Shown here one piece after another: positions 1 through 64,000 of a stretch of DNA of 64,000 nt. The notes below the pieces were generated by a model. That model did not search any database. It saw nothing but the letters and a program-made list of their open reading frames with translations, and was not told the DNA's origin. Made by a program: the position numbers and the translations under genes. This DNA comes from Acidimicrobiia bacterium (lineage in GTDB: Bacteria > Actinomycetota > Acidimicrobiia > Spongiisociales > UBA11373), in assembly GCA_035464675.1 (NCBI GenBank), contig DATHSA010000033.1, forward strand, positions 1,403-65,402. Direction: 5' to 3'. The first letter of the stretch is position 1; the number at the start of each line of letters is the position of its first letter.

Positions 1-786
1 GTACTTCTGCCAGTAGATGTTGACCCCGAGCGACTCGCCCGCAGTCGGATGCTCTCCCGCGATCCGCAGCCGGAGCCCGAAACGCGTCCTCCACACCAGC
101 CACGCCGTGACCGGAACGAGGAAGAGTGTCAGGAGCGTGAAGATCCCCACATTGGCCACGAAGCCGCGAGCGAAGCTGGCTATGTCGCTCACGAAGAACA
201 CGTCCCACCGGTCGATCACCCCGAGGATGTCGGGGGTCTTCCAGCCGTAGAGATCGCCGCCGGCGAGGAACGGCACGGTGATGTTGCCGACGCCTTCGAT
301 CGACGGTGACTGGGTGATCGACCCGCCGGAGCGCCCCGTGAAGATCTCGGAGGAGAGGAACCTGACGATCCCCGGAGCCAGAAGGTTGACCGCCACGCCG
401 GACACGATGTGGTCCACCTTGAAGGTGACCGTGGCGATGGCATGGATGAGGCCGCCGAACGCGCCGCCGAGGAACCCGTAGAGAAGGCCGACCCATGGAC
501 CCCCGATGATCACGCCGTAGGCGCCGAACCAGGTCCCGAGGACCATCATGCCCTCGAGGCCGATGTTGACGACGCCGGCCCGCTCGGAGTAGAGCCCACC
601 CAGGCCGGCGAGCAGGATCGGCACCGCCCACCGCAGCATGGCCCCGGACGCATTCTCCGATGTGAGCCGTTCGAGGCCCCCGGGCTCGAGCACCTGGACG
701 AAGCTGAGGACCAGAACGCCCAGCGCGGCAGCGATCGAGTACCGGACCCAGGAAGGCTGCGCCCCGAACCGCTTGAGCGTCATCAT
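1..786 (-). CDS. ABC transporter permease (BMP/nucleoside type, second permease); 3' end lies outside the window
   Basis: Absent from the ORF track because it runs off the window edge. Hand translation from ATG 786..784 (ATGA overlap with the upstream permease stop) gives MTLKRFGAQPSWVRYSIAAALGVLVLSF...NIGLEGMMVLGTWFGAYG..., a polytopic permease-like sequence with high GC3. Confidence 0.8.
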   Translation of the reverse strand, partial: MMTLKRFGAQPSWVRYSIAAALGVLVLSFVQVLEPGGLERLTSENASGAMLRWAVPILLAGLGGLYSERAGVVNIGLEGMMVLGTWFGAYGVIIGGPWVGLLYGFLGGAFGGLIHAIATVTFKVDHIVSGVAVNLLAPGIVRFLSSEIFTGRSGGSITQSPSIEGVGNITVPFLAGGDLYGWKTPDILGVIDRWDVFFVSDIASFARGFVANVGIFTLLTLFLVPVTAWLVWRTRFGLRLRIAGEHPTAGESLGVNIYWQKY

Positions 787-1943
787 GCCGCCACCGCGCT
801 CGCGTCGAGCTCGGCCGCCGCCCGCTTGGCCTCGTCGCGTTCTCGATACCGCCTCACCGACTCGTAGGCGACGACGGCGGCCAACAGGATGATCCCCTGC
901 ATGATCACGACGATCTCACGCGTCGCCGCCCCGGTGATCTGGAGGATCGGCGACGAGACATCCATGAAGGCGAACAGCATGGCCCCGATGGCCACCCCGA
1001 CGGCGTGGTTGCGACCCAGCAGCGCCACCCCGATACCGGCGAAGCCCAGCCCCGGCAGAAACTCGGCGTCGTACCTGTGGTTGCGGCTGAGGATGTCGAC
1101 CATTCCCACGAGCCCCGCCATCAACCCCGAGTACACCATCGCCATGACCACCATCCGGTCGGCACGCACGCCGCCGGCGCGAGCCGCACCAGGGTTGTAA
1201 CCCGTGGAGCGCAGGTCGAACCCGAGCCTCGTCCTGTTGAGAAACACGTGGTAGATGACGCCCGCGACGATCGCTGCAATGAGCATCGACGAGATCCTTC
1301 GACCGCCGACGATCTCTCTCGTGAAAATCTCGAAGACACCGTTCAGGTCTGGCAGCCAGCCCGACTCCGGGATGTACTTCGTGCCCGAATTCGGGGTCAA
1401 CGGGCCGTCGCGCAGTTCGACCGTCAACCATGCGAGGATGCCGCTGATCGCGATCAGGTTGAGCATGATCGTGGAGATCACCTCGTTGATCCCCCGGGCC
1501 ACCTTGAGCCAACCGGCGAGACCCGACCAGATCGCCCCGACGAGCATGGCCACGATCATGATCAGGCTGACGTGGAGGATCCCGGGCAGGACGACATTCG
1601 CTCCGACCACTGCCGCGAAGAATCCGGCGAGCTGGTACTGGCCCTCGACGCCGATGTTGAAGAGGTTCATCCGGAACCCGATCGCGGCGGCGAGGCCGGA
1701 GAGGTAGAACGGCGTCGCCCGGTTGAGCATGTCGACGATCGTCTCCAGACGCCCCCCGTTGCGAAGCATGGCCCAGTAGGCCTCCAGCGGATCGCTTCCC
1801 GAGACCAGCAAGACGATCGCCGAGAGGGCGAGTGCGAAGACGATCGCGATGACGGGTGCGGCCGCCGCGAGGACGATTCGCCTCGCTGTGTTGGCTGCAC
1901 CGCGTACCGCCGGCGGCTTCGGGGGGCCTTTCGGACTGAGCAT
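783..1943 (-). CDS. ABC transporter permease (BMP/nucleoside type, first permease), 386 aa
   Basis: C-terminal 386 aa of ORF 783..2420. Start taken at ATG 1943 (MLSPKGPP...), 8 nt after the ATPase stop. The longer N-terminal extension is Arg/Pro-rich and overlaps the ATPase gene. Multi-TM with an FNIGVEGQ motif. Confidence 0.85.
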   Translation of the reverse strand: MLSPKGPPKPPAVRGAANTARRIVLAAAAPVIAIVFALALSAIVLLVSGSDPLEAYWAMLRNGGRLETIVDMLNRATPFYLSGLAAAIGFRMNLFNIGVEGQYQLAGFFAAVVGANVVLPGILHVSLIMIVAMLVGAIWSGLAGWLKVARGINEVISTIMLNLIAISGILAWLTVELRDGPLTPNSGTKYIPESGWLPDLNGVFEIFTREIVGGRRISSMLIAAIVAGVIYHVFLNRTRLGFDLRSTGYNPGAARAGGVRADRMVVMAMVYSGLMAGLVGMVDILSRNHRYDAEFLPGLGFAGIGVALLGRNHAVGVAIGAMLFAFMDVSSPILQITGAATREIVVIMQGIILLAAVVAYESVRRYRERDEAKRAAAELDASAVAA

Positions 1944-1951
1944 CGGATCGG

Positions 1952-3478
1952 TCACGCCGCTCCCTCGCCCAGGGCGGCGCCCGTCATGTACGAACCGAGA
2001 TCGCGGGGAGTCACACGCTCGGGATCGAGCCGCGCCACGATCCGGCCCCGCAAGATCACCACGATCGTGTCCGACAGTCCGATGAGCTCCTCGAGGTCGG
2101 CGGAGACGAGTACGGTCGCCATGCCATCGGCGCGGGCCCGGCGCAGGTCCCGCCAGACGTCTGCCTGGGCGCCGACATCGATGCCCCGGGTCGGATGTGC
2201 GGCGATCAGGACGTCGGGCTTCGACGCCATCTCCCGGCCGACGATCAGCTTCTGCTGATTGCCCCCCGACAGAGCGTGGGCGGCCACTTCGATGCTCGGC
2301 GTCCGGACGTCGAACGCATCGACGACCTCCCGGGTCCGGAGCCTGGCGCCGATACGATCGAACCATATGCCCCTCGCGAACGGCCGTTGGGTCTGATGGC
2401 CCATGGCGGTGTTCTCCCACAGTGGAGCCTGCAGCAACAAACCCTCACGCTGGCGGTCCTGCGGGATGTAGGCGAGCCCGTGCTCCCGGCGCCCCCGTAC
2501 GGTCCACGACGTGGCGTCCTCGCCCTTCAGCTCGATGGTGCCGGCAGCGACCGGGTGCGTCCCGATGAGGGCGTTGATGAGCTCGGCCTGGCCGTTGCCC
2601 TCCACCCCGGCGATGCCGAGGATCTCGCCGCGGTGGACGTCGAACGACACATCGTCCACGACAACGCGCTCGTCCTCGTCGAGCACCGTGAGGCCCCGGA
2701 CGGACACCGCCACCTCATCGGTGACCGTCGACAGCTCGGTGCTCGGGGACGGCAGCTCCGAGCCGACCATCAACTCGGCGAGGTCTCCGGAGGTGACATC
2801 GTCCGGCTTGACGGTCGCCACCGTCCGGCCCTGCCGCATGACGGTGATCGTGTCCGAGATCTCGAGGATCTCATCGAGCTTGTGGTCGATGAAGAGGATG
2901 GTCGATCCGACAGCCTTCAGCTCGCGGAGGTTGCGGAACAGCTCCTCGACCTCCTGGGGGACGAGGACGGCGGTGGGCTCGTCGAGGATGAGGATCTCCG
3001 CCCCCCGGTACAGCACCTTGATGATCTCCACCCGCTGGCGCTCGCCGACCTCGAGTGTCTCCGCGAGCTCGTCCGGATCGACGGTGAGTCCGTACGCCTG
3101 ACTCACCTCGGCCAGATGTGCCTTGGCGGTGGGGAAATCGATGCGGCCGAGGGCGCGCATCGGCTCGGATCCAAGGATGACGTTCTCGAGAACGGTGAGT
3201 TGGTCGGCGAGCATGAAATGCTGGTGAACCATGCCGATGCCGTGGGCGATCGCGTCGCTCGGCGATCGGAACCGCACCTGCTCCCCGCGCACGAACATCT
3301 CACCCTCGTCGGGCTGGAGCATCCCGTAGAGGATCTTCATGAGGGTCGACTTGCCGGCGCCGTTCTCACCACATATGGCGTGGATCTCGCCGGCCTCGAC
3401 ACTGAGATCGACGCGGTCGTTGGCCACGACACCGGGGAACCGCTTCGTGATCCCCCTCAGTTCGATGGCGACCGTCAA
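1952..3478 (-). CDS. ABC transporter ATP-binding protein with two nucleotide-binding domains (sugar/nucleoside importer type)
   Basis: Walker A GENGAGKST, second NBD GVEGNGQ, signature LSGGNQQK. Start chosen at TTG 3478 (MTVAIELRGITKRF), preceded by AGGGGAGGA with a 7-nt spacer. The ORF track start at 3508 is also possible. Confidence 0.9.
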   Translation of the reverse strand: MTVAIELRGITKRFPGVVANDRVDLSVEAGEIHAICGENGAGKSTLMKILYGMLQPDEGEMFVRGEQVRFRSPSDAIAHGIGMVHQHFMLADQLTVLENVILGSEPMRALGRIDFPTAKAHLAEVSQAYGLTVDPDELAETLEVGERQRVEIIKVLYRGAEILILDEPTAVLVPQEVEELFRNLRELKAVGSTILFIDHKLDEILEISDTITVMRQGRTVATVKPDDVTSGDLAELMVGSELPSPSTELSTVTDEVAVSVRGLTVLDEDERVVVDDVSFDVHRGEILGIAGVEGNGQAELINALIGTHPVAAGTIELKGEDATSWTVRGRREHGLAYIPQDRQREGLLLQAPLWENTAMGHQTQRPFARGIWFDRIGARLRTREVVDAFDVRTPSIEVAAHALSGGNQQKLIVGREMASKPDVLIAAHPTRGIDVGAQADVWRDLRRARADGMATVLVSADLEELIGLSDTIVVILRGRIVARLDPERVTPRDLGSYMTGAALGEGAA

Positions 3479-3515
3479 CGATCGTCCTCCCCTGGAATCC
3501 GACACCAAGCGACGC

Positions 3516-3552
3516 GCGAAGCGGGACCGAGCCTAGCCCGGTCCCGCTTCGC
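3516..3552 (-). promoter_or_regulatory. Perfect 14-bp stem / 9-nt loop hairpin between the substrate-binding-protein gene and the ATPase gene
   Basis: GCGAAGCGGGACCG-agcctagcc-CGGTCCCGCTTCGC, read directly. Lies inside the 109-nt intercistronic gap (3479-3587) of the operon. Confidence 0.7.
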
Positions 3553-3587
3553 CACGCACACGGGGGTGCGTGCGGTCGTCGTCGAGG

Positions 3588-4832
3588 CTACGCGTCCTCG
3601 GGCAACACCGGAACGACGATCTCACCGGCCACGATCTGTGCCTTGTAGGCCTCGAGCTGGTCGACGATGTCGTCGATGAACCCGCCGCTGGTCGAGTAGC
3701 CCACACCGTCGGCGGCGAGGTCGTACTCGGTCGGACCGGCGGTGAAGTTGCCGGTCAGGTGGTCGGCGATCGCATAGAAGACGGCGACGTCGACGCGCTT
3801 GTTCATCGACGTGAGCACGTACTCCTGCTGCGAGGGATCGACGGTGAGGTACTGGTCGGAGTCGACTCCGATGCCCCACACCTTTTCGACTGGCACGTCT
3901 GGGAACGTCGCCGCCTCACTGAACTCCTTGGCTGCGGCAAACATCCCCGAGCCGGAGAGGCCGGCGGCGGCATAGATGATGTCCGCACCCTCGTCGTACA
4001 TGGCGAGCGCGATCTCACGGCCGAGGTCGGGTGCGCCGAACCCACCGAAGTTCGGGAACTCGGTGATGTACTCGGACACGATCTCGATGTCGGGGTTGAC
4101 CGCCCGGGCTCCGGCGATGAACCCGGCCTCGAACTTCTCGATCAGCCCGATGCCACTGACGCCCCCGATGAATCCGAGCTTGCCGGTCTGCGTCTTGAGG
4201 GCAGCCGCCACGCCGACGAGGAACGAGCCCTCGTGCTCGGCGAACACCATGCCACGCACGTTGGCGCAGTACGGCTCCGGTGGATCGAACGCGAAGTTGA
4301 GCATGCCGGAGTCCGTGATCGCGAAGTTCACGAACGGGTTGTTCTCGCAGACCTCCGGGAAGGCGGCCTCGAACGAGAAGCCGTTGCCGATGACGATCTG
4401 TGAGTTCTCCGCCTGCAGCTGCAGGTCGGTGGCGCGGGCAGCGGCGTCCGTCGGGGTGATCTCCGTGGAGGTGACACCGAACAGCGCCTTGGCCCAGTCC
4501 ACACCGCACGCCGCGGCGTCGTTGAACGACTGGTCACCGCGTCCGAGCAGGTCGAACGTAAGGCCGACGTTCACACCGGTCCCGTCGGCTTCGACGTCGT
4601 AGGCCCCCTTGATGTCGAGGCAGAAGTCGGGCACGCCCGCAGGACGTGCCGGGACGTCGGTGGTGGTTGTCGTATCGCCCGCCATCGTCGTGGTCACGGG
4701 CGCTGCCGTCGTCGTCGGTGCCTGGGTGGTCGGCGGCGCCGACGTGGTCGTGGCGTCGTCATCACCGCAAGCGGCGACTACGAGGAGAAAGGCCGCAAAC
4801 AGCGCGGCGACTCCCCAGCGTCTCTTCAACAT
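3588..4832 (-). CDS. BMP family (PnrA/Med-like) ABC substrate-binding lipoprotein, 414 aa
   Basis: Lipobox LVVAACGDD followed by a Thr/Pro-rich linker. Body resembles basic-membrane-protein nucleoside-binding proteins. GGAG Shine-Dalgarno (SD) upstream of ATG 4832. First gene of the operon with the ATPase and two permeases. Confidence 0.85.
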   Translation of the reverse strand: MLKRRWGVAALFAAFLLVVAACGDDDATTTSAPPTTQAPTTTAAPVTTTMAGDTTTTTDVPARPAGVPDFCLDIKGAYDVEADGTGVNVGLTFDLLGRGDQSFNDAAACGVDWAKALFGVTSTEITPTDAAARATDLQLQAENSQIVIGNGFSFEAAFPEVCENNPFVNFAITDSGMLNFAFDPPEPYCANVRGMVFAEHEGSFLVGVAAALKTQTGKLGFIGGVSGIGLIEKFEAGFIAGARAVNPDIEIVSEYITEFPNFGGFGAPDLGREIALAMYDEGADIIYAAAGLSGSGMFAAAKEFSEAATFPDVPVEKVWGIGVDSDQYLTVDPSQQEYVLTSMNKRVDVAVFYAIADHLTGNFTAGPTEYDLAADGVGYSTSGGFIDDIVDQLEAYKAQIVAGEIVVPVLPEDA

Positions 4833-4843
4833 GAGTGTCTACT

Positions 4844-4855
4844 CCTATGCATAGG
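4844..4855. promoter_or_regulatory. 12-bp perfect palindrome CCTATGCATAGG overlapping the SD of the BMP lipoprotein gene
   Basis: Read directly. AT-rich relative to the surrounding sequence. Its 3' half provides the TAGGAG SD on the minus strand. Confidence 0.3.
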
Positions 4856-5024
4856 GTTGGGATCTGCCCTCCAGAGACGGCCGATCGGGCGTCAGTGTAG
4901 GTCGGTCGACCGGGTCCCTGCCTGCCGCTGGCAGTCGGTCGCGCGGAGGCGCGAAGAACTCCCCTATGTCACCGAGTGGCGGATTCCGGGGGCTTCGCGC
5001 CGAAGGCTGGGGCCGGAGGCCGTC

Positions 5025-7532
5025 TCAGCCTTCCGAATCGGCCATCTCCACCGGCGGCTGATCCGGCGCCTCGATCGGGGAGAACGTGATCTGCTCCGGA
5101 TCCTCGGGATCGAGGTCGACGAGGATCGTCGATCCTGCTGAGAACTCGCCGAACAGCACCTTCTCGGAGAGCTGATCCTCCAGCATTCGCTGGATGGCGC
5201 GACGCAGGGGCCGGGCGCCCAGCTGCGGGTCATAGCCCTTGGTGCCGAGCAGCGCCTTGGCGTCGTCGGTGAGCACCAGGTCCAGCGCCTGGGACTTGAG
5301 CTGCTCGCGGACGCGAACCAGCATGAGGTCCACGATCGACTTGACCTCGTCCATGGTCAACTCGTGGAACACGATCACCTCGTCGATTCGGTTCAGGAAC
5401 TCGGGACGGAATTGCTTCTTGAGCGCCTCGGTCACCTTCTCCTTGATCTTCTGATAGGAGATCTCCTCGGTCTCCGACGCGAAGCCGATCGACTTGCGCT
5501 TCAGCTCCTGGGTCCCCAGGTTCGAGGTCATGATGATGACGGTGTTCTTGAAATCCACCGTGCGGCCCTGCGAGTCGGTGAGCCGCCCGTCCTCGAGGAT
5601 CTGCAGCAGCGTGTTGAACACGTCGGGATGCGCCTTTTCGATCTCGTCGAAGAGCACCACCGAGAACGGCTTGCGGCGCACGGCCTCGGTGAGCTGCCCA
5701 CCCTCGTCGTAACCCACGTATCCCGGAGGGGACCCGACCAGGCGGCTCACCGTGTGCTTCTCCATGTACTCGGACATGTCGAGCTGGATGAGGGCGTGCT
5801 CGTCGCCGAACAGGAACTCGGCAAGGGCCTTGGCGGTCTCGGTCTTCCCGACGCCCGACGGTCCGAGGAAGATGAACGATCCGGCCGGGCGCTTGGGGTC
5901 CTTGAGGCCGGCCCGGGTCCTGCGGATGGCACGGCTGACGGCTTGGATCGCCTCGTGCTGGCCGACGATGCGCTTGTGGAGCTCATCCTCCATCTTGAGG
6001 AGCTTGGCGGTCTCCTCCTCGGTGAGGCTCTGCACCGGGATGCCGGTCCATTGGGCCAGCACCTCGGCGATCTGCTCCTCGTCGATGATCGAGCCGACGA
6101 CGTCTTCGGATTCACCCAGCGACGACTCGGCGTCGCTGCGGTCGGAGACGAGAGTGCGCTCCTCGTCGCGCAGCTTGGCGGCCTGCTCGTACTGCTGGTC
6201 CTGGACTGCCGTCTCCTTGCGCTTGCGCACGTCGACGAGCTTGCCCTCGATCGCCTCCAGCTCGGGTGTCGGGGGTCTGCGATTGATCCGCATGCGGCTG
6301 CCGGCCTCGTCGATGAGGTCGATGGCCTTGTCCGGCAGGTGCCGGTCGGCGATGTACCGGTCGGCGAGGTTGGCGGCGGACACGAGGGCCTGATCGGTAT
6401 ACGACGCGCGGTGATGCGCCTCGTACTTCTCCCGCAGCCCGGTGAGGATCTGGATCGTCTCGGCGACGGTCGGCTCGTCGACCTGGATCGGCTGGAACCG
6501 GCGTTCGAGGGCCGAGTCCTTCTCGAGGTACTTCCGGTACTCCTCGAGTGTGGTGGCACCGATGGTCTGGAGCTCTCCGCGGGCCAACATCGGCTTGAGG
6601 ATGCTGGCGGCGTCGATTGCCCCCTCGGCGGCACCCGCCCCCACCAGGGTGTGGATCTCGTCGATGAAGAGAATGATGTCGCCGCGGGTGCGGATCTCCT
6701 TGAGGACCTTCTTGAGACGCTCCTCGAAGTCTCCGCGGTAGCGCGACCCGGCGACCAGGGCGCCCAGGTCGAGGGTGTAGAGGTGCTTACCGTTGAGGGT
6801 CTCCGGCACGTCGCCGGCCACGATCCGCTGCGCCAGGCCCTCGACGATCGCGGTCTTCCCCACCCCCGGCTCGCCGATGAGCACCGGATTGTTCTTGGTT
6901 CGGCGGGAGAGGATCTGCATGACACGCTCGATCTCGCGTTGGCGACCGATGACCGGGTCGAGCTTGCGGTCGCGGGCGTACTGCGTGAGGTTCCGGCCGA
7001 ACTGGTCCAGAACCGTCGAGCCGCTGGCGCTCTCTGAGCTGCCCCGGCCGCGTCCCGACGAGCCGGCCGGCTCACCAGACGACGGCTCGTCGCCCTGGGC
7101 GCCGGAGAGCAGCTGGATCACCGTTTGGCGGACCTTGTGGAGCTCGGCTCCCAGCTTCTGGAGGACCTGAGCGGCGACCCCCTCGCCCTCACGGATGAGA
7201 CCAAGAAGGATGTGCTCGGTGCCGATGTAGTTGTGACCGAGTTGGAGGGCCTCGCGTAGCGACAGCTCGAGCACCTTCTTGGCCCTCGGCGTGAAGGGGA
7301 TGTGACCAGAGGGCGCCTGGGCTCCCTGGCCGATGATCTCGACGACCTGGCTGCGCACTGACTCGAGGGAGATTCCCATGCTCTCGAGCGCGCGGGCTGC
7401 AACGCCTTCCCCCTCGTGGATGAGGCCGAGGAGGATGTGCTCGGTACCGATGTAGTTGTGATTGAGCAGCCGGGCTTCCTCCTGCGCGAGGACCACGACC
7501 CTCCTGGCTCTATCGGTGAACCGTTCGAACAA
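5025..7532 (-). CDS. clpC: ATP-dependent Clp protease ATP-binding subunit ClpC, 835 aa
   Basis: N-terminus [36 protein letters not shown] (repeated Clp_N domain), two AAA+ modules ([16 protein letters not shown]), UVR-like linker. Start at TTG 7532 preceded by AGGGAG with a 7-nt spacer. The ORF-track start at 7613 adds a non-conserved extension. Confidence 0.95.
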
Positions 7533-7640
7533 CGTCTGACTCCCTAGACGACGATGGCGCTCCCGGGTCCCGTCCGGAGGCGCCTTTGCGACTATAGCCG
7601 TGAGACGATCCAAGACAGGGAGCCCTATTCCGTCCCCTTC

Positions 7641-7667
7641 AACAGCAATGTCGGCTCAATGCTTCCC
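7641..7667 (-). promoter_or_regulatory. Candidate SigH/SigR-type promoter (GGGAAG-N18-GTT) about 100 nt upstream of clpC
   Basis: Minus strand reads GGGAAGC ATTGAGCCGACATTGCT GTT. Spacing matches GGAAT-N18-GTT with one mismatch. A TATAGT box at 7596..7591 (minus) is an alternative housekeeping -10. Confidence 0.25.
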
Positions 7668-7762
7668 GGACCTGAGCAGCGGGCGGGTCACGGAAGGCAA
7701 GGCAGCGCGATCCGACTCGTCGTCGGTTCGGTGCCGACTCGCCGTCGAATGGTCCTGGCCCA

Positions 7763-7768
7763 TATGGT
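7763..7768 (+). promoter_or_regulatory. Putative -10 box TATGGT, 7 nt upstream of ATG 7776 (leaderless layout)
   Basis: TANNNT-N7-ATG read directly. No SD upstream of any of the three candidate ATGs (7749, 7764, 7776). Confidence 0.35.
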
Positions 7769-7775
7769 CGCCGCC

Positions 7776-8540
7776 ATGCAAGGTCTGCCGGCAGCCGGGA
7801 CCCCGGTGCTTCACTACCTGCCGATCGTATCGACGGTGATCGCCATCGCATTCACGGGGGTGCTCTGGAGGCACTGGCGGCGGTCACCCGACAAGCGCTA
7901 CCTCATGTGGTGGACGATCGGGGTCGCCCTCTTCGGACTGGGAACGCTCACCGAAGCCGTGACCACTCTGTTCGGATGGCACGAGCCGATCTTCCGAGCG
8001 TGGTACATCGCCGGCGCGCTTCTCGGAGGAGCGCCGCTGGCTCAAGGAACGGTCTACCTGCTCATCAAGCGCCGAACGGCAGACCGCCTGACCGTGGCCC
8101 TCCTCGTCTACGTGGCCATCGCCTCCGTCTTCGTCCTGACCACGCCGCTCGCCCCCGACGCTTCGGCCGTCGGCCGCCTGGACGGCGACGCCATGGAATG
8201 GCAATGGGTTCGGCTGTTCTCACCACTCATCAACACCTACGCCCTGGTCTTCCTGGTCGGCGGGGCAATCTGGTCGGCCGTCCGGTACCGCCGCTCCGCA
8301 CAGGGTTCATCGGCCCGGGTGTGGGGGAACTGGCTCATCGCCATCGGCGCCCTGCTCCCGGGTATCGGAGGTGCCTTCACCAGAGCCGGGCACGTCGAGG
8401 TCCTGTACGTCGGCGAGATGATCGGACTGATCCTGATTTGGGGGGGATACACGCTGATCGTCGGCGATCGCTCGCCGTCGATCCACACTGCACAGCGGGC
8501 CGCCTACGAGGCGCGCCCGATCGGAAAGGGAGCCACATGA
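7776..8540 (+). CDS. Polytopic membrane protein of unknown function (about 7 TM), translationally coupled to the downstream HmuT-like gene
   Basis: Part of ORF 7554..8540. Hydrophobic segments throughout (IVSTVIAIAFTGVLW, WWTIGVALFGLGTL, WYIAGALLGGAPL, ...). The stop TGA overlaps ATG 8537 of the next gene. Start uncertain (7749, 7764 or 7776). I recognise no family. Confidence 0.7.
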   Translation: MQGLPAAGTPVLHYLPIVSTVIAIAFTGVLWRHWRRSPDKRYLMWWTIGVALFGLGTLTEAVTTLFGWHEPIFRAWYIAGALLGGAPLAQGTVYLLIKRRTADRLTVALLVYVAIASVFVLTTPLAPDASAVGRLDGDAMEWQWVRLFSPLINTYALVFLVGGAIWSAVRYRRSAQGSSARVWGNWLIAIGALLPGIGGAFTRAGHVEVLYVGEMIGLILIWGGYTLIVGDRSPSIHTAQRAAYEARPIGKGAT

Positions 8541-9544
8541 GACCACTGACGACACGGTCGGCAGCGGCTGTCGCCGTCCTTCTGCTCGTCGTCGCCGCCT
8601 GCGGCGACGACGGTGCCGCGACCACGAGCACGGCGGCCACGTCGACGACGACGGTTGCGGCAACGACCAGCACGGCACCCACAACGACGACAAGCGTCTC
8701 CGAGACGATCACGGTCGTCGGCGACGACGGTGTCGAGTCAGAGATAACGGATGCGTCGCGCATCGTCTCGCTCAGCGGAGATCTCACCGAGATCCTCTTC
8801 GCGCTCGGCGAGGGAGACCGCGTCGTGGCCATCGACGTCACCACGACCTACCCCGAGGAGGCAACCGCACTTCCCGTGATCGGGTTCGGACAGATGCTCG
8901 CACCCGAGCCGGTGCTGGCGCTCCAGCCGACGGTCGTGCTGGCCAACGATCTGACGGCTCCCCCCGAGGCCATCGAACAGATTCGGGGAGCCGGAGTGCC
9001 CGTCGTGGTCCTCGCCACTGGAGGGTCCTTCGACGCGGTGGGCCACAAGATCCGCACGATCGCAGAGATCGCGGGCGTCCCCGACAAGGGCCAGGCGCTC
9101 GCCCAACAGGTCGACGCGGAGATCGAGGCAGCCACCTCCCTGGCCGCCCAGGCCGACTCGACGCCCCGGGTCGCCTTCATCTACAGCCGGGGACCGCAAT
9201 TGCTGCTTCTCTTCGGGATCGGCACGGGCACCAACGCCATGATCGAGGGGGCCAACGCCATCGACGTGGGTGCCGAGGCCGGCATCTTCGGTGCCGTCCC
9301 GGTCTCCGCCGAGGCGCTCATCGCCGCCGCTCCCGATGTCATCGTGCTGCCCGAGGCCGGCCTCCAGGCCCTGGGCGGCGTCGATGCACTTCTGGGTGCG
9401 ATCCCCGGCCTGGCACAGACGCCCGCCGGACAGAACGGAGCCTTCCTCGCCTACGACGAGGCCTATTTCTTCAACCTCGGTCCACGCGTGGGCCAGGCGC
9501 TCATGGAGTTCGTGCTAGACCTCCATCCCGAGCTTGCCGGATAG
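8537..9544 (+). CDS. Hemin/iron-siderophore/cobalamin-class ABC substrate-binding lipoprotein (HmuT-like), 335 aa
   Basis: Internal ATG 8537 in ORF 7907..9544 (MRPLTTRSAAAVAVLLLVVAACGDD lipobox, Thr-rich linker). Periplasmic-binding-protein type 2 body. Followed by a FecCD permease and an ATPase. Confidence 0.85.
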   Translation: MRPLTTRSAAAVAVLLLVVAACGDDGAATTSTAATSTTTVAATTSTAPTTTTSVSETITVVGDDGVESEITDASRIVSLSGDLTEILFALGEGDRVVAIDVTTTYPEEATALPVIGFGQMLAPEPVLALQPTVVLANDLTAPPEAIEQIRGAGVPVVVLATGGSFDAVGHKIRTIAEIAGVPDKGQALAQQVDAEIEAATSLAAQADSTPRVAFIYSRGPQLLLLFGIGTGTNAMIEGANAIDVGAEAGIFGAVPVSAEALIAAAPDVIVLPEAGLQALGGVDALLGAIPGLAQTPAGQNGAFLAYDEAYFFNLGPRVGQALMEFVLDLHPELAG

Positions 9545-10580
9545 CCCCCACCGAAGCGAGGCAATCGACGACCCCTTCGGCGCCCGGCGCCGCGGGGTCG
9601 TCGCCGTCCTGACGATCGCCCTCATCGGAGCGGCGGGCGCCAACCTGTGCGTCGGACCGGTCGACATCGAACCCGGAGCTGTGATGCGGGTCCTGGCTCG
9701 AACGATCGGGATCGCCATCGGGGATCCCTCCGACGCTCAGATCCGTGCCGTCGTGATCGACATTCGTCTCCCCCGGGTGCTGGTGGGTGTGGTGGCGGGC
9801 GCCGCCGCGGGGATCACCGGCGCCGTGCTCCAGGGCCTCTTCCGCAACCCGGTGGCGGATCCTCATCTCCTGGGAATCGGCCCTGGCGCATCGCTGGGCG
9901 GAGCCCTGGGCGCGCTGACCGGCACGGTGCCCGGCGCCATCGCCGGGGGTGCAGTCGGTGGGATGCTGACCGCGCTTCTGGTCAGGCGCCTCGGCAGGAC
10001 ACGCGCCACCGAGCCGTCGCGGTTCGTGCTGACGGGCCTGGCACTCGGCGCGGCGATCAGTGCGTGGGTCGGGTTCGTCGTGTTCGTCGCCGACCGCACC
10101 CGGGTCCCCCCCATCGACTTCTGGCTGCTGGGAAACCTGGGCGCGAGCACCTGGGACACCCTGGGAACGCTCACCATCACCGCCGGGATCGGCGTCGTTG
10201 CGCTGCTGGGATCTGCACGAACCCTCGATGTCTTCGCTCTGGGCGAGGCCGACGCCCGGCGCCTGGGCGTCGATGTGGAGATGACGACGCTCGTGATCCT
10301 TCTCGGCGTCGGCGCCGTCATCGGCTCGGCCGTCGGCGCCGTCGGGGTCGTCGCGTTCATCGGCCTGGTCGTACCGCACCTGATCCGGCGGCTCGCCGGA
10401 GCCACGCACCGGGTCGTGCTCCTGGGATCGGCGGTGGGCGGTGCTCTCATGATGCTGCTCGCCGATCTCGGGGCGCGTGTGGTGGTCTCTCCTCAGGAGA
10501 TCCCGGTCGGCCTCCTGACCGCAGCAGTGGGCGGCCCCTTCTTCCTTTGGCTGATCAGGAAGCCGGGAGTGCCGACATGA
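9534..10580 (+). CDS. FecCD-family ABC permease (HmuU-like), 348 aa
   Basis: ORF 9534..10580 with TTG start overlapping the upstream stop by 11 nt. Typical FecCD sequence (RLPRVLVGVVAGAAAGITGAVLQGLFRNPVADPHLLGI). Confidence 0.9.
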   Translation: MPDSPHRSEAIDDPFGARRRGVVAVLTIALIGAAGANLCVGPVDIEPGAVMRVLARTIGIAIGDPSDAQIRAVVIDIRLPRVLVGVVAGAAAGITGAVLQGLFRNPVADPHLLGIGPGASLGGALGALTGTVPGAIAGGAVGGMLTALLVRRLGRTRATEPSRFVLTGLALGAAISAWVGFVVFVADRTRVPPIDFWLLGNLGASTWDTLGTLTITAGIGVVALLGSARTLDVFALGEADARRLGVDVEMTTLVILLGVGAVIGSAVGAVGVVAFIGLVVPHLIRRLAGATHRVVLLGSAVGGALMMLLADLGARVVVSPQEIPVGLLTAAVGGPFFLWLIRKPGVPT

Positions 10581-11347
10581 CCCGTCTCGCCGCCCGAGAC
10601 ATCTCATACCGGGTCGGCCGGACCACCGTTCTGAGCGAAGTCGCCTTCGACGTGGAGTCCGGAGAGCTGGTCGCCATCGTCGGGCCGAATGGCGCCGGCA
10701 AGACGACGTTGCTTCGCATCCTGGGCGGTGATCTCGAGCCCACCACCGGGACCGTGGCGATCGACGAGAACGACGTTGCCGGTCTCCATGAGCAGGAACT
10801 CGCCCTGATGCGAGCCCTCCTCGACCAGAGCGGGGTCGCCGACATCCCGTTCCCGGTGGAGACCGTTGTGGCGCTGGGGAGGACCCCCCATCGGCGCGTC
10901 GCCGGCAACACGGCGGCTCGGGACGCCGAGGTGGTGCGTCGAACGATGGACGACGTCGGAATCGGCCATCTCGAGCAGCGAGTCTTCGCCACACTCTCGG
11001 GGGGTGAGCGCGCTCTCACCTCGCTCGCCCGGGTGCTCGCCCAGGAGAGCCCGGTTCTCCTCCTCGACGAGCCGACCGGAGCGCTCGACGTCGCGGTCGA
11101 GGAGCGCACGATGAGGCTGATGCGCGAGCGGGCGACCGGGGGCGTCATGGTCGTGTGCGTGCTGCACGACCTGAACCTGGCGGCCCGCTATGCCGATCGC
11201 GTGATCCTCGTCGGCGCCGGCGAGGTCATCTCGGATGGCCCGCCGACTTCGGTCCTCACCCCCGATGCCCTCTCGGCCGTGTACCGACATCCGATGCGGG
11301 TTGTGCCCCATCCTTTCCGGGACGGGCTACTGGTGCTGGTCGACTGA
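10577..11347 (+). CDS. Hemin/siderophore-type ABC ATP-binding protein (HmuV-like), 256 aa
   Basis: ATG 10577 overlaps the permease stop (ATGA). Walker A GPNGAGKTT, signature LSGGERA, Walker B LLLDEPT. Confidence 0.9.
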   Translation: MTRLAARDISYRVGRTTVLSEVAFDVESGELVAIVGPNGAGKTTLLRILGGDLEPTTGTVAIDENDVAGLHEQELALMRALLDQSGVADIPFPVETVVALGRTPHRRVAGNTAARDAEVVRRTMDDVGIGHLEQRVFATLSGGERALTSLARVLAQESPVLLLDEPTGALDVAVEERTMRLMRERATGGVMVVCVLHDLNLAARYADRVILVGAGEVISDGPPTSVLTPDALSAVYRHPMRVVPHPFRDGLLVLVD

Positions 11348-11375
11348 CCCCTGCCGCCTGGCTCCCGGCAGCACG

Positions 11376-11381
11376 TACCAT
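11376..11381 (+). promoter_or_regulatory. Putative -10 box TACCAT, 7 nt upstream of ATG 11389 (leaderless layout)
   Basis: TACCAT-cccgggg-ATG read directly. No SD. Confidence 0.4.
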
Positions 11382-11388
11382 CCCGGGG

Positions 11389-12381
11389 ATGGAGGCACCC
11401 GACCTGCGCAGCATCGTGCCGATCGAACGCGTCTGGACGCGTCTCGAGGCGGTCGAGCGCCGCCTCTACGAAGTCTCCACCTCCGACAACCCTTTCGTCA
11501 CGGAGATCGCCCAGCATGTGATGGCGGGCGGCAAGCGGTACCGCCCGATGCTCGCTCAGGTTGCCGCAGAGATCGGCGGCGCTGACATCGATGACCCGGT
11601 CGAAGCCGGGGTGGCAGTCGAGCTGATCCACCTGGGGAGCCTGTACCACGACGATGTGATCGACGAGGCAGGGAGCCGCCGTGGCCAGACGTCGGTCAAC
11701 GCCAACTGGTCGAACACGATCGCCATCCTCGCCGGCGATTTCCTTCTGGCACGAGCGTCAGAGGTGGCGGCGCCGCTGGGGACCGAGGCGGTGGCGCTGC
11801 TCGCCCGTACGTACGCCATGCTCTGCGAGGGCCAGGTGCTCGAACTCCAGCTGGGCAACGACCTCGACCACGGCCCGGAGGACTACTTCCGGGTGATCGA
11901 GAACAAGACCGCCAGCCTCATCAGGACGTCGGCGCGGCTGGGGGCGATGGCGGGCGGGGCGTCGCCGGAGCAGGTCGCGGCCGCCACCAGGTGGGGTCAC
12001 GAGGTGGGCCTGGTGTTCCAGTTGACCGACGACGTTCTCGACCTGCTCGCCACCGAGGACTTCCTCGGCAAGCCCGCCGGTTCGGACATCCACGAGGGCA
12101 CCTTCACCCTCCCGGTCATCTTCGCCCTGCAGGCCGCCGGGGGGGACCGGGTCCGAGAGCTGCTGTCGGGAGGCAAGCCGTACGACCCCGGGGCGGTCGA
12201 GGAGGTCATCGAGATCGTTCGATCGGGCGGCCATCTCGATCGGGTGCTGGACGAGACCGAACGCCGGATCGCCGCCGCCGACGACGCCATCGCCACCCTC
12301 CCCGAGGGCGAGGTCACCAAGGTGTTGAAGCGGCTCGGAGAGTTCCTCGTCGAGCGGGTGGAGACGGCGCGCAGGGGCTAG
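11389..12381 (+). CDS. Polyprenyl diphosphate synthase (trans-isoprenyl diphosphate synthase family), 330 aa
   Basis: Internal ATG of ORF 11155..12381. Both Asp-rich motifs are present (LYHDDVIDEA and QLTDDVLD). Confidence 0.9.
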   Translation: MEAPDLRSIVPIERVWTRLEAVERRLYEVSTSDNPFVTEIAQHVMAGGKRYRPMLAQVAAEIGGADIDDPVEAGVAVELIHLGSLYHDDVIDEAGSRRGQTSVNANWSNTIAILAGDFLLARASEVAAPLGTEAVALLARTYAMLCEGQVLELQLGNDLDHGPEDYFRVIENKTASLIRTSARLGAMAGGASPEQVAAATRWGHEVGLVFQLTDDVLDLLATEDFLGKPAGSDIHEGTFTLPVIFALQAAGGDRVRELLSGGKPYDPGAVEEVIEIVRSGGHLDRVLDETERRIAAADDAIATLPEGEVTKVLKRLGEFLVERVETARRG

Positions 12382-12433
12382 CCAGGTCCTCGCGTGCCCT
12401 GGCACCTCGGGGTTCCCGTTCAGTCGCCATCTG

Positions 12434-13921
12434 CTACTCCGGGCGCAGGTGCGGGAAGAGCACCACCTCGCGGATGGAGGCCTGGTCGGTCAGCAGCATG
12501 ACGAGCCGGTCGATGCCCAGGCCCATGCCTCCGGTGGGGGGCATGCCGTACTCGAGCGCGCGCAGGAAGTCCTCGTCCATGGGATGGGCCTCGGTGTCGC
12601 CGGCGGCGCGGGCCTCCATCTGCGCCTCGAAGCGATGACGCTGCTCCACCGGGTCGTTGAGTTCGCTGAAGGCGTTGGCCAGTTCGCTGCCGGCGACGAT
12701 CACCTCGAAGCGCTCCACCAGGTCGGGATTGGACCGGTGCTCCCGGGCGAGTGGCGAGATCTCCTTCGGGTAGTCCATCACGATCGTCGGCTCCCACAGG
12801 TCTGGCTCGACCCGTGCTTCGAAGACCTCGGCGGCGATCTTGCCCACGCCCCATGAGTCCTGGGTCTCCACACCGGCCTGTGCCGAGAGCCTCCGCGCCT
12901 CGTCCAGGGGCATCCCTGGATCCCACTCGTCCCCGGTGGCGCTCGCGATGGCCCCGAAGTACGTGATCCGGCGCCAGGGCGCAGACAATGACAACGGCCT
13001 GTCCTGGTAGGTCAGCTCGGTGGTCCCGGCGACCCGGTTGGCGGCCTCGACGACGAGCATCTCGGTCAGGGCCGCCATGTCCTCGTAGTCGGCGAGCGCC
13101 TCATAGAGCTCCAGCATCGTGAACTCCGGGTTGTGCCGCGGTGAGACGCCCTCGTTGCGGAAGACCCGTCCGATCTCGTACACGCGCTCGACACCGCCGA
13201 CGATCATCCGCTTCAGGTGCAGCTCCAGGGCGATTCGCAGGAACATGTCGATGCCGAGCGCCTCGTGGTGGGTGCGGAATGGGTGCGCCAGCCCGCCGCT
13301 GGGCACGTTGTGCAGCACCGGGGTCTCGACCTCGACGAACCCGCGCCGGCTCAGCGAGTCCCGCAGGGAGGCGACCGTGGCGATGCGCGCCTCCATGGTG
13401 CGACGCGACTCTTCGTTCACGAGAAGATCCACATACCTGAGCCGGTGGCGCTTCTCGACATCGGCGAGCCCGTGCCACTTCTCGGGCAGCGGCCTGAGCG
13501 CCTTGGCCAGCAATTGGAACGATTCCACCCGGACGCTCAGCTCGCCGCGCCTGGTGGTGACCACCTCTCCGTGGGCTCCGACCCAGTCGCCCGCGTCGAG
13601 ATCCTTGAACGCCTCGAAACGGTCGCCCAGTCGTTCCTGCTCCACGAACAGTTGGATCCGTCCCGATCCGTCCTGGAGCACACCGAAGACCAGCGCCCCG
13701 ATGTCACGGCTGTTCATCAGGCGACCGGCGACTGCCACGGTCTCCCCGGTGTCGGTCCCCGAATCCAGGTCCCCGAATCGCTCATGCAGGTCGACGGCGG
13801 TGGCGGTCCGCTCGAAGGTCACCGGATACGGCTCGATCCCGGCGTCTCGCATGGCCTCCACCTTCTCGAGCCGGACCGCAACGAGGGGGTGGTCGTACGG
13901 TGCGTCGTGCTCTTCGGTCAT
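12434..13921 (-). CDS. lysS: Lysine--tRNA ligase (class II), 495 aa
   Basis: Start ATG 13921 (MTEEHDAPYDHPLVAVRLEKV). Class II motifs FRNEG and GGMGLGIDRLVMLL. OB-fold N-domain. Confidence 0.95.
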   Translation of the reverse strand: MTEEHDAPYDHPLVAVRLEKVEAMRDAGIEPYPVTFERTATAVDLHERFGDLDSGTDTGETVAVAGRLMNSRDIGALVFGVLQDGSGRIQLFVEQERLGDRFEAFKDLDAGDWVGAHGEVVTTRRGELSVRVESFQLLAKALRPLPEKWHGLADVEKRHRLRYVDLLVNEESRRTMEARIATVASLRDSLSRRGFVEVETPVLHNVPSGGLAHPFRTHHEALGIDMFLRIALELHLKRMIVGGVERVYEIGRVFRNEGVSPRHNPEFTMLELYEALADYEDMAALTEMLVVEAANRVAGTTELTYQDRPLSLSAPWRRITYFGAIASATGDEWDPGMPLDEARRLSAQAGVETQDSWGVGKIAAEVFEARVEPDLWEPTIVMDYPKEISPLAREHRSNPDLVERFEVIVAGSELANAFSELNDPVEQRHRFEAQMEARAAGDTEAHPMDEDFLRALEYGMPPTGGMGLGIDRLVMLLTDQASIREVVLFPHLRPE

Positions 13922-14053
13922 GACCCGTCGCCCGTCGCCCGGCGCCGGTCGCCCGTCAGAGTGGGGAAGATGGCCTCCTCGGTCGCCTCCCACCGGAGGC
14001 CTGCGGCTGGCGGCTGGCGCCCGTCTGGATGGCGGCTGTCTGGGTGGGGGCTC
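13922..14053. repeat. Heptamer-array element: CCC arm 13922-13958 (ACCCGTC GCCCGTC GCCCGGC GCCGGTC GCCCGTC), small hairpin 13985-14000, G-rich 7-nt-periodic arm 13998-14053
   Basis: Read directly. Fills the entire coaX-lysS intergenic gap. The CCC arm abuts the lysS start codon. Confidence 0.8.
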
Positions 14054-14819
14054 ATTCGCGGTTCATCTCGTATATCAGACGCAGGCCGTCGAGTGTCATC
14101 GTCGTGTCGACGATGCTCACCGAGTGGCAGTGGGGGACGATGGTAGAGGCGAGGCCCCCGGTGGCCACGACGGCGGGATCGCCCCCCACCTCTTTCACCA
14201 GCCGGTCCACGATCCCGTCGACCAGGCCCGCGTGCCCGAATACCAGCCCACTCTGGATCGCCTCCACCGTGTTGCGCCCGATCGCCGCCCGTGGTGCGGC
14301 AGTGTCGACGCGGCGCAGCGCCGCCGTCGCCCTGATCAGGGCGTCCTGGCTCACCTCGAGACCGGGGGCGATCGATCCGCCGATGTATGCACCAGACGCG
14401 TCGACCACATCCATGTTCGTCGAGGTCCCGAAGTCCACGGCGATCACCGGAGCGCCGTATTTGTGCATCGCGGCCACCGCATTGACGACGCGGTCGGCGC
14501 CGACCTCTCGCGGGTTGTCGATGTTGATGGGCATCCCGGTGCGCACACCCGGGCCGACCACCACCAGATGCCCCTGGATCATCTCCTGCGCCACCTCGAT
14601 CATGGCCGCCTTGGCCACCGGCACCACGCTCGAGAGCGCGACGCCATCGACGTCCTCGAGCCGGTATCCGTCCTGCCGGAGCAGGCCGGCGAAGTACAGC
14701 CGGTACTCGTCGGCGGTCCGCTCGCGTACGGTCGAAAGGCGCCAGGAATCCACCAACTCCTCACCCTCGAACAGGCCCATCACGGTCTGGGTGTTGCCGA
14801 CGTCGATCGCGATCAGCAT
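14052..14819 (-). CDS. coaX: Type III pantothenate kinase, 255 aa
   Basis: MLIAIDVGNTQTV N-terminus. GGAGGAG SD 4 nt upstream of ATG 14819. The ORF-track start at 14855 would overlap panC. Confidence 0.9.
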   Translation of the reverse strand: MLIAIDVGNTQTVMGLFEGEELVDSWRLSTVRERTADEYRLYFAGLLRQDGYRLEDVDGVALSSVVPVAKAAMIEVAQEMIQGHLVVVGPGVRTGMPINIDNPREVGADRVVNAVAAMHKYGAPVIAVDFGTSTNMDVVDASGAYIGGSIAPGLEVSQDALIRATAALRRVDTAAPRAAIGRNTVEAIQSGLVFGHAGLVDGIVDRLVKEVGGDPAVVATGGLASTIVPHCHSVSIVDTTMTLDGLRLIYEMNRE

Positions 14820-14844
14820 GCGCTCCTCCATGGGTCGCGGCGCC

Positions 14845-15726
14845 TCACGGCGCATCTCCGTACAACACGGATCGGCCTTCGAGGCGAGTCCCCCGGTCGG
14901 CGGTGCCGTCTGTATCGAGGAACACGTTGTCGATCAGGCGGACGTCGCCGACGGTCGCCGCCACCGCCAGGAATGCGTCGCGGTCGAGGAAACCGATCGG
15001 TCGAGCGGTGTGACGGTCGGCAAGGGTGACGTACTGCACGGTCGCCCCGGCGGCGGAGGCGGTCTCCCGGACCATTTGCTCCAGGGCGGCGCCGTCCCGC
15101 TCCCCCACCGCGGCGGCGTCGGCGGCGGCGAACAGGCCGCGTGAAAGGCCAAGCGCCGCCTTCCGGTCCGGGATGCGCACATTGCGGCTCGACAGGGCAA
15201 GGCCATCCTGCTCCCGCACCGTCGACACCGCGACGATCTCCACCGGGAACGAGAGGTCCCGCACCATCGTCGTCACCACGGCCAGCTGCTGAGCGTCCTT
15301 GCGTCCAAAGGAGGCGAGGTCCGGGCGGATTCCGGCGAGCAACTTGGCGACGACGGTCGCCACGCCGTCGAAGTGACCCGGACGGTAAGCGCCCTCCATC
15401 GCATCTGTCACTCCGGAGACCTGGACCCGGGTCACCGGCTCCTGCCGATACATCTCACCGTCCCCCGGAACGAACAGCACGTCGACGCCGGCACCCTCGG
15501 CCAGCCCGACGTCGCGGTCGAGGTCGCGCGGGTACCGCTCGAGATCGGAGGGGCTGTCGAATTGGATCGGATTCACGAAGACGCTCATCACCGCGAGATC
15601 GGCCATGCCGCGGATTGCGGCGACGCACCCCAGGTGGCCCTCGTGGAGAAACCCCATCGTGGGAACCAGGCCGACCACCCCCCTGGCCGCCTGCCGAACC
15701 TCCCGCATCGTCTCCGCGATGATCAT
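14845..15726 (-). CDS. panC: Pantoate--beta-alanine ligase, 293 aa
   Basis: PTMGFLHEGH HIGH-like motif and typical PanC sequence. ATGA overlap with the upstream gene. Confidence 0.95.
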   Translation of the reverse strand: MIIAETMREVRQAARGVVGLVPTMGFLHEGHLGCVAAIRGMADLAVMSVFVNPIQFDSPSDLERYPRDLDRDVGLAEGAGVDVLFVPGDGEMYRQEPVTRVQVSGVTDAMEGAYRPGHFDGVATVVAKLLAGIRPDLASFGRKDAQQLAVVTTMVRDLSFPVEIVAVSTVREQDGLALSSRNVRIPDRKAALGLSRGLFAAADAAAVGERDGAALEQMVRETASAAGATVQYVTLADRHTARPIGFLDRDAFLAVAATVGDVRLIDNVFLDTDGTADRGTRLEGRSVLYGDAP

Positions 15727-16535
15727 GACAACGCCCCCTCGATGATCTCCGCGGTTCCTGCCACCCGCGCCGTGGCCCGCACCATCGCCGCGAAATCACC
15801 GGCGAGATGTGGCGCCGCGGACCGGATCGCCTCCATCTGCGCTCGCACCGTTCCCACGTCGCCCCGGGCTACCGGGCCGGTCAACGCCTCCACGGGACCC
15901 ATGTCGAGGGCGTTGTCGACCACAGCCCTGATCAGTGGCTGGGCCACGGTGAAGTCGACACCCGCCGCCTCGAACAGCTCCCGCGAGAGCGCGAGCGCCG
16001 CCAGGGTGAAGTTCGCCGCCGCTGCGGCCGCGGCGTGATAGAGCGGCTTCGCATGGTCCTCCAGCTCGAAGGGGTGCGCCCCCAGCGACGCTGCAAACGC
16101 AAAGAGGCGGTCGGCGAAGGCGTTGTCACTCGAGGTGATCGCCACCCACGCATCGCGGAGCCGGGCGGCGCCGGCCTCGGGCGTCGGAAGCGTCTGGAGC
16201 GGATGGAACGACCCCAGCGGTGGCCCCTCCAACGCCGCGAGGGCAGCCACCGGTCGCAGGCCCGAGAGGTGCACCGCGCCTTCGAGGGCTCCCGCCTTGT
16301 CGGAGAGACGCTGCGCCACTTCGGTGATGGCGTCGTCGCGCACGGCCACGACGAGCAGGTCTGCGCGCGGGAGCCCCCGATCCCAGGAGAGCGGCGATGC
16401 ATCAATGCGTTCGGCGGCCGCGACCGCGTCCTCCGGGTCCCTGGCGAGCACGCCCACCACGCGATGGCCGGCGCCCACCGAGGCCAAGGAGAGGGCGAGG
16501 CCGGCCCGACCGGGGCCGACGAGGATGAGATCCAT
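15723..16535 (-). CDS. Rossmann-fold / DUF2520 domain protein (Rv3603c-like, usually linked to panC), 270 aa
   Basis: N-terminal LILVGPGRAGLAL dinucleotide-binding motif. Conserved position upstream of panC in actinobacteria. Confidence 0.75.
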   Translation of the reverse strand: MDLILVGPGRAGLALSLASVGAGHRVVGVLARDPEDAVAAAERIDASPLSWDRGLPRADLLVVAVRDDAITEVAQRLSDKAGALEGAVHLSGLRPVAALAALEGPPLGSFHPLQTLPTPEAGAARLRDAWVAITSSDNAFADRLFAFAASLGAHPFELEDHAKPLYHAAAAAAANFTLAALALSRELFEAAGVDFTVAQPLIRAVVDNALDMGPVEALTGPVARGDVGTVRAQMEAIRSAAPHLAGDFAAMVRATARVAGTAEIIEGALS

Positions 16536-16611
16536 GCGTTCCAGTCCTCTAGGGGTACCAGACGAGGATTCATCCTACGGCATCGAATCCACTCATCACC
16601 AGGGGCGACGT

Positions 16612-17097
16612 CTACCAGTCCGCCGAGCCGGCCCACCGCCGGGCCTTCTGATCACTCACATCGGCAAGGAGGTCCTCCACGGACCCCAGCCCCGGGATCT
16701 CGACTCCCGGCCACGCTTCGGCCAGCGGAGCCAGCACGAAGCGCCGCTCCACCATTCGCGGGTGAGGAATCCTGAGTCCGGGAACGTCGATCACCGCATC
16801 GGCGTACAACAGCAGGTCGAGGTCGAGTACCCGGGGACCCCACCTCTCACGCCGCTCCCTCCCGGCTTCGCGCTCGATCTCGAGACAGCCGCCGAGGAGC
16901 GGCCGGGGGCCGAGGACGGTGTGCATCACGACCACCGCGTTCAGGTACGGGCCCTGTGGCGGGCCTCCCACAGGATCGGTCTCCCAGAGTGATGAACGCG
17001 ACAGGACCTCTCCCAGAGCCGCGAGACCGCGAACGGCTCCCACGAGGTGTGCCGCCCGATCGCCGAGGTTCGAGCCGAGCCCGATGGCGACCCGCAG
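16612..17097 (-). CDS. folK: 2-amino-4-hydroxy-6-hydroxymethyldihydropteridine diphosphokinase (FolK); start codon non-canonical or unresolved
   Basis: RVAIGLGSNLGDR...LWETDPVGGPPQGPYLNAVV...RWGPRVLDLDLLLY...PHPRMVERRFVLAPL. The conserved AIGLGSNLGD strand lies upstream of the first GTG/ATG (17043). The only in-frame candidate is CTG 17097, 1 nt after the upstream stop. Confidence 0.8.
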   Translation of the reverse strand: MRVAIGLGSNLGDRAAHLVGAVRGLAALGEVLSRSSLWETDPVGGPPQGPYLNAVVVMHTVLGPRPLLGGCLEIEREAGRERRERWGPRVLDLDLLLYADAVIDVPGLRIPHPRMVERRFVLAPLAEAWPGVEIPGLGSVEDLLADVSDQKARRWAGSADW

Positions 17098-17098
17098 G

Positions 17099-17578
17099 TC
17101 ACGCCCCGGTTGACTCGGGGATGATCGCCCGGGCCTCGGGGCCCAGAGGGCGCTTGAGGATTCGTTGGACGATGTCGGTGGCCACGATCGGGTCTTCCAC
17201 CCGGCCGGAATGGACGAGGTAGCCGGCGAGCACCCCCGCGACGGCGTCGTCGACGATGTCGCGGTGGACGAGAAGGACGGTCCCTGGCTTGGCCGCGATC
17301 TCCTGCATCTTCTTGAACACCCGGCCGACCGACCCCGGTTCGAGGTCGTTGAGCGGCTCGTTGTGAGCTTCGATCTCCGCCGCCTGATAGGCGGCGATGT
17401 TCTGATTGCCCTCCAGGAGTGAGAGGACGGCGGTCACACCTGCGTTCTTCAACCAGGCGATCTCCTCCTCGCGCCGGACCCGGCGGTGCTGAGCGCCATG
17501 GCCTCCGATGCGCTCCGAGACGGCGAGACGGTCGGAGATCACCCAGGTGAAGTCGCGGGGTTCCAGTCCGGTCATCAT
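17099..17578 (-). CDS. PTP/dual-specificity-phosphatase-fold protein lacking the CX5R catalytic loop (pseudophosphatase), 159 aa
   Basis: Aligns by eye along its whole length with small archaeal/bacterial PTPs. The P-loop HCxxGxxR(S/T) is replaced by HRDIVDDAV. Start overlaps the folP stop (TGATG). Its stop is 1 nt from the folK frame. Confidence 0.6.
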   Translation of the reverse strand: MMTGLEPRDFTWVISDRLAVSERIGGHGAQHRRVRREEEIAWLKNAGVTAVLSLLEGNQNIAAYQAAEIEAHNEPLNDLEPGSVGRVFKKMQEIAAKPGTVLLVHRDIVDDAVAGVLAGYLVHSGRVEDPIVATDIVQRILKRPLGPEARAIIPESTGA

Positions 17579-18369
17579 CAGGGTCTCTCCCGCCTCACGA
17601 TAGCGTCCACCATGCGCGCCGAGCGCAGTCCCTCGACCACGTTGTGTGTGCGGATGACGCTCGCTCCGGAGGCGATCGCCAGGGCGTGGGCAGCCGTGGT
17701 GGGACCATCGCGCTCCTCCACCGGGATCGGACCGAGGACCCGCTCGATGAACGACTTCCGCGACGCCCCGACGAGCACCGGGCGGCCCGTCCCCGCGAGC
17801 CGGGCCACGCCATCGGTGAGGAGATCGAGGTTGTGGGCGACCGTCTTGCCGAAGCCGATACCGGGGTCCACGCAGATCCGGGAGGGGTCGACGCCATGGA
17901 CCACGGCGTGCTCGGTGCGATCTACCAGGTAGTTGGCGACATCCTCCACGACGTCCGCGTAGCGGGGATCGTCCTGCATGGTCCTGGGGCTTCCCAGCAT
18001 GTGCATCAGGACCAGCCCCACCCCCGACTCGGCCACGAGCGTGGCCATTGCCGGATCGCCGAGCGCAGTGACATCGTTGACGATCGCGGCACCATCCGCG
18101 ATCGCCGCCCTGGCAACGGTCGCCTTCGAGGTGTCGATCGAGACCACGATCCCCTCACGGGTGAGGGCCCTCACGACAGGGACGATGCGATCAGCCTCGG
18201 CATCCGCGTCGACGGGGTCCGCTCCGGGACGCGTCGACTCCCCTCCAACGTCGATGAGATCCGCGCCGTCCCTGGCCATCTGCAGACCGTGGGCGACGGC
18301 GGCGTCGAAGGCCAGGAACCTCCCGCCGTCCGAGAACGAGTCGGGGGTGACGTTGAGGATCCCCATCAC
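17578..18369 (-). CDS. folP: Dihydropteroate synthase, 263 aa
   Basis: GILNVTPDSFSDGG and DVGGESTRPG motifs. Confidence 0.95.
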   Translation of the reverse strand: MMGILNVTPDSFSDGGRFLAFDAAVAHGLQMARDGADLIDVGGESTRPGADPVDADAEADRIVPVVRALTREGIVVSIDTSKATVARAAIADGAAIVNDVTALGDPAMATLVAESGVGLVLMHMLGSPRTMQDDPRYADVVEDVANYLVDRTEHAVVHGVDPSRICVDPGIGFGKTVAHNLDLLTDGVARLAGTGRPVLVGASRKSFIERVLGPIPVEERDGPTTAAHALAIASGASVIRTHNVVEGLRSARMVDAIVRRERP

Positions 18370-18446
18370 GAGGGTGTGATGCTCGTTGGAGAGGGTGGCG
18401 CCCCCGCCGATCTCCCAGCGGGTCGGCTCGAATGGTCGCCGCAGGC

Positions 18447-20399
18447 TCAGGAGGAGCCGCTCCCATCGGAGGTGCGCGCCGCGGCGATGTCACCCCGGGC
18501 GATCTCGCCGTTGGGCGCCTGGATCCGCATCGAGCCGTTGGGAACGTGCTCCCACTTGGGCACGTCGGCAAGGATCTCCTCGATGTCGGGCGCATAGAGC
18601 GTCTCTTTGTCGAGGAGTGCATCGGCCAGTCGGTCGAGGGCGTCCCGATGAGTCGTGATGATCGCCCGCGCCTCTTCGTGCGCCTGGTTGATCAGCTTGC
18701 GGACCTCCTCGTCGATCATCGCCGCGACCTCGTCCGAGTAGTCGATCGATCGGTTGTAGTCCCGCCCGAGAAACACCTGCCCCTGCGGGGTTCCGTACCG
18801 CATCGGGCCGAGGCGGTCGCTCATGCCGTGCTCCATGACCATGGAACGGGCGAGGTCCGTGGCCTGCTCGATGTCGTTGTGGGCCCCCGTCGAGGGATCC
18901 CCGAAGATGATCTCCTCGGCAGTCCGCCCCCCGAGGGCGCGTGCCAGCGTGTCGACCATCTCGGAGCGGCGGCGATACGATCGGTCCTCCATCGGCATCG
19001 AGCGGGTGTACCCACCCATCCGACCGCGAGGGATGATCGTCACCTTGGTCACCGGGTCGGCGTGTGGGAGGGCGAACCCGACCAGCGCGTGGCCGCCCTC
19101 GTGGTAGGCGGTGAGCTGCTTCTCCTCGTCGGTCATCACCTTGCTTCGGCGCTCGGGCCCTGCGATGACCCGGTCGATCGCCTCCTCCAACTCGGCCTGG
19201 GAGATCTCGTCCTTGTCCCTGCGGGCGGCGAGCAGCGCCGCCTCGTTGATGGTGTTGGCCAGGTCCGCACCTGTGAAGCCGGGCGTCGCCCGGGCGATCT
19301 GGGCAAGATCGACGTCGTCGCCGAACGGCTTGCCCTTGGCGTGGACCTCGAGGATCTTCTCCCTGCCCCTGATGTCGGGACGGTCGACGACGATCTGGCG
19401 ATCGAATCGACCCGGTCGCAGCAGCGCCGGGTCGAGGATGTCCGGCCGGTTGGTGGCGGCGATGAGGATCACGCCGGTCTTCACGTCGAACCCATCCATC
19501 TCCACCAGCAGCTGGTTGAGGGTCTGCTCACGCTCGTCGTGGCCGCCACCGAGGCCGGCACCGCGGTGGCGGCCAACGGCGTCGATCTCGTCCACGAAGA
19601 CGATCGCCGGTGCCTGCGCCTTTGCCTGCTCGAAGAGATCGCGGACCCGGCTGGCTCCGACGCCGACGAACATCTCGACGAAGTCGGACCCGGAGATCGA
19701 GAAGAACGGGACTCCCGCCTCGCCGGCGACGGCACGGGCGAGCAGGGTCTTGCCGGTGCCCGGCGGGCCGTACAGCAGAACACCCTTGGGGATCTTGGCG
19801 CCCATCGCACGGAACTTCTGGGGTCGCGACAGGAACTCCTTGATCTCGTAGAGCTCCTCGACCGCCTCCTCGGCCCCGGCGACATCGGCGAACGTGACCT
19901 TGGGCATGTCGCGGCTGATCTGCTTCGCCTTGGCCTTGCCGAACTGCATCACCCGGTTGCCGCCGCCCTGCATCTGCAGGAGGATGAATATGAAGACACC
20001 GAAGATCAGCACGTACGGCAGGACTGCCAGCAACCACTCCCAGATCCCCGGATTCTCGGACTCGATCTCGAGAACCACTCCGTTGTCGAGAATCAACCGG
20101 GTCAGGTCGCCTTCGTAGCCATCGGGGAACGTGGTCTCGAACCGGCCGCCACCGGCACCCTCCGTGTACGTGCCGGTGATGACGTTGGACTTCTGCTTGA
20201 TCGTGACGGTCTCGATGTCACCGGCGGCGAGTTGTGTCTCGAACCGGTCCAGCGTCAGCTCCTCGGGGCCGGTCGCCGAGCTGACAAAGGTGTTGACCAG
20301 CATGATCGCCACGGTGACGATCACCAGGTACACCAGCACGGTGCGAACGGTTCGGCTCACGTGTTCGAGTCCAATCGAAGACGGTGGGACCGGCGCCAT
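18447..20399 (-). CDS. ftsH: ATP-dependent zinc metalloprotease FtsH, 650 aa
   Basis: Two N-terminal TM segments, AAA module [18 protein letters not shown], zinc motif HEGGHAL. Confidence 0.97.
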
Positions 20400-20410
20400 G
20401 GTATCCCGCT

Positions 20411-20430
20411 TGGCCGCCTATCGGCGGCCA
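20411..20430 (-). promoter_or_regulatory. 8-bp GC stem / 4-nt loop hairpin in the ftsH 5' leader, 12 nt from the ATG
   Basis: TGGCCGCC-tatc-GGCGGCCA read directly. Confidence 0.4.
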
Positions 20431-20431
20431 G

Positions 20432-20510
20432 CCGTTACCCGTTACCCGTTACCCGTTTACCCGTTACCCGTTACCCGTGCGGGGTCGCAAGGAACGGGGA
20501 ACGGGCAACG
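20432..20510. repeat. Heptamer-array element: (CCGTTAC)x6 at 20432-20477 (one 8-nt unit), 13-nt spacer, complementary arm GGAACGGGGAACGGGCAACG at 20491-20510
   Basis: Read directly. Lies in the hpt-ftsH intergenic region. Confidence 0.9.
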
Positions 20511-20528
20511 TGAGAGGGCACCGCCCTC

Positions 20529-20532
<4 letters not shown>
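20510..20532 (-). terminator. Perfect 10-bp stem / 3-nt loop hairpin overlapping the hpt stop codon
   Basis: GTGAGAGGGC-acc-GCCCTCTCAC. The hpt TGA (20531..20529) lies inside the stem. No clear U-tract. Confidence 0.4.
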
Positions 20533-21046
<514 letters not shown>

Positions 21047-21050
<4 letters not shown>

Positions 21051-22318
21051 GTCTTCACCGCGGCCACGCCCACATCACCACCCTGTCCGGCTGCGACCCG
21101 GATGGCCACCACCCACACGATTCTCCCATCGGACTCGAGGACCGGCCAGCGCGCTCGCAGACGCGAAGGCACGCCGGCCTCGGACAGAGCGTCGGAGACC
21201 TTCTTGGCGCCCCCGGGGATCGCGATCCGGTCGCCGGGCCGGGCGGCACGCACGACCAGGGGACCCTCGGGTACGACCGCCCCGTGGCGGCCAAGGCCGG
21301 CGGAGCCGGGTGCGCCGGAGACGACACGCCAGGGCCCGAAGACGACCTCACCGGGAATCTCGAGGCCAACCGGCTCAGGTGGGGACGGTGGCTCCCCGGC
21401 GTGGACGGCGACATAGGGTCCCTCGCGCTGTGCCAGGAACCCGCCGGCGATCTGGCCGGCCGTGCCGGAGACCGCCGCGAGCACGGCGGCGACGTCGGCC
21501 GCGGTGCCGGGATAGGGGTCGAGGACGATCCGCAGGGCCCGCCTCGCGACACGCGCGGCGACCGGTGCCGGGAGTGCAACGAGGGCGGCGGCCGGAACCA
21601 GCACGGCCTCCTCGTCGTGGCGTATCGGCACCTCCCCGGCGCGAGCTTCGAGCATCTCGTCGTCGGCCGCGACGAAGTCTGCCGTACGAGCGAGTGCCTC
21701 CCGCAGCCCGGGGTTGAACTCTCGCTCCAGAAGCGGAATCACCTCCTGGCGGAGCCGGTTGCGCCGAACCGACACGTCGTCATTCTGAGGATCGTCGACG
21801 AACGGGAGCTCGGCGGCCCGGGCGACGGCCCGCGCCCGATCCCTGGGGATCCCGAGGAGGGGACGCGCCCAGGGGAAGCGCCGACGCGGAATCCCCCTCA
21901 GACCGCCTGACCCGGCTCCCCGGATCAGGTTCCCCAACACGGTTTCGGCCTGGTCGTCGCGGGTGTGTCCGGTGAGGATCCACTCGGCGGAGTCACGAGC
22001 CTTCTCGAGCGCCTCCAGACGGGACTGCCGCAGCTCGGTCTCGGTGTCTCCACCCGGTGCGTCGATGATCACGTGCTCGAGCCCGAGATGGTCGGCGATC
22101 TCGGTCGCGGCGCGGACCAGCGACCCGGAGCCGGGGAGGTGGTGATGCACCGTCACGGCCCGAGCCGGCGCACCCGATCCAGCCACCGCATAGGCCATCG
22201 CCGCGGAATCGGCTCCGCCGCTGAGGGCGACAAGGACGCTACCCGGGGGGAGCTCCGCGGCGACCTCGGCCACGAAAGCATCCAGATCCGCGGTGCTCAG
22301 CCCACCCGTTCCAGCCAC
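21047..22318 (-). CDS. tilS: tRNA(Ile)-lysidine synthase, 423 aa
   Basis: PP-loop VALSGGADS. Conserved position upstream of hpt. Confidence 0.9.
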
Positions 22319-23334
22319 TTCCTCGGTGCCTTGATCTCGTCCAGTGTGGGTAGGTGATCCGGGCCGACCCAGACCGTGTCCAGGGCCGAAAAGCCGGCGG
22401 TTCGCTCGACATCGAGGATGAACCGCTCCCCCAGCTCGTACTGCTTCATCTTCATCTCGAGCCCGGTCAGGCGGAAGAAGGCTGCGGTCCGCGGGTCCTT
22501 GCGGCGAAGTTTGAGGATGCGAGACATGCGATCCTGGGTGACCAACCGTCGCGCCCCGATTCGGTCCATGACGACATGTCCGTGGCCCTCGAGAAGAGCC
22601 ATCAGCGACTGAACGCGATCGAGGAGGTCGCGCTGCTCGGGAGTCGCCAGGACTCCCATCAAACCCGACTCATCGACCATCGGTCGTCCCTCACGCGCAG
22701 CCTCGCGCATCTCACCGGCGATCCTCTGCAGCCGACCGGGCTCGGGATCCGACATCTCGACCAGGCCCTCCACCAACTCGAAGAAGTAGGGACGCAGCCA
22801 TGGCACCCCGGTGAACTGAAGCCGGTGAGTGCACTCATGGAGGGCGACCCAGAAGCGAAACTCGTCAGGACGGAACTCGTGCTGCCGCTCCATCATCAGG
22901 ATGTTGGCCCCGACGAACAGAACCACATCGCCCTCGGCCTCGTCACCCGAGGGGAGGACGAGTTCGTACTGTCCGAGCACCCGCTTGGAGAGGACCCCGA
23001 CGAGCGCACCGACCTCGGCGCCGAGGAGCCGGGAGACCAGGCGGCGGCCGAAGCCGCCCCGGCCCTTCCCCATCAGTTTTCGCTCGGCGGGGGCGAGGAG
23101 GCGGCCGAACGAATCGATGCTCCCCCGTGCCCAGTCGGCCCGGCGAAGCACGCGAACGGTGGGATCCCCGATCCAGTGCAGGCCGGTCTCCTCCTCGACG
23201 AGCCGGGCCGCCTCGGTTACGAAGCCGGAGGCCTGACGTTCGAGTAGGCCGAAGTGGTACGAGTCCTCGAGGGGGTGCGACCCGGCGAGCCGCCCGGCGA
23301 CGCGGGTGGCCACGCTCCAGTCGATGCCGCTCAC
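22297..23334 (-). CDS. Zinc-dependent metalloprotease, DUF2342 family (Rv3626c-like), 345 aa
   Basis: HExxH motif LHECTHRLQF. Conserved synteny with tilS and hpt. Confidence 0.8.
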   Translation of the reverse strand: MSGIDWSVATRVAGRLAGSHPLEDSYHFGLLERQASGFVTEAARLVEEETGLHWIGDPTVRVLRRADWARGSIDSFGRLLAPAERKLMGKGRGGFGRRLVSRLLGAEVGALVGVLSKRVLGQYELVLPSGDEAEGDVVLFVGANILMMERQHEFRPDEFRFWVALHECTHRLQFTGVPWLRPYFFELVEGLVEMSDPEPGRLQRIAGEMREAAREGRPMVDESGLMGVLATPEQRDLLDRVQSLMALLEGHGHVVMDRIGARRLVTQDRMSRILKLRRKDPRTAAFFRLTGLEMKMKQYELGERFILDVERTAGFSALDTVWVGPDHLPTLDEIKAPRKWLERVG

Positions 23335-23600
23335 TGTATGACGCGGTAGCGGCCCTTGATCCTGACTGCGTAGCCGACAAGGACACCGGCAACGACGACG
23401 CCACTCAGGACGAGAAGGGTCGGAACGAGGAAGCGGAACGTCCAGGCGTCCTCGGCGGGCGGCTCTGCCTCCTCGCCGACGATCACAACAGGACCGCTCT
23501 CCGGCGACGGGGCCTCGCCCTCCCCGGCAGACGCCGCAGGCATGGCTCCGAGAGCGAGGACGATGGCGATGAGGGCGAGGGCGACGCGCAGGCGCTTCAT
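23331..23600 (-). CDS. Small exported/membrane-anchored protein, 89 aa
   Basis: Internal ATG 23600 of ORF 23331..23828. Signal peptide MKRLRVALALIAIVLALGAMPAASA, acidic middle region, C-terminal TM. GTGA overlap with the downstream gene. Confidence 0.6.
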   Translation of the reverse strand: MKRLRVALALIAIVLALGAMPAASAGEGEAPSPESGPVVIVGEEAEPPAEDAWTFRFLVPTLLVLSGVVVAGVLVGYAVRIKGRYRVIQ

Positions 23601-23679
23601 GCCCGGCAGGTTAGGCGGCAACCAGGGGTCAACGACCGGAGTACATGTCGACTGCCGGCGGCGAGCCGGCTGATGGACC

Positions 23680-23874
23680 TCAGCCCTCGGGGACGATGCG
23701 GCCCCGGAGACGCGGGAAGCGCGTCGGTGCATGGGCGTAGCAGTGCGACCGCTTGTTGTAGCGGGACAGCACCGTCTCACACGTGTCGTGCTCGCACACG
23801 CGCGTGCCGTCGGTCTGCTTGGGAGCACGCAGCTTCCCTTGCACCCGGTTGCCCTTCATGATCTCGGACGACAT
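23680..23874 (-). CDS. Small Cys3-His protein (C-x4-C-x13-C-x2-H), 64 aa, directly downstream of the anti-sigma gene
   Basis: ORF 23680..23874 with a GGAGG SD and high GC3. The motif CEHDTC...CYAH suggests a zinc site. Confidence 0.6.
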   Translation of the reverse strand: MSSEIMKGNRVQGKLRAPKQTDGTRVCEHDTCETVLSRYNKRSHCYAHAPTRFPRLRGRIVPEG

Positions 23875-23907
23875 TCGTACCTCCAGAGGAGGGCGGAACC
23901 CGAAAGG

Positions 23908-24150
23908 TTACCCCACACTCCCGTCGGAATCATGTTCATGGATGAACGTCATGAGCCGCTCTGCGAGTTCCGGAGGCATCTCCTCACGGCAACACTGACG
24001 AATCCGCGACTTGAGCGCCTCTTCGAACCGGAAGCCCTCGCCGCACGGCGGGCAACGTCGAAGGTGCCACCGAATCCGGACGCGGCGCACCGCGGTCGTC
24101 TCGCCGTCGATGAACTCGTACATCTGGCTGTGCGCCTCGTGGCAATTCAT
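23908..24150 (-). CDS. rshA: Zinc-associated (ZAS) redox-sensing anti-sigma factor, RsrA/RshA-like, 80 aa
   Basis: Start ATG 24150 overlaps the sigma factor stop (ATGA). MYEFIDGE and H-x3-C-x2-C (HLRRCPPC) plus a downstream CC, as in RsrA. Confidence 0.85.
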
Positions 24151-24710
24151 GATCCGGCGATGCCTCGCTGCTCTGCAAACTCCCACAACGCCTTCTGGAG
24201 AGCCTTTCTTCCGCGATGCAAGCGCGACATGACCGTCCCGATCGGCGTATCCATGATGTCGGCGATCTCCTTGTAGGAAAATCCTTCGACGTCGGCGAGG
24301 AGCACCGGGATCCGGAAGATCTCTGGAAGGGACTCCAGGGCCCCCTTGATGTCATCGTCCACGATCCGATCGAGCGCCTCCTCTTCGGCACTCCTCTCGG
24401 CACCCCCCGGACCCTCCTCCCCCATCCGCTGATACAGGTAGAGATCCTCCAGTTCCCCGAGCTCCACTTCGGTGGGCCGTCGGGTCTTGCGCCGATAGCG
24501 GTTGATGAACGTGTTGGTGAGGATCCGGTACAGCCAGGCACGCAGGTTGGTCCCAGCCTGGAACGTGTGATATCCGCGGTACGCCTTGAGCAGTGCCTCC
24601 TGGAGCACGTCCTCCGCGTCGGCAGGATTACGCGTCATCCTGAGCGCAGCCGAGTACAGCTGCGGGAGGAACTCCTGCACATCGTCTTCAAAGGTGGCCT
24701 GGTCGGCCAT
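24147..24710 (-). CDS. sigH: ECF sigma factor of the SigH/SigR group, 187 aa
   Basis: Sigma-70 region 2 ([15 protein letters not shown]...) and region 4 ([25 protein letters not shown]). Coupled to the ZAS anti-sigma gene. Confidence 0.85.
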
Positions 24711-24750
24711 GTGCCCCCCGGGGCTGGCTGCCGTGCCGCCTCGGACACGG

Positions 24751-24825
24751 TGGAGCCGGAGCGGGGATTTGAACCCCGGACCTGCTCATTACGAGTGAGC
24801 TGCTCTACCCCTGAGCTACTCCGGC
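24751..24825 (-). tRNA. tRNA-Thr (anticodon CGU), CCA encoded
   Basis: Reverse complement is GCCGGAGTAGCTCAGGGGTAGAGCAGCTCACTCGTAATGAGCAGGTCCGGGGTTCAAATCCCCGCTCCGGCTCCA. It folds as a cloverleaf: 7-bp acceptor, D arm GCTC/GAGC, anticodon loop CTCGTAA, T arm CGGGG/CCCCG. Confidence 0.95.
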
Positions 24826-24836
24826 GTGAGGCGGGA

Positions 24837-24861
24837 ATGGTAGACCGTTGCCCGTTGCCCG
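24837..24861 (-). promoter_or_regulatory. Putative tRNA-Thr promoter: -10 TACCAT (24842..24837) preceded by two GGGCAAC heptamers (24845-24861)
   Basis: Minus strand reads CGGGCAACGGGCAACGGTCTACCATTCCCGCCTCAC, then the mature tRNA 5' end. Confidence 0.35.
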
Positions 24862-24954
24862 AAGAGAGGTATCGCCCGGGCCGCCCCCGACATCGGCGGT
24901 GTACCTCAGATCGATCGTCCGTACAGCCGACTCGCCCGTTGTCGGCTCCCCGGC

Positions 24955-25407
24955 TCAGGGGTGACTCGGGTCCCGGAAGATGCCGGCCGCCTGCTGCTCG
25001 GCACGCACGAAGGCGACGATGTCGGCGACGTCGTCACGCGTGAGACCCGGCACCGGATCCATGGAGCCGAAGTTCCAGTGATGCTGCACCACGCCGCGTG
25101 CCACCGCCTGCTGAAAGGCCTCATCGGAGTGATGGTTGGGTGCGTAGTAGCGATGCAGCAACGGCGGCCCGAAGCCCGTTCCCGTCAGGTCGACGCCATG
25201 ACATGCCGCACAGTTGGCGAGGAACAGCTGCCGACCCTCGGCGAGGGCCGCAGGGTCGACCGGATCGGTAGCCGACTCCGGTGCCTCGTTTCCAGCCGTC
25301 ACGACGACGAAGGCGATGAGAGTCGCCCCCAGGATGCCCCCCACGATCATCACCCAGCGCAACCTCCGGGGCTGGCGGGGACGTGCCCGTCGGTTCCTGG
25401 CGACCAC
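24955..25407 (-). CDS. Membrane-anchored c-type cytochrome (single CxxCH), about 150 aa
   Basis: C-terminal part of ORF 24955..26403. TM anchor MIVGGILGATLIAFVVVTAG, heme motif CAACH, distal Met region. Start is GTG 25407 (AGGGGA SD, positively charged N-terminus), or 25353/25350. Confidence 0.7.
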   Translation of the reverse strand: MVARNRRARPRQPRRLRWVMIVGGILGATLIAFVVVTAGNEAPESATDPVDPAALAEGRQLFLANCAACHGVDLTGTGFGPPLLHRYYAPNHHSDEAFQQAVARGVVQHHWNFGSMDPVPGLTRDDVADIVAFVRAEQQAAGIFRDPSHP

Positions 25408-25439
25408 TGGTTTCCCCTCGCGATCGAGCGGACTCAGCG

Positions 25440-25445
25440 TACCGT
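25440..25445 (+). promoter_or_regulatory. Putative -10 box TACCGT, 7 nt upstream of the copB ATG (leaderless layout)
   Basis: TACCGT-tgtcgcc-ATG read directly. No SD. Confidence 0.4.
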
Positions 25446-25452
25446 TGTCGCC

Positions 25453-27462
25453 ATGACCGATCACCACGAGGCACACCACCACGAGGCAGGAGCCGACGAC
25501 CGCCACGCCGGTCACAGCCCGGAGATGTTCCGCGATCGCCTCGCCGTCTCGACGGCGCTCGCCATTCCGATCCTCTACTTCAGCGAACGCATCCAGGAGT
25601 GGTTCGGTTTTGACGCGGTGGAGTTCCCCGGCGACGCGCTGGTGACCCCGGTGCTGGCGACCGTCCTCTTCGTCTACGGCGGCCGCGTCTTCATCATCGG
25701 AGCGTTCAGGGAGATGCGACGACGCGCCCCGGCCATGATGACCCTGATCACCCTGGCCATCTCGGTGGCCTACGGCTACAGCCTCGCGGTGTCGCTCGGC
25801 ATCGACGGGGAGCCCTTCTACTGGGAGCTGGCCACCCTGATCGTGGTGATGCTTCTCGGTCACTGGGTGGAGATGCGGTCGATCCAACGGGCCGGGAGCG
25901 CCCTCGACCGCCTCGCGGAACTCATTCCGTCGACGGTCCACCGCATCGAAGGCGACGACCTGGTCGAGGTTTCGATCGACGATGTGGGTGTCGACGATCG
26001 GCTTCTGATTCGCCCCGGCGAGCAGGTCCCGGCGGACGGCATCATCGAAGAGGGCTCGTCCTCCATCGACGAGTCCTTCCTCACCGGCGAGTCGCTGCCG
26101 GTGCCCAGGTCGGAGGGCGACGAGGTGGTCGCCGGAGCCGTCAACGGCGACGGCGCGCTCACCGTCCGTGTGACCGCAACCGGGGACGAGTCGACCCTCA
26201 GCCAGATGATGCGGCTCGTACAGGAGGCCCAGGCGTCGCGAACCCGCTTCCAGGGCCTGGCCGATCGGGCCGCGTTCTGGCTGGTGATCGTCGCCATCGC
26301 CGCGAGCATCCCCACCTTTGCGGTCTGGCTCGCGTTCGGTGACGAGGGAGCCACCTTCGCGGTGGCCCGGGGCGTCACCGTCCTCGTGATCGCCTGTCCC
26401 CATGCCCTGGGTCTGGCGATCCCGTTGGTCATGGCGAATGCCACCGCGATGTCCGCGGGTCGCGGGATCCTCGTCAGGGACCGGGACGCCTTCGAGCGAG
26501 CCAACCGAATCAGCCTCGTGGCGCTCGACAAGACCGGGACGCTCACCGAAGGGGAGTTCGAAGTCGTGTCGGTCACAGCGGGAGACGGCATCGACGAGGC
26601 CAAAGCACTGCGCCTGGCCGCATCGCTCGAACGTTCGTCAGAGCACCCTCTCGCCGCAGCCATCGTGGGCGCAGCCGAACAACGGGGCCTGTCCCTACCG
26701 ACGGCCACGGATGTCCGCGCTGAAGCCGGGATGGGCATCAGCGGATCTGTCGATGGAGGCTCATGGCGAGTCGGGCGGCCCGAGTGGGCAGTGGATCTCG
26801 AGATGCGCAGCGTCGCCGAGATCGACGCTGCCCTCGAGGCGGCTGCGGCCGACGGACGCGGCGCCGTGGTCCTCATGGACCGGGAGGCGGTTCGCGCCGT
26901 CATCACGCTCGCCGATCGCATCCGCCCGACCGCCCGCAAGGCGATGGATGACCTCCGTGACCTCGGGGTGACCCCGGTGATGATCACCGGGGATGCCGAA
27001 GCCGTCGCCCGAACCGTGGCCTCGGAACTCGGGATCGAACGGTTCCACGCCCGGGTCCTCCCGGGTGAGAAGGCCGAGATCGTCGACGAACGGAAGACAG
27101 AAGGGCGGGTGGCATTCGTCGGCGACGGCATCAACGACGCGCCGGCCCTCGTGGGGGCCGACCTCGGGATCGCCATCGGAGCCGGCACCAACGTCGCGAT
27201 CGAGTCGGCCGACGTGGTGTTGGTCGAGAGCGATCCAGCCGCCATCGCCAGGACTCTGCGGCTCTCGGCGCTCACGCGCCGCAAGATGCTGCAGAACCTC
27301 GCCTGGGCGACGGGCTACAACGTGGTGGCGATCCCCCTCGCGGCAGGCGTCGCCGCCGGTGCCGGACTGGTGCTCTCCCCTGCAATTGGAGCGTTGCTCA
27401 TGAGCGCCTCGACCGTGATCGTCGCCATCAACGCGGTGCTGTTGAGGCGGGCCCGGATCTGA
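25453..27462 (+). CDS. copB: Copper-translocating P1B-type ATPase, CopB-like (His-rich N-terminus, CPH motif), 669 aa
   Basis: Internal ATG 25453 of ORF 24961..27462. MTDHHEAHHHEAGADDRHAGH, TM6 motif ACPHALGLA, DKTGTLTEG, GDGINDAPAL. Confidence 0.9.
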   Translation: MTDHHEAHHHEAGADDRHAGHSPEMFRDRLAVSTALAIPILYFSERIQEWFGFDAVEFPGDALVTPVLATVLFVYGGRVFIIGAFREMRRRAPAMMTLITLAISVAYGYSLAVSLGIDGEPFYWELATLIVVMLLGHWVEMRSIQRAGSALDRLAELIPSTVHRIEGDDLVEVSIDDVGVDDRLLIRPGEQVPADGIIEEGSSSIDESFLTGESLPVPRSEGDEVVAGAVNGDGALTVRVTATGDESTLSQMMRLVQEAQASRTRFQGLADRAAFWLVIVAIAASIPTFAVWLAFGDEGATFAVARGVTVLVIACPHALGLAIPLVMANATAMSAGRGILVRDRDAFERANRISLVALDKTGTLTEGEFEVVSVTAGDGIDEAKALRLAASLERSSEHPLAAAIVGAAEQRGLSLPTATDVRAEAGMGISGSVDGGSWRVGRPEWAVDLEMRSVAEIDAALEAAAADGRGAVVLMDREAVRAVITLADRIRPTARKAMDDLRDLGVTPVMITGDAEAVARTVASELGIERFHARVLPGEKAEIVDERKTEGRVAFVGDGINDAPALVGADLGIAIGAGTNVAIESADVVLVESDPAAIARTLRLSALTRRKMLQNLAWATGYNVVAIPLAAGVAAGAGLVLSPAIGALLMSASTVIVAINAVLLRRARI

Positions 27463-27468
27463 CGGCGG

Positions 27469-27768
27469 CTAGACCGCTCGCTCGGCGCGCCCGTCGGGGT
27501 AGACGACTCGCAGGCCGACGTCATAGTTGGCCGGCGGGGGCACGAAGCGCAGCTCCATGAACGTGAGCCCCGGGTAGTAGGGGTCCTCGTAGAGCTCGGC
27601 GATGACGTCGTCGGGCAGCAACTCGGCGATGCGCAGCATCTCGCGACGGTCGTCGAGGGAGGACCCGACGAATCGCAGTTCGCCCTCTTGATCGAGCCGC
27701 TCTACGAGCTGGTCGGCGACCTCGCGCCGCCATGCCCGTCGCGACCGCGTCTCGCGGAAAAATGGCAT
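27469..27768 (-). CDS. Hypothetical protein, 99 aa
   Basis: ORF 27469..27768. High GC3, GGAG SD, balanced composition. I recognise no family. Confidence 0.55.
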   Translation of the reverse strand: MPFFRETRSRRAWRREVADQLVERLDQEGELRFVGSSLDDRREMLRIAELLPDDVIAELYEDPYYPGLTFMELRFVPPPANYDVGLRVVYPDGRAERAV

Positions 27769-27786
27769 CCCGGTACTCCGCCCTGG

Positions 27787-27808
27787 AGAATCACAGCAAT
27801 GTGATTCT
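27787..27808. promoter_or_regulatory. 22-bp palindrome AGAATCACA-gcaa-TGTGATTCT, candidate operator upstream of the 99-aa gene
   Basis: Perfect 9-bp arms read directly. AT-rich in a GC-rich genome. Lies 19 nt upstream of ATG 27768. Confidence 0.45.
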
Positions 27809-27860
27809 GGATGATCTCAGGCAGATTCCGGGGATTTCGGAAGGAGAGCGATTGGCGACG

Positions 27861-29048
27861 CTACCTGGGCACTTCGCTCCAGGGGAGATCCTTGTCGACC
27901 CGGGGCTCGCCGGGGAGGCCGAGGACCCGCTCCCCCAGGATGTTCTTCATGATCTCGGAGGTTCCCCCCTCGATCGAGTTCGCCCGGGCCCGCAAGAACG
28001 CCTTGGTCGGCGGATGGCTGGTGAACTCGTCCGGGCGGGCCATCTCGTAGCTGTCGTAGAGCATCCCGTCGGGCCCCATCATCTCGAGGACGAACTCGTA
28101 GATCTTCTTGTTGATCTCCGCGTAGACGAGCTTCGACGTCGAGCCCTCGGGACCGGGCGTCCCTACGGTCCGCATGTCGGCGGCGCGCAGGTTGGTGAGC
28201 CGGGCAGCCTCTGCGTCGACCCACAGCGACATGAGCCGGTCGCGAGCTGCCGGATCGTCGTGCCCGTACTCCTTCCAGATGCGGACCGCCTCACCGATGG
28301 GCCCGCTGGCACGGGGGGCGATCGATCCCCCGATCGCCACCCGCTCGTTCATGAGCGTGGTGAGAGCGACCCGCCAGCCATCGCCCACCTCACCGATCAG
28401 GTTCTCGTTGGGAATGCGGGCATCGTCGAAGTAGACCTCGTTGAACTCGGCCTCCCCGGTGATCTGGCGGAGGGGACGCACCTCGACTCCTGGGGACTCC
28501 ATGTCGACGATGAAATACGACATCCCCCGATGCTTGGGCACATCCGGGTCGGTGCGCACGAGGAGCATCCCCCACTTGGAGACGTGCGCCAGCGTGGTCC
28601 ACACCTTCTGACCGTTGACGACCCACTCGTCGCCGTCCCGCACCGCCTTCATCGCGAGGGCGGCGACGTCGGAGCCGGCGCCGGGCTCCGAAAACATCTG
28701 ACACCAGATCTCCTCTCCAGTGAACATCGGCCGCAGCCAGCGGTGCTGCTGCTCCTCGGTGCCGTGGGCCATCAGCACGTGGGCCCCCATCCCCACGCCC
28801 AACGCGTTGAACCGGGCCGGATGGGGAGCGCCGGCGTCGGCGAGGCGCTGCTCGACGACGGTCTGCAAGGAGCGGGGCGCCTCCATGCCACCGAGGCCCT
28901 CCGGATACCACACCCAGGCGAGGCCCATGTCGTATCGCGCACCGAGGAATTCGACCGGGTCGCCCTTCGGGTCGTGCTCGGACAGCAGCCGATCGATCGC
29001 CTCTTCGACGGTCTTGGTGGTGACGGTCATGAAGACATGTTGGCACAT
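27861..29048 (-). CDS. Acyl-CoA dehydrogenase, 395 aa (or 389 aa from ATG 29030)
   Basis: Typical ACAD sequence (WCQMFSEPGAGSD, VVNGQKVWTT, GDGWRVALTTLMNERV). Confidence 0.9.
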   Translation of the reverse strand: MCQHVFMTVTTKTVEEAIDRLLSEHDPKGDPVEFLGARYDMGLAWVWYPEGLGGMEAPRSLQTVVEQRLADAGAPHPARFNALGVGMGAHVLMAHGTEEQQHRWLRPMFTGEEIWCQMFSEPGAGSDVAALAMKAVRDGDEWVVNGQKVWTTLAHVSKWGMLLVRTDPDVPKHRGMSYFIVDMESPGVEVRPLRQITGEAEFNEVYFDDARIPNENLIGEVGDGWRVALTTLMNERVAIGGSIAPRASGPIGEAVRIWKEYGHDDPAARDRLMSLWVDAEAARLTNLRAADMRTVGTPGPEGSTSKLVYAEINKKIYEFVLEMMGPDGMLYDSYEMARPDEFTSHPPTKAFLRARANSIEGGTSEIMKNILGERVLGLPGEPRVDKDLPWSEVPR

Positions 29049-29083
29049 GGCCGTGGCCAGTTGGCCGTCCGGTGGTCATGGCT

Positions 29084-29150
29084 CGTCGCCCGTTGCCCGT
29101 TGCCCGATACCCGTGCATCGCTGGCCGGCCAAACGGGAAACGGGAAACGG
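29084..29150. repeat. Heptamer-array element: CGTCGCC CGTTGCC CGTTGCC CGATACC CGTG (29084-29115), spacer, AAACGGG AAACGGG AAACGG (29131-29150)
   Basis: Read directly. Intergenic, between the epimerase-family gene stop and the acyl-CoA dehydrogenase start. Confidence 0.9.
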
Positions 29151-29152
29151 AT

Positions 29153-30073
29153 CTACCCGATCGCGTCCTTCATCGCCTCGTCGATGTCGGTGTCGGCGAA
29201 CCGGAAGCCATCGGCCTCGAGGCGGGCAGGGATGGCACGCTGGCTCTGCAACACGACCGCCTCGGCGAGCTCGCCTCCGATGACGATCTTCACGGCGAAC
29301 CCCGGGATCGGGATGACGGTGGGGCGGCCCAGGGCGCGTCCGACGGCCCGGATGAAACGCCTGTTGGTCACGGGTTCCGGAGCGGTCAGGTTCACCGGTC
29401 CCTCGATCTCAGACCGCAACAGCAGGTGGAGGATGGCGGCTATCTCGTCGTCGAACGAGATCCAGGGCCAGTAGGTGTCACCGCCGGCGACCGGGCCCCC
29501 GAGCCCCCACCGGTACGGGCTGAGCCACTTCGGGCCGAACGGAGCGAGCAGCCTGCCGAGGGCGGCGCCCTCCTCGCTGAGGATGATCCCGCTTCGGGTC
29601 ATCGCCACCCGAATCCCGGCATCGGCGGCGGGCCTCGCGGCCTCCTCCCACGCCGCCACCAGGTCGGCGAGAAAACCCTCTCCCTTTGGTGACGTCTCGG
29701 TCAGCACCGCGTCGCCGCCGTCGCCGTAGTACCCGACGGCGGACGCGTTCACCAGGACGCGCGGCTTCGGGTCCGCGTGCGCGATGGCCTCGACGAGAAC
29801 CCGGGTGGTGTCGACCCGGCTCTCCCAGACCAAACGTTTCTCCTCGTCGGACCAACGGCGCTCACCGATGGACCGGCCCGAGAAGTTGGCGACGCCGTCG
29901 AAGCCCCCCACCAGATCGGGATCGAGCGACTCGGGTGGGTTCCACCGGATCCCGTCCACCGCGGCGTCGGTCTGGGGGCGCACCAGCCGGACCGCCTCGT
30001 GGCCTTCTCCCCGGAGTCGCTCGACGAGTGCCGATCCGATGAGTCCTGTGGACCCTGCGATGAGGAATCTCAT
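29153..30073 (-). CDS. NAD-dependent epimerase-family protein with C-terminal DUF1731 (YfcH/SDR39U1-like), 306 aa
   Basis: Start ATG 30073 (MRFLIAGSTGLIGSAL Rossmann motif). C-terminal region typical of the TIGR01777 family. Confidence 0.85.
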   Translation of the reverse strand: MRFLIAGSTGLIGSALVERLRGEGHEAVRLVRPQTDAAVDGIRWNPPESLDPDLVGGFDGVANFSGRSIGERRWSDEEKRLVWESRVDTTRVLVEAIAHADPKPRVLVNASAVGYYGDGGDAVLTETSPKGEGFLADLVAAWEEAARPAADAGIRVAMTRSGIILSEEGAALGRLLAPFGPKWLSPYRWGLGGPVAGGDTYWPWISFDDEIAAILHLLLRSEIEGPVNLTAPEPVTNRRFIRAVGRALGRPTVIPIPGFAVKIVIGGELAEAVVLQSQRAIPARLEADGFRFADTDIDEAMKDAIG

Positions 30074-30080
30074 GTCGAGG

Positions 30081-30086
30081 AGGGTA
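30081..30086 (-). promoter_or_regulatory. Putative -10 box TACCCT, 7 nt upstream of ATG 30073 (leaderless layout)
   Basis: Minus strand reads TACCCT-cctcgac-ATG. No SD. Confidence 0.4.
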
Positions 30087-30108
30087 CGTGTCTCCCGGGC
30101 GTCGGCAT

Positions 30109-30188
30109 CCGTCGCCCGTCGTCTGCCCGGAGAGCGCACGCACGCGTCGGGATTCCTGCCGGGCGACGGGCGTCGGGCGACCGGCGAC
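30109..30188. repeat. Heptamer-array element: CCGTCGC CCGTCGT CTGCCCGG (30109-30130), 28-nt spacer, CCGGGCGA CGGGCGT CGGGCGA CCGGCGA C (30159-30188)
   Basis: Read directly. Intergenic, between the plsC-like stop and the epimerase-family start. Confidence 0.85.
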
Positions 30189-30193
30189 CCTCC

Positions 30194-30850
30194 TCAGGAA
30201 TTCCCGCCGTACACACCCTCCAACGCCTCCCCCACCCTCACGCGCCACTCCTCCGTCATCGCCCCCACCGGATCCTCGTGACCCTCATACTCGGTGGGAA
30301 GGATGGGACGGCACCTGACACCAACGACCGGGCTGCGGGAGATCCCGGTGGCTCCGCGTCCCATGACCAGATCGGTCCCCGCCACTGCGACGGGCACCAG
30401 GGGCACCCCGGCGCGTCGGGCCAGCCAGGCGGCCCCGCGCTTGGGATCGACCTCGCCCCACCGCCACACCCTCACCCCTTCCGGGAACAGGCCGACGGTT
30501 CCGCCCGAGGCGAGTTCGGCGAGCGCGAGTCGCAAGGCGCCCAGAGCGACACGACTTCGGGACATCGGGATGGCACCCAGCCACAGCGTGAGACCGTCGA
30601 AGAGCCGCGAGTTCCCGTACAGCTCATCCACGGCGAGGTAGCGGATCGGACGCCTGACTGTGAGACCAACCGCCACAGGGTCGACGTGTGAGTAGTGATT
30701 CGCGGCGACCACCGCAGGCCCCTCGGGAAGCGCAGGGCCACGATGGTCGAAATCGATCCACCAGCGGGCAAGAGCCGTGCCGAGCAGGATCCCCGCCCTC
30801 GAGGCGGCGACGGCCCCTCGTGGGAAGCCCGGCTTACGTCGCGGTTCCAA
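30194..30850 (-). CDS. plsC: 1-acyl-sn-glycerol-3-phosphate acyltransferase family protein, about 218 aa
   Basis: HX4D motif NHYSHVDP and FPEG motif in the C-terminal part of ORF 30194..31237. Start set at TTG 30850, the first start-type codon upstream of the motif, overlapping the holB end by 17 nt. The rest of the long ORF overlaps holB out of frame. Confidence 0.7.
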   Translation of the reverse strand: MEPRRKPGFPRGAVAASRAGILLGTALARWWIDFDHRGPALPEGPAVVAANHYSHVDPVAVGLTVRRPIRYLAVDELYGNSRLFDGLTLWLGAIPMSRSRVALGALRLALAELASGGTVGLFPEGVRVWRWGEVDPKRGAAWLARRAGVPLVPVAVAGTDLVMGRGATGISRSPVVGVRCRPILPTEYEGHEDPVGAMTEEWRVRVGEALEGVYGGNS

Positions 30851-31898
30851 GATCGGCGAACAGCGCGCCAAAGGCGAGCTCCGGGCGCTGGTTGGCGTCG
30901 ATTGCGTCGATTGCGTCGAGAACCCGGCCCGCCTTGGAGACGGCGTCCCGCGCCGCCACCTCGGCCAGATCCGCGCCGCTGACGTCGCGGTTCCGCACGG
31001 GGCCGCCGTACTGCGCGACGGCGGCATCCCGGTACCAGGAGGCGAGGATCTCGAGCCCACCGGTGTGGAGAGCGACGGTGGCCCGCTTGCGCTCCCGCTC
31101 GTGCCGCTCCTTGATCGAGCGAAGGTCCTGGCCCTGGTCCTCGCCCTCGGCGATCTCGACGGCATGGCGTTCGGCGAGCCCCTCCAGCAGGGGATCGACG
31201 GCCGCGGCGAGCTCGTCGGCAAGCCGGTACGCGTCACCCGGCCGGGGCGTCACCCGTCCCGGGACCGACAGCCACGCTGCCCGGAAGGCAGCGACCTCGG
31301 GCCGGGTGGCCAGGACGAGCGCGAGTCCGGGGCGGCCCCCCGAGGCCGTCGCCACCCGCTCCGCCTGATCGGGATCCAGGCCCCGCGCGACGAGAGCCTG
31401 AGCGATCTCGATCTCGGGGACCCGACCGAAGAAGACGGTCCGCGAGCGGCTGGCGACCGTGGCGGGCAGGTCGTCCTCCGACTCGGCGACAAGCACGAAC
31501 ATCGTCGTATCCGAAGGCTCCTCGAGGGTCTTGAGAAGCGCGTTGGCCGCCTCCTCGTTCATGGCACCGGCCTCCTCGAACACGAAGGCCTTACGAGCCG
31601 CCTCGACGGGGGTGAGCACCGCCCGGGCCACCGTCTCCCGGGCACGGTCGACCGTCAACGACGACCGCCCGTCGGGCTCCACCAGCACGAGATCCGGATG
31701 CTTGCCCTGAAGTGCCCTCCGCATCCCGGCCTCGTCCTGCCCGCAGAGGACGCGGGCGGCGAATCGACGCGCCACGGTGGCCTTTCCGACACTCCCCGGT
31801 CCGACGAACAAGTACGCATGGGCCGGCCTGGCGACATCGGCCGACAGCATGTCGAGCACCGGGCGATGGCCGATCACATCGCCGAACATCACGACCAT
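30834..31898 (-). CDS. holB: DNA polymerase III subunit delta-prime, 354 aa
   Basis: HAYLFVGPGSVGK, LLKTLEEP. Overlaps the tmk end. Confidence 0.9.
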   Translation of the reverse strand: MVVMFGDVIGHRPVLDMLSADVARPAHAYLFVGPGSVGKATVARRFAARVLCGQDEAGMRRALQGKHPDLVLVEPDGRSSLTVDRARETVARAVLTPVEAARKAFVFEEAGAMNEEAANALLKTLEEPSDTTMFVLVAESEDDLPATVASRSRTVFFGRVPEIEIAQALVARGLDPDQAERVATASGGRPGLALVLATRPEVAAFRAAWLSVPGRVTPRPGDAYRLADELAAAVDPLLEGLAERHAVEIAEGEDQGQDLRSIKERHERERKRATVALHTGGLEILASWYRDAAVAQYGGPVRNRDVSGADLAEVAARDAVSKAGRVLDAIDAIDANQRPELAFGALFADLGTAT

Positions 31899-32494
31899 CG
31901 CTCCCGGAGCGCTTCCGTGGCGGCCCGGATGACCTCGTCGACCGGCATGGATCCGTCGATCACCACGAACCGACCAGGTTCCGCCTCCGCCAGTTCGTCG
32001 TAGGCGCGGGCGACGCGATCGTGAAGCCGCGCCCCGGCAAGGGAGATGCGATCGGCCTCGTCCTCCCGCTGAAGACCGTGCTCGGGATCGAGCCGAAGGA
32101 GAATCACGGTGTCAGGCCATACATCGCCCAGCCCCGCACGGTTCACCTCCCGCACCGCGTCGATCGGAAGGCCGCGCCCCGCACCCTGGTAGGCGAGCGA
32201 GGAGTACACCGAGCGGTCCGAGACAACGACCTTCCCGGATTCGAGGGCCGGGCCGACGATGGCCGCTGCCAGTTGGGCGCGAGCCGCGGCAAACAAGAGA
32301 GCCTCGGTCCAGTCGGAGAGCTCGGAGTCGGTGGCGAGGAGGATGGCCCTGATGGCTTCACCGGCTGCAGTCCCACCGGGCTCGCGCACTCGCACCACGT
32401 CGTGGCCCCGCTCCTGGAGGGCGGCCGCCACCCCGGCCGCGACCGTGGACTTGCCGGCGCCGTCGACACCCTCGATGGCCGCGTACCGGCTCAC
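31889..32494 (-). CDS. tmk: dTMP kinase, 201 aa
   Basis: P-loop IEGVDGAGKST, REPGGT. Confidence 0.95.
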   Translation of the reverse strand: MSRYAAIEGVDGAGKSTVAAGVAAALQERGHDVVRVREPGGTAAGEAIRAILLATDSELSDWTEALLFAAARAQLAAAIVGPALESGKVVVSDRSVYSSLAYQGAGRGLPIDAVREVNRAGLGDVWPDTVILLRLDPEHGLQREDEADRISLAGARLHDRVARAYDELAEAEPGRFVVIDGSMPVDEVIRAATEALRERWS

Positions 32495-33927
32495 CCGGGT
32501 TCTCCGTCGTCCTCACCGACGACTTCGTGCTCGTTCGTCTCGTCCATCCCTGTCACCCGTTTCCGATACGTGCGGAGTGCCTCCATCGCCGTGCCGACGG
32601 CCGGACGGTCGCCGATGTGGCCCAGGGCGATCAGGCTCCTCCGCACGCTCCACAGCGTCACAAGCCCGCTCGAGAGGATGGTGGCACCACCGACGAGCAA
32701 CACCACTCTCGCCCCGCGCGACAGCACTCCGGGCAACACGCCATCGAAGAGCTCCGCGAGCGGGATGGCGATCATCATCGAGGTCAGGAGCCCGATGCGC
32801 ATGAGGGAGAGCAGCGCCGCAAAGGTCCTCCCCCGGAGCTCGTCATCGGTCTGCTCATGGAGGTGGGCAAAGCCGAGCACGTAGGCGGAGCCGGCCCCCA
32901 ATCCCATCACCGCGATCCAGCCCACGCCCCCGAACAGCGTCTTCACGAAGGCCGCGGCTCCGAGCGACACCCCGGCGACGATCAGGGCGATGGCGAAGAA
33001 GACGTCCTTGTTGACCAGCCGGGGGCCGAAGATCGTGACGTTCACGATCCCGAAGCCGGCACCGAGGCCGAAAGCGGTCAGAAGTGCGGGGAATCCGACG
33101 GTGCCCGCCTCGAGCACACCGGTGGCGAACGGCTTGCCCAACACGACGATGATCCCACCGCCGGCCAGGGCCACCGTCATCGCCAGGACCACCGAACGGA
33201 TCCGGCGGTGACCGGCCACGAAGCGGATCCCCTCCCAGAGGTCGCGAAGCGGCTCCATCGGGTTGAAGCGCCGCGACTTCTTCGAACGAGCCGGTGGACG
33301 CCGCTTCTGTGTGGGGAGGGTCATGATCGTGAGCGCCGATGCCACATAGGTGACCGAGTCGAGAAGGAACGCAAGTCCCACGACCGTGCCGGGCAGCAGC
33401 CCCCACAGCGTCACGTTGTCGCTCCAGGGCGCGATGGCTGTGAAGATCGCCGCGCCGAGGGGGAAGGTCCCGTAGGCGGCGCTGAGCGAGAGGCTGTTCG
33501 CTCGCACGATCTCGCTCCGGCGCACGAGGGTGGGGACCATCGCCTCTTTGGCCGGCTGAAAGACGAGGGTGAGTGCCTCGAGCGCCAGGTTGATCAAGAC
33601 CAGGGCCTGGATCGTCTCCACGAAGGCAAGGCTGAAGACCAGGGTGGCGCGCCCGAACTCCATCGTCATCATCACGTACTTGCGGGGCAGACGATCGGCG
33701 ATGACCCCGCCCACCGCGGCGAAGAACAGGCCGGGCACGATCCGAGAACCGAGTGCCAGAACGATCCCCCCGCCACCGGCCAGATCGTCGGCCAACGAGA
33801 GCGTGGCGAGGATCGCCACCCAGTCCCCGGTGCTGGAGATCAGCCCGGCACGCCAGAGTCGCGAAAAGGGCCCGGACTTGATCAGCGCCCACGCCGATCG
33901 CGGCCCGGCCCCGGTGTGATCGATCAC
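32491..33927 (-). CDS. MFS transporter, 478 aa
   Basis: 12-14 predicted TM segments. GTG start. 4-nt overlap with tmk. Confidence 0.85.
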   Translation of the reverse strand: MIDHTGAGPRSAWALIKSGPFSRLWRAGLISSTGDWVAILATLSLADDLAGGGGIVLALGSRIVPGLFFAAVGGVIADRLPRKYVMMTMEFGRATLVFSLAFVETIQALVLINLALEALTLVFQPAKEAMVPTLVRRSEIVRANSLSLSAAYGTFPLGAAIFTAIAPWSDNVTLWGLLPGTVVGLAFLLDSVTYVASALTIMTLPTQKRRPPARSKKSRRFNPMEPLRDLWEGIRFVAGHRRIRSVVLAMTVALAGGGIIVVLGKPFATGVLEAGTVGFPALLTAFGLGAGFGIVNVTIFGPRLVNKDVFFAIALIVAGVSLGAAAFVKTLFGGVGWIAVMGLGAGSAYVLGFAHLHEQTDDELRGRTFAALLSLMRIGLLTSMMIAIPLAELFDGVLPGVLSRGARVVLLVGGATILSSGLVTLWSVRRSLIALGHIGDRPAVGTAMEALRTYRKRVTGMDETNEHEVVGEDDGEPG

Positions 33928-33978
33928 AGGCGGAGGCTAACCAGCCGCCGGTCTCCGGCCACCAGCCGGAAGGCCCTT

Positions 33979-34033
33979 CGTCTCCCGTCGCCCGTCACCC
34001 GTCTCCCGTCGTCACCCGTTCCCCGTTGCCCGG
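33979..34033. repeat. Heptamer array CGTCTCC CGTCGCC CGTCACC CGTCTCC CGTCGTCACC CGTTCCC CGTTGCC CGG (about 7.5 units)
   Basis: Read directly. Lies 17 nt downstream of the topA stop and 52 nt upstream of the MFS start. The minus (mRNA-sense) strand carries 7 GGG tracts. Confidence 0.9.
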
Positions 34034-34049
34034 TCTGGCTCGCGGCTCA

Positions 34050-36716
34050 TCAGGTCTCCTTCTTGCCGGAAGCCGGGGGCGGGGGGCTGACGGCCTCACC
34101 TTCTGTCTTGCTGGAGGCTGGGGGCTGGGGGCTGGGGGCTTTCTTGCCGGGTTTGACGGTCTTGCCCTCTGCCTCCAGCTTGGCGCGGCGCTCGGCGAGG
34201 AGCTCGGCGGCGCGCTCGAGGGTGATCTTCTCCACCGAGTCGTCGCGGCGCAGTGATGCATTGACACCACCATCGGTCACGTATGGCCCGAATCGACCGT
34301 CCCTGACCTCGACCTCGTACCCGGTTCCGGGTTCGACACCGAGTGCCTTGAGGGGCTTGGCGCTCCGGGCACCGCGGCGCTGCTTCGGCTGGGCGAAGAG
34401 CGCCAGCGCGCCCTCCAGATCGATCTCGAAGATCTGCCCCTCGGCCTCCAGGCTCCGGGTGTCGGAGCCCTTCTTGAGGTAGGGACCGTACCGGCCGTTC
34501 TGTGCGGTGATCTCCTCACCCGACTCCGGATCCTCGCCGACGACGCGGGGCAGCGAGAGAAGTCGCAGCGCCTCCTCCAGAGTGACGGTGTCGAGGCCCA
34601 TCGACTTGAGGAGCGAGGCCGTCTTGGGCTTCCCCTTCTGGTCGTCGGATTCGCCCAGCTGGACATACGGGCCGAACCGACCGGACTTGGCGATCACGTC
34701 CAGACCGGTGTCCGGATCGGAGCCGAGCAGCCGTTCGCCGGACGGAGCCTCGAGCAACTCGGTCGCCTTCTCCAGGGTCAGCTCGTCGGGTGGCAGGTCC
34801 TCGGGTACGGACACCCGATCCTCGCCGCGCTCCAGGTACGGCCCGTAGCGCCCGCTGCGGAGCACCACGTCTTCGCCCCCATCGAAGGGGATGGTGTTGA
34901 TCTCTTTGGCGTCCGCGGCGTCGAAGGTCCTCTCGACCAGTTCGACCAGGCCCGGATGACCGTTGCCGAAATAGAACGAGGCCAGGTAGGGGATGTGCTC
35001 CCGATCACCCCCGGCTATCTCATCCAGATCCTCCTCCATTCGGGCGGTGAATCCATAGTCCACGAGGTCGGTGAAATGCCGTTCGAGGAGCCGGACGGTC
35101 GCAAACGCGAGGAATGTCGGCACGAGTGCCGAGCCCTTCTTCCAGACGTACCCGCGCTCCTGGATCGTGGAGATGATCGAGGCGTACGTCGAGGGCCGGC
35201 CGATCCCCAGCTCCTCGAGCTTCTTCACGAGCGACGCCTCCGTATACCGGGCCGGGGGCTTGGTCTCGTGCCCGACCGCCTCCAGGCTCTCGGTGTCGAG
35301 CGCCTGGCCCTCCTGCAGCGGCGGAAGCCGGATCTCCTGGTCCTCGAGCTCGGCGTCGGGATCGTCGGAGCCCTCGACGTACGCCCGGAGGAATCCCGGG
35401 AAGGTGATGACCTTGCCCGAGGCGGAGAACTCGGCGTCCTTGCCCGACGACCCGATGGCGCCGAGACGGACCTGGACGCTCTCCCCCACCGCGTCCGCCA
35501 TCTGGGAGGCGACGGTCCGCTTCCAGATCAGGTCGTAGAGCTTCGACTCGTCGGGGCCGACGTGGCGTGCCACCTCATCGGGAGTTCGAAACCGGTCGCC
35601 GGCAGGCCGGATGGCCTCATGCGCCTCCTGTGCATTCTTGACCTTCGAGGTGTAGATGCGGGGCGAAGCCGGCAGGTAGTCGCCACCGTACAACTCGGCA
35701 ACCTGGGTCCTCGCCGCCGTCACCGCTGTCTCCGACAGCGAGATGCTGTCGGTGCGCATGTAGGTGATGTACCCGTTCTCATAGAGGCGCTGAGCGACCT
35801 GCATCGTCCGCTGCGATCCGAACCGGAGCTTGCGGCCCGCCTCCTGCTGGAGCGTCGACGTCCGGAACGGTGGATAGGGAGAGCGCTTGTACGGCTTGCT
35901 CTCCACACGCCGGACCGAGAAGTCGGAGTCGGACAGATCGTCCACGACGGCCTCGGCCGCCGTCCGATCCAGCAGAACCACGTCGCTGCGGGCGACGGCG
36001 CCCGCGCTGTCGAAGTCCTTTCCGGAGGCGACCCGCACGCCGTCGAGGTCGGCGAGGACCGCGGAGAACGACCCGTCCGCGGTGGCGAACACCCCGGCCA
36101 CGTCCCAGTACTCGGCGGTGCGGAACGCCATGCGCTCCCGCTCACGCTCGACGATGATCCGGATCGCCGGACTCTGCACCCGTCCCGCCGACAGCTTGGG
36201 GCGAATCAGCTTCCACAGGACCGGCGACACCTCGTACCCGAACAGCCGATCGAGGATGCGGCGCGTCTCCTGGGCGTCCACCAGCCGGCGATCCAGGTCG
36301 CGGGGCTGCTCGATGGCGTGCCGGATCGCGTCCGGCGTGATCTCGTGGAAGACCATCCGCTTGACCGGCACCCGCGGGTTGAGCACCTCCGTCAGGTGCC
36401 AGGCGATCGACTCCCCTTCGCGGTCCTCGTCCGTCGCCAGGTAGAGCTCATCGGCCTCCTTGACGAGCTTCTTCAGCTTGGTTATCTGGGACGACTTCTC
36501 CTTGGGGACGATGTAGAGCGGCTTGAAGTCGTTCTCGGTGTCGACGCCGAGCCGTGCCCATGCCTCGTCCTTGTACGACTTGGGGATGTCGGCCGCGCTG
36601 CGCGGAAGGTCGCGCACATGACCGATGGAGGACTCGACGACGTAATCGCCGCCGAGAATCCCGGCGATGGTGCGCGCCTTGGCAGGCGACTCGACGATGA
36701 CGAGTTTGGAGGACAT
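34050..36716 (-). CDS. topA: DNA topoisomerase I, 888 aa, with Lys/Pro-rich C-terminal tail
   Basis: Toprim N-terminus LVIVESPAKARTI, active-site region, actinobacterial-type C-terminal repeats (GRFGPY x4) and a basic tail. Confidence 0.97.
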   Translation of the reverse strand: MSSKLVIVESPAKARTIAGILGGDYVVESSIGHVRDLPRSAADIPKSYKDEAWARLGVDTENDFKPLYIVPKEKSSQITKLKKLVKEADELYLATDEDREGESIAWHLTEVLNPRVPVKRMVFHEITPDAIRHAIEQPRDLDRRLVDAQETRRILDRLFGYEVSPVLWKLIRPKLSAGRVQSPAIRIIVERERERMAFRTAEYWDVAGVFATADGSFSAVLADLDGVRVASGKDFDSAGAVARSDVVLLDRTAAEAVVDDLSDSDFSVRRVESKPYKRSPYPPFRTSTLQQEAGRKLRFGSQRTMQVAQRLYENGYITYMRTDSISLSETAVTAARTQVAELYGGDYLPASPRIYTSKVKNAQEAHEAIRPAGDRFRTPDEVARHVGPDESKLYDLIWKRTVASQMADAVGESVQVRLGAIGSSGKDAEFSASGKVITFPGFLRAYVEGSDDPDAELEDQEIRLPPLQEGQALDTESLEAVGHETKPPARYTEASLVKKLEELGIGRPSTYASIISTIQERGYVWKKGSALVPTFLAFATVRLLERHFTDLVDYGFTARMEEDLDEIAGGDREHIPYLASFYFGNGHPGLVELVERTFDAADAKEINTIPFDGGEDVVLRSGRYGPYLERGEDRVSVPEDLPPDELTLEKATELLEAPSGERLLGSDPDTGLDVIAKSGRFGPYVQLGESDDQKGKPKTASLLKSMGLDTVTLEEALRLLSLPRVVGEDPESGEEITAQNGRYGPYLKKGSDTRSLEAEGQIFEIDLEGALALFAQPKQRRGARSAKPLKALGVEPGTGYEVEVRDGRFGPYVTDGGVNASLRRDDSVEKITLERAAELLAERRAKLEAEGKTVKPGKKAPSPQPPASSKTEGEAVSPPPPASGKKET
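34113..34140. repeat. In-CDS heptamer repeat GGAGGCT GGGGGCT GGGGGCT GGGGGCT (plus strand), encoding APSPQPPAS of the TopA tail
   Basis: Read directly. G5/G6 runs also occur at 34075-34087. Confidence 0.8.
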
Positions 36717-36799
36717 GGTCTCCGCAGGGGAAGGGACGGGGTTGGTTTACGGCCAGACGGGCGGCATGTCAAGGAGCCGGGCCGGCGACGACGGCCTCC

Positions 36800-37864
36800 C
36801 TACCCGCCGATCGCCTCCCGCAATCCCGCCTCGAAACGCGCCGCGGTCGCCTCCCATGTGTAGTGCCGTCCCACCCACTCGAGACCGGCGCGGCCCATCG
36901 CAGCTGCGAGGGTCGGTGCGCCCACCAGGCGTCGCATCGCATCGAGGAGCGTCCGGTCGGTGTCGACGACGAAGCCGGTCACCCCCGGGTCGACCGTCTC
37001 CGGGGCGCCACCGGAATCCCCGGCGACGACGGGGAGCCCGGTGGCCGCCGACTCGAGAAACACGACGCCGAGGCCCTCGACCTCCAGTCCGAACCACCGC
37101 GTGCGGCATGGCATCGCGAAGATCTTCATCTCGCGGTACAGGCCGGGAAGGCGGTCGTAGGCGACATCGACCTCGAACCGCGTGGGTACTCCCAGCCGCT
37201 CAGCGAGTCGCCGGAGCGCCCCCTCGTCCCGCCCCTTCCCCACCAGCAGCACCTCCACGTCGTGCCCCTCCCCGCGGAGGGCATGCACCGCCCGAAGCAC
37301 CCTGCGCTGGCCCTTGCGGGGGACGAACCGGCTCACGCAGCCGACGACCACGCCGTCGGGCCCGGGACCGGGGGCGAACCCGGGGTCGACCCCGACCCCG
37401 ACGACGCGGACGGGGCGCCCTGTCAGGCGTTCGACGCGGCCTGCGGTGAATCTCGAGTTGGCCAGGACGGCATCGGCCCGCTTCAGGGGATGGCGCACCA
37501 ACTGCCGGGCGATGGGGATGGCGGCGGGAACGGTTATCTCGGCGCCATGGCACAGGACGGCGTACGGCACCCCGGTCTCATCCCGCAGCCGGGGCCCCAT
37601 GTGAGCCAGGGGGTGGGGGGCGCCGAACAGGACCACATCGGGCTGGAACTCCTCGACCTGCCGCGCGACCCAGCGACGGGTGCGACGCGTCGGCCACATG
37701 AATCGACGGCTGCCCCGAACCACCCGGTCGTCGGGGGGGGCGCCGTCGTGGCGGGGGGCGAGCACCCGCACCTTCCCCGGGAAGGCCGCGACGAGCCCCT
37801 TGAGGTACTGCTGGATCCCCCCCGCCCGGGGAGGGAAGTCGTTGGTGACGAGAAGAACGCGCAC
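36800..37864 (-). CDS. Glycosyltransferase family 4 (PimB-like fold), 354 aa
   Basis: Start GTG 37864 (RVLLVTNDFPPRAGGIQQY). C-terminal EX7E region (GLGVVFLESAATGLPVVA). Confidence 0.85.
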   Translation of the reverse strand: MRVLLVTNDFPPRAGGIQQYLKGLVAAFPGKVRVLAPRHDGAPPDDRVVRGSRRFMWPTRRTRRWVARQVEEFQPDVVLFGAPHPLAHMGPRLRDETGVPYAVLCHGAEITVPAAIPIARQLVRHPLKRADAVLANSRFTAGRVERLTGRPVRVVGVGVDPGFAPGPGPDGVVVGCVSRFVPRKGQRRVLRAVHALRGEGHDVEVLLVGKGRDEGALRRLAERLGVPTRFEVDVAYDRLPGLYREMKIFAMPCRTRWFGLEVEGLGVVFLESAATGLPVVAGDSGGAPETVDPGVTGFVVDTDRTLLDAMRRLVGAPTLAAAMGRAGLEWVGRHYTWEATAARFEAGLREAIGG

Positions 37865-37992
37865 CCGCTCAGTCTCGCGCAACACGTCGGAGGGCCGACA
37901 ACAGGCGGCTCCGAGCTGCCGACTCTCTGCCGTCTTCTGCAGATGTCGGCTCAGCCCGCAACGGCAGACATCCGACCCTGGCGGCGCAGGGC

Positions 37993-39192
37993 TCAGATGT
38001 TGTAGTCCACCAGCATTTGACGGCCCGACTCCATGCGGACGTGGCTGACGCTGGTGTTCCCCGGCATGGCGAGGTTGCGCCATTCCGACCAGGTGAGCCC
38101 GAGCACCCGGGCGGTCAGGGACCAGATCGCACCGCCATGGCTGAACAGGGCAACGCGCTCGCCGGGATGGTGGGCGTTCATCCGTTCGATGACCGCGGCC
38201 ATCCGCTGCCCGACGGCCTCGAAGGTGTCACCTGTGCCTCCCCGGGGGATGTCCTCGCCGGATTCGAACACCCTTGCCCAGTCCTCGGGGTGCTGCTCGG
38301 CGATCTCGTGCGGCGTCAGGCCCTCCCAGGCCCCGAAGTCCACCTCGATGAGATCGCCCAGAAGGCCGACTGAAAGGCCGTGTACACCGGCGAAGGCCTC
38401 CGCGGTGGCGCGGGCTCGCTCGAGGGGTGACGAATAGACCCTGGTCACCCCGGCGTACCGCCGCCCCAGATTTTCGGCCTGGCGCCTGCCCTGCGTCGTG
38501 AGCGGCCCGTCGGTCACGCCGTGCCACCGGCCGGCGGCGTTGGCCTCCGACTCGGCATGTCGGATGAGCGCGATCCCATTGGTGTCGTCGTCGACGAAAT
38601 GGGTCTGGTCGTTGAACGACCCGAGCCGGAAGGCGCCGTCCTCGACGGAGACCTCGGTGATCCCAGTGTTGCGCACCCGGTCGATCGGCCAAGGAGCGCT
38701 GCGATCGCGGAACCGCATCTGCCCCGCAATGACAGCGTGTACCACCCCTCCATGGGTCATCACCAATATCCGGGAGTCGGCGGGGGCTTCGTCGACCAGG
38801 ACTTCAAAGGAGTCGTTGACCCGCCGGCCGAGGTCGTGCCACGACTCGCCGCCGCCCATCTTCACCGGCTCGCCGGCGCGGACGGCGGTGATCTCGTCGG
38901 GGAACCGGGCGTGCACCTCGTCGCGGGTCAGCCCTTCCCAGACGCCTATGTCGATCTCCCGCCAGGCCGGGTCGGGCTTGGGGTCGAGCCCGGCTGCCTC
39001 CGCCGTGTCGATGGCGCGGGGGAGGTCGGAGGACACGACGAAGTCGAACTCCTGCCCGGCTAGCCGCCGACCCAGCGCCTCGGCCTGCAGGCGTCCGCGA
39101 GCGCTGAGGCCGTGGCCCCCGTGCCCCTGCCAGATCCCCGACGCGTTGGCGTCGGTCTCGGCATGGCGGACGAAGGTGATGTGGACGGGCAT
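37993..39192 (-). CDS. Tandem (duplicated) histidine phosphatase / PGAM-superfamily protein, 399 aa
   Basis: Two complete domains, each with the RHG-type motif (FVRHAETDAN... and LIRHAESEAN...) and a downstream catalytic His region. Confidence 0.85.
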   Translation of the reverse strand: MPVHITFVRHAETDANASGIWQGHGGHGLSARGRLQAEALGRRLAGQEFDFVVSSDLPRAIDTAEAAGLDPKPDPAWREIDIGVWEGLTRDEVHARFPDEITAVRAGEPVKMGGGESWHDLGRRVNDSFEVLVDEAPADSRILVMTHGGVVHAVIAGQMRFRDRSAPWPIDRVRNTGITEVSVEDGAFRLGSFNDQTHFVDDDTNGIALIRHAESEANAAGRWHGVTDGPLTTQGRRQAENLGRRYAGVTRVYSSPLERARATAEAFAGVHGLSVGLLGDLIEVDFGAWEGLTPHEIAEQHPEDWARVFESGEDIPRGGTGDTFEAVGQRMAAVIERMNAHHPGERVALFSHGGAIWSLTARVLGLTWSEWRNLAMPGNTSVSHVRMESGRQMLVDYNI

Positions 39193-39353
39193 CGCTGGGC
39201 GCACAGGCTAGGGCGTGTCGGGTCGACGGCAGACCGCGTCCGAGCGGCGCAGCCGACCCGAGACCGGTCAAGAGGAGGAACCGAGAATCCACTTACAGAG
39301 CGGCACCCCCGCAAGTAGATTGAATCGTGACTCTCGACACGACTGGAGGAGTC

Positions 39354-39437
39354 ATGAGCACAACGGCATGGGTGATCTTGATCGTCGTCCTGCTGCTCGT
39401 CTTCGGCGGGTTCGGCTTCAGCAGGCGACGCCGCTAG
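39354..39437 (+). CDS. Small hydrophobic peptide, 27 aa (MSTTAWVILIVVLLLVFGGFGFSRRRR)
   Basis: Too short for the ORF track. Found by hand. GGAGGAG SD 2 nt from the ATG. 24/27 GC at third codon positions. One TM followed by an Arg tail. Confidence 0.5.
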   Translation: MSTTAWVILIVVLLLVFGGFGFSRRRR

Positions 39438-39459
39438 GACCCCGCCAGGACCCATCGAC

Positions 39460-39489
39460 AGACCGCCGTCGACCACGTAGCGGCGGTCT
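39460..39489 (+). terminator. 9-bp stem / 12-nt loop hairpin downstream of the 27-aa ORF
   Basis: AGACCGCCG-tcgaccacgtag-CGGCGGTCT followed by TT. Confidence 0.35.
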
Positions 39490-39572
39490 TGCCGGGCCTG
39501 GGAGCGACAACGAGGCGAACGGACGCCTCGATCCTCCGATGCCCGCTGAGGTGCCGCGACCCGGCGCTCCCT

Positions 39573-39578
39573 TACAAT
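39573..39578 (+). promoter_or_regulatory. Putative -10 box TACAAT, 6 nt upstream of ATG 39585 (leaderless layout)
   Basis: TACAAT-ccccag-ATG read directly. Confidence 0.45.
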
Positions 39579-39584
39579 CCCCAG

Positions 39585-39722
39585 ATGACCATCGTCTGGG
39601 GAGTCCTTGGAGCCGTGTTCGTGGCGATCTACATCCTCGTCCACCGCGCCAGGGTCAGGACGATGCGCCGTTTCATCGAGCGTGGCGGGCTCGACGGCGC
39701 CAACCGCGACGACGCCAGGTAG
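39585..39722 (+). CDS. Small membrane protein, 45 aa (MTIVWGVLGAVFVAIYILVHRARVRTMRRFIERGGLDGANRDDAR)
   Basis: Internal ATG of ORF 39489..39722. One TM plus a basic tail. High GC3. Leaderless-type promoter. Confidence 0.5.
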   Translation: MTIVWGVLGAVFVAIYILVHRARVRTMRRFIERGGLDGANRDDAR

Positions 39723-39770
39723 CCACGTCTCTGTCTGGCCAATCGCCAACAGCCAATCGACACTCGGCGC

Positions 39771-41825
39771 TCAAATGAAGGCAGACGCGAAGATCAGCGA
39801 CACGATCGTCATCACCTTGATCACGATGTTCATCGCCGGCCCGGCGGTGTCCTTGAAGGGGTCACCGATGGTGTCGCCCACGACGGCGGCCTTGTGGGCG
39901 TCAGAGCCCTTCCCTCCGTAGGCACCGGCCTCGATGAACTTCTTGGCGTTGTCCCAGGCACCGCCGGCGTTCGCCATGAAGATGGCGAGCAGGAAGCCCG
40001 TGATCAGCGCCCCGGCGAGGAATCCTCCCAGGGCCTGGACATCTATGAACCCGATGACGAGCGGAAGCGCAACCGCGAGGGCGCCCGGGATCACCATCTC
40101 TCGAAGCGCCGACGCCGTCGAGATGTCGACGCAGCGGGCGTATTCGGGACGGGCGTCCTCACGACCCTCACGCAGCCCGGGGATCTCGCGGAATTGCCGC
40201 CGCACCTCTTCGATCATCTGGTTGGCAGCTCTGCCCACCGCCTTGATCGTCAGCGCGGCGAACAGGAAGGGGAACATCGCACCGAGGAAGAGCCCGATCG
40301 TGGTCTCGACCTGGATGATGTCGATGACCTCCAGCTGGACCGCCTCTCGGAACGCGAAGAAGAGGGCCAGGGCGGTGACGGCGGCCGACCCGATGGCGAA
40401 GCCCTTGGCCACCGCGGCGGTGGTGTTGCCCAGGGAGTCCAGGGCATCGGTGGCCTGCCGGACCTCCTTGGGGAGATGCGCCATCTCGGCGATGCCGCCG
40501 GCGTTGTCGGCGATCGGGCCGTAGGCGTCGACCGAGACGGTGATGCCCAGAGTGGACAGCACGCCGATGGCGGCGATGGCGATGCCATAGATGCCACCCT
40601 GATCGAACGCCAGATCCCCGGCCCAGTAGGCGCCTCCGATTCCCGCTGCTACCACGATCACGGAGAAGGCGGCCGAGCGCATGCCGTCGGCGATGCCGGC
40701 CAGCACCACGGTTGCCGGCCCCGTCTCCGCCTGCCTGGCGATCTCCTTCACCGGCCGCCAGTGGTCCGAGGTGAACATCTCAGAGAGCTGCCCGATGGCC
40801 AGACCGACCGCGAGGCCGACTACGACGGCGAGGAACAGGCCGATCGGGTTGTCGACGCCTTCGAGGTCGCCGAACAGCCCGTACACCAGGCCGAGCGTGC
40901 CGAGCACGGTGAGGATCGCTGCCGCGTAGGTGCCGCGATGCAGGGCGGCGGCGAGGTTGGTGCCCGTGGGGCGGACCAGGAAGGAGCCGAGGATGGAGGC
41001 TCCCATGCCGACCGCGGCCACGGCGAGCGGGAAGACCAGAGCCTGCGGTAGGAACGGCTGCCCGGCGAAGACGAAGGCGGCGAAGGCGATCGGGGCGACG
41101 AGCGACCCGACGTACGACTCGAACAGGTCGGCACCCATCCCGGCGACGTCGCCGACGTTGTCGCCCACGTTGTCGGCGATCACGGCCGGATTGCGCGGGT
41201 CGTCCTCGGGGATCCCCGCCTCGACCTTGCCCACCAGGTCGGCGCCGACATCGGCCGCCTTGGTGTAGATGCCGCCGCCCACCCTGGCGAACAGCGCGAT
41301 CGAAGACCCCCCCAGACCGACCGCGGTGAGCACCTGGTACGGATCGTCCACCTCGAGCCAGCGGACGAAGACGAGGAAGGCGAGCCCCAGCCCGGCGAGG
41401 CCGAGCCCGGCGACGCTGAAGCCCATGACCGCACCGCCGCGGAAAGCCAATGGAAGCGCCTCGCGCACGCCGCCCCTCCGGGCCGCCTCGGCGGTACGGG
41501 AATTCGCGGCGGTGGCGATCCGCATTCCGATGAAGCCGGCGAAGGCCGAGAGGAGCGCCCCGAACACGTAGGCGAGGGCCCCCCAGGGCCGGCCGTAGTC
41601 GAGGAGGGCGAAGATCAGGCCCGCCATGAGCACGACGAAGACCGCCACCCAGGTGTACTCACGGCGGAGGAACGCCATTGCACCTTCACGGATGGCCGCC
41701 GAGATCTCCCTCATCCGGTCGTTTCCGGCGGGTGCGGCTAGCACCTGACGGGAGAACAGAACGGCCAGCAGCAGGCCCGCTGCGCCTGCGCCGACGGCGA
41801 TGTACAACCAGACGTCCGGATCCAC
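39771..41825 (-). CDS. hppA: Membrane-bound ion-translocating pyrophosphatase, 684 aa
   Basis: GDNVGDVAGMGADLFESY and other H+-PPase signatures. GAGGAG SD, GTG start. Confidence 0.95.
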   Translation of the reverse strand: MDPDVWLYIAVGAGAAGLLLAVLFSRQVLAAPAGNDRMREISAAIREGAMAFLRREYTWVAVFVVLMAGLIFALLDYGRPWGALAYVFGALLSAFAGFIGMRIATAANSRTAEAARRGGVREALPLAFRGGAVMGFSVAGLGLAGLGLAFLVFVRWLEVDDPYQVLTAVGLGGSSIALFARVGGGIYTKAADVGADLVGKVEAGIPEDDPRNPAVIADNVGDNVGDVAGMGADLFESYVGSLVAPIAFAAFVFAGQPFLPQALVFPLAVAAVGMGASILGSFLVRPTGTNLAAALHRGTYAAAILTVLGTLGLVYGLFGDLEGVDNPIGLFLAVVVGLAVGLAIGQLSEMFTSDHWRPVKEIARQAETGPATVVLAGIADGMRSAAFSVIVVAAGIGGAYWAGDLAFDQGGIYGIAIAAIGVLSTLGITVSVDAYGPIADNAGGIAEMAHLPKEVRQATDALDSLGNTTAAVAKGFAIGSAAVTALALFFAFREAVQLEVIDIIQVETTIGLFLGAMFPFLFAALTIKAVGRAANQMIEEVRRQFREIPGLREGREDARPEYARCVDISTASALREMVIPGALAVALPLVIGFIDVQALGGFLAGALITGFLLAIFMANAGGAWDNAKKFIEAGAYGGKGSDAHKAAVVGDTIGDPFKDTAGPAMNIVIKVMTIVSLIFASAFI

Positions 41826-41924
41826 GGGATCTCCTCGGTGACGATGAACCGGCGCAAGGTTAGGCGGGTGGCAGACCGCCCTGGCCGTGAGTCATCCGTT
41901 CTCGCCCTGTCGGCGAATCGCGCT

Positions 41925-43379
41925 TCAGCGCCGCCACAGCTCTCTTGTGAACAGGAGGATGACCGGGAAGATCTCCAGCCTCCCGACGATCATCAGGAAA
42001 CTCAGCAGCCACTTGCCCGCGGCCGGCACTACGAAGTAGTTGGCCGCCGGACCCACTTCCGAGAGACCCGGGCCTATGTTGCCGAGCGCGGATGCCACCG
42101 CGGAGACCGACGTCGGCAGGTCGAAACCCGCACCCGCGACGGACTCGATGGTGGCAAACGCGAACGTGCCTGTCATGAACAGGAACATGTAGAGCAGGAA
42201 GAACGACTGCACGCTCTCCGCCACCTCGTCGGGGACCGGCTGATCGCCCAACTTGGTCACGAACAGCCCCCGGGGATGGATCAGCCTCCTGAGGTCCGCC
42301 TGGGAGCCCTCGTAAAGAACGCCCAACCGGTAGATCTTCACGGATCCGCCCGTAGAGCCTGCCATCCCGCCCACGAACATGAGGCCGACGACGAGCACCT
42401 GCAGGGCGCTCGCCCACTGGCCGAAGTCGGCCGTCGCGTAACCCGTCGTGGTCACGAGAGAAACGGCAGTGAAGAGGCCGTCGCGAACCGTGTCCGCGAT
42501 CTCCGTTCCCCACGTCCCTATCACGACGAACACCGACGCCGCGGCAAGGATCATCGCGTAGAGCCGGAACTCTGGATGCCGCAAATACGCGATTGGGTCA
42601 CGGTCGCGAATAGCTCGATAGTGCAGGGCGAACGACGCCCCCGCGATCACCATGAACACGATCACGACCCACTGCGCATAGGCGTTGAACGCGTCGAGCG
42701 AGGCCGCCCTGGTACCGAACCCGCCGGTCGACATCGTGGTGAAGGAGTGGGTGATCGCGTCGAACAGGGACATGTCGCTGAACGCGAGGAGAGCCGCCTC
42801 GAGAGCCGTGAATGCCACGTAGACGAACCAGAGGCGCTTGGCCGTCTCCCGGAACCGGGGTGTGAGCCGATCGGGATGCGGGCCGGGCGATTCGGCTCTC
42901 GCCAGCTGGACGCCCCCGGTGCCGAGGAGCGGGAGGATCGCGATCGAGAGAATGATGATCCCCATCCCTCCCATCCATTGCGTGAGCGCTCGCCACCAAA
43001 GGATCGAAAATGGCAGGGTCGCCGGGTCCGGCACCACCGAGGCCCCGGTTGTGGTCAGACCGGACGCCGACTCGAAGAAGGCATTCGTCAGACCATTCAT
43101 GGTCCCAGTGATCAAATAGGGAAGGGTCGCCGCGAACGTCATGGCGAACCAGGAGAGCCCGACGGCTGCAAAGCCTTCTCCCGTAGTCAGGACGCCGTTC
43201 GTCGCGAATACGCGACGACCGACATCGCCGACCACGATGACGATCGCTGCGGCGACCGAAATCTCAGCGGCCTCCGCCCATTCGCTGTAGATGACCGCAA
43301 CCGCGGCTGCGGAGATCATTGCGGCACCAGTGGCCTCGACCACCGAGAACACGATGTGGGCGAGCCTTCGGAGGGACAC
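41925..43379 (-). CDS. trkH: TrkH-family potassium uptake protein, 484 aa
   Basis: Multi-TM with TrkH-type selectivity-filter-like repeats (TTTGAS, MSTGGFG, VTTTGYA, GSTGGS). 3 nt downstream of trkA. Confidence 0.9.
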   Translation of the reverse strand: MSLRRLAHIVFSVVEATGAAMISAAAVAVIYSEWAEAAEISVAAAIVIVVGDVGRRVFATNGVLTTGEGFAAVGLSWFAMTFAATLPYLITGTMNGLTNAFFESASGLTTTGASVVPDPATLPFSILWWRALTQWMGGMGIIILSIAILPLLGTGGVQLARAESPGPHPDRLTPRFRETAKRLWFVYVAFTALEAALLAFSDMSLFDAITHSFTTMSTGGFGTRAASLDAFNAYAQWVVIVFMVIAGASFALHYRAIRDRDPIAYLRHPEFRLYAMILAAASVFVVIGTWGTEIADTVRDGLFTAVSLVTTTGYATADFGQWASALQVLVVGLMFVGGMAGSTGGSVKIYRLGVLYEGSQADLRRLIHPRGLFVTKLGDQPVPDEVAESVQSFFLLYMFLFMTGTFAFATIESVAGAGFDLPTSVSAVASALGNIGPGLSEVGPAANYFVVPAAGKWLLSFLMIVGRLEIFPVILLFTRELWRR

Positions 43380-43382
43380 GGC

Positions 43383-44711
43383 TCAACCGAACAGACGCTC
43401 GACCGCCCCGATCGCCGCGGGCAGTGCGATGGCTATCAGGCGGTCTCCGCTCTCGATCACGGTCGTTCCGTGAGGAATGAACGCTTCCTTCCCCCGCACG
43501 ATCCCGCCGACGATCGCCGATTTGGGAAGCCCTATCTCTGTGAGGGACTTGCCGATCGATTCACTTCCTTCGGGTACCTGAAGCTCTATCGCCTCGGCGT
43601 CTGTGTCCTCGAAAGTCGCCACAGAGTGGATGGTTCCACGACGAACGAGACGGAGGATCTCGTTGGCAGCGGCGAGTCTCGTGGACACGCCTGCGTCCAG
43701 GCCGTGTCCGGCGAGCAGGGCCACGTACTCGATCCTCGAGAACCGGGCGACTGCAGTGGGGATGCCCAGAGCCTTGCCCACCAGACAGCCGAGGATATTC
43801 ACCTCGTCCCAGCCCGAGAGCCCCAGGACGACATCAGCCTTCTCCACACCCTCCGTCTGCAACACCTTCGGGTCGGTGGGATCTCCCTGCACGACGACGA
43901 GGCGGTCGTACTTCGCCGCGAGGTCGAGCGCGCGGCTGGCCTCCGAATCCACCAACACCGTGTGGATTCCACTTCTTACGAACAGCTCTGCCGTCATGAG
44001 CGCCAGCCGGGTTGCTCCGAGAATGAACACCTTTCGGGCGGGGTGCTCTTCGACACCCATCAGTTTGAGTGCCTCGTTCGCCGACTTCCCACTCGAGACG
44101 ACGAGTACGTGGTCCCCGGCAGCGACGCTCGAGTCCCCCCGGCCAATGATTGTCTCTCCCTCGCGGACCAAGGCGGCCACTATCCAATCCCAACCCGTGA
44201 CCCTGCGCCGGAGTTCCGCCAGCGTGATCCCATCGAGTGGTGCACCCGGTTGAACGCGTCCTCCGAAGAGACTGATCTGTCCCCCGGCGAACTCCACGAC
44301 CTCCGAGACTCCTCCCCGACGAACCAGAAGGAGCAGCTCCCGCGTCAGGGCCTCGACCGGATCGATGACGACGTCGACGCCGTGCAAGTCGAGGTCTTCT
44401 CTCAGGGTTGGGTCCTGCACCCGCGCCACACGTCGGGGGACCCCCAGACGTGCTGCCGCTTGACAGGCCAGGATGTTGACTGCGTCAGAGGATGTCACCG
44501 CGATCAGAAGAGCAGCGTCCTCCACACCAGCGGCCTCCAAGGCGTGCACACTCGCGCCGTTCTCGTTGATCACCAGGCAGTCGACCGAGTTCTGCAGCTC
44601 CTCCGCCTGGGCGGGATCGGACTCGATGACTACAACATCCTGCCCTTCGAAGGCGAGACGCTCGGCCAGGTGTGAACCGACCGCTCCGGCTCCGACGATC
44701 ACGATGCGCAT
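43383..44711 (-). CDS. trkA: Trk system NAD-binding component TrkA (two RCK modules), 442 aa
   Basis: MRIVIVGAGAVGSHLA and a second Rossmann motif KVFILGATRLAL. Confidence 0.9.
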   Translation of the reverse strand: MRIVIVGAGAVGSHLAERLAFEGQDVVVIESDPAQAEELQNSVDCLVINENGASVHALEAAGVEDAALLIAVTSSDAVNILACQAAARLGVPRRVARVQDPTLREDLDLHGVDVVIDPVEALTRELLLLVRRGGVSEVVEFAGGQISLFGGRVQPGAPLDGITLAELRRRVTGWDWIVAALVREGETIIGRGDSSVAAGDHVLVVSSGKSANEALKLMGVEEHPARKVFILGATRLALMTAELFVRSGIHTVLVDSEASRALDLAAKYDRLVVVQGDPTDPKVLQTEGVEKADVVLGLSGWDEVNILGCLVGKALGIPTAVARFSRIEYVALLAGHGLDAGVSTRLAAANEILRLVRRGTIHSVATFEDTDAEAIELQVPEGSESIGKSLTEIGLPKSAIVGGIVRGKEAFIPHGTTVIESGDRLIAIALPAAIGAVERLFG

Positions 44712-44720
44712 GGGAGGAGA

Positions 44721-44750
44721 CGTTACCCGTTACCGGTCGCCCGTCACCCG
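44721..44750. repeat. Heptamer array CGTTACC CGTTACC GGTCGCC CGTCACC CG, 9 nt upstream of the trkA ATG
   Basis: Read directly. CCC arm of the trkA/nhaA divergent-region element. Confidence 0.85.
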
Positions 44751-44870
44751 AGCGTCGTCGGGTCTTCTGCCCACGAGTTGCCCGATCGTCGAGAGCCTCC
44801 CAAGGCCCCCGGCGAGACTCCTTGCCTCCGTCCCGGCATGACGGCGGCGGCCGGGTCGTTCACCGGACAG

Positions 44871-44951
44871 CAGGGGTGACGGGAGACGGGAAACGATTCG
44901 ACTCCCGAGCCAACCGGAACCCCTCGAGAGACCGTTACCCTGCGGGGTCCC
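44871..44951 (+). repeat. GGG arm (CAGGGGTGACGGGAGACGGGAAACG) plus a conserved ~75-nt module upstream of nhaA, including the -10-like TACCCT at 44936-44941
   Basis: Shares GACGGGAGACGGG, ACGATTCG, CCGA.CCAAC and GACC(C)GTT(T)ACC blocks, in the same order, with 50268-50341. Confidence 0.7.
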
Positions 44952-46355
44952 GTGGCCAAAGTCCCGCCGCCTGCCGCCGAGCACATCACCTGGCTCGAGT
45001 CGGAGCGAACCGTGCCCAGACGGTTCATCCGACCGCTCCTGCGATTCACCTACATCGAGTCGGCGGGAGGCGGCGTCCTCTTGCTGGCCGCGGTGGCCGC
45101 CCTCATCTGGGCCAACTCACCGGTGAGCGACTCCTACGAGTCGTTCTGGGCCACGCAATTCGAGCTGACCATCGGACCGCTCCACCTGGTGGAGAACCTG
45201 AGACACGTCGTGAACGACGGCCTCATGACGATCTTCTTCTTCGTCGTCGGCCTCGAGATCAAGCGCGAGCTCGTCAACGGGGATCTCCGCAACCCGAAGG
45301 CCGCCGCGCTCCCCGTCGTCGCCGCCCTCGGGGGGATGATCCTCCCCGCCGTCATCTATGTGGTGATCGCCGGGGGCACGGAGGGGGCCTTCCACGGCTG
45401 GGGGATCCCGATGGCGACCGACATCGCCTTCGCGGTCGGTGTGGTCGCCCTCCTCGGCAGCCGCGTCCCGGTCGGTGGAAAGCTGTTCCTGCTCGCCCTG
45501 GCGATAGTCGACGACATCGGCGCAATCTCCGTCATCGCGATCTTCTACACCGAGGATCTCGCCCTGGGTTACCTGCTGGCGACCCTCGGAATGCTCGCCG
45601 CGATGTGGGCGGCACAGCGTGTCCGGATCCGTTCCCTCGCCTTCTACGTCCCCATGGGATTTCTGGCGTGGTTCTTCCTCTTCGAGAGCGGGGTCCATGC
45701 CACCCTCGCCGGTGTAGCAATCGGGCTCCTCACCCCTGCTCGGTCGATGTACTCGGACCGTGAGTACCACGACCGCACGGTTCGGATCCTCGAGCGCTAC
45801 GACTTCGACGTGGAGGCACCGCGGGGGGAGGAGAGGATCGATTTCGACGCACTCGAGGTGTCAGACGTCGCAAGGGAGTCGGTGGCTCCCCTCTATAGGA
45901 TCGAGAACAAGCTCCACCCCTGGTCGTCGTTCCTCGTGGTGCCGATCTTCGCCCTCGCCAACGCCGGTGTGAGCTTCGCCGGCGTCGACCTCCTGGAGGC
46001 GGCGACCCATCCGGTCGCCCTCGGCGTCTCGATGGGCCTGCTCGTGGGCAAGACCGTCGGCATCGGCCTGTTCGCATGGCTGGCGGTCCGCCTCCGCCTC
46101 GGTGTGCTGCCCCGGAACATCACGTGGCGCCACATCATCGGCCTCGCCGCGGTGGCAGGGATCGGCTTCACCGTGTCCCTCTTCGTCTCGGACCTCGCCT
46201 TCCGCGCCAGCGATCTCGAAGACCTCTCCAAGACCGGCATCTTCATAGGATCGGCCCTGGCGGGGATCCTCGGGTACCTCATCCTCCGACCACGGGCGCC
46301 TCGAGACGCCGCCGTCCCCCAATCCCCGGAGGCCGGTAACGTCGCCGCTCGATGA
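44952..46355 (+). CDS. nhaA: Na+/H+ antiporter NhaA, 467 aa
   Basis: NhaA signature FFFVVGLEIKRELVNGDL and the WGIPMATDIAFAVG region. GTG start. Confidence 0.92.
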   Translation: MAKVPPPAAEHITWLESERTVPRRFIRPLLRFTYIESAGGGVLLLAAVAALIWANSPVSDSYESFWATQFELTIGPLHLVENLRHVVNDGLMTIFFFVVGLEIKRELVNGDLRNPKAAALPVVAALGGMILPAVIYVVIAGGTEGAFHGWGIPMATDIAFAVGVVALLGSRVPVGGKLFLLALAIVDDIGAISVIAIFYTEDLALGYLLATLGMLAAMWAAQRVRIRSLAFYVPMGFLAWFFLFESGVHATLAGVAIGLLTPARSMYSDREYHDRTVRILERYDFDVEAPRGEERIDFDALEVSDVARESVAPLYRIENKLHPWSSFLVVPIFALANAGVSFAGVDLLEAATHPVALGVSMGLLVGKTVGIGLFAWLAVRLRLGVLPRNITWRHIIGLAAVAGIGFTVSLFVSDLAFRASDLEDLSKTGIFIGSALAGILGYLILRPRAPRDAAVPQSPEAGNVAAR

Positions 46356-47584
46356 GGCAGAGTCGGCCGCTCGGCCCGATCGTCGCGCTTCTCGTCACCG
46401 TCGCCGCGTGCGGTGGCGGTGAGGCGGCGACCACGACGACGACGGTGATGCCGACCACCACCACCAGCGCACCAACGACGACGACGACGCTCGGCCCGAC
46501 GACGACGATGGCTCCGCAGTGGGTGAGCGTTCCGATCGAAATGTCCCTGGAGGGCGACGACGAGGCCGCCGAGGTCTTGGCCGACTTCTACGCATGGATC
46601 GGCGACCGCTCGCATCCGACCCCCGCTGCCGCAGCAGGACTGCTCGACCATCTCGCAGACGTCCACCCCGAATCGGGAAGCACCTTCGAAGCCGAGCTCC
46701 ATGCGGCCGAGGTGGAGGGCGGTCGGGTGGCCGTCGTCACTGCCGGCGACGACGTCGTCCTCCTCGCCGACGAAGGATCGGGCTGGCGCGTGGTCGGAGC
46801 CGACCTTGCCCGCTTCGATCTGGATCCGTGGTTCGGCGAGGAGGTACGGCATGTCCTGGTCCTCGGGACCGATGCTCGCCCCGGGGAGTCTCAGCCCCTC
46901 TACCGGGCAGACAGCATCCACATTCTCTCCTCGAACTCGGCGCGCGGCGGCGGCTCGATCCTGGGGTTCCCCCGCGACACCTATGTGGAGGCGTCCTACG
47001 GTTTCGACAAGTTCACGCATGTGAACGCTCTGGCGGAGACCCACTCGTCCGAGATGGTGGACATCGCGGAACGAATCTCGGGTCTCCCGATCGAGGGCTA
47101 CATCCTCACCGGCTTCACGAACTTCCGTCGGCTCGTCGATCAGTTCGGAGGCGTGGTCGTCGACGTTCCGTACTTCATAGATGACTGGCGCGCCGAGGCC
47201 TACATCCTCCGGGGAGTGCAGCGGTTGTTCGGCGACGATGCCCTCGGCTTCAGCCGCACTCGACGCATCACGGGCGGCGACTTCGCCCGCTCGGCCAACC
47301 AGGGAAAGGTGATCCTGGCAGCACTCGTCGAGACCCTCGGAAGGGACATCACTCAGCTCCCGACACTGATCGCCATTCTCATCGACAACACCTGGACCGA
47401 TCTGTCGCCCGGCGATCTGCTCACGCTCGGCGCCACCGCGTTCCTCGTGGACCCGCAGCGGGTGACCAACGAGGTGCTGCCGGGCTCCGTCGAACTTCGT
47501 AACGGCTCGTCGGTGGTGATACTGGACGACGCAGGCGCCGACGCGATCTTCGACGATCTACGCGACGGGATCCTGGACGGCTGA
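46352..47584 (+). CDS. LCP (LytR-CpsA-Psr) family lipoprotein, 410 aa
   Basis: Lipobox LLVTVAACGGG and a Thr-rich linker. LCP core (VLVLGTDARPGE...RADSIHILS...GFPRDTYV...GDFARSANQ). ATGA overlap with nhaA. Confidence 0.85.
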   Translation: MRQSRPLGPIVALLVTVAACGGGEAATTTTTVMPTTTTSAPTTTTTLGPTTTMAPQWVSVPIEMSLEGDDEAAEVLADFYAWIGDRSHPTPAAAAGLLDHLADVHPESGSTFEAELHAAEVEGGRVAVVTAGDDVVLLADEGSGWRVVGADLARFDLDPWFGEEVRHVLVLGTDARPGESQPLYRADSIHILSSNSARGGGSILGFPRDTYVEASYGFDKFTHVNALAETHSSEMVDIAERISGLPIEGYILTGFTNFRRLVDQFGGVVVDVPYFIDDWRAEAYILRGVQRLFGDDALGFSRTRRITGGDFARSANQGKVILAALVETLGRDITQLPTLIAILIDNTWTDLSPGDLLTLGATAFLVDPQRVTNEVLPGSVELRNGSSVVILDDAGADAIFDDLRDGILDG

Positions 47585-47614
47585 GCGGCCCCGTCCGAAC
47601 GCCGTATTCCGACG

Positions 47615-50212
47615 TCACGGCCGCGACGCCCCCGCTCTCGTTCGCTCGACGATCCACTGCACCAGTCCCGCGGCCGCCACCAGGGTGAGCGTGACGCCGA
47701 GGGCTGCGACCCCCAGGGGCTCGGTCTCGAACAACACCTGACCGAAGGGCGTGTAGACCACGGCCGCGTGGAGTGCGGTCGAACCGGCGAGAGACCAGAG
47801 CAGCAGACGATTGGGCGTGCCCTTCACCCTGGCCCGGACCTCGTAGGCATGCACCAGCTGGACGAGCACCAGAGTCGTGAAGATCATCGTCCGCACAACG
47901 GGCCACTCGCTGCTCAGGACGTAGTGGCCGAGGAGGAGCGCGCCGAGTGCGGCGCTCGCGAGGATGGCGCCCCTCGAGGCGAGGAGGCCCCATCGCTGCA
48001 ACACCCCGTGCGCCGGCTCCGGAGGCCTGTCCATCACGCCCTCTGTCGCCGGGTCGACCCCGAGGGCCAGCGCCGGCAGCCCATCGGTGACGAGGTTCAT
48101 CCACAGCAACTGCGTCGCCAGCAGGGGTTCGCCGAGGCCGCCCCAGACGAGAAACCCGACGAACATCACGAAGACCTCCGACGCGTTGCAGGCGAGGAGG
48201 TACCAGACGACCCGCTTCAGGTTCCCAAAGATCGTCCTGCCTTCGCGCACGGCGGCGACGATCGAGGCGAAGTTGTCGTCGGCGAGCACGATCGACGACG
48301 CCTCCTTCGCCACATCGGTGCCGCTTCCCATCGCCACGCCGATGTCGGCCGACCTCAGTGCCGGGGCGTCGTTGACCCCGTCGCCGGTCATGGCGACGAT
48401 CTCGCCGCGCCGGCGCCACGCCTCGACGATCTTCACCTTGTCCAGGGGATCGATGCGAGAGAAGACCCGGTAGCGGTCGATGTCGGCTGCGAGCTCTTCG
48501 GCGTCCTGCTCGCGGAGCCGATCACCGCCCATCACTGCTCCGCCACTCTCGATGATTCCCACGTCCGTGGCCACGGCCTCGGCCGTCACGGCGTGGTCGC
48601 CCGTGACCATGACGACGCGGATCCCGGCCCGACGCGCCTCCTCGACCGCCGGCAACGCCTCCGGGCGGACCGCATCGCTCATTCCCACCATCGCCACGAG
48701 GACCAGGCCGCTCTCGGCGTCACCGGCCTCGGAGGGCATCTCATCCGAGTGGCGATAGGCCAGTGCCAGGGTGCGCCACCCCTTCTCGGCGAGACCGGTG
48801 GCGACATCCAGGTCGGCCTGGCGGCGATCGTCCGCGAGGGGCGCCGGGCCGCCGGCGGTCTCGATCCGATCGCATCGCTCGAGGACCACCTCGGGCGCCC
48901 CCTTGACTGCCACCAGGTACCCGTCGCCGACGTCGTGCACGGTCGACATCCGCTTGCGGCGCGAGTCGAACGCATGCTCGTCGACCCGGGGGGCGCGCTC
49001 CCTGATTCCATCCGGGTCGGCGCCACCGGCCACCGCGGCCCGGACCACGGCGAGTTCGGTGGGGTCGCCGATCCACCCCTCCTTGCCCTTCCGGGCGTCA
49101 CTACAGAGGGCGGCGATCTCGAAGAACCGCGCCGACCGCCGATCGCCAGGATCGAGCTCCCGAGGGGCAAGGCGCAGGTCGGCCAGCAGCACCTCCTGCA
49201 CTTCGAGGCGATTCTGCGTGAGGGTTCCCGTCTTGTCGGTGCAGATCACCGATGCGGAGCCCAACGCCTCGACCGCGGGGAGCCTCCGGACGATGGCATT
49301 CCGTTTGGCCATTCGCTGCACGCCCCGGGACAGCGTGATCGTCACGACCGCGGGGAGGCCCTCCGGGATGGCGGCGACTGCGAGAGCGACGGCGGTGAGG
49401 AACATCGCCTCGGCTGGATTCCCCCGCCACCATCCGGCCAGGAACACGATCCCGGCGGTGGCGACGGCGATCGCCGCCAGTCGCTTGCCCACACTGTCCA
49501 ACTCGACCTGAAGAGGGGTTGGCGGCTCCTCCTCGGCCAGCGACTCGGCGATCCGCCCGAACTCGGTGGACGGGCCTGTCGCCACGACGATCGCGGCACC
49601 CCGTCCTGACGCGATGGTGGTTCCGGCGAACACCATCGATGTCCGGTCCCCGAGTGAGCCGGCGTGCTCCACCGGGTCGGCCGCCTTCGCCACGGGGAGG
49701 GACTCACCGGTCAGGGAGGCCTCATCCACTTCGAGATGGATCGCCTCGGCGACGCGGGCATCTGCGGCTACGAGAACCCCGGCCTCGAGGATGATCAAGT
49801 CGCCGGGTACGACCTCACGGGTGGGGACCGACACCTCACGCCCCTCCCGCACCAGGACCGCTTCCGGCGCAGCCATCTCCCGCAGGCGGGCGAGAGCCTG
49901 CTCGGCGCGCGCCTCCTGGAGGAAGCCGAGAACGGTGTTCAGCACCACGATCGCAGCGATGACGCCGGCATCGATCCACTCGTCGAGCAACGCCCCACTG
50001 ATGACGGCGGCGACCAGCAAGAGCCAGACGAGCGCGCTCCTGAGCTGACGGGCCAGCAGCGTGAGCGTCCCCGGGCCCTCGTCCGACCTGATCTCGTTCG
50101 GTCCGTGCTCGCCGAGCCGCCGGGAAGCCTCTTCCTCACCGAGACCACGCCGCTTATCGGTGTCGAGACGATCTGATACCTCGTCGGCGGTAAGGGTGTG
50201 CCAGGAGGTCAC
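47615..50212 (-). CDS. Cation-transporting P-type ATPase (P2 type, Ca2+/Mg2+-like), 865 aa
   Basis: Start GTG 50212 (TSWHTLTADEVSDRL, cation-ATPase N domain). ICTDKTGTLTQN, TGDGVNDAPAL. Confidence 0.9.
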   Translation of the reverse strand: MTSWHTLTADEVSDRLDTDKRRGLGEEEASRRLGEHGPNEIRSDEGPGTLTLLARQLRSALVWLLLVAAVISGALLDEWIDAGVIAAIVVLNTVLGFLQEARAEQALARLREMAAPEAVLVREGREVSVPTREVVPGDLIILEAGVLVAADARVAEAIHLEVDEASLTGESLPVAKAADPVEHAGSLGDRTSMVFAGTTIASGRGAAIVVATGPSTEFGRIAESLAEEEPPTPLQVELDSVGKRLAAIAVATAGIVFLAGWWRGNPAEAMFLTAVALAVAAIPEGLPAVVTITLSRGVQRMAKRNAIVRRLPAVEALGSASVICTDKTGTLTQNRLEVQEVLLADLRLAPRELDPGDRRSARFFEIAALCSDARKGKEGWIGDPTELAVVRAAVAGGADPDGIRERAPRVDEHAFDSRRKRMSTVHDVGDGYLVAVKGAPEVVLERCDRIETAGGPAPLADDRRQADLDVATGLAEKGWRTLALAYRHSDEMPSEAGDAESGLVLVAMVGMSDAVRPEALPAVEEARRAGIRVVMVTGDHAVTAEAVATDVGIIESGGAVMGGDRLREQDAEELAADIDRYRVFSRIDPLDKVKIVEAWRRRGEIVAMTGDGVNDAPALRSADIGVAMGSGTDVAKEASSIVLADDNFASIVAAVREGRTIFGNLKRVVWYLLACNASEVFVMFVGFLVWGGLGEPLLATQLLWMNLVTDGLPALALGVDPATEGVMDRPPEPAHGVLQRWGLLASRGAILASAALGALLLGHYVLSSEWPVVRTMIFTTLVLVQLVHAYEVRARVKGTPNRLLLWSLAGSTALHAAVVYTPFGQVLFETEPLGVAALGVTLTLVAAAGLVQWIVERTRAGASRP

Positions 50213-50230
50213 GCGGCAAGGTTGGCAGGT

Positions 50231-50294
50231 CCGACGCCCGACGCCCGACGCCCGATGCCCGGCAACACGGACGGGAGACGGGCGACTGGAGACG
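50231..50294. repeat. Heptamer-array element: CCGACGC x3 + CCGATGC CCGG (50231-50262), 5-nt spacer, CGGACGGGAGACGGGCGACTGGAGACG (50268-50294)
   Basis: Read directly. Centre of the 129-nt divergent region between the P-type ATPase and the helicase. Confidence 0.9.
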
Positions 50295-50328
50295 ATTCGT
50301 CCGACCCAACAACGTCCGGCGACCCGTT

Positions 50329-50334
50329 TACCGT
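50329..50334 (+). promoter_or_regulatory. Putative -10 box TACCGT, 7 nt upstream of helicase ATG 50342 (leaderless layout)
   Basis: TACCGT-ccacgcg-ATG read directly. No SD. Confidence 0.4.
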
Positions 50335-50341
50335 CCACGCG

Positions 50342-52588
50342 ATGCACCCCGCCGTCGCGTCATGGCTCGCCGATCCCGAGCGGGCCGACCGGATCGCCCA
50401 CGTGGAGACGGTCGCCGAGCGCCGGGCCATCTTCGAGGACCTCGACCCGCCGATGCCGGACGACCTACGGGCCGCTCTCGCCGAACGAGGGATCGACCGC
50501 CTGTACCGCCACCAGGCGCAGGCGATCAAGCGCGCCCGGGCCGGGACGCACACGGTGGTCGTGGCCGGCACGGCTTCGGGAAAGTCCCTGGGCTATCAGG
50601 TGCCGATCCTGGAGGCGGCACTGGAGGACCGGGCCGCGACGGCCCTCCTCCTCTTCCCGACCAAGGCCCTCGCGCGCGATCAGTTCCGGGCGATGCATGC
50701 CTTCGGCATCCCCGAGGTGACACCGGTCGTCTATGACGGCGACACCGACTCGGAGACGAGATCATGGGCCCGCAAGCACGCCACGGTCGTCATGACCAAC
50801 CCCGACATGCTGCACGTCGGGATCCTGCCCTCGCACGGCAAGTGGGCCACATTCTTCCGGAGGCTCCAGTACGTGGTGATCGACGAGGTCCACGTGCTCC
50901 GGGGCATCTTCGGAAGCCACGTCGGCAACGTGGTGCGGAGGCTGCGCCGGGTGGCCCGTCACTACGGCGCCGATCCCACATTCCTCGGGTCGTCGGCGAC
51001 GATCGGCAACCCCGGGGAGCTGATGTCGGCGCTCACCGGCCTGCCCGTCGATGTCGTCGAACAGGACGCCTCGCCCGCGGGCGTGCGGCACTACGTCCTG
51101 TGGAATCCCGAGTTGGAGGAGGACGACACCCGGCGCAGCCCCCTCGCCGAGACCACGGATCTGTTTGTCGACCTGGTCGGTCGGGGCGAGCACACCATCG
51201 CCTTCGCCCGCAGCCGAAAGGGAGTGGAGCTGGTCTACCGGTGGGCTCGCGAGCGGCTCGACCTCGACCTCGCCGATCGCATCGCTCCGTACCGGGCGGG
51301 ATACCTGCCGGAACAGCGTCGCGAGATCGAGGAGCGCCTGTTCTCCGGCGAGCTGCTCGGCGTCACTGCCACCAACGCATTGGAACTGGGGATCGACGTG
51401 GGCGGCCTCGACGCCGCCATCGTCGCCACATTCCCGGGGACGGTCGCCTCGTTCCGCCAGCAGACCGGACGAGCGGGGAGATCCACCGAGGAGTCGTTGT
51501 CGGTGCTGGTCGCCGGCCAGGACGCCCTCGATCAATGGTACGTGAACCACCCCGGAGACCTGTTCGGCCGACCCTCCGAGGCAGCGGTGGTGAACCCGGC
51601 CAATCCTCACATCCTCGCCGGCCACATGGGCTGCGCCGCCTACGAGATCCCGATGCTCTCCGAGGACGCAGTGGCCACCTTTGGACCGGAGGTCGAGTCG
51701 CTGGCTGCCGACCTCGTCTCCGAGGGCGCGCTGCGCATCCGGAACGGACGGCTCCTCTGGGCCGGGCGAGGCGCCCCGGCTCCTGCCATCGACATCCGGA
51801 CTGCCGGAGGGCCGCCCTACACCATCGTCGACACCCGAGGTGAGGTGATGGGGACCGTCGACGAGAGCCGCGTGTTCTCACAGGCCCATCCCGGTGCGGT
51901 CTACCTCCACCAGGGCGACTCGTATGTGATCGAGAACCTGTCGGTGGAGGACCGGCTGGTGCGGGCCCGCCCCGGCGAGGTCGGGTACTACACGCAGCCG
52001 GAGGAGGACACCACCGTCGAGGTCCGCGTCGTGCTGCGTTCAGGCGCGGTCGGGCGCTTCGGGCACAGGCTGGGCGATGTCGAGGTCGAATCGCGCGTCA
52101 CCGGGTTCAAGCGCAAGAAGATCTCGGACCGCAGCGTCATCTCGTACGAGCCTCTCGACCTGCCGCCACGGCGCTACGAGACCCAGGCGATCTGGTTCAC
52201 GGTGGACGACGACCTGCTGCGCGATGCCGGGATCGCCACCGTCGACCTGCCGGGCACCCTCCACGCCGCCGAGCACACCGGGATCGCCATGCTCCCCCTC
52301 TTCGCCATCTGCGACCGGTGGGACATCGGCGGGCTGTCGACACCCTTCCACGCCGCGACCGGCATGCCCGTCTGGTTCATCTACGACGGCTACCCCGGCG
52401 GCGCCGGAATCGCCCCCCTCGCCTATCAGGCCGGCACGCGTCACCTCTCGGCGACGCTCGAGGCGCTGCGCACCTGCCCCTGTGACACCGGTTGTCCCTC
52501 ATGCGTCCAGTCGCCCAAGTGCGGCAACTTCAACGAGCCCCTGGACAAGGCGGGGGCGATCCGGCTGCTCGAGGTGGGCCTGGGGTGA
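50342..52588 (+). CDS. DEAD/DEAH-box helicase with C-terminal 4-Cys DUF1998 (MrfA/Rv3649-like 'helicase/secretion neighbourhood' helicase), 748 aa
   Basis: Internal ATG 50342 of ORF 50198..52588. Walker A GTASGKS, DEVH box, C-terminal CPCDTGCPSCVQSPKCGN. Confidence 0.9.
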   Translation: MHPAVASWLADPERADRIAHVETVAERRAIFEDLDPPMPDDLRAALAERGIDRLYRHQAQAIKRARAGTHTVVVAGTASGKSLGYQVPILEAALEDRAATALLLFPTKALARDQFRAMHAFGIPEVTPVVYDGDTDSETRSWARKHATVVMTNPDMLHVGILPSHGKWATFFRRLQYVVIDEVHVLRGIFGSHVGNVVRRLRRVARHYGADPTFLGSSATIGNPGELMSALTGLPVDVVEQDASPAGVRHYVLWNPELEEDDTRRSPLAETTDLFVDLVGRGEHTIAFARSRKGVELVYRWARERLDLDLADRIAPYRAGYLPEQRREIEERLFSGELLGVTATNALELGIDVGGLDAAIVATFPGTVASFRQQTGRAGRSTEESLSVLVAGQDALDQWYVNHPGDLFGRPSEAAVVNPANPHILAGHMGCAAYEIPMLSEDAVATFGPEVESLAADLVSEGALRIRNGRLLWAGRGAPAPAIDIRTAGGPPYTIVDTRGEVMGTVDESRVFSQAHPGAVYLHQGDSYVIENLSVEDRLVRARPGEVGYYTQPEEDTTVEVRVVLRSGAVGRFGHRLGDVEVESRVTGFKRKKISDRSVISYEPLDLPPRRYETQAIWFTVDDDLLRDAGIATVDLPGTLHAAEHTGIAMLPLFAICDRWDIGGLSTPFHAATGMPVWFIYDGYPGGAGIAPLAYQAGTRHLSATLEALRTCPCDTGCPSCVQSPKCGNFNEPLDKAGAIRLLEVGLG

Positions 52589-52789
52589 CGGGCAGGGGGC
52601 GGCGGAGACAGCGGGCGAGCCCGCGGCGGCTCCTCAGCCCACGTACGCCCCGGGACCCTCACACACCCATGCCATCCTCTCCGCGACCTGCTCACCCTCC
52701 GGCCTCGGCCCACGGACGTACCGGGTCGGGCCGGCCTACTCGTACTCGAAGAGCCGCTGCCGGGCGCGTCGTGGGCCCTTGGCCCGGTC

Positions 52790-52795
52790 TACCGT
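52790..52795 (+). promoter_or_regulatory. Putative -10 box TACCGT (context TCTACCGTTCT), 31 nt upstream of GTG 52827
   Basis: The 10-mer CTACCGTTCT is identical to that upstream of msrA (58273-58282). The leader contains a GAGGAG SD. Confidence 0.3.
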
Positions 52796-52826
52796 TCTCA
52801 GACGACACCACCGAGGAGCGGCGGAA

Positions 52827-53456
52827 GTGCAACACATCGTCGACACGGTTCTCGACAAGCTGGGGCCGCACGGCCTGGACACCATCGCCGGGAAGCTCGG
52901 CCTCGACCGGGCGGACGCAAAGCGAGGCGTGACCACGGCCGTCACCGCGCTGACCGGCGCCCTCGCCCACAATGCCTCCAAGCCGGAGGGGGCCAGGTCG
53001 CTCGACTCGGCACTCGAGCGGGACCACGACGGAGGGATCTTCGACAACCTCGGCGACTACCTCGGCGACTTCGCCGCCGGCCCGGGCAAGGCGATCCTCG
53101 GGCACGTCTTCGGAAGCAAGGAGCCGACGGTCGAGAAGGCCGTGGCCGACAAGTCGGGCCTTCCGCTCGACAAGGTGGTACCTCTCCTCACGATGGTGGC
53201 CCCCCTGGTGCTGGGCGCTCTCGGCAGGAGGAAGAAGGAGGAGAATCTCGACGCCTCACAGATGGCAACGACTCTCGCCGAAGAGCGCGCGGCGGCTGCG
53301 GAGAAGGACGACGGGGGCATCCTCGACACGGTGATGGGTGCCCTGGGCGGCCTCACCGGATCGGGTCAGTCGTCCGGAGGAGGCAGCAAGGGCGGCCTGG
53401 GGGGACTCTTGAACGCAATCGGGGGACTGTTCGGAGGGAAGAAGAAGGGGCCTTAG
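52827..53456 (+). CDS. DUF937-like protein (Gly-rich C-terminus), 209 aa
   Basis: GTG 52827 with a GAGGAG SD, in frame within ORF 52077..53456. Sequence LDKLGPHGLDTIAGKLGLD...GGLLNAIGGLFGGKKKGP resembles DUF937 proteins. Confidence 0.65.
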   Translation: MQHIVDTVLDKLGPHGLDTIAGKLGLDRADAKRGVTTAVTALTGALAHNASKPEGARSLDSALERDHDGGIFDNLGDYLGDFAAGPGKAILGHVFGSKEPTVEKAVADKSGLPLDKVVPLLTMVAPLVLGALGRRKKEENLDASQMATTLAEERAAAAEKDDGGILDTVMGALGGLTGSGQSSGGGSKGGLGGLLNAIGGLFGGKKKGP

Positions 53457-53471
53457 GCTCCCCTCGGTACG

Positions 53472-53492
53472 CCCCCCGTCCTCGACGGGGGG
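53472..53492. terminator. Perfect 9-bp GC stem / 3-nt loop hairpin between convergent genes
   Basis: CCCCCCGTC-ctc-GACGGGGGG read directly. 16 nt after the DUF937 stop and 25 nt after the tadE-like stop. Confidence 0.55.
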
Positions 53493-53516
53493 AGACGCTG
53501 GCGACCGGTGGCCTCT

Positions 53517-53903
53517 TCATGGATCCAGCAGAAGTGCCGGCACGAACTCGGCCCTTCCTGTCGCCCGGACCGTGAACACTCCGAGCGGCCAGATCTCGAC
53601 CGTACGCTCCGTCGTCACCTCCACCGTTCGAGGCTCCCACGACTGGTCACGCTCGCACATGCACAGCACCACCCGGGCGCCGTTGAGCCGGGCGAACCGG
53701 ATCGCCTCATCCACCGGCGGCCCCTTCGATCCGAAAGGCAGGAAGGTGATCGGGGCGGCGGCCAGAGCCGCGGCGTCCGCCGCGGTGCTTGCCTCCACCC
53801 GGGCCCGCAGGTAGGCACCGACCGCGGCAAGCCCTACGGCGAGAACCAGTACCAGACCCATGACGCCGATGAGGGCCAGCGAGGCGCTTCCCCGATCGCT
53901 CAC
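53517..53903 (-). CDS. TadE-like secretion-neighbourhood protein (Rv3654c-like), 128 aa
   Basis: N-terminal GSASLALIGVMGLVLVLAV pseudopilin-like segment. Last gene of the tad operon. 4-nt overlap with the upstream gene. Confidence 0.7.
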   Translation of the reverse strand: MSDRGSASLALIGVMGLVLVLAVGLAAVGAYLRARVEASTAADAAALAAAPITFLPFGSKGPPVDEAIRFARLNGARVVLCMCERDQSWEPRTVEVTTERTVEIWPLGVFTVRATGRAEFVPALLLDP

Positions 53904-54265
53904 TGCTCGACCCGCATCACGGCCCGTGCCACCAGGGTCACATCGAATCCGCCGAAGAGCGGAGCCGCCACCCGGTGGCGAAGACGCACCACCACCTCTG
54001 CGGTGCCACCCACCCGGTGCTCACGTGCCACCGACACCCGCGCCCGGGATCCGGTCTCGCCGCCGAGCGCCCGACGCACCGCCGCCACCGCCCGCTCTGG
54101 CTCGGGGGACGTGGCCGCCTCCCGCGCCCCTTCCCTCGCCGCGCTGCTCACCTCCAGCTGGACCCGCGCCGCCACCGCCACTTCGACCGCTGCCAGGAGG
54201 ACCAGCAGGACCACGGGGAGGACGAGGGCGAACTCCACGGCGGCGGAGCCCCGATCGCGGCTCAC
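53900..54265 (-). CDS. TadE family pilus-assembly protein, 121 aa
   Basis: Start GTG 54265 overlaps the pilin stop (GTGA). DRGSAAVEFALVLPVVLLVLLAAVE TadE motif. Confidence 0.75.
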   Translation of the reverse strand: MSRDRGSAAVEFALVLPVVLLVLLAAVEVAVAARVQLEVSSAAREGAREAATSPEPERAVAAVRRALGGETGSRARVSVAREHRVGGTAEVVVRLRHRVAAPLFGGFDVTLVARAVMRVEQ

Positions 54266-54429
54266 CCGCCACCCGTGGCGAAACCCCGCACCCTCTGAAT
54301 CACCGCGTCGAAGAAGGAGGGCAGGACGTCCGAGCCTGCAGCCCATGAGATGAGAGCGAGCGCGACTATTGCGGCGGCGACGATCACGAGGGCGTACTCC
54401 GCGGTCGCCTGGCCGAGTTCCGATGTCAT
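54262..54429 (-). CDS. Flp/DUF4244-type small pilin-like protein, 55 aa
   Basis: Too short for the ORF track. Translated by hand as MTSELGQATAEYALVIVAAAIVALALISWAAGSDVLPSFFDAVIQRVRGFATGGG. The G-x-x-T-A-E-Y motif and hydrophobic helix are typical of Flp-like pilins. Confidence 0.75.
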   Translation of the reverse strand: MTSELGQATAEYALVIVAAAIVALALISWAAGSDVLPSFFDAVIQRVRGFATGGG

Positions 54430-54445
54430 TGGAGGCACCTTTCCG

Positions 54446-55072
54446 TCAGGGAGTCGGACCGAGCCGCGCCAGGCCCTCCAGCACCGCAGGGCCCACCGCG
54501 AGGATCACGAACCCCGGAAGGATCAGCAGAGCCAGCGGGAGCAGCAGCCGCACCGGAAGCCGCCGTGCGGCCGCCATCCGGGCCGCGTGGTCCTCGTGAC
54601 GACGGGTCCGGGCAAAGGCGGTGATGGCGGAACCGAGCGGGGCCCCGCTGACCGCGGCGCCGGCGGCGACACGCGCCAGCCCTTCGAGCCTTCCGCGCGC
54701 CGCGGCGAGGCCCGCTGCCATCCCTCGCCTGTCGATCGATGCGACGAGATCATCGAGTTCGGACCGCAGGTCGTGATGAACATGAGGCGCCCCGGCCGCG
54801 ATGGCCGCGCGGAGGCTCAGGCCCGCCGTCAGACCGAGCACCAGGAGGTCGGCGAGCACCGCGACGTCGGCGTCCGCACGTTGCTCCTCGAGCCGGGCCA
54901 GTCGTGCCCTGCGCCACCTGACCCGGGCCACGGTCACAGCTCCCGCAGCGGCACCTGCGATCGGCTCGGCCACGACCGCACCGCCGATGATGCCGGCCAA
55001 GAATGGGCGGCCTCGCCCGAGCCGAGGCCAGACCCATCCCGTGGCGACCGCCGCCACCACGATGATCGTCAC
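54446..55072 (-). CDS. tadC: Type II secretion system F-family protein (TadC-like), 208 aa
   Basis: Start GTG 55072 overlaps the tadB stop (GTGA). C-terminal part of ORF 54446..55771. TM-rich T2SSF-like sequence. Confidence 0.75.
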   Translation of the reverse strand: MTIIVVAAVATGWVWPRLGRGRPFLAGIIGGAVVAEPIAGAAAGAVTVARVRWRRARLARLEEQRADADVAVLADLLVLGLTAGLSLRAAIAAGAPHVHHDLRSELDDLVASIDRRGMAAGLAAARGRLEGLARVAAGAAVSGAPLGSAITAFARTRRHEDHAARMAAARRLPVRLLLPLALLILPGFVILAVGPAVLEGLARLGPTP

Positions 55073-55740
55073 GACGCCCTCTGCAGCATCGCCCACACCA
55101 CGCCCACACCGACGAGTTGGAACCCGACGCCAAGAGCGACGATGAGACCGAGCGCGGGATCGGATGCAGGCGAGAGTCGCCCGGTTGCGGCCATCCCGAC
55201 GAGGACGAGCACCGGCAGTCCGGCAACCACCGCGGCCGAGGCCCGGGCCTGCGCGGTCAGCGCCCTTCTTTCCCTCCGGAGAGCCGCCTCGTCGGACGCC
55301 CGCACCGCGAGGATGTCGAACATCGTCGCCGTGGGTCCCCCCACGGTGGCCGCCATGTGCCAGGCGGCGGCAGAGAGGCGCCCGAAGGTGGGAAGTGCCT
55401 CCGCCAACCGGGGGGCAACCCGATCCGCGGACATCCCGGCAGCCGCCAGACGCGCCGCGGGCCGGAGGTCCAGGCGCGGGGCCCGGGATGCCGCCGCCAC
55501 CAGCGCGAAGCGCGGCGGAGCGCCCGCGGCGAGCTCGGAGGCAAGGCCCCCGAGAAACGCCGCCTCGTCGTCGGGGGTCCGCACCGGGTGCCGTTCCCTC
55601 CGTCGGCGGAGCGCCCACACCGCCATCGCGACACCGGCGAGCGCTGGATGGGTGACAGCCGCCACTCCCAGGGCGACCGCAGCGAAGGGCACTCCCCCGA
55701 GGAGAGCAATCGCCGCCACCACCATTGCGGTCAGGGCCAC
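55069..55740 (-). CDS. tadB: Type II secretion system F-family protein (TadB-like), 223 aa
   Basis: ORF 55069..55740. TM-rich. Overlaps the tadA end by 10 nt. Confidence 0.75.
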   Translation of the reverse strand: MALTAMVVAAIALLGGVPFAAVALGVAAVTHPALAGVAMAVWALRRRRERHPVRTPDDEAAFLGGLASELAAGAPPRFALVAAASRAPRLDLRPAARLAAAGMSADRVAPRLAEALPTFGRLSAAAWHMAATVGGPTATMFDILAVRASDEAALRRERRALTAQARASAAVVAGLPVLVLVGMAATGRLSPASDPALGLIVALGVGFQLVGVGVVWAMLQRAS

Positions 55741-56777
55741 TGTCGTCGCACCCCATCGGTCCCGACTTCACTCATGGCGACGATCTGGCGATGCCCATCG
55801 CGGCGCTCGAGTTGCACGATCAGGTCGATGGCCGAACGCAGCATCCGGCGGACCGCCTCGGCGGGAAGGTTGCGATCGGCGGTGAGTGCCAGCGTCTCCA
55901 GCCTCCACAATGCCTCCTCGGGCCCGTTGGCGTGGACCGTTCCCATCGACCCGGCATGACCCGTGCTCATCGCCTGGATCAAGTCGAATGCCTCCGACCC
56001 GCGGACCTCGCCGACCACTATCCGATCGGGCCGCATCCGCAGCGCGTGGCGGACCAGGGTCCGCAGCGTGATCTCCCCGGCACCCTCGGCGTTGGGCGGG
56101 CGGGCCTCCAGCCGGACCACGTGCCCCGAGAGCCGAAGCTCGGCGGCGTCCTCGATGGTGACCACGCGTTCGTCGTTCGCAATCGCCCGGGATAGGACGT
56201 TGAGCAGCGTCGTCTTCCCCGACCCCGTCCCGCCTGAGACGAGAAGATTCCGTCGCTCGATCACGGCACCTTCGAGGAGCGACGCCGCCTCCCGCGCGAG
56301 TGCCCCCTGCTCGACCAGGTCGTCGAGGGTCTCGACCACGGCGACGAAGCGGCGGATGGCGACCGCCGGTCCGTCGACGGCGGCCGGCGGGATGATCGCG
56401 TGGAGGCGGGACCCGTCGGGAAGACGGGCATCGACCGCCGGCGAGGCCCTGTCGAGGCGAAGCCCGAGCGGGGCGATCACCCTCTCGACGGCGGCGACCA
56501 CGGCCTCTGGACCGGAGAAGCGCACGTCGGCGCGCTCGAGGGCGCCGCGCCTCTCGATCCACACCTCGTCGGGTGCGTTGACCAGCACGTCCGACACCTC
56601 GGGATCGGCGAGCAGTGGCTCGAGAACTCCTAGTCCCACCAGTTCCATGGCTGCGGAGATCGCTGCGTCGGGCTCGAGGGGTGCCTCCACCTGGGCGATT
56701 CGCCGGGAAGCCAGGATCACCTCTCGAGGACGAAGCGGCACCTCCGAATCGAGGAGGCGTTCGACGATCCGGTTCAC
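55731..56777 (-). CDS. tadA: TadA/CpaF-family secretion ATPase, 348 aa
   Basis: Start GTG 56777 overlaps the upstream stop (GTGA). Walker A SGGTGSGKTT, Asp box, MSTGHAGSMGTVHAN His box. Confidence 0.9.
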   Translation of the reverse strand: MNRIVERLLDSEVPLRPREVILASRRIAQVEAPLEPDAAISAAMELVGLGVLEPLLADPEVSDVLVNAPDEVWIERRGALERADVRFSGPEAVVAAVERVIAPLGLRLDRASPAVDARLPDGSRLHAIIPPAAVDGPAVAIRRFVAVVETLDDLVEQGALAREAASLLEGAVIERRNLLVSGGTGSGKTTLLNVLSRAIANDERVVTIEDAAELRLSGHVVRLEARPPNAEGAGEITLRTLVRHALRMRPDRIVVGEVRGSEAFDLIQAMSTGHAGSMGTVHANGPEEALWRLETLALTADRNLPAEAVRRMLRSAIDLIVQLERRDGHRQIVAMSEVGTDGVRRQWP

Positions 56778-57331
56778 TCCGGCCACGGAAGCCCCCACGC
56801 ACTCCGCCAGGCCCGGACCCAACGATCCTTCGGCCCGGGTCTCCGACCATCGAGCAGCGACCGAACCGTTGCGGTGGAGGGGACCGGCAGGCGCACCCCG
56901 ATCCCGGGGAGGCGGGCGAACGAGGGCGTGGCCTGGAAGACGGCCGGGCCTTCGTGCGGACCGAAGAGATCCGCCGGAAGATGAAGCCTCACCGGGACCA
57001 CCGGCATCGACAGGCCCGCCGGAGCGGGACGCGGCGGAAGCCTCAGCACCACCCGCGGATGATGCGCGAGCAGAGCCTCGACCACCCTCCACGCGTCTCC
57101 CGGGCTGACACCGCCGTTGCGGAGGACGGCGACGCCGCGCCGGGGCGTGAGGTCGTCCTTGGTGACCCCGTCCTCGACGAGATCGGCGAGTGAGCGGGCT
57201 CCCGGGTACCGGGGGCCGAGGGGATCGAGATCGACGACCGCTGCATCGCCCGCCGCCAGGGCCAGCCCGAGTGGAGCGAGCGCGCCAAGCAGCCCGTCCT
57301 CCGGCGTCCACACGGCGAGCGCCGGATGCAT
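56774..57331 (-). CDS. Secretion-neighbourhood protein in the CpaE/ParA position but lacking a Walker A motif, 185 aa
   Basis: ORF 56774..57331, first gene of the tad operon. AVWTPEDGLLGALAPLGLALAAG occupies the place where ParA-like proteins carry GGxGxGKS/T. Confidence 0.55.
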   Translation of the reverse strand: MHPALAVWTPEDGLLGALAPLGLALAAGDAAVVDLDPLGPRYPGARSLADLVEDGVTKDDLTPRRGVAVLRNGGVSPGDAWRVVEALLAHHPRVVLRLPPRPAPAGLSMPVVPVRLHLPADLFGPHEGPAVFQATPSFARLPGIGVRLPVPSTATVRSLLDGRRPGPKDRWVRAWRSAWGLPWPE

Positions 57332-57416
57332 GCGGGCAACCTATGTCGCTGGGGCCCTCTGCTCAAGGGGGCTGTGAGGGCCACTTCCGAGACATCGATG
57401 GCACACTGAGACCGCA

Positions 57417-58193
57417 ATGGAGGCCGCATTCTTCGATCTCGACAAGACGGTGATCGCCCGATCGTCCACCCTGGCGTTCACCGGTCGGCTGTACAAGGCG
57501 GGGATGCTCCGCCGGCACACACTCATCCGCGCCGGCATGGGGCAGCTGATGTACATGCTGTTCGGAGCCGACGAGGACCAGCTGGCGAAGGCACGCGACG
57601 CCATGCTCCAGCTGACCAAGGGGTGGGACCGCGCCGAAATCGAGCGAATCGTCGAGGAGGCGCTCGAGGAGGTCGTCGCCCCCATCGTCTACGCCGAGGC
57701 CCTCTTCCTGATCGACGAGCACATGCGGGAGGGGCGCAAGGTGTTCATCGTCTCGGCCAGCCCCCACGAGGTGGTACATCCACTCTCGCGATACATCGGT
57801 GTCGAAGACGTGATCGCCACCCGGGCCAGGGTGGACGGGGAGGGTCGATACACCGGAGAGGTGGAACTCTATGCCTACGGGCCCGACAAGGCCAACGCTG
57901 TCCGGGCGGTGGCCGAGGAACAGGGTATCTCCCTCGAGAACTCGTACGCCTACTCGGACAGCGCCACCGACATCCCCCTGCTCGAACTGGTCGGACATCC
58001 CCATGCGGTGAACCCCGAAAAGGAACTCCGGGCCGTGGCCGAGGAGCGGGGCTGGCCGATCCTGGAGTTTCAGCGGCAGGTCAGCCTCACCGAGCGCCTC
58101 ACCCGGCCGGTCCCCCTCATATCGGGTGCAACGGTCGCCGCCGTGATCGGAGCGGCGATCGCATGGGTGCTTCTGCGGAAGAAGCGCGGGTAG
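57417..58193 (+). CDS. HAD-IB family hydrolase (SerB-like, Rv3661-like) with C-terminal TM segment, 258 aa
   Basis: Motif I FFDLDKTV, motif IV YSDSATD. Divergent from the tad operon. Confidence 0.85.
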
Positions 58194-58259
58194 CCCGTCG
58201 CCCGTCGCCGGTCACCCGTCCCCCACAGCCGCGGGGAGCCGGGGCTGGGGACCGGGAAC
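58193..58259. repeat. Heptamer-array element: GCCCGTC GCCCGTC GCCGGTC ACCCGTC CCCC (58193-58224), spacer, GCGGGGAGCCGGGGCTGGGGACCGGGAAC (58231-58259)
   Basis: Read directly. Starts at the last base of the HAD stop codon. The G arm has four G3-4 tracts with 2-4 nt loops. Confidence 0.9.
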
Positions 58260-58280
58260 ACCGCTCCCCCACCTACCGTT
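58254..58280 (+). promoter_or_regulatory. SigH/SigR-type promoter for msrA: GGGAACA-N16-CGTT
   Basis: GGGAACA (58254-58260), 16-nt spacer, CGTT (58277-58280). ATG follows at 58289, giving a near-leaderless transcript. Matches my recollection of the GGAAT-N18-GTT / GGAACA-N16-17-CGTT consensus. msrA is a classical thiol-stress regulon member and sigH-rshA is in this window. Confidence 0.5.
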
Positions 58281-58288
58281 CTAGAAGC

Positions 58289-58921
58289 ATGTTCCGATCC
58301 AAGTCAGAGATGATCTCCGCCTCCGACGCCCTCGAGGGGCGCTCCGAGGCGATCCCCACCACCGATACCCACTTCGTCAATGGCAATCCCATCCATCCGC
58401 CGTTCCCGGAAGGGATCGAGACCGCCGTCTTCGGGATGGGCTGTTTCTGGGGGGCCGAGAAGCTCTTCTGGGAGACCCCCGGCGTGTACAGCACGGCCGT
58501 CGGCTACGCCGGCGGCTTCACCCCCAATCCCACCTATGAGGAGGTGTGCTCCTCGCTGACCGGGCACACCGAGGTGGTGCTGGTCGCCTTCGACCCTGAG
58601 AAGGTCTCCTACGACCGGATCCTCGAGCTGTTCTGGGAGAACCACGACCCCACCCAGGGAATGCGCCAGGGCGCCGATCGGGGCACCCAGTACCGCTCGG
58701 CCATCTACACGCAGTCCGACGAGCAGGTCGATGCCGCCAAGCGCAGTCGCGACATGTTCCAGGGGGCGTTGAAGCAGTCCGGAATGGGCGAAATCACCAC
58801 CGAGATCAAACCGCTCGGCGAGTTCTACTACGCCGAGGGCTACCACCAGCAGTACCTGGCGAAGAACCCGAACGGGTATTGCCCGGATCATTCGTGTGGA
58901 GTCCGGTTTCCGGGCGCCTGA
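58289..58921 (+). CDS. msrA: Peptide-methionine (S)-S-oxide reductase MsrA, 210 aa
   Basis: Internal ATG 58289 of ORF 57623..58921. Active site [10 protein letters not shown]-terminal GYCPDHSCG. Confidence 0.93.
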
Positions 58922-58928
58922 TCCCCGT

Positions 58929-60215
58929 CTACCCGGCCGCCCCCAGTCCATCACCCTCGCGATAGCCCTGAGCGGCTCGCTCGAGAACCTCGAGGGTGCG
59001 GCGGGCGATCCGGCGCCAGCCGAAGGTACGGCGGGCCCAACGGGCGCCGTCGATCTCGAGGCGTTCTCGCAGCCGCGGATAGCGGAGTGGCATGGACAGC
59101 ATGACGCCGAACTCCTGGGGTCGCTTGGGGTCGGCGAAGAGCGCCTGGCCGCCGAAGTCGAACATCTCCTCGAGGCCGCCATGGACCGTGGCGACGCAGG
59201 CGGTGCCGGAGGCCATCGCTTCGATCGCCGTCATGCCGAACGGCTCATAACGGGAAGGCAGGGCGAACACGGTCGCGGCGCGGTAGTGGTCGGCCATCTG
59301 ATCGTCGGGGATGTAGCCCCGCCAGTCGATGTGGTCCTCGACACCGAGATCGGCGGCGAGCTTCTGCCAGCGCTCGACGCGGCGCCTGTCGGTGTCGGAG
59401 TCGGCCCCGACCGCAAGCACGAGGCGGGCGTCGTCGACCGCCTCCCTGAGCGTGGGCAGAGCCCTGATGAGCAGGTCGTACCCCTTGTTGGCCGCCGCCC
59501 GGCCCACCGTGTAGACGTCGTGGCGCTCGAAGTCGAGGCGCTTCCTTATCGTCGAGAGCCGCTCCGCGGGCACGGGGGTGTAGGTTCGCTCGTCGATCCC
59601 CGGCGGGATCATGGCCAGATGGCGCGAGGGCACCTCGTAGCGCTTCTCGAGGATCGTCACCTGCTGCGGTGTGGTGGCGATCACGTGGTCCGATCGCCGG
59701 TACACCAGGAACTCCTTGTGGATGCGCTCTTCGAACCGGTAGTCCGACTCGATCTGCTGGGGATCGCCCTTCATGTCCTTGCGCTTCCACCAGCCCAGCG
59801 AGTGGGGAGTGTGCACATGGGGTAGGTCGCGCTCCTCGGCTATGTGCTGCCCGGCCCAGCCGGCGTCCCAGTAGTGCGAGGAGATCAGGGCGTACTCCCT
59901 CCCGAGATCCTCACGCCGCCGGAGGAACTCGGAGACGAAGCCATGGATGTGATCGTGCATGTCCTCCTTGCGGATGAACTCCGACCCGCCGAACGGGATC
60001 CGCCATACCCGGAGACGCGGGCCCATGTCGTCGAGCTCGGGCTGGTCCTCGAAGCGCCGGGTGACGATGTCGACGTCGTAGCCCATCTCGGAGAGTCGCT
60101 CGGCGAGTCGCAGCACGAACACCACCTGGCCTCCGGTATCCGGGAGCCCGAGCTCGGGCTCGGCGGCGACGTATCCGTGGAGCGAGAGCATCAGGATGCG
60201 TGACTCGAGGTTCAT
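58929..60215 (-). CDS. Sucrose-phosphate-synthase-like glycosyltransferase (GT4; sucrose-P or mannosylfructose-P synthase type), 428 aa
   Basis: Start ATG 60215 overlaps the upstream stop (ATGA). ILMLSLHGYVAAEPELGLPDTGGQVVFV, then a C-terminal GT-B region with the EPFGMTAIEAMASG motif. Confidence 0.75.
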   Translation of the reverse strand: MNLESRILMLSLHGYVAAEPELGLPDTGGQVVFVLRLAERLSEMGYDVDIVTRRFEDQPELDDMGPRLRVWRIPFGGSEFIRKEDMHDHIHGFVSEFLRRREDLGREYALISSHYWDAGWAGQHIAEERDLPHVHTPHSLGWWKRKDMKGDPQQIESDYRFEERIHKEFLVYRRSDHVIATTPQQVTILEKRYEVPSRHLAMIPPGIDERTYTPVPAERLSTIRKRLDFERHDVYTVGRAAANKGYDLLIRALPTLREAVDDARLVLAVGADSDTDRRRVERWQKLAADLGVEDHIDWRGYIPDDQMADHYRAATVFALPSRYEPFGMTAIEAMASGTACVATVHGGLEEMFDFGGQALFADPKRPQEFGVMLSMPLRYPRLRERLEIDGARWARRTFGWRRIARRTLEVLERAAQGYREGDGLGAAG

Positions 60216-60940
60216 GCGAATGCTCCTGCCGCCGTCAGTCCTTCGAGCACTCCCAGCGCTTGACGGCCCCGGGCGAGGTGAACGGGAATGTCCTGGACCC
60301 TGCGCAGCAACTCGAAACGGGCATTGCCCACAGCAACGCCGAACCCCACGCGCAAGAGGTCCCAGTCGTTGGCCGAGTCGCCGGAGGTCACGACACGTGT
60401 CAGCGGGACACGGAGGCGGCGTGCCACATAGCGGGCTGCGGCGGCCTTGCCGGCGGCACGCGGCAGCACGTCGAAGTTCGAGGGCGCCGACTCGATCACC
60501 TGGATGGCGAGACGGGTGCCGAAGACGGCCCTGCGCGCCTCGTGCCATCGGTCCGGGGGAACGGTGAAGCTGACCTTGTGGCTGCCCTGGTACTCGTCGA
60601 TGTGCGGCTCGAAGCCGTGACCGGCGAGCGCGTCATGGATCCGTTGTCGGTCCCAGTGACCGAAGCGTGACGCCCAGCCGAGGGCACGGCGACCGGCGAT
60701 CTCGACCTCGGTGCCCAACGCCCCGATGAAGCCCCGCGGCCGGAAACCGGTGATCCCCTCGAAGGAGGCGGAGACGCTCTTCACGGGGCGGCTGGAGTTG
60801 ACGACGACACCCACCTCGGGATGACCCGCGAGGTACCGCGTAAGCCGACGCAGCCCGTCGGGGTGCCCGAGCAGGGTGTCGTCGGCGTCAGAGACCAGAA
60901 GCCACGACGCCTCGGGGTCGTCACCTGGAGGTTCGCGAAT
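60212..60940 (-). CDS. HAD-IIB phosphatase (sucrose-phosphate-phosphatase-like); start codon non-canonical or unresolved
   Basis: The frame is open from the in-frame TAG at 60961..60959. Nucleophile motif LLVSDADDTLL lies at 60898-60866, upstream of the first GTG (60814). Only ATT 60940 and CTG 60898 precede the motif. C-terminal SGDSANDW motif IV. Confidence 0.65.
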   Translation of the reverse strand: MREPPGDDPEASWLLVSDADDTLLGHPDGLRRLTRYLAGHPEVGVVVNSSRPVKSVSASFEGITGFRPRGFIGALGTEVEIAGRRALGWASRFGHWDRQRIHDALAGHGFEPHIDEYQGSHKVSFTVPPDRWHEARRAVFGTRLAIQVIESAPSNFDVLPRAAGKAAAARYVARRLRVPLTRVVTSGDSANDWDLLRVGFGVAVGNARFELLRRVQDIPVHLARGRQALGVLEGLTAAGAFA

Positions 60941-61011
60941 GAGGCGCGGGCCGGTTGCCTAGGCCCATGAGGACCATACCCCGGGGGTGACCCGAGGCAA
61001 ACCGGACAGTT

Positions 61012-62412
61012 CTAGGACCCCGCCTCGACCCGCGCCGACTCGATCTTCTCGGTCGTCAGCCTGGGGAAGGCGTAGACCAGCAGCAGGGCATTGATGATCG
61101 CCACCGCGAAGAAGGGCCAACGGAGGGCGTCGGCTCTGCCAACGAGGGGCGTGAAGGCGGCAACGATCACGCCGCCGAGCAGGGAGCCGATCGGCATCAT
61201 CCCCCATCCGAAGAAGCGGTAGACGCTGTTGACCCTCCCCAGCAACTCGTCCGGGATGATCGTCTGGCGAAGCGACACCGTGATCACGTTCCACAGGATC
61301 GCCAGCAGCGTGCCCAGGGCGAACATCAGCCACACCACCCACCAGCGGCTGCTGATCCCGATGACCACGGCGGAAGCAGAGCCTCCCACGATCGCCAGAT
61401 AGAGCGACGGCCCGCTGCCGAGGCGCTTGCTGATCCTGGCGGCGAACAGGCTTCCCACTATCCCGCCGACGGCCCCGGCCATCAGCAGGATCGAGAAGAC
61501 GAAGGCGCCGACGCTGTCGGCCCCGAAGAACTCGGCGACCGGGCGCAGAACCCCGGTGAACAGGCCCGTCTGGAGGTCGAGGTCCTCCTGTGCGAAGAGG
61601 ATGAAGGTGGAGAACATCATCATTCCGGCGGCGTTGAGGAATCCGAGGACGATCGCCATCGGACGCAGCAGTGGATGGCGCCACAGCCAGAGGAAGCCCT
61701 CCTTGATCTCCGCCCGCCACGCCACCTTCTTGGCAGGTGCGGTCCCGTCCGCCCGCCGGGCGCGGAACTGGCCGGAGATGAGGAAGACCAGGCCGGCGGC
61801 CACGGCGAAGGTGCCGGCGTCGATGAAGAACGGGAGTGCGAACCCGACGCCCAACAGGATGGAGCCGAGTGGAGGGCCCACGAACGAGTTGGCGACCATC
61901 TCGGCGCCCCACAGATTGCCGTTCGCCTTCTCCAGGTTCTCCGGCTCGACGATCGCGGGGAGGAAGGTCTGCGCCGAGTTGTCGCGGAGCACCTCGGCCA
62001 TGCCCATGAGGAGTGCTGCGATCAGGAGCACGGAGTACACGGCCAGGTCGGTGGGGATGTCGACGCCGGTGGCGAGGTCGCCGGGGGTGGGGAGCGAAGA
62101 GGCCTCGCCGAGGATCACCACCGCGACGACCGCGGTGAGCGCGGCCCGGATCGTGTCCATCGCCAGAATGATCTTGCGGCGGTCGAGACGGTCGGTGATC
62201 ACACCCGCAGGGAGGGTGAAGACCAGCCACGGGATCCTCTGGGCGACTGCGATCAGGGCGATGAGCACTGGATCGCGGGTCACCGCCGAGGCCAGCCACG
62301 GGTAGGCGATCGCGGAGATCCCGTCGCCGAGGTTGCTGATGACGCTGGCGGTCCACAGCCTCCAGTAGTTGCGGCTGAGCCGGGTCTTCTCCGGCTCGGC
62401 GGTCGTCGTCAA
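61012..62412 (-). CDS. MFS transporter (EntS/DUF894-like), 466 aa
   Basis: ORF 61012..62412, about 12 TM segments. 4-nt overlap with the upstream ArsR-family gene. Confidence 0.85.
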   Translation of the reverse strand: MTTTAEPEKTRLSRNYWRLWTASVISNLGDGISAIAYPWLASAVTRDPVLIALIAVAQRIPWLVFTLPAGVITDRLDRRKIILAMDTIRAALTAVVAVVILGEASSLPTPGDLATGVDIPTDLAVYSVLLIAALLMGMAEVLRDNSAQTFLPAIVEPENLEKANGNLWGAEMVANSFVGPPLGSILLGVGFALPFFIDAGTFAVAAGLVFLISGQFRARRADGTAPAKKVAWRAEIKEGFLWLWRHPLLRPMAIVLGFLNAAGMMMFSTFILFAQEDLDLQTGLFTGVLRPVAEFFGADSVGAFVFSILLMAGAVGGIVGSLFAARISKRLGSGPSLYLAIVGGSASAVVIGISSRWWVVWLMFALGTLLAILWNVITVSLRQTIIPDELLGRVNSVYRFFGWGMMPIGSLLGGVIVAAFTPLVGRADALRWPFFAVAIINALLLVYAFPRLTTEKIESARVEAGS

Positions 62413-62957
62413 GCGCCCTCCTTGGAGTCCTCTCTCAGTGATGGTCGGTCGGTCGGGTAGACCCCGGCGATGAAGCCGTAGACGGTCCCGCCACCGCGGG
62501 GCATGCCGGCGAACTCCTCGGCGAGTGCCTGCAGCCGGTCGCGGAACTCGGCGATCCGGGCCGCGTCGAGGCGAGCGTGCCGCAGGGTGAAGAAGGCTTC
62601 CTCGCCCTCATCCGGCCGCCGCATCTCCCCCATCGCCTCGACCATGAAATCGGGCTTGTCGAGGTCGTCGACGTTGGGGAACAGGTAGGTGCGGGCGACC
62701 CGGCCGTAGTACTTCTCGGTCAGGGCGCGCACCTTGCGGGTGCGCACCACCTTGATGAGCCCCGCCGCCTCCATCGCCTTCAGGTGGTGGCCCACGGTCC
62801 CCTTGGGACGGTCCAGCGCCTCGGCGAGCTGAGCGGTCGTCGCCGGGCGCTCGGCCAGGAGGGTGATGATCTCCGAACGGGTCTCGTCGGCGAGCAGCCG
62901 CGCCTGGTCGATGTCGAGTTCGAAGAGCCCCGCGGGCGGCTGGTACCCCTCGGTCAC
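62409..62957 (-). CDS. ArsR-family winged-helix transcriptional regulator, about 182 aa
   Basis: HTH region RSEIITLLAERPATTAQLAEALDRPKGTVGHHLKAMEAAGLI. Start set at GTG 62957 (GAGGGAG upstream). The longest ORF reaches TTG 63014 but would cover the repeat/operator region. Confidence 0.7.
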   Translation of the reverse strand: MTEGYQPPAGLFELDIDQARLLADETRSEIITLLAERPATTAQLAEALDRPKGTVGHHLKAMEAAGLIKVVRTRKVRALTEKYYGRVARTYLFPNVDDLDKPDFMVEAMGEMRRPDEGEEAFFTLRHARLDAARIAEFRDRLQALAEEFAGMPRGGGTVYGFIAGVYPTDRPSLREDSKEGA

Positions 62958-62967
62958 GTCTCCCTCA

Positions 62968-63007
62968 ATGGTCGGCGATCGCCGTATGGTCGATAATTCC
63001 CGACCAT
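62968..63007. promoter_or_regulatory. Candidate operator: ATGGTCG (62968), ATGGTCG (62986) and inverted CGACCAT (63001); inner pair forms ATGGTCG-ataattcc-CGACCAT
   Basis: Read directly. Immediately upstream of the ArsR-MFS operon. GGCGATCGCC palindrome between the direct copies. Confidence 0.45.
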
Positions 63008-63050
63008 TTGTCAAGGGTCGGAGAGGGCAAGCGGCAGAAGGACTCGGGGA

Positions 63051-63623
63051 TCACCCGGACGTCACGAAGACGTCGTCCCCCACGCGGATCCGGTGAGCCC
63101 CTTCCAAGGGTCGCAGGTCGAGGATGTAGCCGCGGGTACCGCCGTCGAGGAACTCGAGGTCGTCGGCGACCTCATCCCGGGGGGCCACTTCGTCTCGTCC
63201 CAACAGGAACGAGGCGAACTCGGCGCAGGGCGCCGCCACCCGGGCACCACCCAGTGGCACCTCGGCGTCGTCGGTGCGAACGACGACCACGCCCTCGAGG
63301 TCGCCCGGACCGATCCTTCGATCTGTGGCCACGATCAGGTTCTCCCCGGCGCATCCCAACGGAGCCGCGCCAAAGCGGGCCGCGATCCGGTCGTAGTGCT
63401 CGGAGAATCCGATCGACAGCGCCCGGCGGCCCCCGCCGCGCGACGTCGGATGACCGGCGTGATGGGCATCGATGATCCAGGACCCCTCGTGGCGACCCAC
63501 CAGCCCTGGCGGACCGATCACTGCCTCGTCGACGGCCTGGACCGGCGCGGGGTCGTAGCCGATGCCCGGCTTCTTGAGCGGGTTCCGCTGAATCTGGATG
63601 CGGACGATCGGTCCAAGCAGCAT
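63051..63623 (-). CDS. MOSC-domain-like protein, 190 aa
   Basis: ORF 63051..63623. Pattern HAG..RALS...HY....F......GENL.....IGPGD......PC.EF resembles the MOSC beta-barrel with its conserved Cys. Confidence 0.55.
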   Translation of the reverse strand: MLLGPIVRIQIQRNPLKKPGIGYDPAPVQAVDEAVIGPPGLVGRHEGSWIIDAHHAGHPTSRGGGRRALSIGFSEHYDRIAARFGAAPLGCAGENLIVATDRRIGPGDLEGVVVVRTDDAEVPLGGARVAAPCAEFASFLLGRDEVAPRDEVADDLEFLDGGTRGYILDLRPLEGAHRIRVGDDVFVTSG

Positions 63624-63673
63624 TCCGGGAGCGTAGGCCGCCTACTCGACCCGCGGCTCCGTGCCCGTGGTCG

Positions 63674-64000
63674 TCAGGGCCGCCTTTGACCGAAGACGAC
63701 CTCGTTCAAGAGGTCGGGACGATCCGTGATGATTCCATCGACCTCCATGTCGAGCAGCGTCCTCATCCGATCAGGATCGTTCACCGTCCACACGTGGACC
63801 TGCTTGCCCGCGGAGTGTGCCGAATCGACCAGGCGCCGTGAGGCGACGCGGCGCGGGATCTGAAGAGCGTCTGCACTCCCACCGATCGGAAGGCGCAACC
63901 TGCAGGCGGCGACCGCCCTGGTGATCTCCCTGGGTCCGGCCGACACGGCCACCCGCCCGTGGGTCAATCGGCGGAAGGCTCCGATGCGCCAGTCACGGAA
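63674..64000 (-). CDS. Glycerophosphodiester phosphodiesterase family protein; C-terminal part only (5' end outside the window)
   Basis: KQVHVWTVNDPDRMRTLLDMEVDGIITDRPDLL is the typical GDPD C-terminus. The reading frame stays open to the window edge. Confidence 0.7.
   Translation of the reverse strand, partial: FRDWRIGAFRRLTHGRVAVSAGPREITRAVAACRLRLPIGGSADALQIPRRVASRRLVDSAHSAGKQVHVWTVNDPDRMRTLLDMEVDGIITDRPDLLNEVVFGQRRP

Follow-up and report, generated by a model that had tools for sequence, protein, structure and literature searches.

Heptanucleotide repeat arrays in the intergenic spacers of an Acidimicrobiia bacterium and their probable origin

Heptamer arrays between the genes

The window that was analysed here, a stretch of 64 kb from an uncultured Acidimicrobiia bacterium, is 93% coding according to our gene map, and about one third of its longer intergenic gaps carry tandem repeats of a heptamer. 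The arrays lie next to lysS, ftsH, a tRNA-Thr gene, the genes encoding an acyl-CoA dehydrogenase, an epimerase and an MFS transporter, trkA, nhaA, the genes encoding a P-type ATPase and a helicase, and msrA (Table 1). Tandem Repeats Finder (TRF) returned 15 period-7 rows, which are the ones credited to it in the table, and every array that had been quoted in an earlier, sequence-only reading of this DNA was found in its place when the sequence was inspected. That reading took every locus to be intergenic, which is true of all of the loci it listed; however, a GCTGGGG array that was absent from its list lies within topA, at the 3' end of the coding sequence, and therefore not all of the arrays are intergenic. 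It is possible that this array is a weak partner (4/7 complement) of the arm at 33979-34033. At the first locus (13922-14053), the G-arm (14003-14052) is only a weak partner, with a best match of 5/7 to the complement of the C-arm.

Table 1. Heptamer arrays of the window (all coordinates on the plus strand)
Position	Array	Context	Basis
13924..13957	C-arm, CCCGTCG x4.9	minus strand GGGCGAC; ends 2 nt before lysS ATG at 13921	TRF, sequence, lysS Pfam
14003..14052	weak G-rich partner, GCGGCTG, period 7/15	abuts coaX stop at 14052	TRF
20432..20478	C-arm, CCGTTAC x6.6, one 1-nt insertion	minus (sense) strand (GGGTAAC)6, 28 nt upstream of conserved ftsH -10 TACCAT	TRF, sequence
20491..20510	G-arm, GGAACGG x2.9	starts 12 nt after partner 20432-20478; 6/7 complement	TRF
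24845..24861	single arm, CCGTTGC x2.4	19 nt upstream of tRNA-Thr (24751-24825, minus strand); followed by TACCAT hexamer on minus strand	TRF, sequence
29084..29114	C-arm, CGTTGCC x4.4	epimerase/acyl-CoA dehydrogenase gap	TRF, sequence
29131..29150	G-arm, AAACGGG x2.9	ends 2 nt from epimerase stop at 29153; 6/7 complement	TRF
30109..30129	C-arm, CCGTCGCCCGTCGTCTGCCCG	minus strand: 22 nt upstream of TACCCT -10 of leaderless epimerase gene	sequence
30160..30188	G-arm, CGGGCGA x4.1	ends 5 nt from acyltransferase stop at 30194	TRF, folding
33979..34033	single long arm, ~7.5 units CGTCNCC	minus strand GGGNNAC x8; between topA stop (34050) and conserved TAGCCT -10 of MFS gene	TRF, sequence
34110..34140	GCTGGGG x4.4	inside topA 3' coding end	TRF, Pfam
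44721..44750	C-arm, CGTYACC x4.3	divergent trkA/nhaA gap; last unit gives TAACGT, -10-like, 8 nt before trkA ATG	TRF, sequence
44874..44895	G-arm, GGGAGAC x3.1	starts 123 nt after partner 44721-44750, whose unit order it mirrors; 40 nt upstream of nhaA -10 TACCCT	TRF
50231..50261	C-arm, CCGACGC x4.4	divergent P-type ATPase/MrfA-like helicase gap	TRF, sequence
50270..50294	G-arm, GACGGGA x3.6	starts 8 nt after partner 50231-50261; 5/7 complement; 34 nt upstream of helicase-gene -10 TACCGT	TRF
58193..58224	C-arm, GCCCGTC x4.6	starts at final stop-codon base of HAD-hydrolase gene (57417-58193)	TRF, sequence
58231..58259	G-arm, GGGGAGC CGGGGCT GGGGACC GGGAAC	14 nt upstream of msrA -10 TACCGT	sequence

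The heptamer arrays are real and far from random. Exact arrays of at least three CCCGNNN units occur seven times on the plus strand, compared with a mean of 0.17 and a maximum of 2 in 200 dinucleotide shuffles, a control that had been proposed together with the comparison of coding and intergenic DNA. In the latter, the exact recurrence of a hexamer at lag 7 reached 23.7 per kb in the intergenic sequence (4209 nt) and 0.64 per kb in the coding sequence, a 37-fold difference in density, and lags other than 7 and its multiples showed no enrichment, none of them exceeding 1.5 per kb in the intergenic DNA. Moreover, an independent ENA contig that covers positions 18338-30399 (L001) differs from the window by seven SNPs and carries identical arrays, which shows that they are not artefacts of the assembly. 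Although CCC and GGG runs are commoner by chance in a genome with 68% G+C and the looser CCCNNNN x3 pattern exceeds the shuffles only 3-5 times, these three results refute compositional noise or an assembly artefact as an explanation.

Conserved TANNNT hexamers are located 6-9 nt before the start codons. The arrays precede these hexamers, being placed after the stop codon of one gene and before the promoter of the following, mostly leaderless, one. In the co-directional gaps, the first arm begins 0-19 nt past the upstream stop and the pair is wholly upstream of the next promoter, and at the two of the nine loci that are found in divergent gaps, the arms are upstream of both promoters. When the arrays are subtracted, about 40 nt of the window's gaps are left. 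In each array-bearing gap, the gene downstream is preceded by a G-rich arm on its sense strand, and the same is true of the tRNA and of either gene in the divergent pairs.

Unit, arm order and turnover among relatives

The comparison of 61 units from 17 arms gave the consensus CCCGTYN, in which position 4 is G in all but one of the units and position 7 takes any base; it is also at this last position that the deviations within the arrays cluster (chi-square P = 0.003). The dominant unit of this lineage is GGGNRAC, or GTYNCCC on the other strand. Neighbouring arrays are reverse complements at the level of the unit (5.29/7 matches versus 3.70/7 for random pairs), and none of 20,000 resamples reached the observed mean (P < 5e-5). 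In all seven two-armed loci of the window, the C-arm precedes the G-arm (two-sided binomial 0.016). The claim that the opposite order never occurs is correct for the window but not beyond it, since the window's clade has nine C-first and two G-first pairs and other phyla have six and 27, respectively (Fisher P = 2.8e-4 for the contrast). Arm order is a lineage tendency, and in the heptamer pairs of Xanthomonas it is reversed relative to the window.

The sequence-only reading had not recognised the element from the actinobacterial literature; however, repeats of this type have already been described. Rehm (2015) reported G-rich heptamer repeats, inverted pairs included, in Xanthomonas and Nostoc, with a variable base directly after GGG, a preference for intergenic DNA, some 70 inverted pairs in each genome and both quadruplex and hairpin potential (PMC4692102). 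The Xanthomonas unit GGGNATC, whose quadruplexes were shown by circular dichroism, shares the GGG core and the variable next base with the GGGNRAC of the window, and the Nostoc unit, GGGGAYT, is likewise a G-rich intergenic heptamer with inverted pairs (PMC4692102). As cited in two later papers (PMC4692102, PMC4679880), Mrazek (2007) had already reported an over-representation of heptamers, which form the commonest class of 5-11 nt repeats, and had named Actinobacteria among the genomes that are rich in such repeats. The arrays of the window belong to this class of heptanucleotide simple-sequence repeats, which is known from Xanthomonas, Nostoc and other bacteria, and units of this type, with many inverted pairs, are present across many phyla.

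The orthologous gaps of syntenic relatives hold other heptamers, such as GTCAGGT x9 with ACATCTG x3, the set of CTCCAGT, CGCTTGC and CGCCTTC, CCCGTTG x17 and GCTGTTG x9, or the pairs CATCCAG with TGCTGGT and CGCAATT with CGAATTG, and the units of L209 and L210 have no G tracts. The CCCG core that had been proposed for the unit therefore stands within the window but is not the feature conserved among the relatives, which have period 7 and inverted arms in common rather than a CCC/GGG core. Several orthologous gaps retain some array while its unit differs, and in the acyltransferase-epimerase gap both arms changed together, being of the GTC type in the window and of the GTT type in L122 and L124. 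In L126 and L208, this gap and the epimerase-ACAD gap are 45-86 nt long and have no array, despite which the promoter-proximal sequence is conserved. Between the strains L124 and L125 (~99.4% identity), one array differs by a 14-nt, two-unit indel and the others are unchanged, and no array differences were found between the window and L001 or between L122 and L123. This indicates that the arrays change by whole units, at a rate similar to that of base substitution and not at the pace of a contingency locus. Period-7 TRF rows number 2.3 per 10 kb in the window, 7.4 in L122, 6.0 in L124 and 3.8 in L126, compared with 0.39 for 80 loci (869 kb in total) that encode TopA relatives at 57-67% identity, and the arrays are thus restricted to a clade.

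Origin of the arrays and the alternatives

We consider it somewhat better than an even chance (roughly 0.55) that the arrays are slippage-generated heptanucleotide repeats that are tolerated only in unconstrained spacers and have been duplicated into inverted pairs. In this model, a 7-nt direct repeat that had arisen by chance would seed slipped-strand mispairing during replication, the array would then gain and lose whole units and be eroded by base substitution, and a reverse-complementary second arm could arise through inverted duplication or template switching inside the same gap. As a length of 7 nt is not divisible by 3, selection would purge the arrays from coding DNA, and they would therefore pile up, nearly neutrally, only in the one part of this compact genome that is under little sequence constraint, the spacer that follows a stop codon and precedes the core promoter of the downstream, mostly leaderless, gene. 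Paired arms can fold as long, imperfect stem-loops in which each 7-bp block contains one mismatch, and G-rich arms without a partner can form quadruplexes; any structural role is putative, and a sequence-specific regulatory role is not needed for the pattern. Slippage is favoured by the enrichment of period 7 in intergenic DNA only, the unit-wise indel, the turnover of heptamers, the array-free gaps of L126 and L208, the clade restriction, the inverted arms, the location upstream of promoters and the occurrence of the same repeat type across phyla. Against it, one unit family makes up all 17 arms, whereas independent chance seeding predicts many units, as in the sister genomes, and six of the seven positions are kept and only position 7 is free, whereas plain neutral decay predicts an even variability across positions. 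The model also leaves the strong strand-symmetric polarity, C-first here and G-first elsewhere, without a mutational explanation, and does not account for a length of 7 nt alone or for the presence of the arrays in some lineages only.

The gaps that retain an array despite a change of unit could reflect selection for the array or the hairpin as such. REP elements protect RNA 3' ends from exonucleases, and the paired arms may similarly be selected stem-loops at the boundaries of transcription units, whose read-through RNA hairpin terminates transcription without a U-tract or shields the 3' end, with slippage merely building and renewing the stems. We regard this as unlikely. The complementary arms pair in the minimum-energy folds at six of the eight loci (on both strands for 44721-44750 with 44874-44895), the hpt-ftsH gap is strongly structured (z = -5.3), and the placement of the pairs just past a stop and the joint change of the arms in the acyltransferase-epimerase gap, where the architecture was kept with a different unit, point in the same direction. 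Moreover, canonical hairpin-plus-T-run terminators were no more frequent than chance predicts in 20 kb of the window (three found, 5.0 expected), and an alternative boundary device would therefore be useful. However, none of the arms is followed by a U-tract, position N is mostly mismatched between the arms, which gives one mismatch per 7 bp, two loci are single-armed, the divergent gaps need no terminator and the sister lineages are array-free at the same gaps. The stability of the long imperfect hairpins that had been proposed is unexceptional: the z-scores of the arm pairs ranged from +1.2 to -2.2, or from -0.3 to -2.2 when only the sense strand was taken at the five loci whose arms are clearly complementary and share one gap, and gaps with arrays were no more stably folded than gaps without them (MFE per nt of -0.44 versus -0.39, P = 0.28), which fits a generative rather than a selected origin.

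It is improbable that the arrays are promoter-associated G-quadruplex or i-motif elements in which the non-template G-rich arm modulates transcription and is countered by the C-arm as an anti-quadruplex partner. The sense-strand G-rich arm upstream of every downstream gene agrees with this, as does the likeness to the quadruplex-forming Xanthomonas unit, and promoter prediction in GC-rich bacteria makes use of quadruplex motifs that precede an AT-rich -10 element (PMC5801747). Six loci have at least four G3 tracts on the minus strand and one clearly has them on the plus strand; the loops of several arms are 4 nt long, and the G4Hunter scores reach 1.2-2.0. The quadruplex rule had been said to apply to several arms, which is true of some, but many hold only 2-3 G3 tracts. 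In quadruplex-aware folding, a quadruplex entered the minimum-energy structure only at the single-armed 33979-34033, and the hairpin is predicted to prevail wherever both arms are present. In the loops, the bases A and C are conserved to the same degree as the G tract, which a quadruplex alone would not call for, and neither the heptamers without G tracts in the sister genomes nor the copy-number mode of 4.0-4.5 units, which is also seen in units that lack G3 or C3, fits this reading.

Only a small chance is given to the arrays being sites for a lineage-specific protein, or another kind of reader, that recognises RACGGG (= CCCGTY) every 7 nt in single-stranded DNA or RNA, for which cold-shock-domain proteins with one protein per heptamer could be the model. 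The six fixed positions and the dominance of a single unit family across 64 kb would suit such a reader, and a precedent exists in the B. subtilis CspB on heptamer direct repeats, which was discussed for TAACTGA repeats (PMC4679880). However, the unrelated units at the same gaps in close relatives mean that no pair of reader and site is conserved across the clade, no candidate protein was found and the neighbouring genes, from lysS and ftsH to trkA and msrA, do not add up to a coherent regulon. An origin of the arrays as copies of a mobile or dispersed element (MITE or REP/RAYT-type) is very improbable; an intergenic location, an inverted-repeat form and one unit family at many loci would be expected of such copies, but terminal inverted repeats and target duplications are absent, the arm lengths and spacings (8 to 123 nt) vary, only the heptamer unit is conserved while the loops and flanks are different at every locus, and the arrays occupy orthologous positions in the relatives with differing copy numbers.

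Heptamer arrays in the window

We read the arrays, with a probability of about 0.55, as a lineage-specific proliferation of heptanucleotide repeats that slippage would generate, that an inverted duplication would supply with a second arm and that selection would restrict to the spacer between the stop codon and the promoter. Every array that had been quoted by the sequence-only reading was found in its place, and overall its observation was confirmed, while its interpretation was borne out in part only. Tandem Repeats Finder (TRF) reported 15 period-7 rows in the window. The non-randomness of the pattern held well: exact runs of at least three CCCGNNN units were found seven times on the + strand, whereas 200 shuffles of the window that preserved its dinucleotides gave 0.17 on average and never more than 2. 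In a motif-free test, exact hexamers recurred at lag 7 at 23.7/kb in the intergenic DNA (4209 nt) as opposed to 0.64/kb in the coding DNA, and intergenic recurrence at lags that were not multiples of 7 was at most 1.5/kb each. About 480 nt lie in arrays, which is approximately 11% of the intergenic DNA, and the clade thus shows that heptamer repeats can be dense even in a compact genome, 93% of the window being coding according to our own gene map. The arrays are not assembly artefacts because L001, an independent ENA metagenome contig that spans 18338-30399 with seven SNPs, carries identical ones.

The view that the arrays are exclusively intergenic was too strict; the intergenic enrichment is strong, but one further array (34110-34140) lies within the 3' end of topA. 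The tail encoded there consists of heptamer repeats whose unit differs by relative (see the table), and the slippage process would therefore also reach a low-complexity protein tail. Of the pair that had been described at 13922-14053, the C-arm (tandem CCC-type heptamers) was upheld, while the partner arm at 14003-14052 is weak. The arm near the tRNA-Thr gene is single, and a TACCAT -10-like hexamer follows it on the minus strand. A search of the window against Rfam 15 at the gathering threshold returned one match, the tRNA, and no known RNA family at the arrays.

The consensus C-C-C-G-T-Y-N was found in 17/17 arms, which comprise 61 units in the 64-kb window. Of the 61 units, 87-92% have C at positions 1-3, 60 have G at position 4 and 95% have C or T at position 6, while position 7 accepts any base. 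Where units depart from the consensus of their own array, they do so disproportionately at position 7 (17/51, chi-square P = 0.003), and this variability is the main observation that is left over by a purely neutral model. The mode of the copy number was 4.0-4.5 units, also for units without G3/C3, in a distribution that is shaped by the TRF score threshold; since these units have an equal mode, an explanation of a putative four-unit preference by quadruplexes is weakened.

Turnover of units among syntenic relatives

The gene content and order of the window are actinobacterial (lysS-coaX, folate genes with ftsH-hpt-tilS, topA), and the homologues of the epimerase (29153-30073) that bear a name are labelled as Acidimicrobiia MAG proteins. 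Syntenic relatives were found through the identity of this epimerase: the ENA metagenome contigs L122 (86%) and L124 and L125 (both 76%), the Logan assemblies L209 (70%) and L208 (61%), GCA_040882645.1 (L126, 68%) and GCA_975961985.1 (L210, 62%). The key result is that the orthologous gaps of the relatives also hold tandem heptamers, often of an unrelated unit. The CCC/GGG core, which had been taken as the defining feature, consequently has to be abandoned as such: what the relatives share is a 7-nt period with arms in an inverted layout, and CCC/GGG is the locally dominant unit of the window's genome. The unit was wholly exchanged in about half of the gaps at 76-86% protein identity. CCCGTYN was kept in the gap from hpt to ftsH in the window and L124, with differing copy numbers, and it is present from the acyltransferase to the epimerase in the window, L122 and L124. 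A single dominant G3-bearing unit was not the case in L122, L126, L209 or L210. Because period 7 and inverted pairing outlast the turnover of the units, the question of periodicity can be separated from that of quadruplexes.

The density of period-7 TRF rows per 10 kb was 2.3 in the window, 7.4 in L122, 6.0 in L124 and 3.8 in L126, and it was 0.39 across 869 kb from 80 loci that encode TopA relatives of 57-67% identity. In the syntenic L208, a single short row was found, a 2.3-copy CGCCGCC within a gene. The contrast between array-rich and array-poor loci indicates that the phenomenon is patchy and confined to particular lineages. Syntenic sisters with and without arrays, together with a polarity that varies by lineage, form a natural comparative system, in which it can be asked which replication, repair and transcription genes co-vary with heptamer proliferation and polarity.

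Far longer, near-perfect arrays were observed in L124 and L210, which indicate recent expansions. Between strains, no changes were found in five arrays of the window and L001 (0.06% divergence), nor in any array between L122 and L123 (0.02%). At 0.6% divergence, L124 and L125 differ by one 14-nt indel of two units and three substitutions in one array of about ten, and the 17-unit array is unchanged between them. Change is by whole units at a rate that is comparable to base substitution and far below that of contingency loci.

Position between stop codons and promoters

When the gap ends were aligned across the relatives, TANNNT hexamers proved to be conserved 6-9 nt upstream of the start codons. 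Such a spacing is the layout of leaderless transcripts and suggests that these are widespread in the lineage. Upstream of the epimerase, the hexamer lies 6-7 nt before the ATG in 5/7 genomes, and in a sixth, TAGTCT is only 3 nt before the called start. For ftsH, GGGATACCATG is conserved in the window, L124 and L210, 39 nt upstream of the GTG at 20360 on the minus strand (region 20360-20410). This points to a start at 20360, which gives 637 aa as in the relatives, and ftsH probably starts there rather than at 20399 (650 aa, the ENA gene call). For the MFS gene of L122, L124 and L209, the true start probably lies 51 nt upstream of the public call. Two sigma-70 scans found no consensus promoters, the promoters being visible only by the alignment of relatives. 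The topA promoter is conserved in all of the syntenic relatives, and its TTGACA indicates that consensus -35 elements exist in the lineage.

The arrays lie upstream of the -10 hexamers at a distance of 14-40 nt, and in co-directional gaps the first arm begins 0-19 nt past the previous stop. They therefore occupy the spacer from the stop codon to the next core promoter and are mostly outside the downstream mRNA, which argues against a quadruplex that acts from the 5'-UTR. The gaps from the acyltransferase to the epimerase and from the epimerase to the acyl-CoA dehydrogenase are just 45-86 nt long and without arrays in L126 and L208, and the gaps of the window minus their arrays are about 40 nt; the arrays are thus dispensable additions to a minimal promoter-bearing gap. 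Among gaps of at least 60 nt, arrays were present in 7/19 co-directional and 2/6 divergent ones, and short convergent gaps had none. For annotation, the lesson is to take the arrays as markers of the spacer that separates a stop codon from the next leaderless promoter, and not to annotate them as a new regulatory RNA or a mobile element.

Several minor observations concern the same gaps and their neighbours. The sequences that follow the G-arm (complementary GGGNRAC-type heptamers) in two divergent gaps are modestly alike, and a gene for an MrfA/Hrq1-like helicase adjoins one of these array pairs. The perfect palindrome upstream of the 99-aa ORF is also conserved in L122, L124 and L126, and it resembles an operator; the ORF had no Pfam match. 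The ENA gene call stretches the P-type ATPase over the region of a cytochrome c gene, while in the relatives cytochrome c has a gene of its own and the ATPase is 645 aa long, which makes an ATPase start at 25453 more likely.

Positions and sequences of arrays, promoter elements and neighbouring features (window coordinates unless a relative is named)
Feature	Position	Sequence	Remark
Single arm	24845-24861		19 nt upstream of tRNA-Thr gene
tRNA-Thr gene	24751-24825 (-)		anticodon CGT
topA tail, window	34110-34140	GCTGGGG	C-terminal coding end
topA tail, L122	5969-5995	CCAGCAG	C-terminal coding end
topA tail, L124	4946-4975	CCGGCGA	C-terminal coding end
L122, acyl-CoA dehydrogenase to 99-aa gene		GTCAGRT x9 then ACATCTG x3	second array inverted
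L122, epimerase to acyl-CoA dehydrogenase		CTCCAGT, CGCTTGC, CGCCTTC
L124, epimerase to acyl-CoA dehydrogenase		CCCGTTG x17
L126, topA to MFS		GCTGTTG x9
L124		CATCCAG with TGCTGGT
L126		CGCAATT with CGAATTG
L209 and L210		AATTCGC, TGGCTAT, CTACTTG x12	among others
Long array, L124	9866-9989	CCCGTTG x17.7
Long array, L210	4565-4649	CTACTTG x12.1
Long arrays, L124	14436-14616	AAGTCGC x8.4 beside GGCGACG x12.4
MFS -10-like hexamer	33934-33939	TAGCCT	in all six genomes holding the gap
Epimerase -10-like hexamer	30081-30086	TACCCT, TACGCT or TAGCCT	in five of seven genomes
nhaA -10-like hexamer	44937-44942	TACCCT	window
Helicase -10-like hexamer	50329-50334	TACCGT	window
msrA -10-like hexamer	58274-58279	TACCGT	window
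trkA -10-like hexamer		TAACGT	supplied by last repeat unit
topA promoter	36745-36772 (-)	TTGACA-N17-TAAACC
Sequences after G-arm	44896-44951, 50295-50341	ATTCG..CCGA.CCAAC ... CCGTT(T)ACC(C/G)T	divergent gaps
Helicase gene	50342-52588 (+)		DEAD, Helicase_C, WHD_HRQ1, MZB; adjoins 50231-50294
Hairpin after hpt stop	20514-20528	GAGGGC-nnn-GCCCTC	before the arms
Palindrome	27787-27808	AGAATCACA-gcaa-TGTGATTCT	just upstream of 99-aa ORF
99-aa ORF	27469-27768 (-)
Cytochrome c gene	~24955-25350 (-)		CAACH motif
P-type ATPase, ENA call	24961-27462 (+)		833 aa

Paired arms, rival explanations and known repeat classes

The order of C-arm before G-arm was found in all seven two-armed loci of the window (binomial 0.016). 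When the window, L122, L124 and L126 were pooled, period-7 arrays at most 250 nt apart matched each other's reverse complement at 5.29/7 positions in the best rotation, compared with 3.70/7 for random pairs; none of the 20,000 resamples was as high, and 9/17 pairs matched at 6/7 or more. The identity of neighbouring arrays in direct orientation (3.29/7) was not above that of random pairs (3.67), so the paired arms are not direct copies.

A selected stem-loop at transcription-unit boundaries is an unlikely explanation for the arrays. The hairpins that had been proposed do form in the minimum-energy fold at 6/8 loci, and even the arms at 44721 and 44874, 123 nt apart, are paired, with a mirrored order of units. 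Their stability, however, is unexceptional: relative to dinucleotide shuffles, the arm pairs had z of +1.2 to -2.2, and at the five loci where one gap holds both of two clearly complementary arms, the sense strand had -0.3 to -2.2. Nor was extra stability found for array-bearing gaps compared with array-free ones (MFE/nt -0.44 vs -0.39, P = 0.28), the mean z of whole gaps being -0.5 with arrays and -0.8 without. Since position N is mostly non-complementary between the arms, each 7-bp block holds one mismatch. With fold energies ordinary for arm pairs and whole gaps alike, we do not claim a selected hairpin. The gap from hpt to ftsH is the sole strongly structured one that bears arrays (z = -5.3); a hairpin directly follows the hpt stop there, and in L124 its stem is kept while the loop has changed.

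More speculative, and rather improbable, is that the paired arrays act as self-renewing, bidirectional boundary elements of transcription units in Acidimicrobiia with leaderless mRNAs, where stem-loops free of a U-tract or cruciforms extruded by supercoiling would insulate promoters and the C-first order would be enforced. If so, the C-first polarity would let the G-rich arm pair once transcribed and so keep R-loops and RNA quadruplexes from forming. The sharp difference between sister lineages with and without arrays would, on this view, lead back to a particular component of replication, repair or termination that was gained or lost, and this would explain the bacterial preference for 7-nt repeats.

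We consider a promoter-proximal quadruplex or i-motif very unlikely. A quadruplex was predicted in the minimum-energy fold only at the single-armed locus 33979-34033, and some arms have predicted G4Hunter scores of 1.2-2.0; however, in quadruplex-aware folding the hairpin wins at all of the two-armed loci, and the sister genomes use units without a G tract. Less probable still is that the arrays are serial sites at which a reader recognises RACGGG. The three rivals (stem-loop, quadruplex and reader) keep their weight mainly because one unit family with position-specific conservation dominates this genome and the polarity bias is left over.

The assertion that the opposite order never occurs holds for the window but not in a wider search. 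Scanning one genome per species for (CCCGTNN)x3CCCG gave at least 120 matching stretches, a search in which the G3/C3 arrays found are biased to at least four units. The matches listed, which are a sample of taxa rather than a census, come from Gemmatimonadota, Acidobacteriota, Actinomycetota (including Streptomyces), Chloroflexota, Xanthomonadales-like bacteria, Bacteroidota, Myxococcota and cyanobacteria. Among them were 292 period-7 rows, other units included, 36/72 adjacent pairs that are inverted complements, and an order that was G-first in 27 pairs and C-first in 6. The clade of the window, in contrast, had 9 C-first and 2 G-first pairs (Fisher P = 2.8e-4). In Xanthomonas, only "convergent" (G-first) pairs were reported by Rehm et al. 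(2015, PMC4692102). Since the arrangement reads alike on both strands, neither transcription nor replication can set the polarity by its direction. As a candidate account, a transcript with the C-arm first may pair its G-arm on emerging, which would disfavour RNA quadruplexes.

The closest described class is that of the G-rich heptameric repeats of Xanthomonas (GGGAATC/GGGNATC) and Nostoc (GGGGAYT) reported by Rehm et al. (2015, PMC4692102). Both have a 7-nt tandem unit in which a G3 tract is followed by a variable base, as in GGGNATC, one dominant unit per genome (here checked on 64 kb), a strong intergenic bias with ordinary housekeeping neighbours, an apparently typical length of about four units and frequent inverted pairs that are able to form stem-loops (70 in Xcc and 75 in Xac); relatives share the repeat type but differ in its copy number. 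In Xanthomonas, however, the G-arm comes first, beside the stop codon, and the G strands converge, whereas here the C-arm comes first and the G-rich strands diverge, and divergent gaps of the window show no depletion of the repeats. The present arrays are set apart by the unit GGGNRAC, the host class (Acidimicrobiia, Actinomycetota), the reversed polarity, the sister units free of a G tract and the sharp presence/absence contrast between sister lineages. According to Mrazek, Guo and Shah (2007), as related in PMC4692102 and PMC4679880, heptamers are the commonest class of long repeats and are enriched in high-G+C non-pathogens; in these summaries, three of the ten genomes with the most 5-11 nt repeats are Actinobacteria, polymerase slippage is proposed as the origin, and there is no description of paired inverted arms, polarity or a presence/absence contrast between sisters.

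The cyanobacterial STRR and the TAACTGA repeats, the latter of Beggiatoaceae, cyanobacteria and Bacteroidetes (MacGregor 2015, PMC4679880), are likewise tandem heptamers of intergenic DNA; a single unit dominates each genome, and the repeats often lie near start codons. Unlike the arrays of the window, their units contain A+T and are oriented relative to the downstream gene, and they occur almost only as direct repeats (169 direct sets vs 1 indirect). REP/BIME elements and the quadruplex-hairpin-duplex switch motifs of E. coli are also intergenic, hairpin-capable imperfect palindromes, some of which can alternatively form quadruplexes (Kaplan et al. 2016, PMC5100583). REP, however, is a fixed family of about 35 nt that is spread by RAYT transposases, while each arm here is a tandem run of heptamers, the loops are particular to the locus and conservation ends with the unit; a REP or MITE reading was rejected, as loops and flanks differ at every locus and the arm spacing ranges from 8 to 123 nt.

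Intrinsic (Rho-independent) terminators share a G+C-rich stem-loop after the stop codon, but no T-run follows any arm, and some arrays are single arms or lie between divergent genes. A terminator scan of 13800-33700 gave nothing at any array and three sites overall compared with 5.0 expected, and the canonical-terminator reading was dropped on this result. Phase variation and CRISPR were both dismissed on anatomy and strain comparisons. Contingency loci are also short tandem repeats that change by whole units, but their units have 1-5 nt instead of 7, and the copy number here is stable in near-identical strains. The neighbours of the arrays (lysS, ftsH, tRNA-Thr, topA, trkA, nhaA, msrA and similar) are housekeeping genes rather than surface or contingency genes.

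Follow-up and report, generated by a model that had tools for sequence, protein, structure and literature searches.

A Cys-less protein of dual-specificity phosphatase fold in the folate operon of Acidimicrobiia

Folate synthesis, a classical pathway and drug target, is regarded as completely enumerated, the one exception being the step that dephosphorylates dihydroneopterin triphosphate (DHNTP). The locus studied here raises the question of why the folate operon of an entire bacterial class contains an additional gene without a name, one more conserved than those for DHPS and HPPK, and what its product, a protein with the fold of a phosphatase and without the nucleophilic Cys, does there. On any reading, the pathway gains a component: an accessory or channeling subunit, a hydrolase that works without Cys on a PTP scaffold, or the FolQ analog that has been missing.

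Gene X and its junctions

The window, by which we mean the whole 64,000-nt stretch of DNA that was analyzed, carries the locus on its minus strand. The gene in question, which we call X, is a 159-aa ORF for a Cys-less protein of DSP/PTP fold at 17099–17578, between folP and folK. The former (17578–18369) encodes a full-length dihydropteroate synthase of 263 aa (PF00809, Pterin_bind, E = 1.3e-79, profile positions 1–244 of 244), and the latter, the HPPK gene (16612–17097; PF01288, E = 8e-37), lies in the +1 frame directly past the TGA of X. The upstream neighbor is ftsH (18447–20399; Pfam M41/AAA/FtsH_ext) and the downstream one a DUF2520/Rossmann-like gene (15723–16535; Pfam and tblastn synteny), followed by panC, coaX and lysS, and the wider synteny around X is a conserved housekeeping string, tilS-hpt-ftsH-...-panC-coaX-lysS. 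As the initial annotation had it, ftsH leads directly to folP across a gap of 77 nt (coordinates 18447 and 18369), with no folE by Pfam scans; relatives have folE at this spot, judged by synteny, and Pfam scans of the ~45 ORFs of the 64-kb window found neither folE nor folB in the cluster or anywhere else in it.

The tight coupling of X to both neighbors is equally borne out. On the folP side, the TGA of folP (17578–17580) and the ATG of X (17576–17578) have one base in common within a TGATG at 17576–17580; a second ATG follows at 17573–17575, the sequence MTGLEP being the N-terminus of most homologues, and this type of overlap, of 4 nt or 1 nt, recurs in relatives. A scan of 16300–18700 for promoters and terminators found none. 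On the folK side, the junction (17095–17107, minus strand) reads GGGG (17104–17107, SD-like), GCG, the TGA of X (17099–17101), C and CTG (17095–17097), and the folK frame follows directly. The conserved N-terminus of folK, (L)RVAIGLGSNLGDR, is encoded from 17097, and the first canonical start is a GTG at 17041–17043, whose use would delete the (L)RVAIGLGSNLGDR motif; the CTG is the codon homologous to the relatives' folK start position, and folK begins 4 nt past the X stop. A folK without a canonical start codon is found in 21 related sequences (19 species), with the junction consensus GGRG-CC-TGA-N-NYG-C: all 21 use GGA or GGG for the Gly (background, 40%) and have G in the third position of the +4 codon (background, 36%). 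An assembly error behind the absent start can be ruled out because the same junction occurs in all these sequences, from many independent assemblies. No conserved RNA structure that might stimulate frameshifting was found at the junction (−5.6 kcal/mol, no covariation).

X is a genuine and highly constrained gene, and its conservation and dN/dS rule out a chance ORF in a high-GC genome. Across 10 pairs, dN/dS ranged over 0.03–0.14 for X, 0.10–0.23 for FolP and 0.07–0.25 for FolK, with values of 0.26, 0.37 and 0.45, respectively, in one nearly identical pair; X had the lower value than FolP in 10/10 pairs and than FolK in 9/10, and purifying selection is stronger on X than on the two proteins flanking it. 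Matches to X fall into >1,300 clusters at 90% identity, and the family is present in at least 335 species genomes, those inspected nearly all labeled Acidimicrobiia; in this sample, it is essentially confined to that class, and it has no name.

Fold and P-loop of X

The AF2 model of X obtained with a deeper alignment reaches a pLDDT of 88.2 and a pTM of 0.85, and supersedes an earlier, shallow-alignment model in which residues 1–33 had a pLDDT below 50. Foldseek against the PDB gave 226 matches to the model at E ≤ 1e-3, the leaders all being Cys-PTP/DSP structures: VHZ, BVP, KAP and Cdc14 come at the top, with TM scores of 0.66–0.73 and E = 8e-8 for VHZ/DUSP23. Searched against PDB sequences, the family profile matched 25xa_A, a "dual specificity protein phosphatase family protein," at E = 2.5e-7, and a broader profile did so at 6.4e-10, residues 9–133 of X aligning to 6–126 of the 162-aa chain. 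The likeness to DSP/PTP phosphatases is far above chance. The model, the Foldseek matches and the 25xa_A hit thus uphold the initial description of the folP–folK interval as a 159-aa protein of PTP/DSP fold that is not FolB, and the profile and structure searches proposed with it placed X in this fold and not in a non-phosphatase family.

Pfam and NCBIfam searches with X and its distant relatives returned no family, X itself having no Pfam match even at E ≤ 1. Neither did X prove to be any of the pterin-branch proteins with which it was compared: it gives no PF02152 signal for FolB; the Nudix box and PF00293 of FolQ/NudB are absent by Pfam and NCBIfam; it has no PF01242 match and no ExxHGH motif of PTPS-III (COG0720); and its fold is that of a DSP, not of FolB or PTPS-III.

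In the HMMER alignment to 25xa, H105-R106-D107-I108-V109-D110-D111-A112 of X stands opposite H-C-R-A-G-Y-G-R, placing R106 at the nucleophilic Cys and A112 at the P-loop Arg. Both residues are therefore missing from X, as had been noted at first, the Arg being lost in the window's subfamily: the position is Ala or Thr throughout that subfamily, and the Acidimicrobiales branch alone retains Arg (HxDExGDR). The two Asp residues earlier described as inserted into the loop are substitutions, since the loops of X and of the DSP are equally long. No Cys was found at the nucleophile position in 120 close homologues, 74 diverse representatives or a 79-sequence alignment; the absence holds for the sequences aligned and read, a part of the up to 1,984 clusters matched in family searches. 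Within the window's subfamily, the loop is HRD(I/L/T)(I/V)DD, the same with and without folE and folB in the cluster. D78 lies opposite the general-acid Asp of 25xa; most subfamily members have an acidic residue (Asp or Glu) there, but the position is unconserved in Acidimicrobiales members. Invariant in the family alignment are His105, the acidic residues at 107 and 111 and the Arg residues R8, R23, R32, R35, R36 and R150, and the family has an extra invariant segment, ERxGG...HRRVRREE, between strand 2 and helix 1.

Operon order and the loss of folE and folB

Homologues of X are linked to fol genes in other genomes: in 80/80 X-anchored genome loci, X lies between ftsH/folP on one side and folB/folK/DUF2520 on the other. 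On Acidimicrobiales contigs, the order is folE-folP-X-folB-folK, and the stop of one gene overlaps the start of the next; the cultivable Aquihabitans sp. McL0605 has this order as well. In the samples anchored on FolB and on FolE, every Acidimicrobiia-type locus reads folP-X-folB-folK, whereas the other actinobacteria in these samples have folE-folP-folB-folK without X; the FolE-anchored sample, which drew actinobacterial clusters at random from among the matches listed and contained none of the known cluster copies, was used for gene order. X and FolB are adjacent, often overlapping, in >60 Acidimicrobiia loci, that is, in all inspected clusters with folB. The ancestral order is (ftsH)-folE-folP-X-folB-folK, and in Acidimicrobiia the pterin-branch folate operon includes X as a fixed and translationally coupled member.

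The arrangement of the window, folP-X-folK without folE and folB, occurs in 61/80 X-anchored loci, made up of one large clade and one independent case. In targeted scans, folB was recovered in 9/22 genomes with a cluster copy and in 0/61 folP-X-folK genomes (p = 1.5e-6), and an exact 17-residue motif of the clade's FolE in 10/18 and 0/61, respectively (p = 3e-8). Pattern scans of MAGs for the canonical folE and folB found neither gene elsewhere in the 61 genomes. In the window's clade, folE and folB have been deleted from the operon and, it appears, from the whole genome, while folP-X-folK has been kept. X lies beside folK because folB was deleted beside it, and it now therefore occupies the position that folB has in other actinobacteria. 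For a large and widespread environmental clade, having only FolK, X and FolP would point to pterin salvage, and hence a metabolic dependency, or to an unrecognized route to hydroxymethyl-dihydropterin.

Long database entries that appear as FolP-X, X-FolB-FolK or TilS-X "fusions" turned out to be frame-garbled gene calls on high-GC contigs and were kept as evidence of gene order only; among them, we saw no real fusion that joins X to FolK or FolP within one ORF. Other long X proteins in the databases carry Lys/Ala/Pro-rich tails.

Proposed role and rival explanations

We infer that X is neither a classical phosphatase nor a substitute for FolB. Among the options raised by the initial annotation, a ligand-binding or scaffolding subunit is favored, and our main reading, a tentative one to which we give a probability of about 0.4, is that X assists the HPPK/DHPS half of the pathway as an accessory protein of pseudophosphatase type, without the Cys. 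The remodeled pocket, presumably comprising His105, the acidic residues 107 and 111 and the belt of invariant Arg residues named above, would bind a pyrophosphorylated pterin, the predicted ligand being 6-hydroxymethyl-dihydropterin-PP, possibly held via Mg2+. X may also, or instead, bridge FolK and FolP and would then do in trans the job of the FolB-FolK and FolK-FolP fusion proteins found elsewhere; it is coupled on both flanks, by the TGATG shared with folP and by the SD-like GGRG ahead of folK. As such, X would be a bacterial pseudophosphatase-like protein in metabolism. We found none described: our literature searches returned no paper on this protein, we came across no bacterial pseudophosphatase whose gene lies in a metabolic operon, and the earlier remark that no example was known still stands, there being no Pfam or NCBIfam family either.

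Two observations sit uneasily with the accessory reading. X persists without a cluster folP at three loci (L039, L041 and L192), and in one MAG (L074), it stands alone between ftsH and DUF2520 with no fol gene; unless the genes have been relocated, these loci do not fit a strict partnership with FolP and FolK. Furthermore, extreme conservation and many invariant charged residues are also what one expects of an enzyme.

The latter point leads to the rival that survives best, although we place it on the unlikely side: X could be the "missing" DHNTP pyrophosphatase or phosphatase of Acidimicrobiia, non-orthologous to FolQ/NudB, with a non-Cys and probably metal-assisted chemistry in which His105, Asp/Glu107 and Asp111 would be catalytic and the Arg belt would hold the triphosphate. 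The ancestral site of X, flanked by folP and folB within the pterin-branch operon, would suit such an enzyme, as would the invariant His, acidic and Arg residues and the very low dN/dS, and tri- and pyrophosphates are among the substrates of PTP-fold enzymes, a baculovirus RNA 5′-phosphatase being among the top Foldseek matches. The pyrophosphatase gene is also unassigned in most bacteria, and unrelated phosphohydrolases are known in folate clusters (PMC1971073). Against this, the P-loop Cys occurs in no X-family sequence aligned and read, the P-loop Arg is gone in the window's subfamily and the general-acid position is not conserved across the family. To our knowledge, all characterized hydrolases of PTP/DSP fold use the P-loop Cys. 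X is unchanged in at least 61 species that lack folE and folB in the cluster and yielded neither gene outside it; given these scans, the DHNTP substrate should not exist there unless FolE2 is present, and the retention of X in a clade apparently without FolE and FolB weakens the case for a DHNTP enzyme. Even with FolE2, a PTPS-III bypass requires no phosphatase (PMC5041015).

We also regard it as unlikely that the function of X is not folate-specific, with X serving as a regulator or sensor of nucleotides, polyphosphate or RNA, or as a partner of FtsH, within a stable housekeeping string. All variants of the cluster retain X, ftsH-X-folB-folK and ftsH-X-DUF2520 among them, the surrounding string is conserved housekeeping synteny and a nucleic acid or other polyanion would also be a fitting ligand for so many invariant Arg residues. 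Yet in hundreds of genomes, the site of X is invariably the interval between folP and folB/folK, and X occurs at no other place in the string or genome, stops and starts overlap on both of its sides and the loci lacking folP or folK amount to only 4 of ~160.

A bolder form of the folate-linked reading, which we consider quite improbable, makes X a new component required by HPPK and DHPS, its phosphatase fold remodeled with His, Asp and Arg residues: either a carrier or chaperone of the labile pterin pyrophosphate or a Cys-independent pyrophosphohydrolase. In the window's subclade, part of it would be produced fused to FolK, by +1 frameshifting at the conserved GCC-UGA of the junction. Such a fusion, if real, would explain a folK without a start codon.

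Finally, that X sits in a "folB slot" as a replacement of FolB, the dihydroneopterin aldolase, or as a partner offsetting its absence, was suggested by its place in the window, at the folB position of M. tuberculosis-type clusters and in a cluster without folB, and is highly improbable: related Acidimicrobiia carry folE-folP-X-folB-folK, with X and FolB side by side in the >60 loci above, so that the distributions of X and FolB are not complementary; the sequence of X is the same with and without folB; its fold and missing PF02152 signal speak against it; and folE was lost together with folB, and the aldolase substrate would therefore be missing too.

Comparison with known systems

The closest relatives of X in structure are the small atypical DSPs (VHZ/DUSP23, 4erc/2img; the bacterial 25xa; Tk-PTP, 5z59), with which it has in common a single-domain alpha/beta fold of ~150–160 residues in which strands and helices succeed one another alike, the His before the P-loop, the length of that loop and a homology detectable by profile (E = 6e-10). 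Unlike these, X in the members aligned and read lacks the nucleophilic Cys, has an acidic P-loop (HRDIVDDA, or HxDExGDR in Acidimicrobiales) and the extra ERxGG...HRRVRREE segment, and its gene belongs to a metabolic operon and not to a signaling context. In having a PTP/DSP fold without a working nucleophile and under purifying selection, it resembles the pseudophosphatases (STYX-type; PRL on CNNM), and by analogy, its presumed activity would be binding and not hydrolysis, but the known ones are eukaryotic signaling proteins that bind phosphoproteins or partner domains. PRL phosphatases act non-catalytically on CNNM (PMC8728433).

FolQ/NudB (Nudix) and "FolQ2" (HDIG) are DHNTP pyrophosphatases encoded in folate gene clusters (PMC1971073). 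X, too, is a protein of phosphohydrolase-type fold inside a folate operon, and the step is unassigned in most bacteria, actinobacteria included; X differs in having an unrelated fold, in having lost the catalytic residues of its own superfamily and in being kept where folE and folB are gone. The PTP-fold RNA 5′-triphosphatases (BVP, 1yn9; the metazoan capping-enzyme domain, 8p4c_M) are structural neighbors of X with TM scores of ~0.7, and their action on a triphosphate end shows that polyphosphates can be accommodated by the fold, but their mechanism, through a Cys-phosphoenzyme, is impossible for X.

Fused folate enzymes are found as FolB-FolK in the pneumococcal SulD, as HPPK-DHPS in plants and Plasmodium and as the trifunctional Fol1 of fungi. 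These fusions tie FolB, FolK and FolP together, and X, co-translated between the same genes, may by analogy serve the same end; unlike them, it would do so as a separate, non-enzyme-like domain.

The protein and its constraint

The 159-aa protein encoded between folP and folK (hereafter X; 17099–17578, minus strand) has by itself no match in Pfam or NCBIfam, and neither of these databases nor the literature yielded a family model or a paper on it, in keeping with the initial annotation, whose author knew of no described example. The X family profile matches PDB 25xa_A ("dual specificity protein phosphatase family protein") at E 2.5e-7, and at 6.4e-10 with a broader profile, residues 9–133 aligning with 6–126 of the target over nearly the full length. 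The AF2 model built from a 79-sequence alignment reached pLDDT 88.2 and pTM 0.85, and Foldseek returned 226 PDB matches for it at E<=1e-3, led by VHZ/DUSP23 (E 8e-8, TM 0.69/0.73), baculovirus RNA 5'-phosphatase, KAP and Cdc14, all Cys-based DSP/PTP enzymes. Profile search, structure prediction and Foldseek thus place X within the DSP/PTP fold and, with the alignment, support its first description as a phosphatase-fold protein without the catalytic Cys and the P-loop Arg. Since H105-R-D-I-V-D-D-A112 aligns ungapped with H-C-R-A-G-Y-G-R, the Cys has become Arg and the P-loop Arg has become Ala; the replacement of both residues stands, but the two Asp once described as inserted are substitutions.

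Relatives of X form more than 1,300 clusters at 90% identity and 325 at 50%, and a profile search adds a remoter branch of ~35–45% identity, whose named members are Acidimicrobiales. A Cys behind the P-loop His is absent from every family sequence that we aligned and read; the P-loop reads HRD(I/L/T)(I/V)DD(A/T) in the window's branch, and the remoter branch retains the Arg (HxDExGDR). Among 79 diverse members, G4, P7, R8, W12, L18, A19, E22, R23, G25, G26, H31, R32, R35, R36, E38, E39, W42, N60, Y64, H105, G115 and R150 are invariant and D111 nearly so, a pattern of a single His, conserved acidic loop residues and an arginine belt. The most conserved stretch, ERxGG...HRRVRREE between strand 2 and helix 1, is a segment that canonical DSPs lack. 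Long C-terminal Lys/Ala/Pro-rich tails occur in five Acidimicrobiales-type homologues (P0142, P0144, P0146, P0150 and P0173); one of them matches the histone-H1-like HC2 family, which suggests that proteins of this branch associate with nucleic acids or polyanions.

In ten species pairs, dN/dS was 0.03–0.14 for X, 0.10–0.23 for FolP and 0.07–0.25 for FolK, apart from one nearly identical pair with 0.26, 0.37 and 0.45, respectively. The value for X was below that of FolP in 10/10 pairs and below that of FolK in 9/10, so the "dead" protein is the most constrained of the three.

Gene order and the loss of folE and folB

The window derives from an Acidimicrobiia MAG, and its X matches "hypothetical protein VK960_03895" at 100% identity. 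On the minus strand, tilS (21047–22318), hpt (20529–21050) and ftsH (18447–20399) are followed, after 77 nt, by folP (17578–18369; full-length Pterin_bind protein, E 1e-79), X, folK (16612 to about 17097; full HPPK, E 8e-37), a DUF2520/Rossmann gene (15723–16535) and then panC, coaX and lysS. The TGA of folP and the ATG of X share one base (TGATG), and the folK frame, +1 relative to X, opens right behind the TGA of X; ORF, Pfam and sequence reading confirmed all coordinates and junction details first given for X. When ~45 ORFs were scanned with Pfam, neither GTP cyclohydrolase I nor FolB, FolE2 or PTPS turned up anywhere in the 64 kb, which bears out the absence of folE and folB from the cluster. 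Elsewhere in the window, a 403-aa protein with two tandem His_Phos_1 domains (37996–39204, minus strand) adjoins a membrane H+-translocating pyrophosphatase (39774–41825, minus strand). Behind a DUF937 protein (52077–53453), four successive ORFs (281, 511, 381 and 86 aa; 53508–57374, plus strand) have no Pfam match and a third-position GC of 0.77–0.82, against about 0.86–0.90 in neighbouring genes; the block may be acquired or lineage-specific.

With one genome scanned per species, at least 335 genomes carry a relative of X, and the best 80 loci were read. The window's order, ftsH-folP-X-folK, was found at 61 loci and ftsH-folE-folP-X-folB-folK at 18 (15 of the 80 plus three Acidimicrobiales contigs, which have folE-folP-X-folB-folK with stops overlapping starts); folE alone is missing at two loci, folE and folP at another two, and at one (L074, 5986–6468) X, itself intact, is the sole gene between ftsH and DUF2520 in a MAG whose cluster has neither folP nor folK. 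The order ftsH-X-folB-folK, with folP absent from the cluster, is that of L039, L041 and L192. When sampling was anchored independently on FolB or on FolE, all Acidimicrobiia-type clusters read folP-X-folB-folK, and other actinobacteria (Amycolatopsis, Streptomyces, Mycobacterium, Microbacterium, Nitriliruptor and others) read folE-folP-folB-folK without X. It follows that X is an insertion between folP and folB shared across the class, present also in the cultivated Aquihabitans sp. McL0605 (L129), and that the window's order is the remnant left after deletion of folE and folB. Neighbour joining on FtsH+FolP+X gathers the folP-X-folK genomes into a single large and deep clade, apart from L040, which is an independent case; folE alone was lost several times. 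Two folE-folP-X-folB-folK genomes (L053, 3232–4137; L083, 6371–7417) have between X and folB a Clp_N-like-repeat frame ([22 protein letters not shown]...GTEHILLGL) that runs into the folB frame under simple ORF extension. One Acidimicrobiales contig (L084) has tilS and hpt called as a single 530-aa product (4923–6515; ATP_bind_3 + Pribosyltran) and no ftsH between hpt and folE.

Whether folE and folB persist elsewhere was addressed with recall-controlled scans, and neither gene was found in the 61 folP-X-folK genomes. Among the matches listed, FolB was recovered from 9/22 genomes with a cluster folB and 0/61 folP-X-folK genomes (Fisher p = 1.5e-6), and every Acidimicrobiia FolB among these matches adjoined X. 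An exact search for the clade's 17-residue FolE motif, its list of 38 matches complete, recovered 10/10 motif-bearing cluster copies, in 10/18 against 0/61 genomes (p = 3e-8). Vertically inherited copies elsewhere are thus unlikely from these searches, which covered homologous genes; non-homologous substitutes would be FolE2 or PTPS-III, the latter a bypass of FolB (PMC5041015). As FolK and FolP in this clade (61/80 sampled species) are intact and under purifying selection, a source of hydroxymethyl-dihydropterin is needed, which implies pterin salvage, an alternative route such as FolE2 together with PTPS-III, or one so far unrecognised.

The X/folK junction

In the window, as in 20 related loci, the conserved and essential FolK N-terminus (V/A)A(I/V)GLGSN begins 13 nt past the T of the TGA of X, in the +1 frame. 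These 21 sequences from 19 species (L001–L009, L011–L013, L015, L016, L018, L020–L022, L028 and L030–L032 share the junction, L001–L003 being copies of one sequence) have no in-frame ATG, GTG or TTG from the preceding stop up to the motif, and in several species no near-cognate codon either. The junction (17041–17107, minus strand, and relatives) follows the consensus GGRG-CC-TGA-N-NYG-C. All 21/21 sequences use GGA or GGG for its Gly codon (background 40%), so that an SD-like GGAG/GGGG stands 6 nt ahead of the +4 codon; the latter is ACG, CTG, TCG or GCG, its final G invariant against a 36% background, and corresponds in position to the GTG/ATG start of sister lineages. The window has CTG (17095–17097), and five other species have an overlapping CTGA. 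We found no conserved RNA structure at the junction, and gene callers shorten folK to 140–143 aa or begin it at ATC. The junction is most simply read as termination followed by reinitiation at a very weak, non-canonical start; the other candidate explanation is a +1 frameshift at GCC-UGA, which would give an X-FolK fusion. Either way, FolK synthesis would depend on translation of X, in line with a functional link.

The role of X

Any role has to accommodate what is established: the fold, the dead Cys site, the fixed place in the operon, the two-sided coupling, the extreme constraint and the survival of X where the FolE/FolB half was lost. We tentatively favour, at a probability of roughly 0.4, a pseudophosphatase-type accessory linked to the HPPK/DHPS half of the pathway. 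That X is the missing DHNTP pyrophosphatase seems doubtful: in classical comparative genomics, a gene of phosphatase fold within a pterin operon is a candidate for this enzyme (PMC1971073), and the idea is attractive for the ancestral operon, but it needs chemistry not known for the DSP/PTP fold and does not explain the unchanged retention of X throughout a deep clade in which dihydroneopterin triphosphate should no longer be made. A folate-unrelated role is slightly less probable again; the few clusters that lack folP or folK (L039, L041, L192 and L074) do count against a strict FolK/FolP partnership. Replacement of FolB, suggested by the "folB slot", is very improbable, as X coexists with and adjoins FolB in related clusters, its P-loop and other motifs being the same with or without folE and folB.

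The outcome is an undescribed folate-operon gene, found across the class and highly constrained, for a Cys-less DSP-fold protein; a known fold is met here in a setting new to it, and the gene merits experimental follow-up. As a pseudophosphatase-type accessory, X would bind either PPi or, possibly through Mg2+, a pyrophosphorylated pterin in the old phosphate pocket, with its His and carboxylates and its flanking arginines; alternatively, it might bridge FolK and FolP. FolB-FolK and HPPK-DHPS fusions occur in other organisms, and such a bridge would, by analogy, resemble them.

Follow-up and report, generated by a model that had tools for sequence, protein, structure and literature searches.

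Two divergent intergenic regions in a 64,000-nt stretch of DNA from an Acidimicrobiia bacterium (hereafter, the window) share several short sequence blocks in the same order, one region preceding the nhaA gene and the other a DEXH-box helicase gene. The initial annotation described these blocks as a conserved module of ~75 nt and suggested a dispersed cassette or a shared cis-regulatory site. Does the resemblance reflect one element that is present twice, one regulatory site that serves two promoters, or two promoters that happen to lie beside the same kind of repeat?

At the first locus (A), trkA (43383-44711, minus strand; TrkA_N and TrkA_C Pfam domains) is divergent from nhaA, a Na+/H+ antiporter gene (44952-46355, plus strand; Pfam PF06965, E=3.9e-146). 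At the second locus (B), a P-type cation ATPase gene (47615-50212, minus strand) is divergent from a gene for a DEXH-box helicase with an MrfA Zn-binding (MZB) domain (50342-52588, plus strand), both identified by Pfam. Each spacer contains two arms of tandem heptamers. The left arms are C-rich on the plus strand and, as had been pointed out, adjoin the starts of the divergent genes: the arm at 44721-44750 reads toward trkA, on the minus strand, as GGGTGAC GGGCGAC CGGTAAC GGGTAAC, and the arm at 50231-50261 (also assigned to the minus strand) adjoins the ATPase start and consists of four CCGACGC units on the plus strand. The right arms are G-rich on the plus strand, with GGGTGAC GGGAGAC GGGAA (a dispersed CGGG-family simple repeat) at 44874-44892 and GACGGGA GACGGGC GACTGGA G at 50270-50291. 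The block ACGATTCG follows at 44893-44900 and 50292-50299, respectively, and a second plus-strand block is recognized by sequence match as CCGAGCCAAC at 44905-44914 and CCGACCCAAC at 50301-50310. The -10-like boxes TACCCT (44936-44941) and TACCGT (50329-50334) end 10 nt before the GTG of nhaA (44952) and 7 nt before the ATG of the helicase gene (50342). All blocks that had been listed, including GACGGGAGACGGG and CCGANCCAAC, were thus located.

We think it probable that these regions are separate native promoters of nhaA and the helicase gene, each of which by chance adjoins the G-rich arm of a paired heptanucleotide array. The proposed module, whose blocks do occur in order, would then be a composite of three parts: the terminal units of a hypervariable (G/A)ACGGGN repeat family; a generic promoter with a TACNNT -10 box 7-10 nt before the start codon and no Shine-Dalgarno sequence; and ~17 bases, ACGATTCG plus CGANCCAAC, situated some 30-55 nt ahead of the start and belonging to each gene's own promoter-upstream DNA, with a mutual resemblance close to chance. 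The arrays would fill the unconstrained DNA between divergent promoters in this Acidimicrobiia clade, changing in unit family and copy number from lineage to lineage, and would end where functional constraint on the promoter begins.

The heptamer arrays are a widespread feature of this DNA. TRF and a period-7 scan revealed 17 period-7 runs in the window versus 0-1 in shuffled sequences, and no tandem runs at periods of 8-11 were found in the window. Intergenic arrays of at least three tandem 7-nt units are present, and the two-arm layout, C-rich and then G-rich, is the rule for spacers that carry them. Arrays also occur between convergent genes and directly after stop codons and are therefore not promoter-specific. 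The 13-mer GACGGGAGACGGG, identical at 13 of 13 positions between 44878-44890 and 50270-50282, corresponds to two units of a repeat family found at ~10 intergenic sites in the window; it has a third identical copy at 33998-34010 and 21 matches with at most two mismatches in the window, and is thus ordinary array sequence, not a hallmark of a module. Likewise, the third copy proposed upstream of the acyl-CoA dehydrogenase gene (29041-29115, minus strand) proved to be an array only (29084-29114, minus strand). It lacks ACGATTCG and was missed both by a profile built from A and B and by a relaxed two-block scan.

Comparison with related lineages (designated by L numbers) revealed how rapidly the arrays change. 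Strains that share an identical NhaA differ in copy number, 4 versus 5 (L051-L053), and the unit family at one locus is swapped between species with ~77-90% protein identity. The right arm on the nhaA side has another unit sequence in L016 and L015, and the array is missing in L047. On the helicase side, this arm is (GACGGGC)x3 in L021, belongs to other unit families in L016, L050, and L051, and is absent in L014, L049, and L002. Length or sequence therefore varies among close relatives at both loci, and the arrays, as judged by these comparisons, behave as independent, hypervariable simple repeats, the very interpretation that had been set aside in the initial annotation.

The promoters themselves follow a pattern common in this clade. 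In four lineages, TANNNT begins 12-16 nt before the start codon in about one third of called genes, and these genes have no Shine-Dalgarno sequence. The nhaA and helicase genes conform: their boxes end within the expected ~6-10 nt of the start, and no Shine-Dalgarno motif (GGAG, GAGG, or AGGA) occurs within 18 nt of either start codon. The distance between box and start is kept in orthologues of both genes. All nhaA orthologues examined have TACYCT 8-10 nt ahead of GTG, whether their spacers carry arrays or not, and TACCGT followed by 7-8 nt and ATG is conserved at the helicase gene in eight lineages (L002, L014, L016, L020, L021, L049, L050, and L051). A scan of both spacers for E. coli-type promoters and terminators found none, as expected at this G+C content. 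CCAAC was considered as a -35 element and rejected, its spacing to the -10 box being 21, 21, 25, 18, and 5 nt in five promoters; ECF-type GGAAC...CGTT and LexA-box readings, judged by eye, failed on spacing or half-sites.

Leaderless promoters of Actinobacteria, in which a TANNNT -10 element places the transcription start site at or adjoining the start codon, have been mapped in Mycobacterium tuberculosis (PMC3898074) and surveyed more broadly (PMC3160421). The promoters described here resemble this sigma-A-type class in the TACNNT box ending 7-10 nt before ATG or GTG, in the lack of both a Shine-Dalgarno sequence and a recognizable -35 box at nhaA and the helicase gene, in the recurrence of the layout at many first genes of the Acidimicrobiia clade, and in the retention of the -10 box in orthologues. 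They differ from the mapped examples in being known from sequence alone, and the 10-nt gap between the nhaA box and GTG would allow a leader of 3-4 nt. By this pattern, the TANNNT box near the start is a general leaderless signature of the clade, and transcription presumably begins at or just before the start codon, the helicase promoter being predicted as leaderless and the nhaA promoter as leaderless or with a very short leader.

Arrays and promoters can be separated from each other. The trkA-nhaA spacer of L047 is only 87 nt long and has no arrays, yet it retains GACGATTCGTC...GGAACCAACCGG...TACTCT, and the ACGATTCG...CCAACCGG blocks are present; this stretch is therefore native promoter DNA and not part of an array cassette. 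More generally, ACGATTCG is unchanged in the nhaA promoters of L016/L011, L015, and L047, 35 nt from the -10 box as in the window (34 nt in L047), and the second block is identical in L015 (CGAGCCAACCGG) and reads GGAACCAACCGG in L047 and CGAACCAAAC in L016. Conversely, in the nhaA promoter of L021 the array stops only 5 nt short of the -10 box, and ACGATTCG is absent. At the helicase locus, lineages other than the window and L021 keep the -10 box and start with a different array family or none, and have no ACGATTC. The L047 blocks without arrays, the L021 array without ACGATTCG, and the family swaps at the helicase locus together show, at the sequence level, that the arrays are separable from the promoter blocks; orthologues retain both the -10 box and the start codon. 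A search for NhaA in contigs of representative genomes found L003 (80%) and L002 (77%) as the nearest, with promoters too diverged for fine footprinting.

With the arrays and the core promoter accounted for, the only resemblance particular to the two loci is the 17 nt of ACGATTCG plus CGANCCAAC. Masking of the heptamers, which had been named as part of a refuting outcome, left a weak similarity. Local alignment of A and B with arrays masked gave a score of 21, reached by 66 of 2000 shuffles (p~0.03), and global alignment gave a score reached by 7 of 2000 (p~0.0035), both values being uncorrected for the choice of this pair out of many possible. An nhmmer profile built from three nhaA orthologues after removal of the array matched B at E=28. 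Among 210 real pairs of array flanks, A-B ranks 3rd to 8th and is outscored by a non-orthologous pair (arrays 29084-29114 and 13924-13957), and it falls outside the top 25 of 3240 control pairs. In addition, the exact 16-mer ACGATTCGTCCGACCC also occurs within the nhaA coding region of L002 and the 15-mer ACGATTCCTCCGACG antisense in trkA of L014, so matches of this length arise by chance in this composition. The idea that block B derives from the coding sequence of nhaA or trkA was considered and rejected, as the identity ends after 15-16 nt. On these figures, the 17-base resemblance appears to lie at the edge of chance and does not exceed that of the best pairs arising by chance. In a genome this rich in repeats, with 68% G+C, exact matches of 13-16 nt do not count as evidence for homology.

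Several observations leave room for shared function or common origin. ACGATTC is invariant in all six promoters that were aligned (four nhaA and two helicase lineages), and at A and B alike it follows the final array unit immediately and in phase. The occurrences of CCGANCCAAC at 44905-44914 and 50301-50310 are its sole exact matches in the window, and 5 of the 10 matches to CGANCCAA[AC] in 148 kb fall in nhaA or helicase promoters. A position-aware estimate, made post hoc, puts the coincidence of 5 shared bases behind the array with a 9-mer only a few bases away at ~10^-3 to a few 10^-2.

One reading of this kind is the suggested shared cis-regulatory site. ACGATTC(G)-N(1-5)-CGANCCAAC could be the operator or activator site of one factor that co-regulates trkA/nhaA and P-type ATPase/helicase, e.g., in ion homeostasis or stress. 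ACGATTC is fixed across the six promoters while adjacent bases vary; locus B and L047 contain a 5-1-5 palindrome, GACGAtTCGTC; the blocks are found some 30-55 nt before the start codon, which would be a common position for an activator; cation-transport genes flank both spacers; and at loci A and B, in L016, in L015, and in L021 the arrays end exactly at the block, as at an edge of constrained DNA. However, the motif is not placed uniformly with respect to the core promoter: it lies 35 nt from the -10 box at nhaA (34 in L047) but 29 nt from it at locus B, and the spacing is 32 nt in the helicase promoter of L021, where ACGATTCC is followed by TCCGAC. The second block is not kept in this L021 promoter, and in L016 it reads CCGAGCCAAC only 5 nt from the -10 box. 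Moreover, the motif is missing from the nhaA promoters of L014, L021, L048, L003, L002, and L051 and from the helicase promoters of L016, L014, L020, L049, L050, and L051, no third gene with it was found in 182 kb, and no candidate regulator was identified. On balance, we consider a shared operator unlikely.

Common origin could also have come about by ectopic copying, in either direction, of an array and ~25 nt of its flank between the nhaA and helicase promoters, through heptamer-primed gene conversion or recombination in the ancestor that the window's lineage shared with L021. At the helicase locus, ACGATTC occurs only in these two lineages, both of which have CGGG-family arrays; locus B of the window (ACGATTCGTCCGACCCAAC) is nearest to the ACGATTCGTC variants at nhaA in L016 and L047; and the similarity begins at the array and fades after ~25 nt. 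The similarity is nevertheless too short and weak to establish homology, the units adjoining the block evolve fast and are uninformative, and neither a longer shared tract nor a recombination junction is seen. We regard this scenario as doubtful. Comparably speculative is a model in which the paired arrays, with their many unit families, would not result from passive slippage; a clade-specific process would make or maintain them by seeding on short inter-promoter palindromes, and ACGATTCG/CGANCCAAC would be a protein-bound boundary or operator that stops the spread of arrays and couples expression of the flanking ion-homeostasis genes (trkA/nhaA and P-type ATPase/helicase); we hold this to be improbable.

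Far less likely is the mobile cassette, i.e., a MITE-like dispersed element consisting of an array and a ready-made promoter that inserts upstream of genes. It would explain the block order common to the two loci, but the array-free L047 orthologue keeps the promoter blocks, and lineages free of arrays retain orthologous -10 boxes and start codons. When the filled site of L011 is compared with the empty site of L047, the sole additional sequence is that of the two arms (55 nt), and the target-site duplication that had been considered possible is absent. No terminal inverted repeats were found. Searches of the window, of ~120 kb from related contigs, and of metagenomes turned up no further copies, and the profile built from A and B found only A and B orthologues in 182 kb. 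The metagenome scan with CGGGNNACGATTCGN{1,5}CGANCCAA returned 25 matches, one nhaA orthologue and 24 array-free chance matches, in a collection without the three JGI contigs (L011-L013) that carry the sequence, and its power is low. Like MITEs and REP/BIME-type elements, the arrays are scattered through intergenic DNA, with inverted symmetry and hairpin potential in some arm pairs; unlike them, they have no conserved full-length unit, terminal inverted repeats, or target-site duplication, and consist of pure tandem heptamers of varying family. The sequence comparisons thus contradict the cassette. Hairpin or cruciform formation was rejected as a general property of arm pairs: some have z of -2.2 to -4.7, and the helicase-locus and 58189 pairs have z of -1.1 and -0.2.

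Least likely of all, to the point of being negligible, is that the helicase-side module is coding, an N-terminal extension from ATG 50255, as in the metagenome gene call that begins there, inside the repeat array, in a frame open from 50177: all orthologous proteins begin MHP(A/V)V at the equivalent of ATG 50342, the upstream DNA is not kept as protein and has arrays of varying family and length, one of its codons is AGA, and G+C at its third positions is ~76% (hand count) versus 88% for the gene. The AGA codon is generally rare in high-G+C genomes. By conservation, the true start is ATG 50342, and the call is ~29 codons too long.

Under the favoured reading of native promoters beside simple repeats, the module resolves into known kinds: leaderless actinobacterial promoters and heptameric intergenic repeats. 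Present evidence does not justify listing it as a new mobile element or cis-regulatory family. Intergenic heptamers have been described as GGGAATC in Xanthomonas and GGGGA(T/C)T in Nostoc (PMC4692102), as three tandemly repeated heptanucleotides in the cyanobacterium Calothrix (cited in PMC4692102), and as TAACTGA in Beggiatoaceae (PMC4679880). The arrays found here are likewise tandem 7-nt units, nearly all intergenic and near gene ends. As with the Xanthomonas/Nostoc type, there are G-rich families, some inverted pairs could form stem-loops, and length and sequence differ widely among close relatives. They differ in their Acidimicrobiia host, in the coexistence of many unit families, in the change of family by lineage at one locus, and in having two arms per spacer, C-rich and then G-rich. 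Also distinct are the two G-rich arms studied here, whose GGG tracts (three in arm A and two in arm B) fall short of the four needed for a canonical intramolecular G-quadruplex; at least four are present in some arrays, including the C-rich arm at 50231-50261, with four on the minus strand. No report of heptamer repeats in the class Acidimicrobiia was found in the literature searched. A further parallel is the Vibrio cholerae ctxAB promoter, which has regulator-bound TTTTGAT heptad repeats upstream (bioRxiv 10.1101/2021.05.14.444153). Those repeats are also tandem heptamers directly upstream of a promoter with strain-variable copy number, whereas the arrays described here have no known binding protein and are not promoter-specific.

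Searches of Rfam at E<=1 found no RNA family in either region, and at the gathering score the sole match in the whole window is a tRNA at 24754-24825. The arrays, with their many families, replacement at the same locus, and copy-number polymorphism between strains, are the more interesting object. If their expansion to promoter edges alters expression, they would supply this uncultured Acidimicrobiia lineage with rapidly arising regulatory variation. At trkA, a leaderless-type TAACGT box 8 nt upstream of the ATG is made by the last array unit.

The window has a G+C content of 68%, and its closest named relatives are uncultured Acidimicrobiia/Actinomycetota MAGs (NhaA identity 77-80%). Two of its regions, A (44871-44951, upstream of nhaA) and B (50268-50341, upstream of a DEXH helicase gene), had been described in the initial annotation as sharing a ~75-nt module of ordered blocks, and all of these blocks were found at the positions reported. 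Region A lies in the divergent spacer that separates trkA, which starts at 44711 on the minus strand, from nhaA, whose GTG is at 44952 on the plus strand; region B lies between a P-type cation ATPase gene (minus strand, start 50212) and the helicase gene (plus strand, encoding an MrfA Zn-binding domain). From 50177 onward the helicase reading frame is free of stop codons, and one metagenome gene call (contig L001, 15304) begins at the ATG equivalent to 50255, within the C-rich array and ~29 codons upstream of the conserved ATG at 50342. Since all orthologues begin with MHP(A/V)V at the equivalent of 50342, and the DNA 5' of this ATG is not conserved as protein among them, the module is non-coding; the call at 50255 is probably a start-codon miscall due to the open frame. 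Positions 39771-50212 form an ion-homeostasis gene cluster (H+-pyrophosphatase, TrkH, TrkA, NhaA and P-type cation ATPase), and in related lineages a further TrkAH set is present along with a two-component pair resembling KdpD/KdpE (L011 2672-4950).

In the four lineages with gene calls, about one third of genes, e.g., trkA, nhaA, the LytR-family gene, helicase, HAD, PMSR and luciferase-like genes, have a TANNNT box whose first base lies 12-16 nt ahead of the start codon, and lack a Shine-Dalgarno sequence. Actinobacteria are known to have leaderless promoters of this layout (PMC3898074, PMC3160421), with which the putative promoters in A and B agree in every sequence criterion. All orthologues examined keep TACYCT at nhaA and TACCGT at the helicase gene, whether or not they have arrays. 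Thus, both the -10-like box and its spacing from the start codon agree with the first description, but are generic to the clade rather than specific to the module, and the additional GACC(C)GTT(T) similarity is not conserved in helicase orthologues L016, L021 and L020. The LytR_cpsA_psr gene overlaps the nhaA stop codon, and its ATG is preceded by a separate stretch, GGTAACGTCGCC(N)5 (window 46330-46355; equivalents in L016, L021 and L014). This stretch is kept in four lineages, contains a TAACGT box that begins 15 nt ahead of the ATG, and could be an internal leaderless promoter within the nhaA end or mere coding constraint.

Tandem Repeats Finder and a period-7 scan revealed heptamer arrays with the unit CCCGNNN/NNNCGGG in window spacers near 13924, 20432/20491, 24845, 29084/29131, 30160, 33979/34110, 44721/44874, 50231/50270 and 58193 (extents 13921-14023, 20429-20512, 24840-24861, 29081-29152, 30158-30189, 33979-34142, 44721-44895, 50227-50294 and 58189-58250). 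The window has 17 period-7 runs versus 0-1 in shuffles, and no excess of tandem runs at periods 8-11. The 13/13 block GACGGGAGACGGG occurs again at 33998-34010, and allowing up to 2 mismatches gives 21 matches where 12 are expected; it is ordinary repeat sequence and shows only that both spacers carry one repeat family. On the trkA side the last array unit provides the -10 box (TAACGT), on the ATPase side the array stops 18 nt before the gene start, and on the nhaA and helicase sides it stops at ACGATTCG. The G-rich arms of A and B contain fewer GGG tracts than a canonical G-quadruplex requires, and no matching family was found in Rfam. Period-7 arrays are nearly all intergenic, often beginning right at a neighbouring gene's stop or start codon; the array at 34110-34140 is inside an open frame (34050-36746, minus strand), which makes the 3' end of that gene provisional. 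A short CCGTTGC array starts ~20 nt from the 5' end of a tRNA gene (24754-24825, minus strand; together 24754-24861). The lead-in TCTTGCTGG(A/C)GGC of GCTGGGG-type arrays recurs at three unrelated loci (window ~34095-34140; L016 ~7120-7145 and ~15235-15260), so some array families may have conserved boundary units.

With arrays and the -10 box set aside, the parts specific to A and B are ACGATTCG and CGANCCAAC. With arrays masked, the A-B local alignment scored 21; 66 of 2000 dinucleotide shuffles scored as high, and 7 of 2000 matched the global score, both figures being uncorrected for pair selection. An HMM profile built on three nhaA promoters from ACGATTCG onward matched B only at E=28 in ~170 kb, and about a dozen unrelated matches outscored it. 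In an all-versus-all comparison of 81 flanks after CGGG repeats, A-B was not one of the 25 best of 3240 pairs. It ranked 3rd to 8th of the 210 pairs formed by 21 true array ends and was outscored by a non-orthologous pair. In favour of a specific resemblance, exact CCGANCCAAC occurs within the window in A and B only, and at both loci ACGATTC comes directly after the array and in phase with it, a coincidence that our own post hoc, position-aware estimate places at 10^-3 to a few 10^-2. Short exact matches call for caution, as words of 15-16 nt recur by chance in this composition: the 16-mer ACGATTCGTCCGACCC of window block B is found in the nhaA coding region of L002 (10069-10084), and trkA of L014 has, in antisense (270-284), the 15-mer ACGATTCCTCCGACG of L021 block B. 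Identity ends with the word in both cases, and we take these recurrences to be chance.

A profile built from A and B, searched against 182 kb of clade sequence, gave full-length matches only to orthologues (L015, L016 and L047 for A; L021 for B), and all remaining matches covered only that portion of the model which represents the array. The diverged third copy proposed upstream of the acyl-CoA dehydrogenase gene (29041-29115, minus strand) was not recovered, and a relaxed two-block scan gave background counts only. A metagenome scan with CGGGNNACGATTCGN{1,5}CGANCCAA yielded 25 matches, one being the nhaA promoter of the L011 lineage and the other 24 array-free, unrelated chance sequences (our own chance estimate is ~18). 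The searches suggest that there are no further copies in the window, the clade contigs and a metagenome collection that lacks several contigs known to carry the sequence.

We compared the trkA-nhaA spacer with nine further lineages. ACGATTCG, located 35 nt upstream of the -10 box (34 in L047), and (C/G)GA(G/A)CCAA(C/A)C are kept at nhaA in the window, L011/L016, L015 and L047. The 87-nt spacer of L047 has no arrays and reads ...GGCCGTG/ACGATTCGTCTCAGGAACCAACCGG...TACTCT..., the slash marking the junction; L011 has 55 additional bases (C-rich arm, CACGAG and G-rich arm) between CCGT and ACGATTCG. These empty and filled sites correspond to L047 1896-1982 (GGCCGTG/ACGATTCG) and L011 9857-10000. 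The L047 junction CGT.ACG is a mini-palindrome, each half of which matches the beginning of one arm, suggesting symmetric expansion from, or hairpin-mediated deletion to, a palindromic seed. In L021, the array reaches to 5 nt from the nhaA -10 box and ACGATTCG is absent; L048 carries another unit family (GAGCCAA/CTTGRYT). The block is also missing at nhaA in L014, L003, L002 and L051. Upstream of nhaA in L014 (1570-1640), an imperfect ~20-nt tandem duplication, CGAATGACCCGAGGGTAGGC/CGAATGCGAGGGTCGGAG, occupies the position of ACGATTCG...CGAGCC in other lineages.

The helicase spacer was compared with eight further lineages. CGGG-type arrays followed by ACGATTC(G/C)TCCGAC occur only in the window (50213-50341) and L021 (8724-8853). 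The orthologous spacer carries (GAGCCAA)3 and (CTTGAYT)6 in L016 (9848-10000), (CGGCCAA)4 and (CCGTGGG)4 in L050 (222-400), and three other unit families in L051 (9324-9516), L052 and L053; those of L014 (6937-7027), L049 (667-789) and L002 have no arrays. The arrays of this spacer are replaced between lineages, not merely changed in length, with the -10 box TACCGT and the start codon unchanged. CCGTCGA copies number 4 versus 5 between strains, a strain-level repeat polymorphism; L051 (9324-9530), L052 (2860-3072) and L053 (3622-3830) encode identical NhaA and differ in this array, which also has a variant unit, CCGTAGA.

Because L047 has the block without arrays, and helicase spacers have other families or none, arrays and promoter blocks are separable. 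This rules out the array-plus-promoter cassette of the initial annotation: arrays are gained, lost and switched between families, and each gene retains a -10 box and start of its own. The initial observation holds in part, and the shared cis-regulatory site also proposed is possible but unproven. We consider it fairly probable that each region is a composite of the gene's own leaderless promoter and adjacent heptamer arrays. The arrays would fill the DNA between two divergent core promoters, extending until constrained sequence is met. ACGATTC is invariant in six promoters, suggesting that the ACGATTCG stretch is constrained to some degree at each locus. One factor might read this stretch as a shared operator at both loci; however, its distance to the -10 box differs (35 nt at nhaA versus 29-32 nt at the helicase gene), it is missing from most orthologues, and no third gene with it was found, and we regard this explanation as rather unlikely. 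Ectopic copying between arrays is, in our judgment, improbable. A mobile cassette is highly improbable, and the 55 extra bases of L011 show no target-site duplication relative to the empty site of L047.

The array system around the module merits separate follow-up more than the module itself. Heptameric intergenic simple repeats have been described in Xanthomonas and Nostoc (PMC4692102, where three tandem heptanucleotides of Calothrix are cited as well) and in Beggiatoaceae (PMC4679880). Like these, the present arrays are intergenic, lie near gene ends, form inverted pairs in some cases and vary among relatives. They are set apart by their host lineage, by how many unit families coexist, and by the replacement of one family with another at a single locus. 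Other families in relatives include GCTGGGG/CCAGCCN (up to 16 copies), GCAATTG/GCAATTC, GAGCCAA/CTTGAYT, CGGCCAA/CCGTGGG, GGTWGGC, CCGTCGA, GCGTATC and GGCAGAG. Such arrays are located in L016 (7077-7244, 9868-9954, 15170-15274, 19127-19224, 20073-20156 and 20841-20959), L021 (305-328 and 11129-11183), L050 (~250-370), L051 (9340-9500), L002 (1155-1382 and 19273-19304) and L003 (290-312). Most spacers with arrays in relatives have two arms, C-rich first and then G-rich, on either strand.
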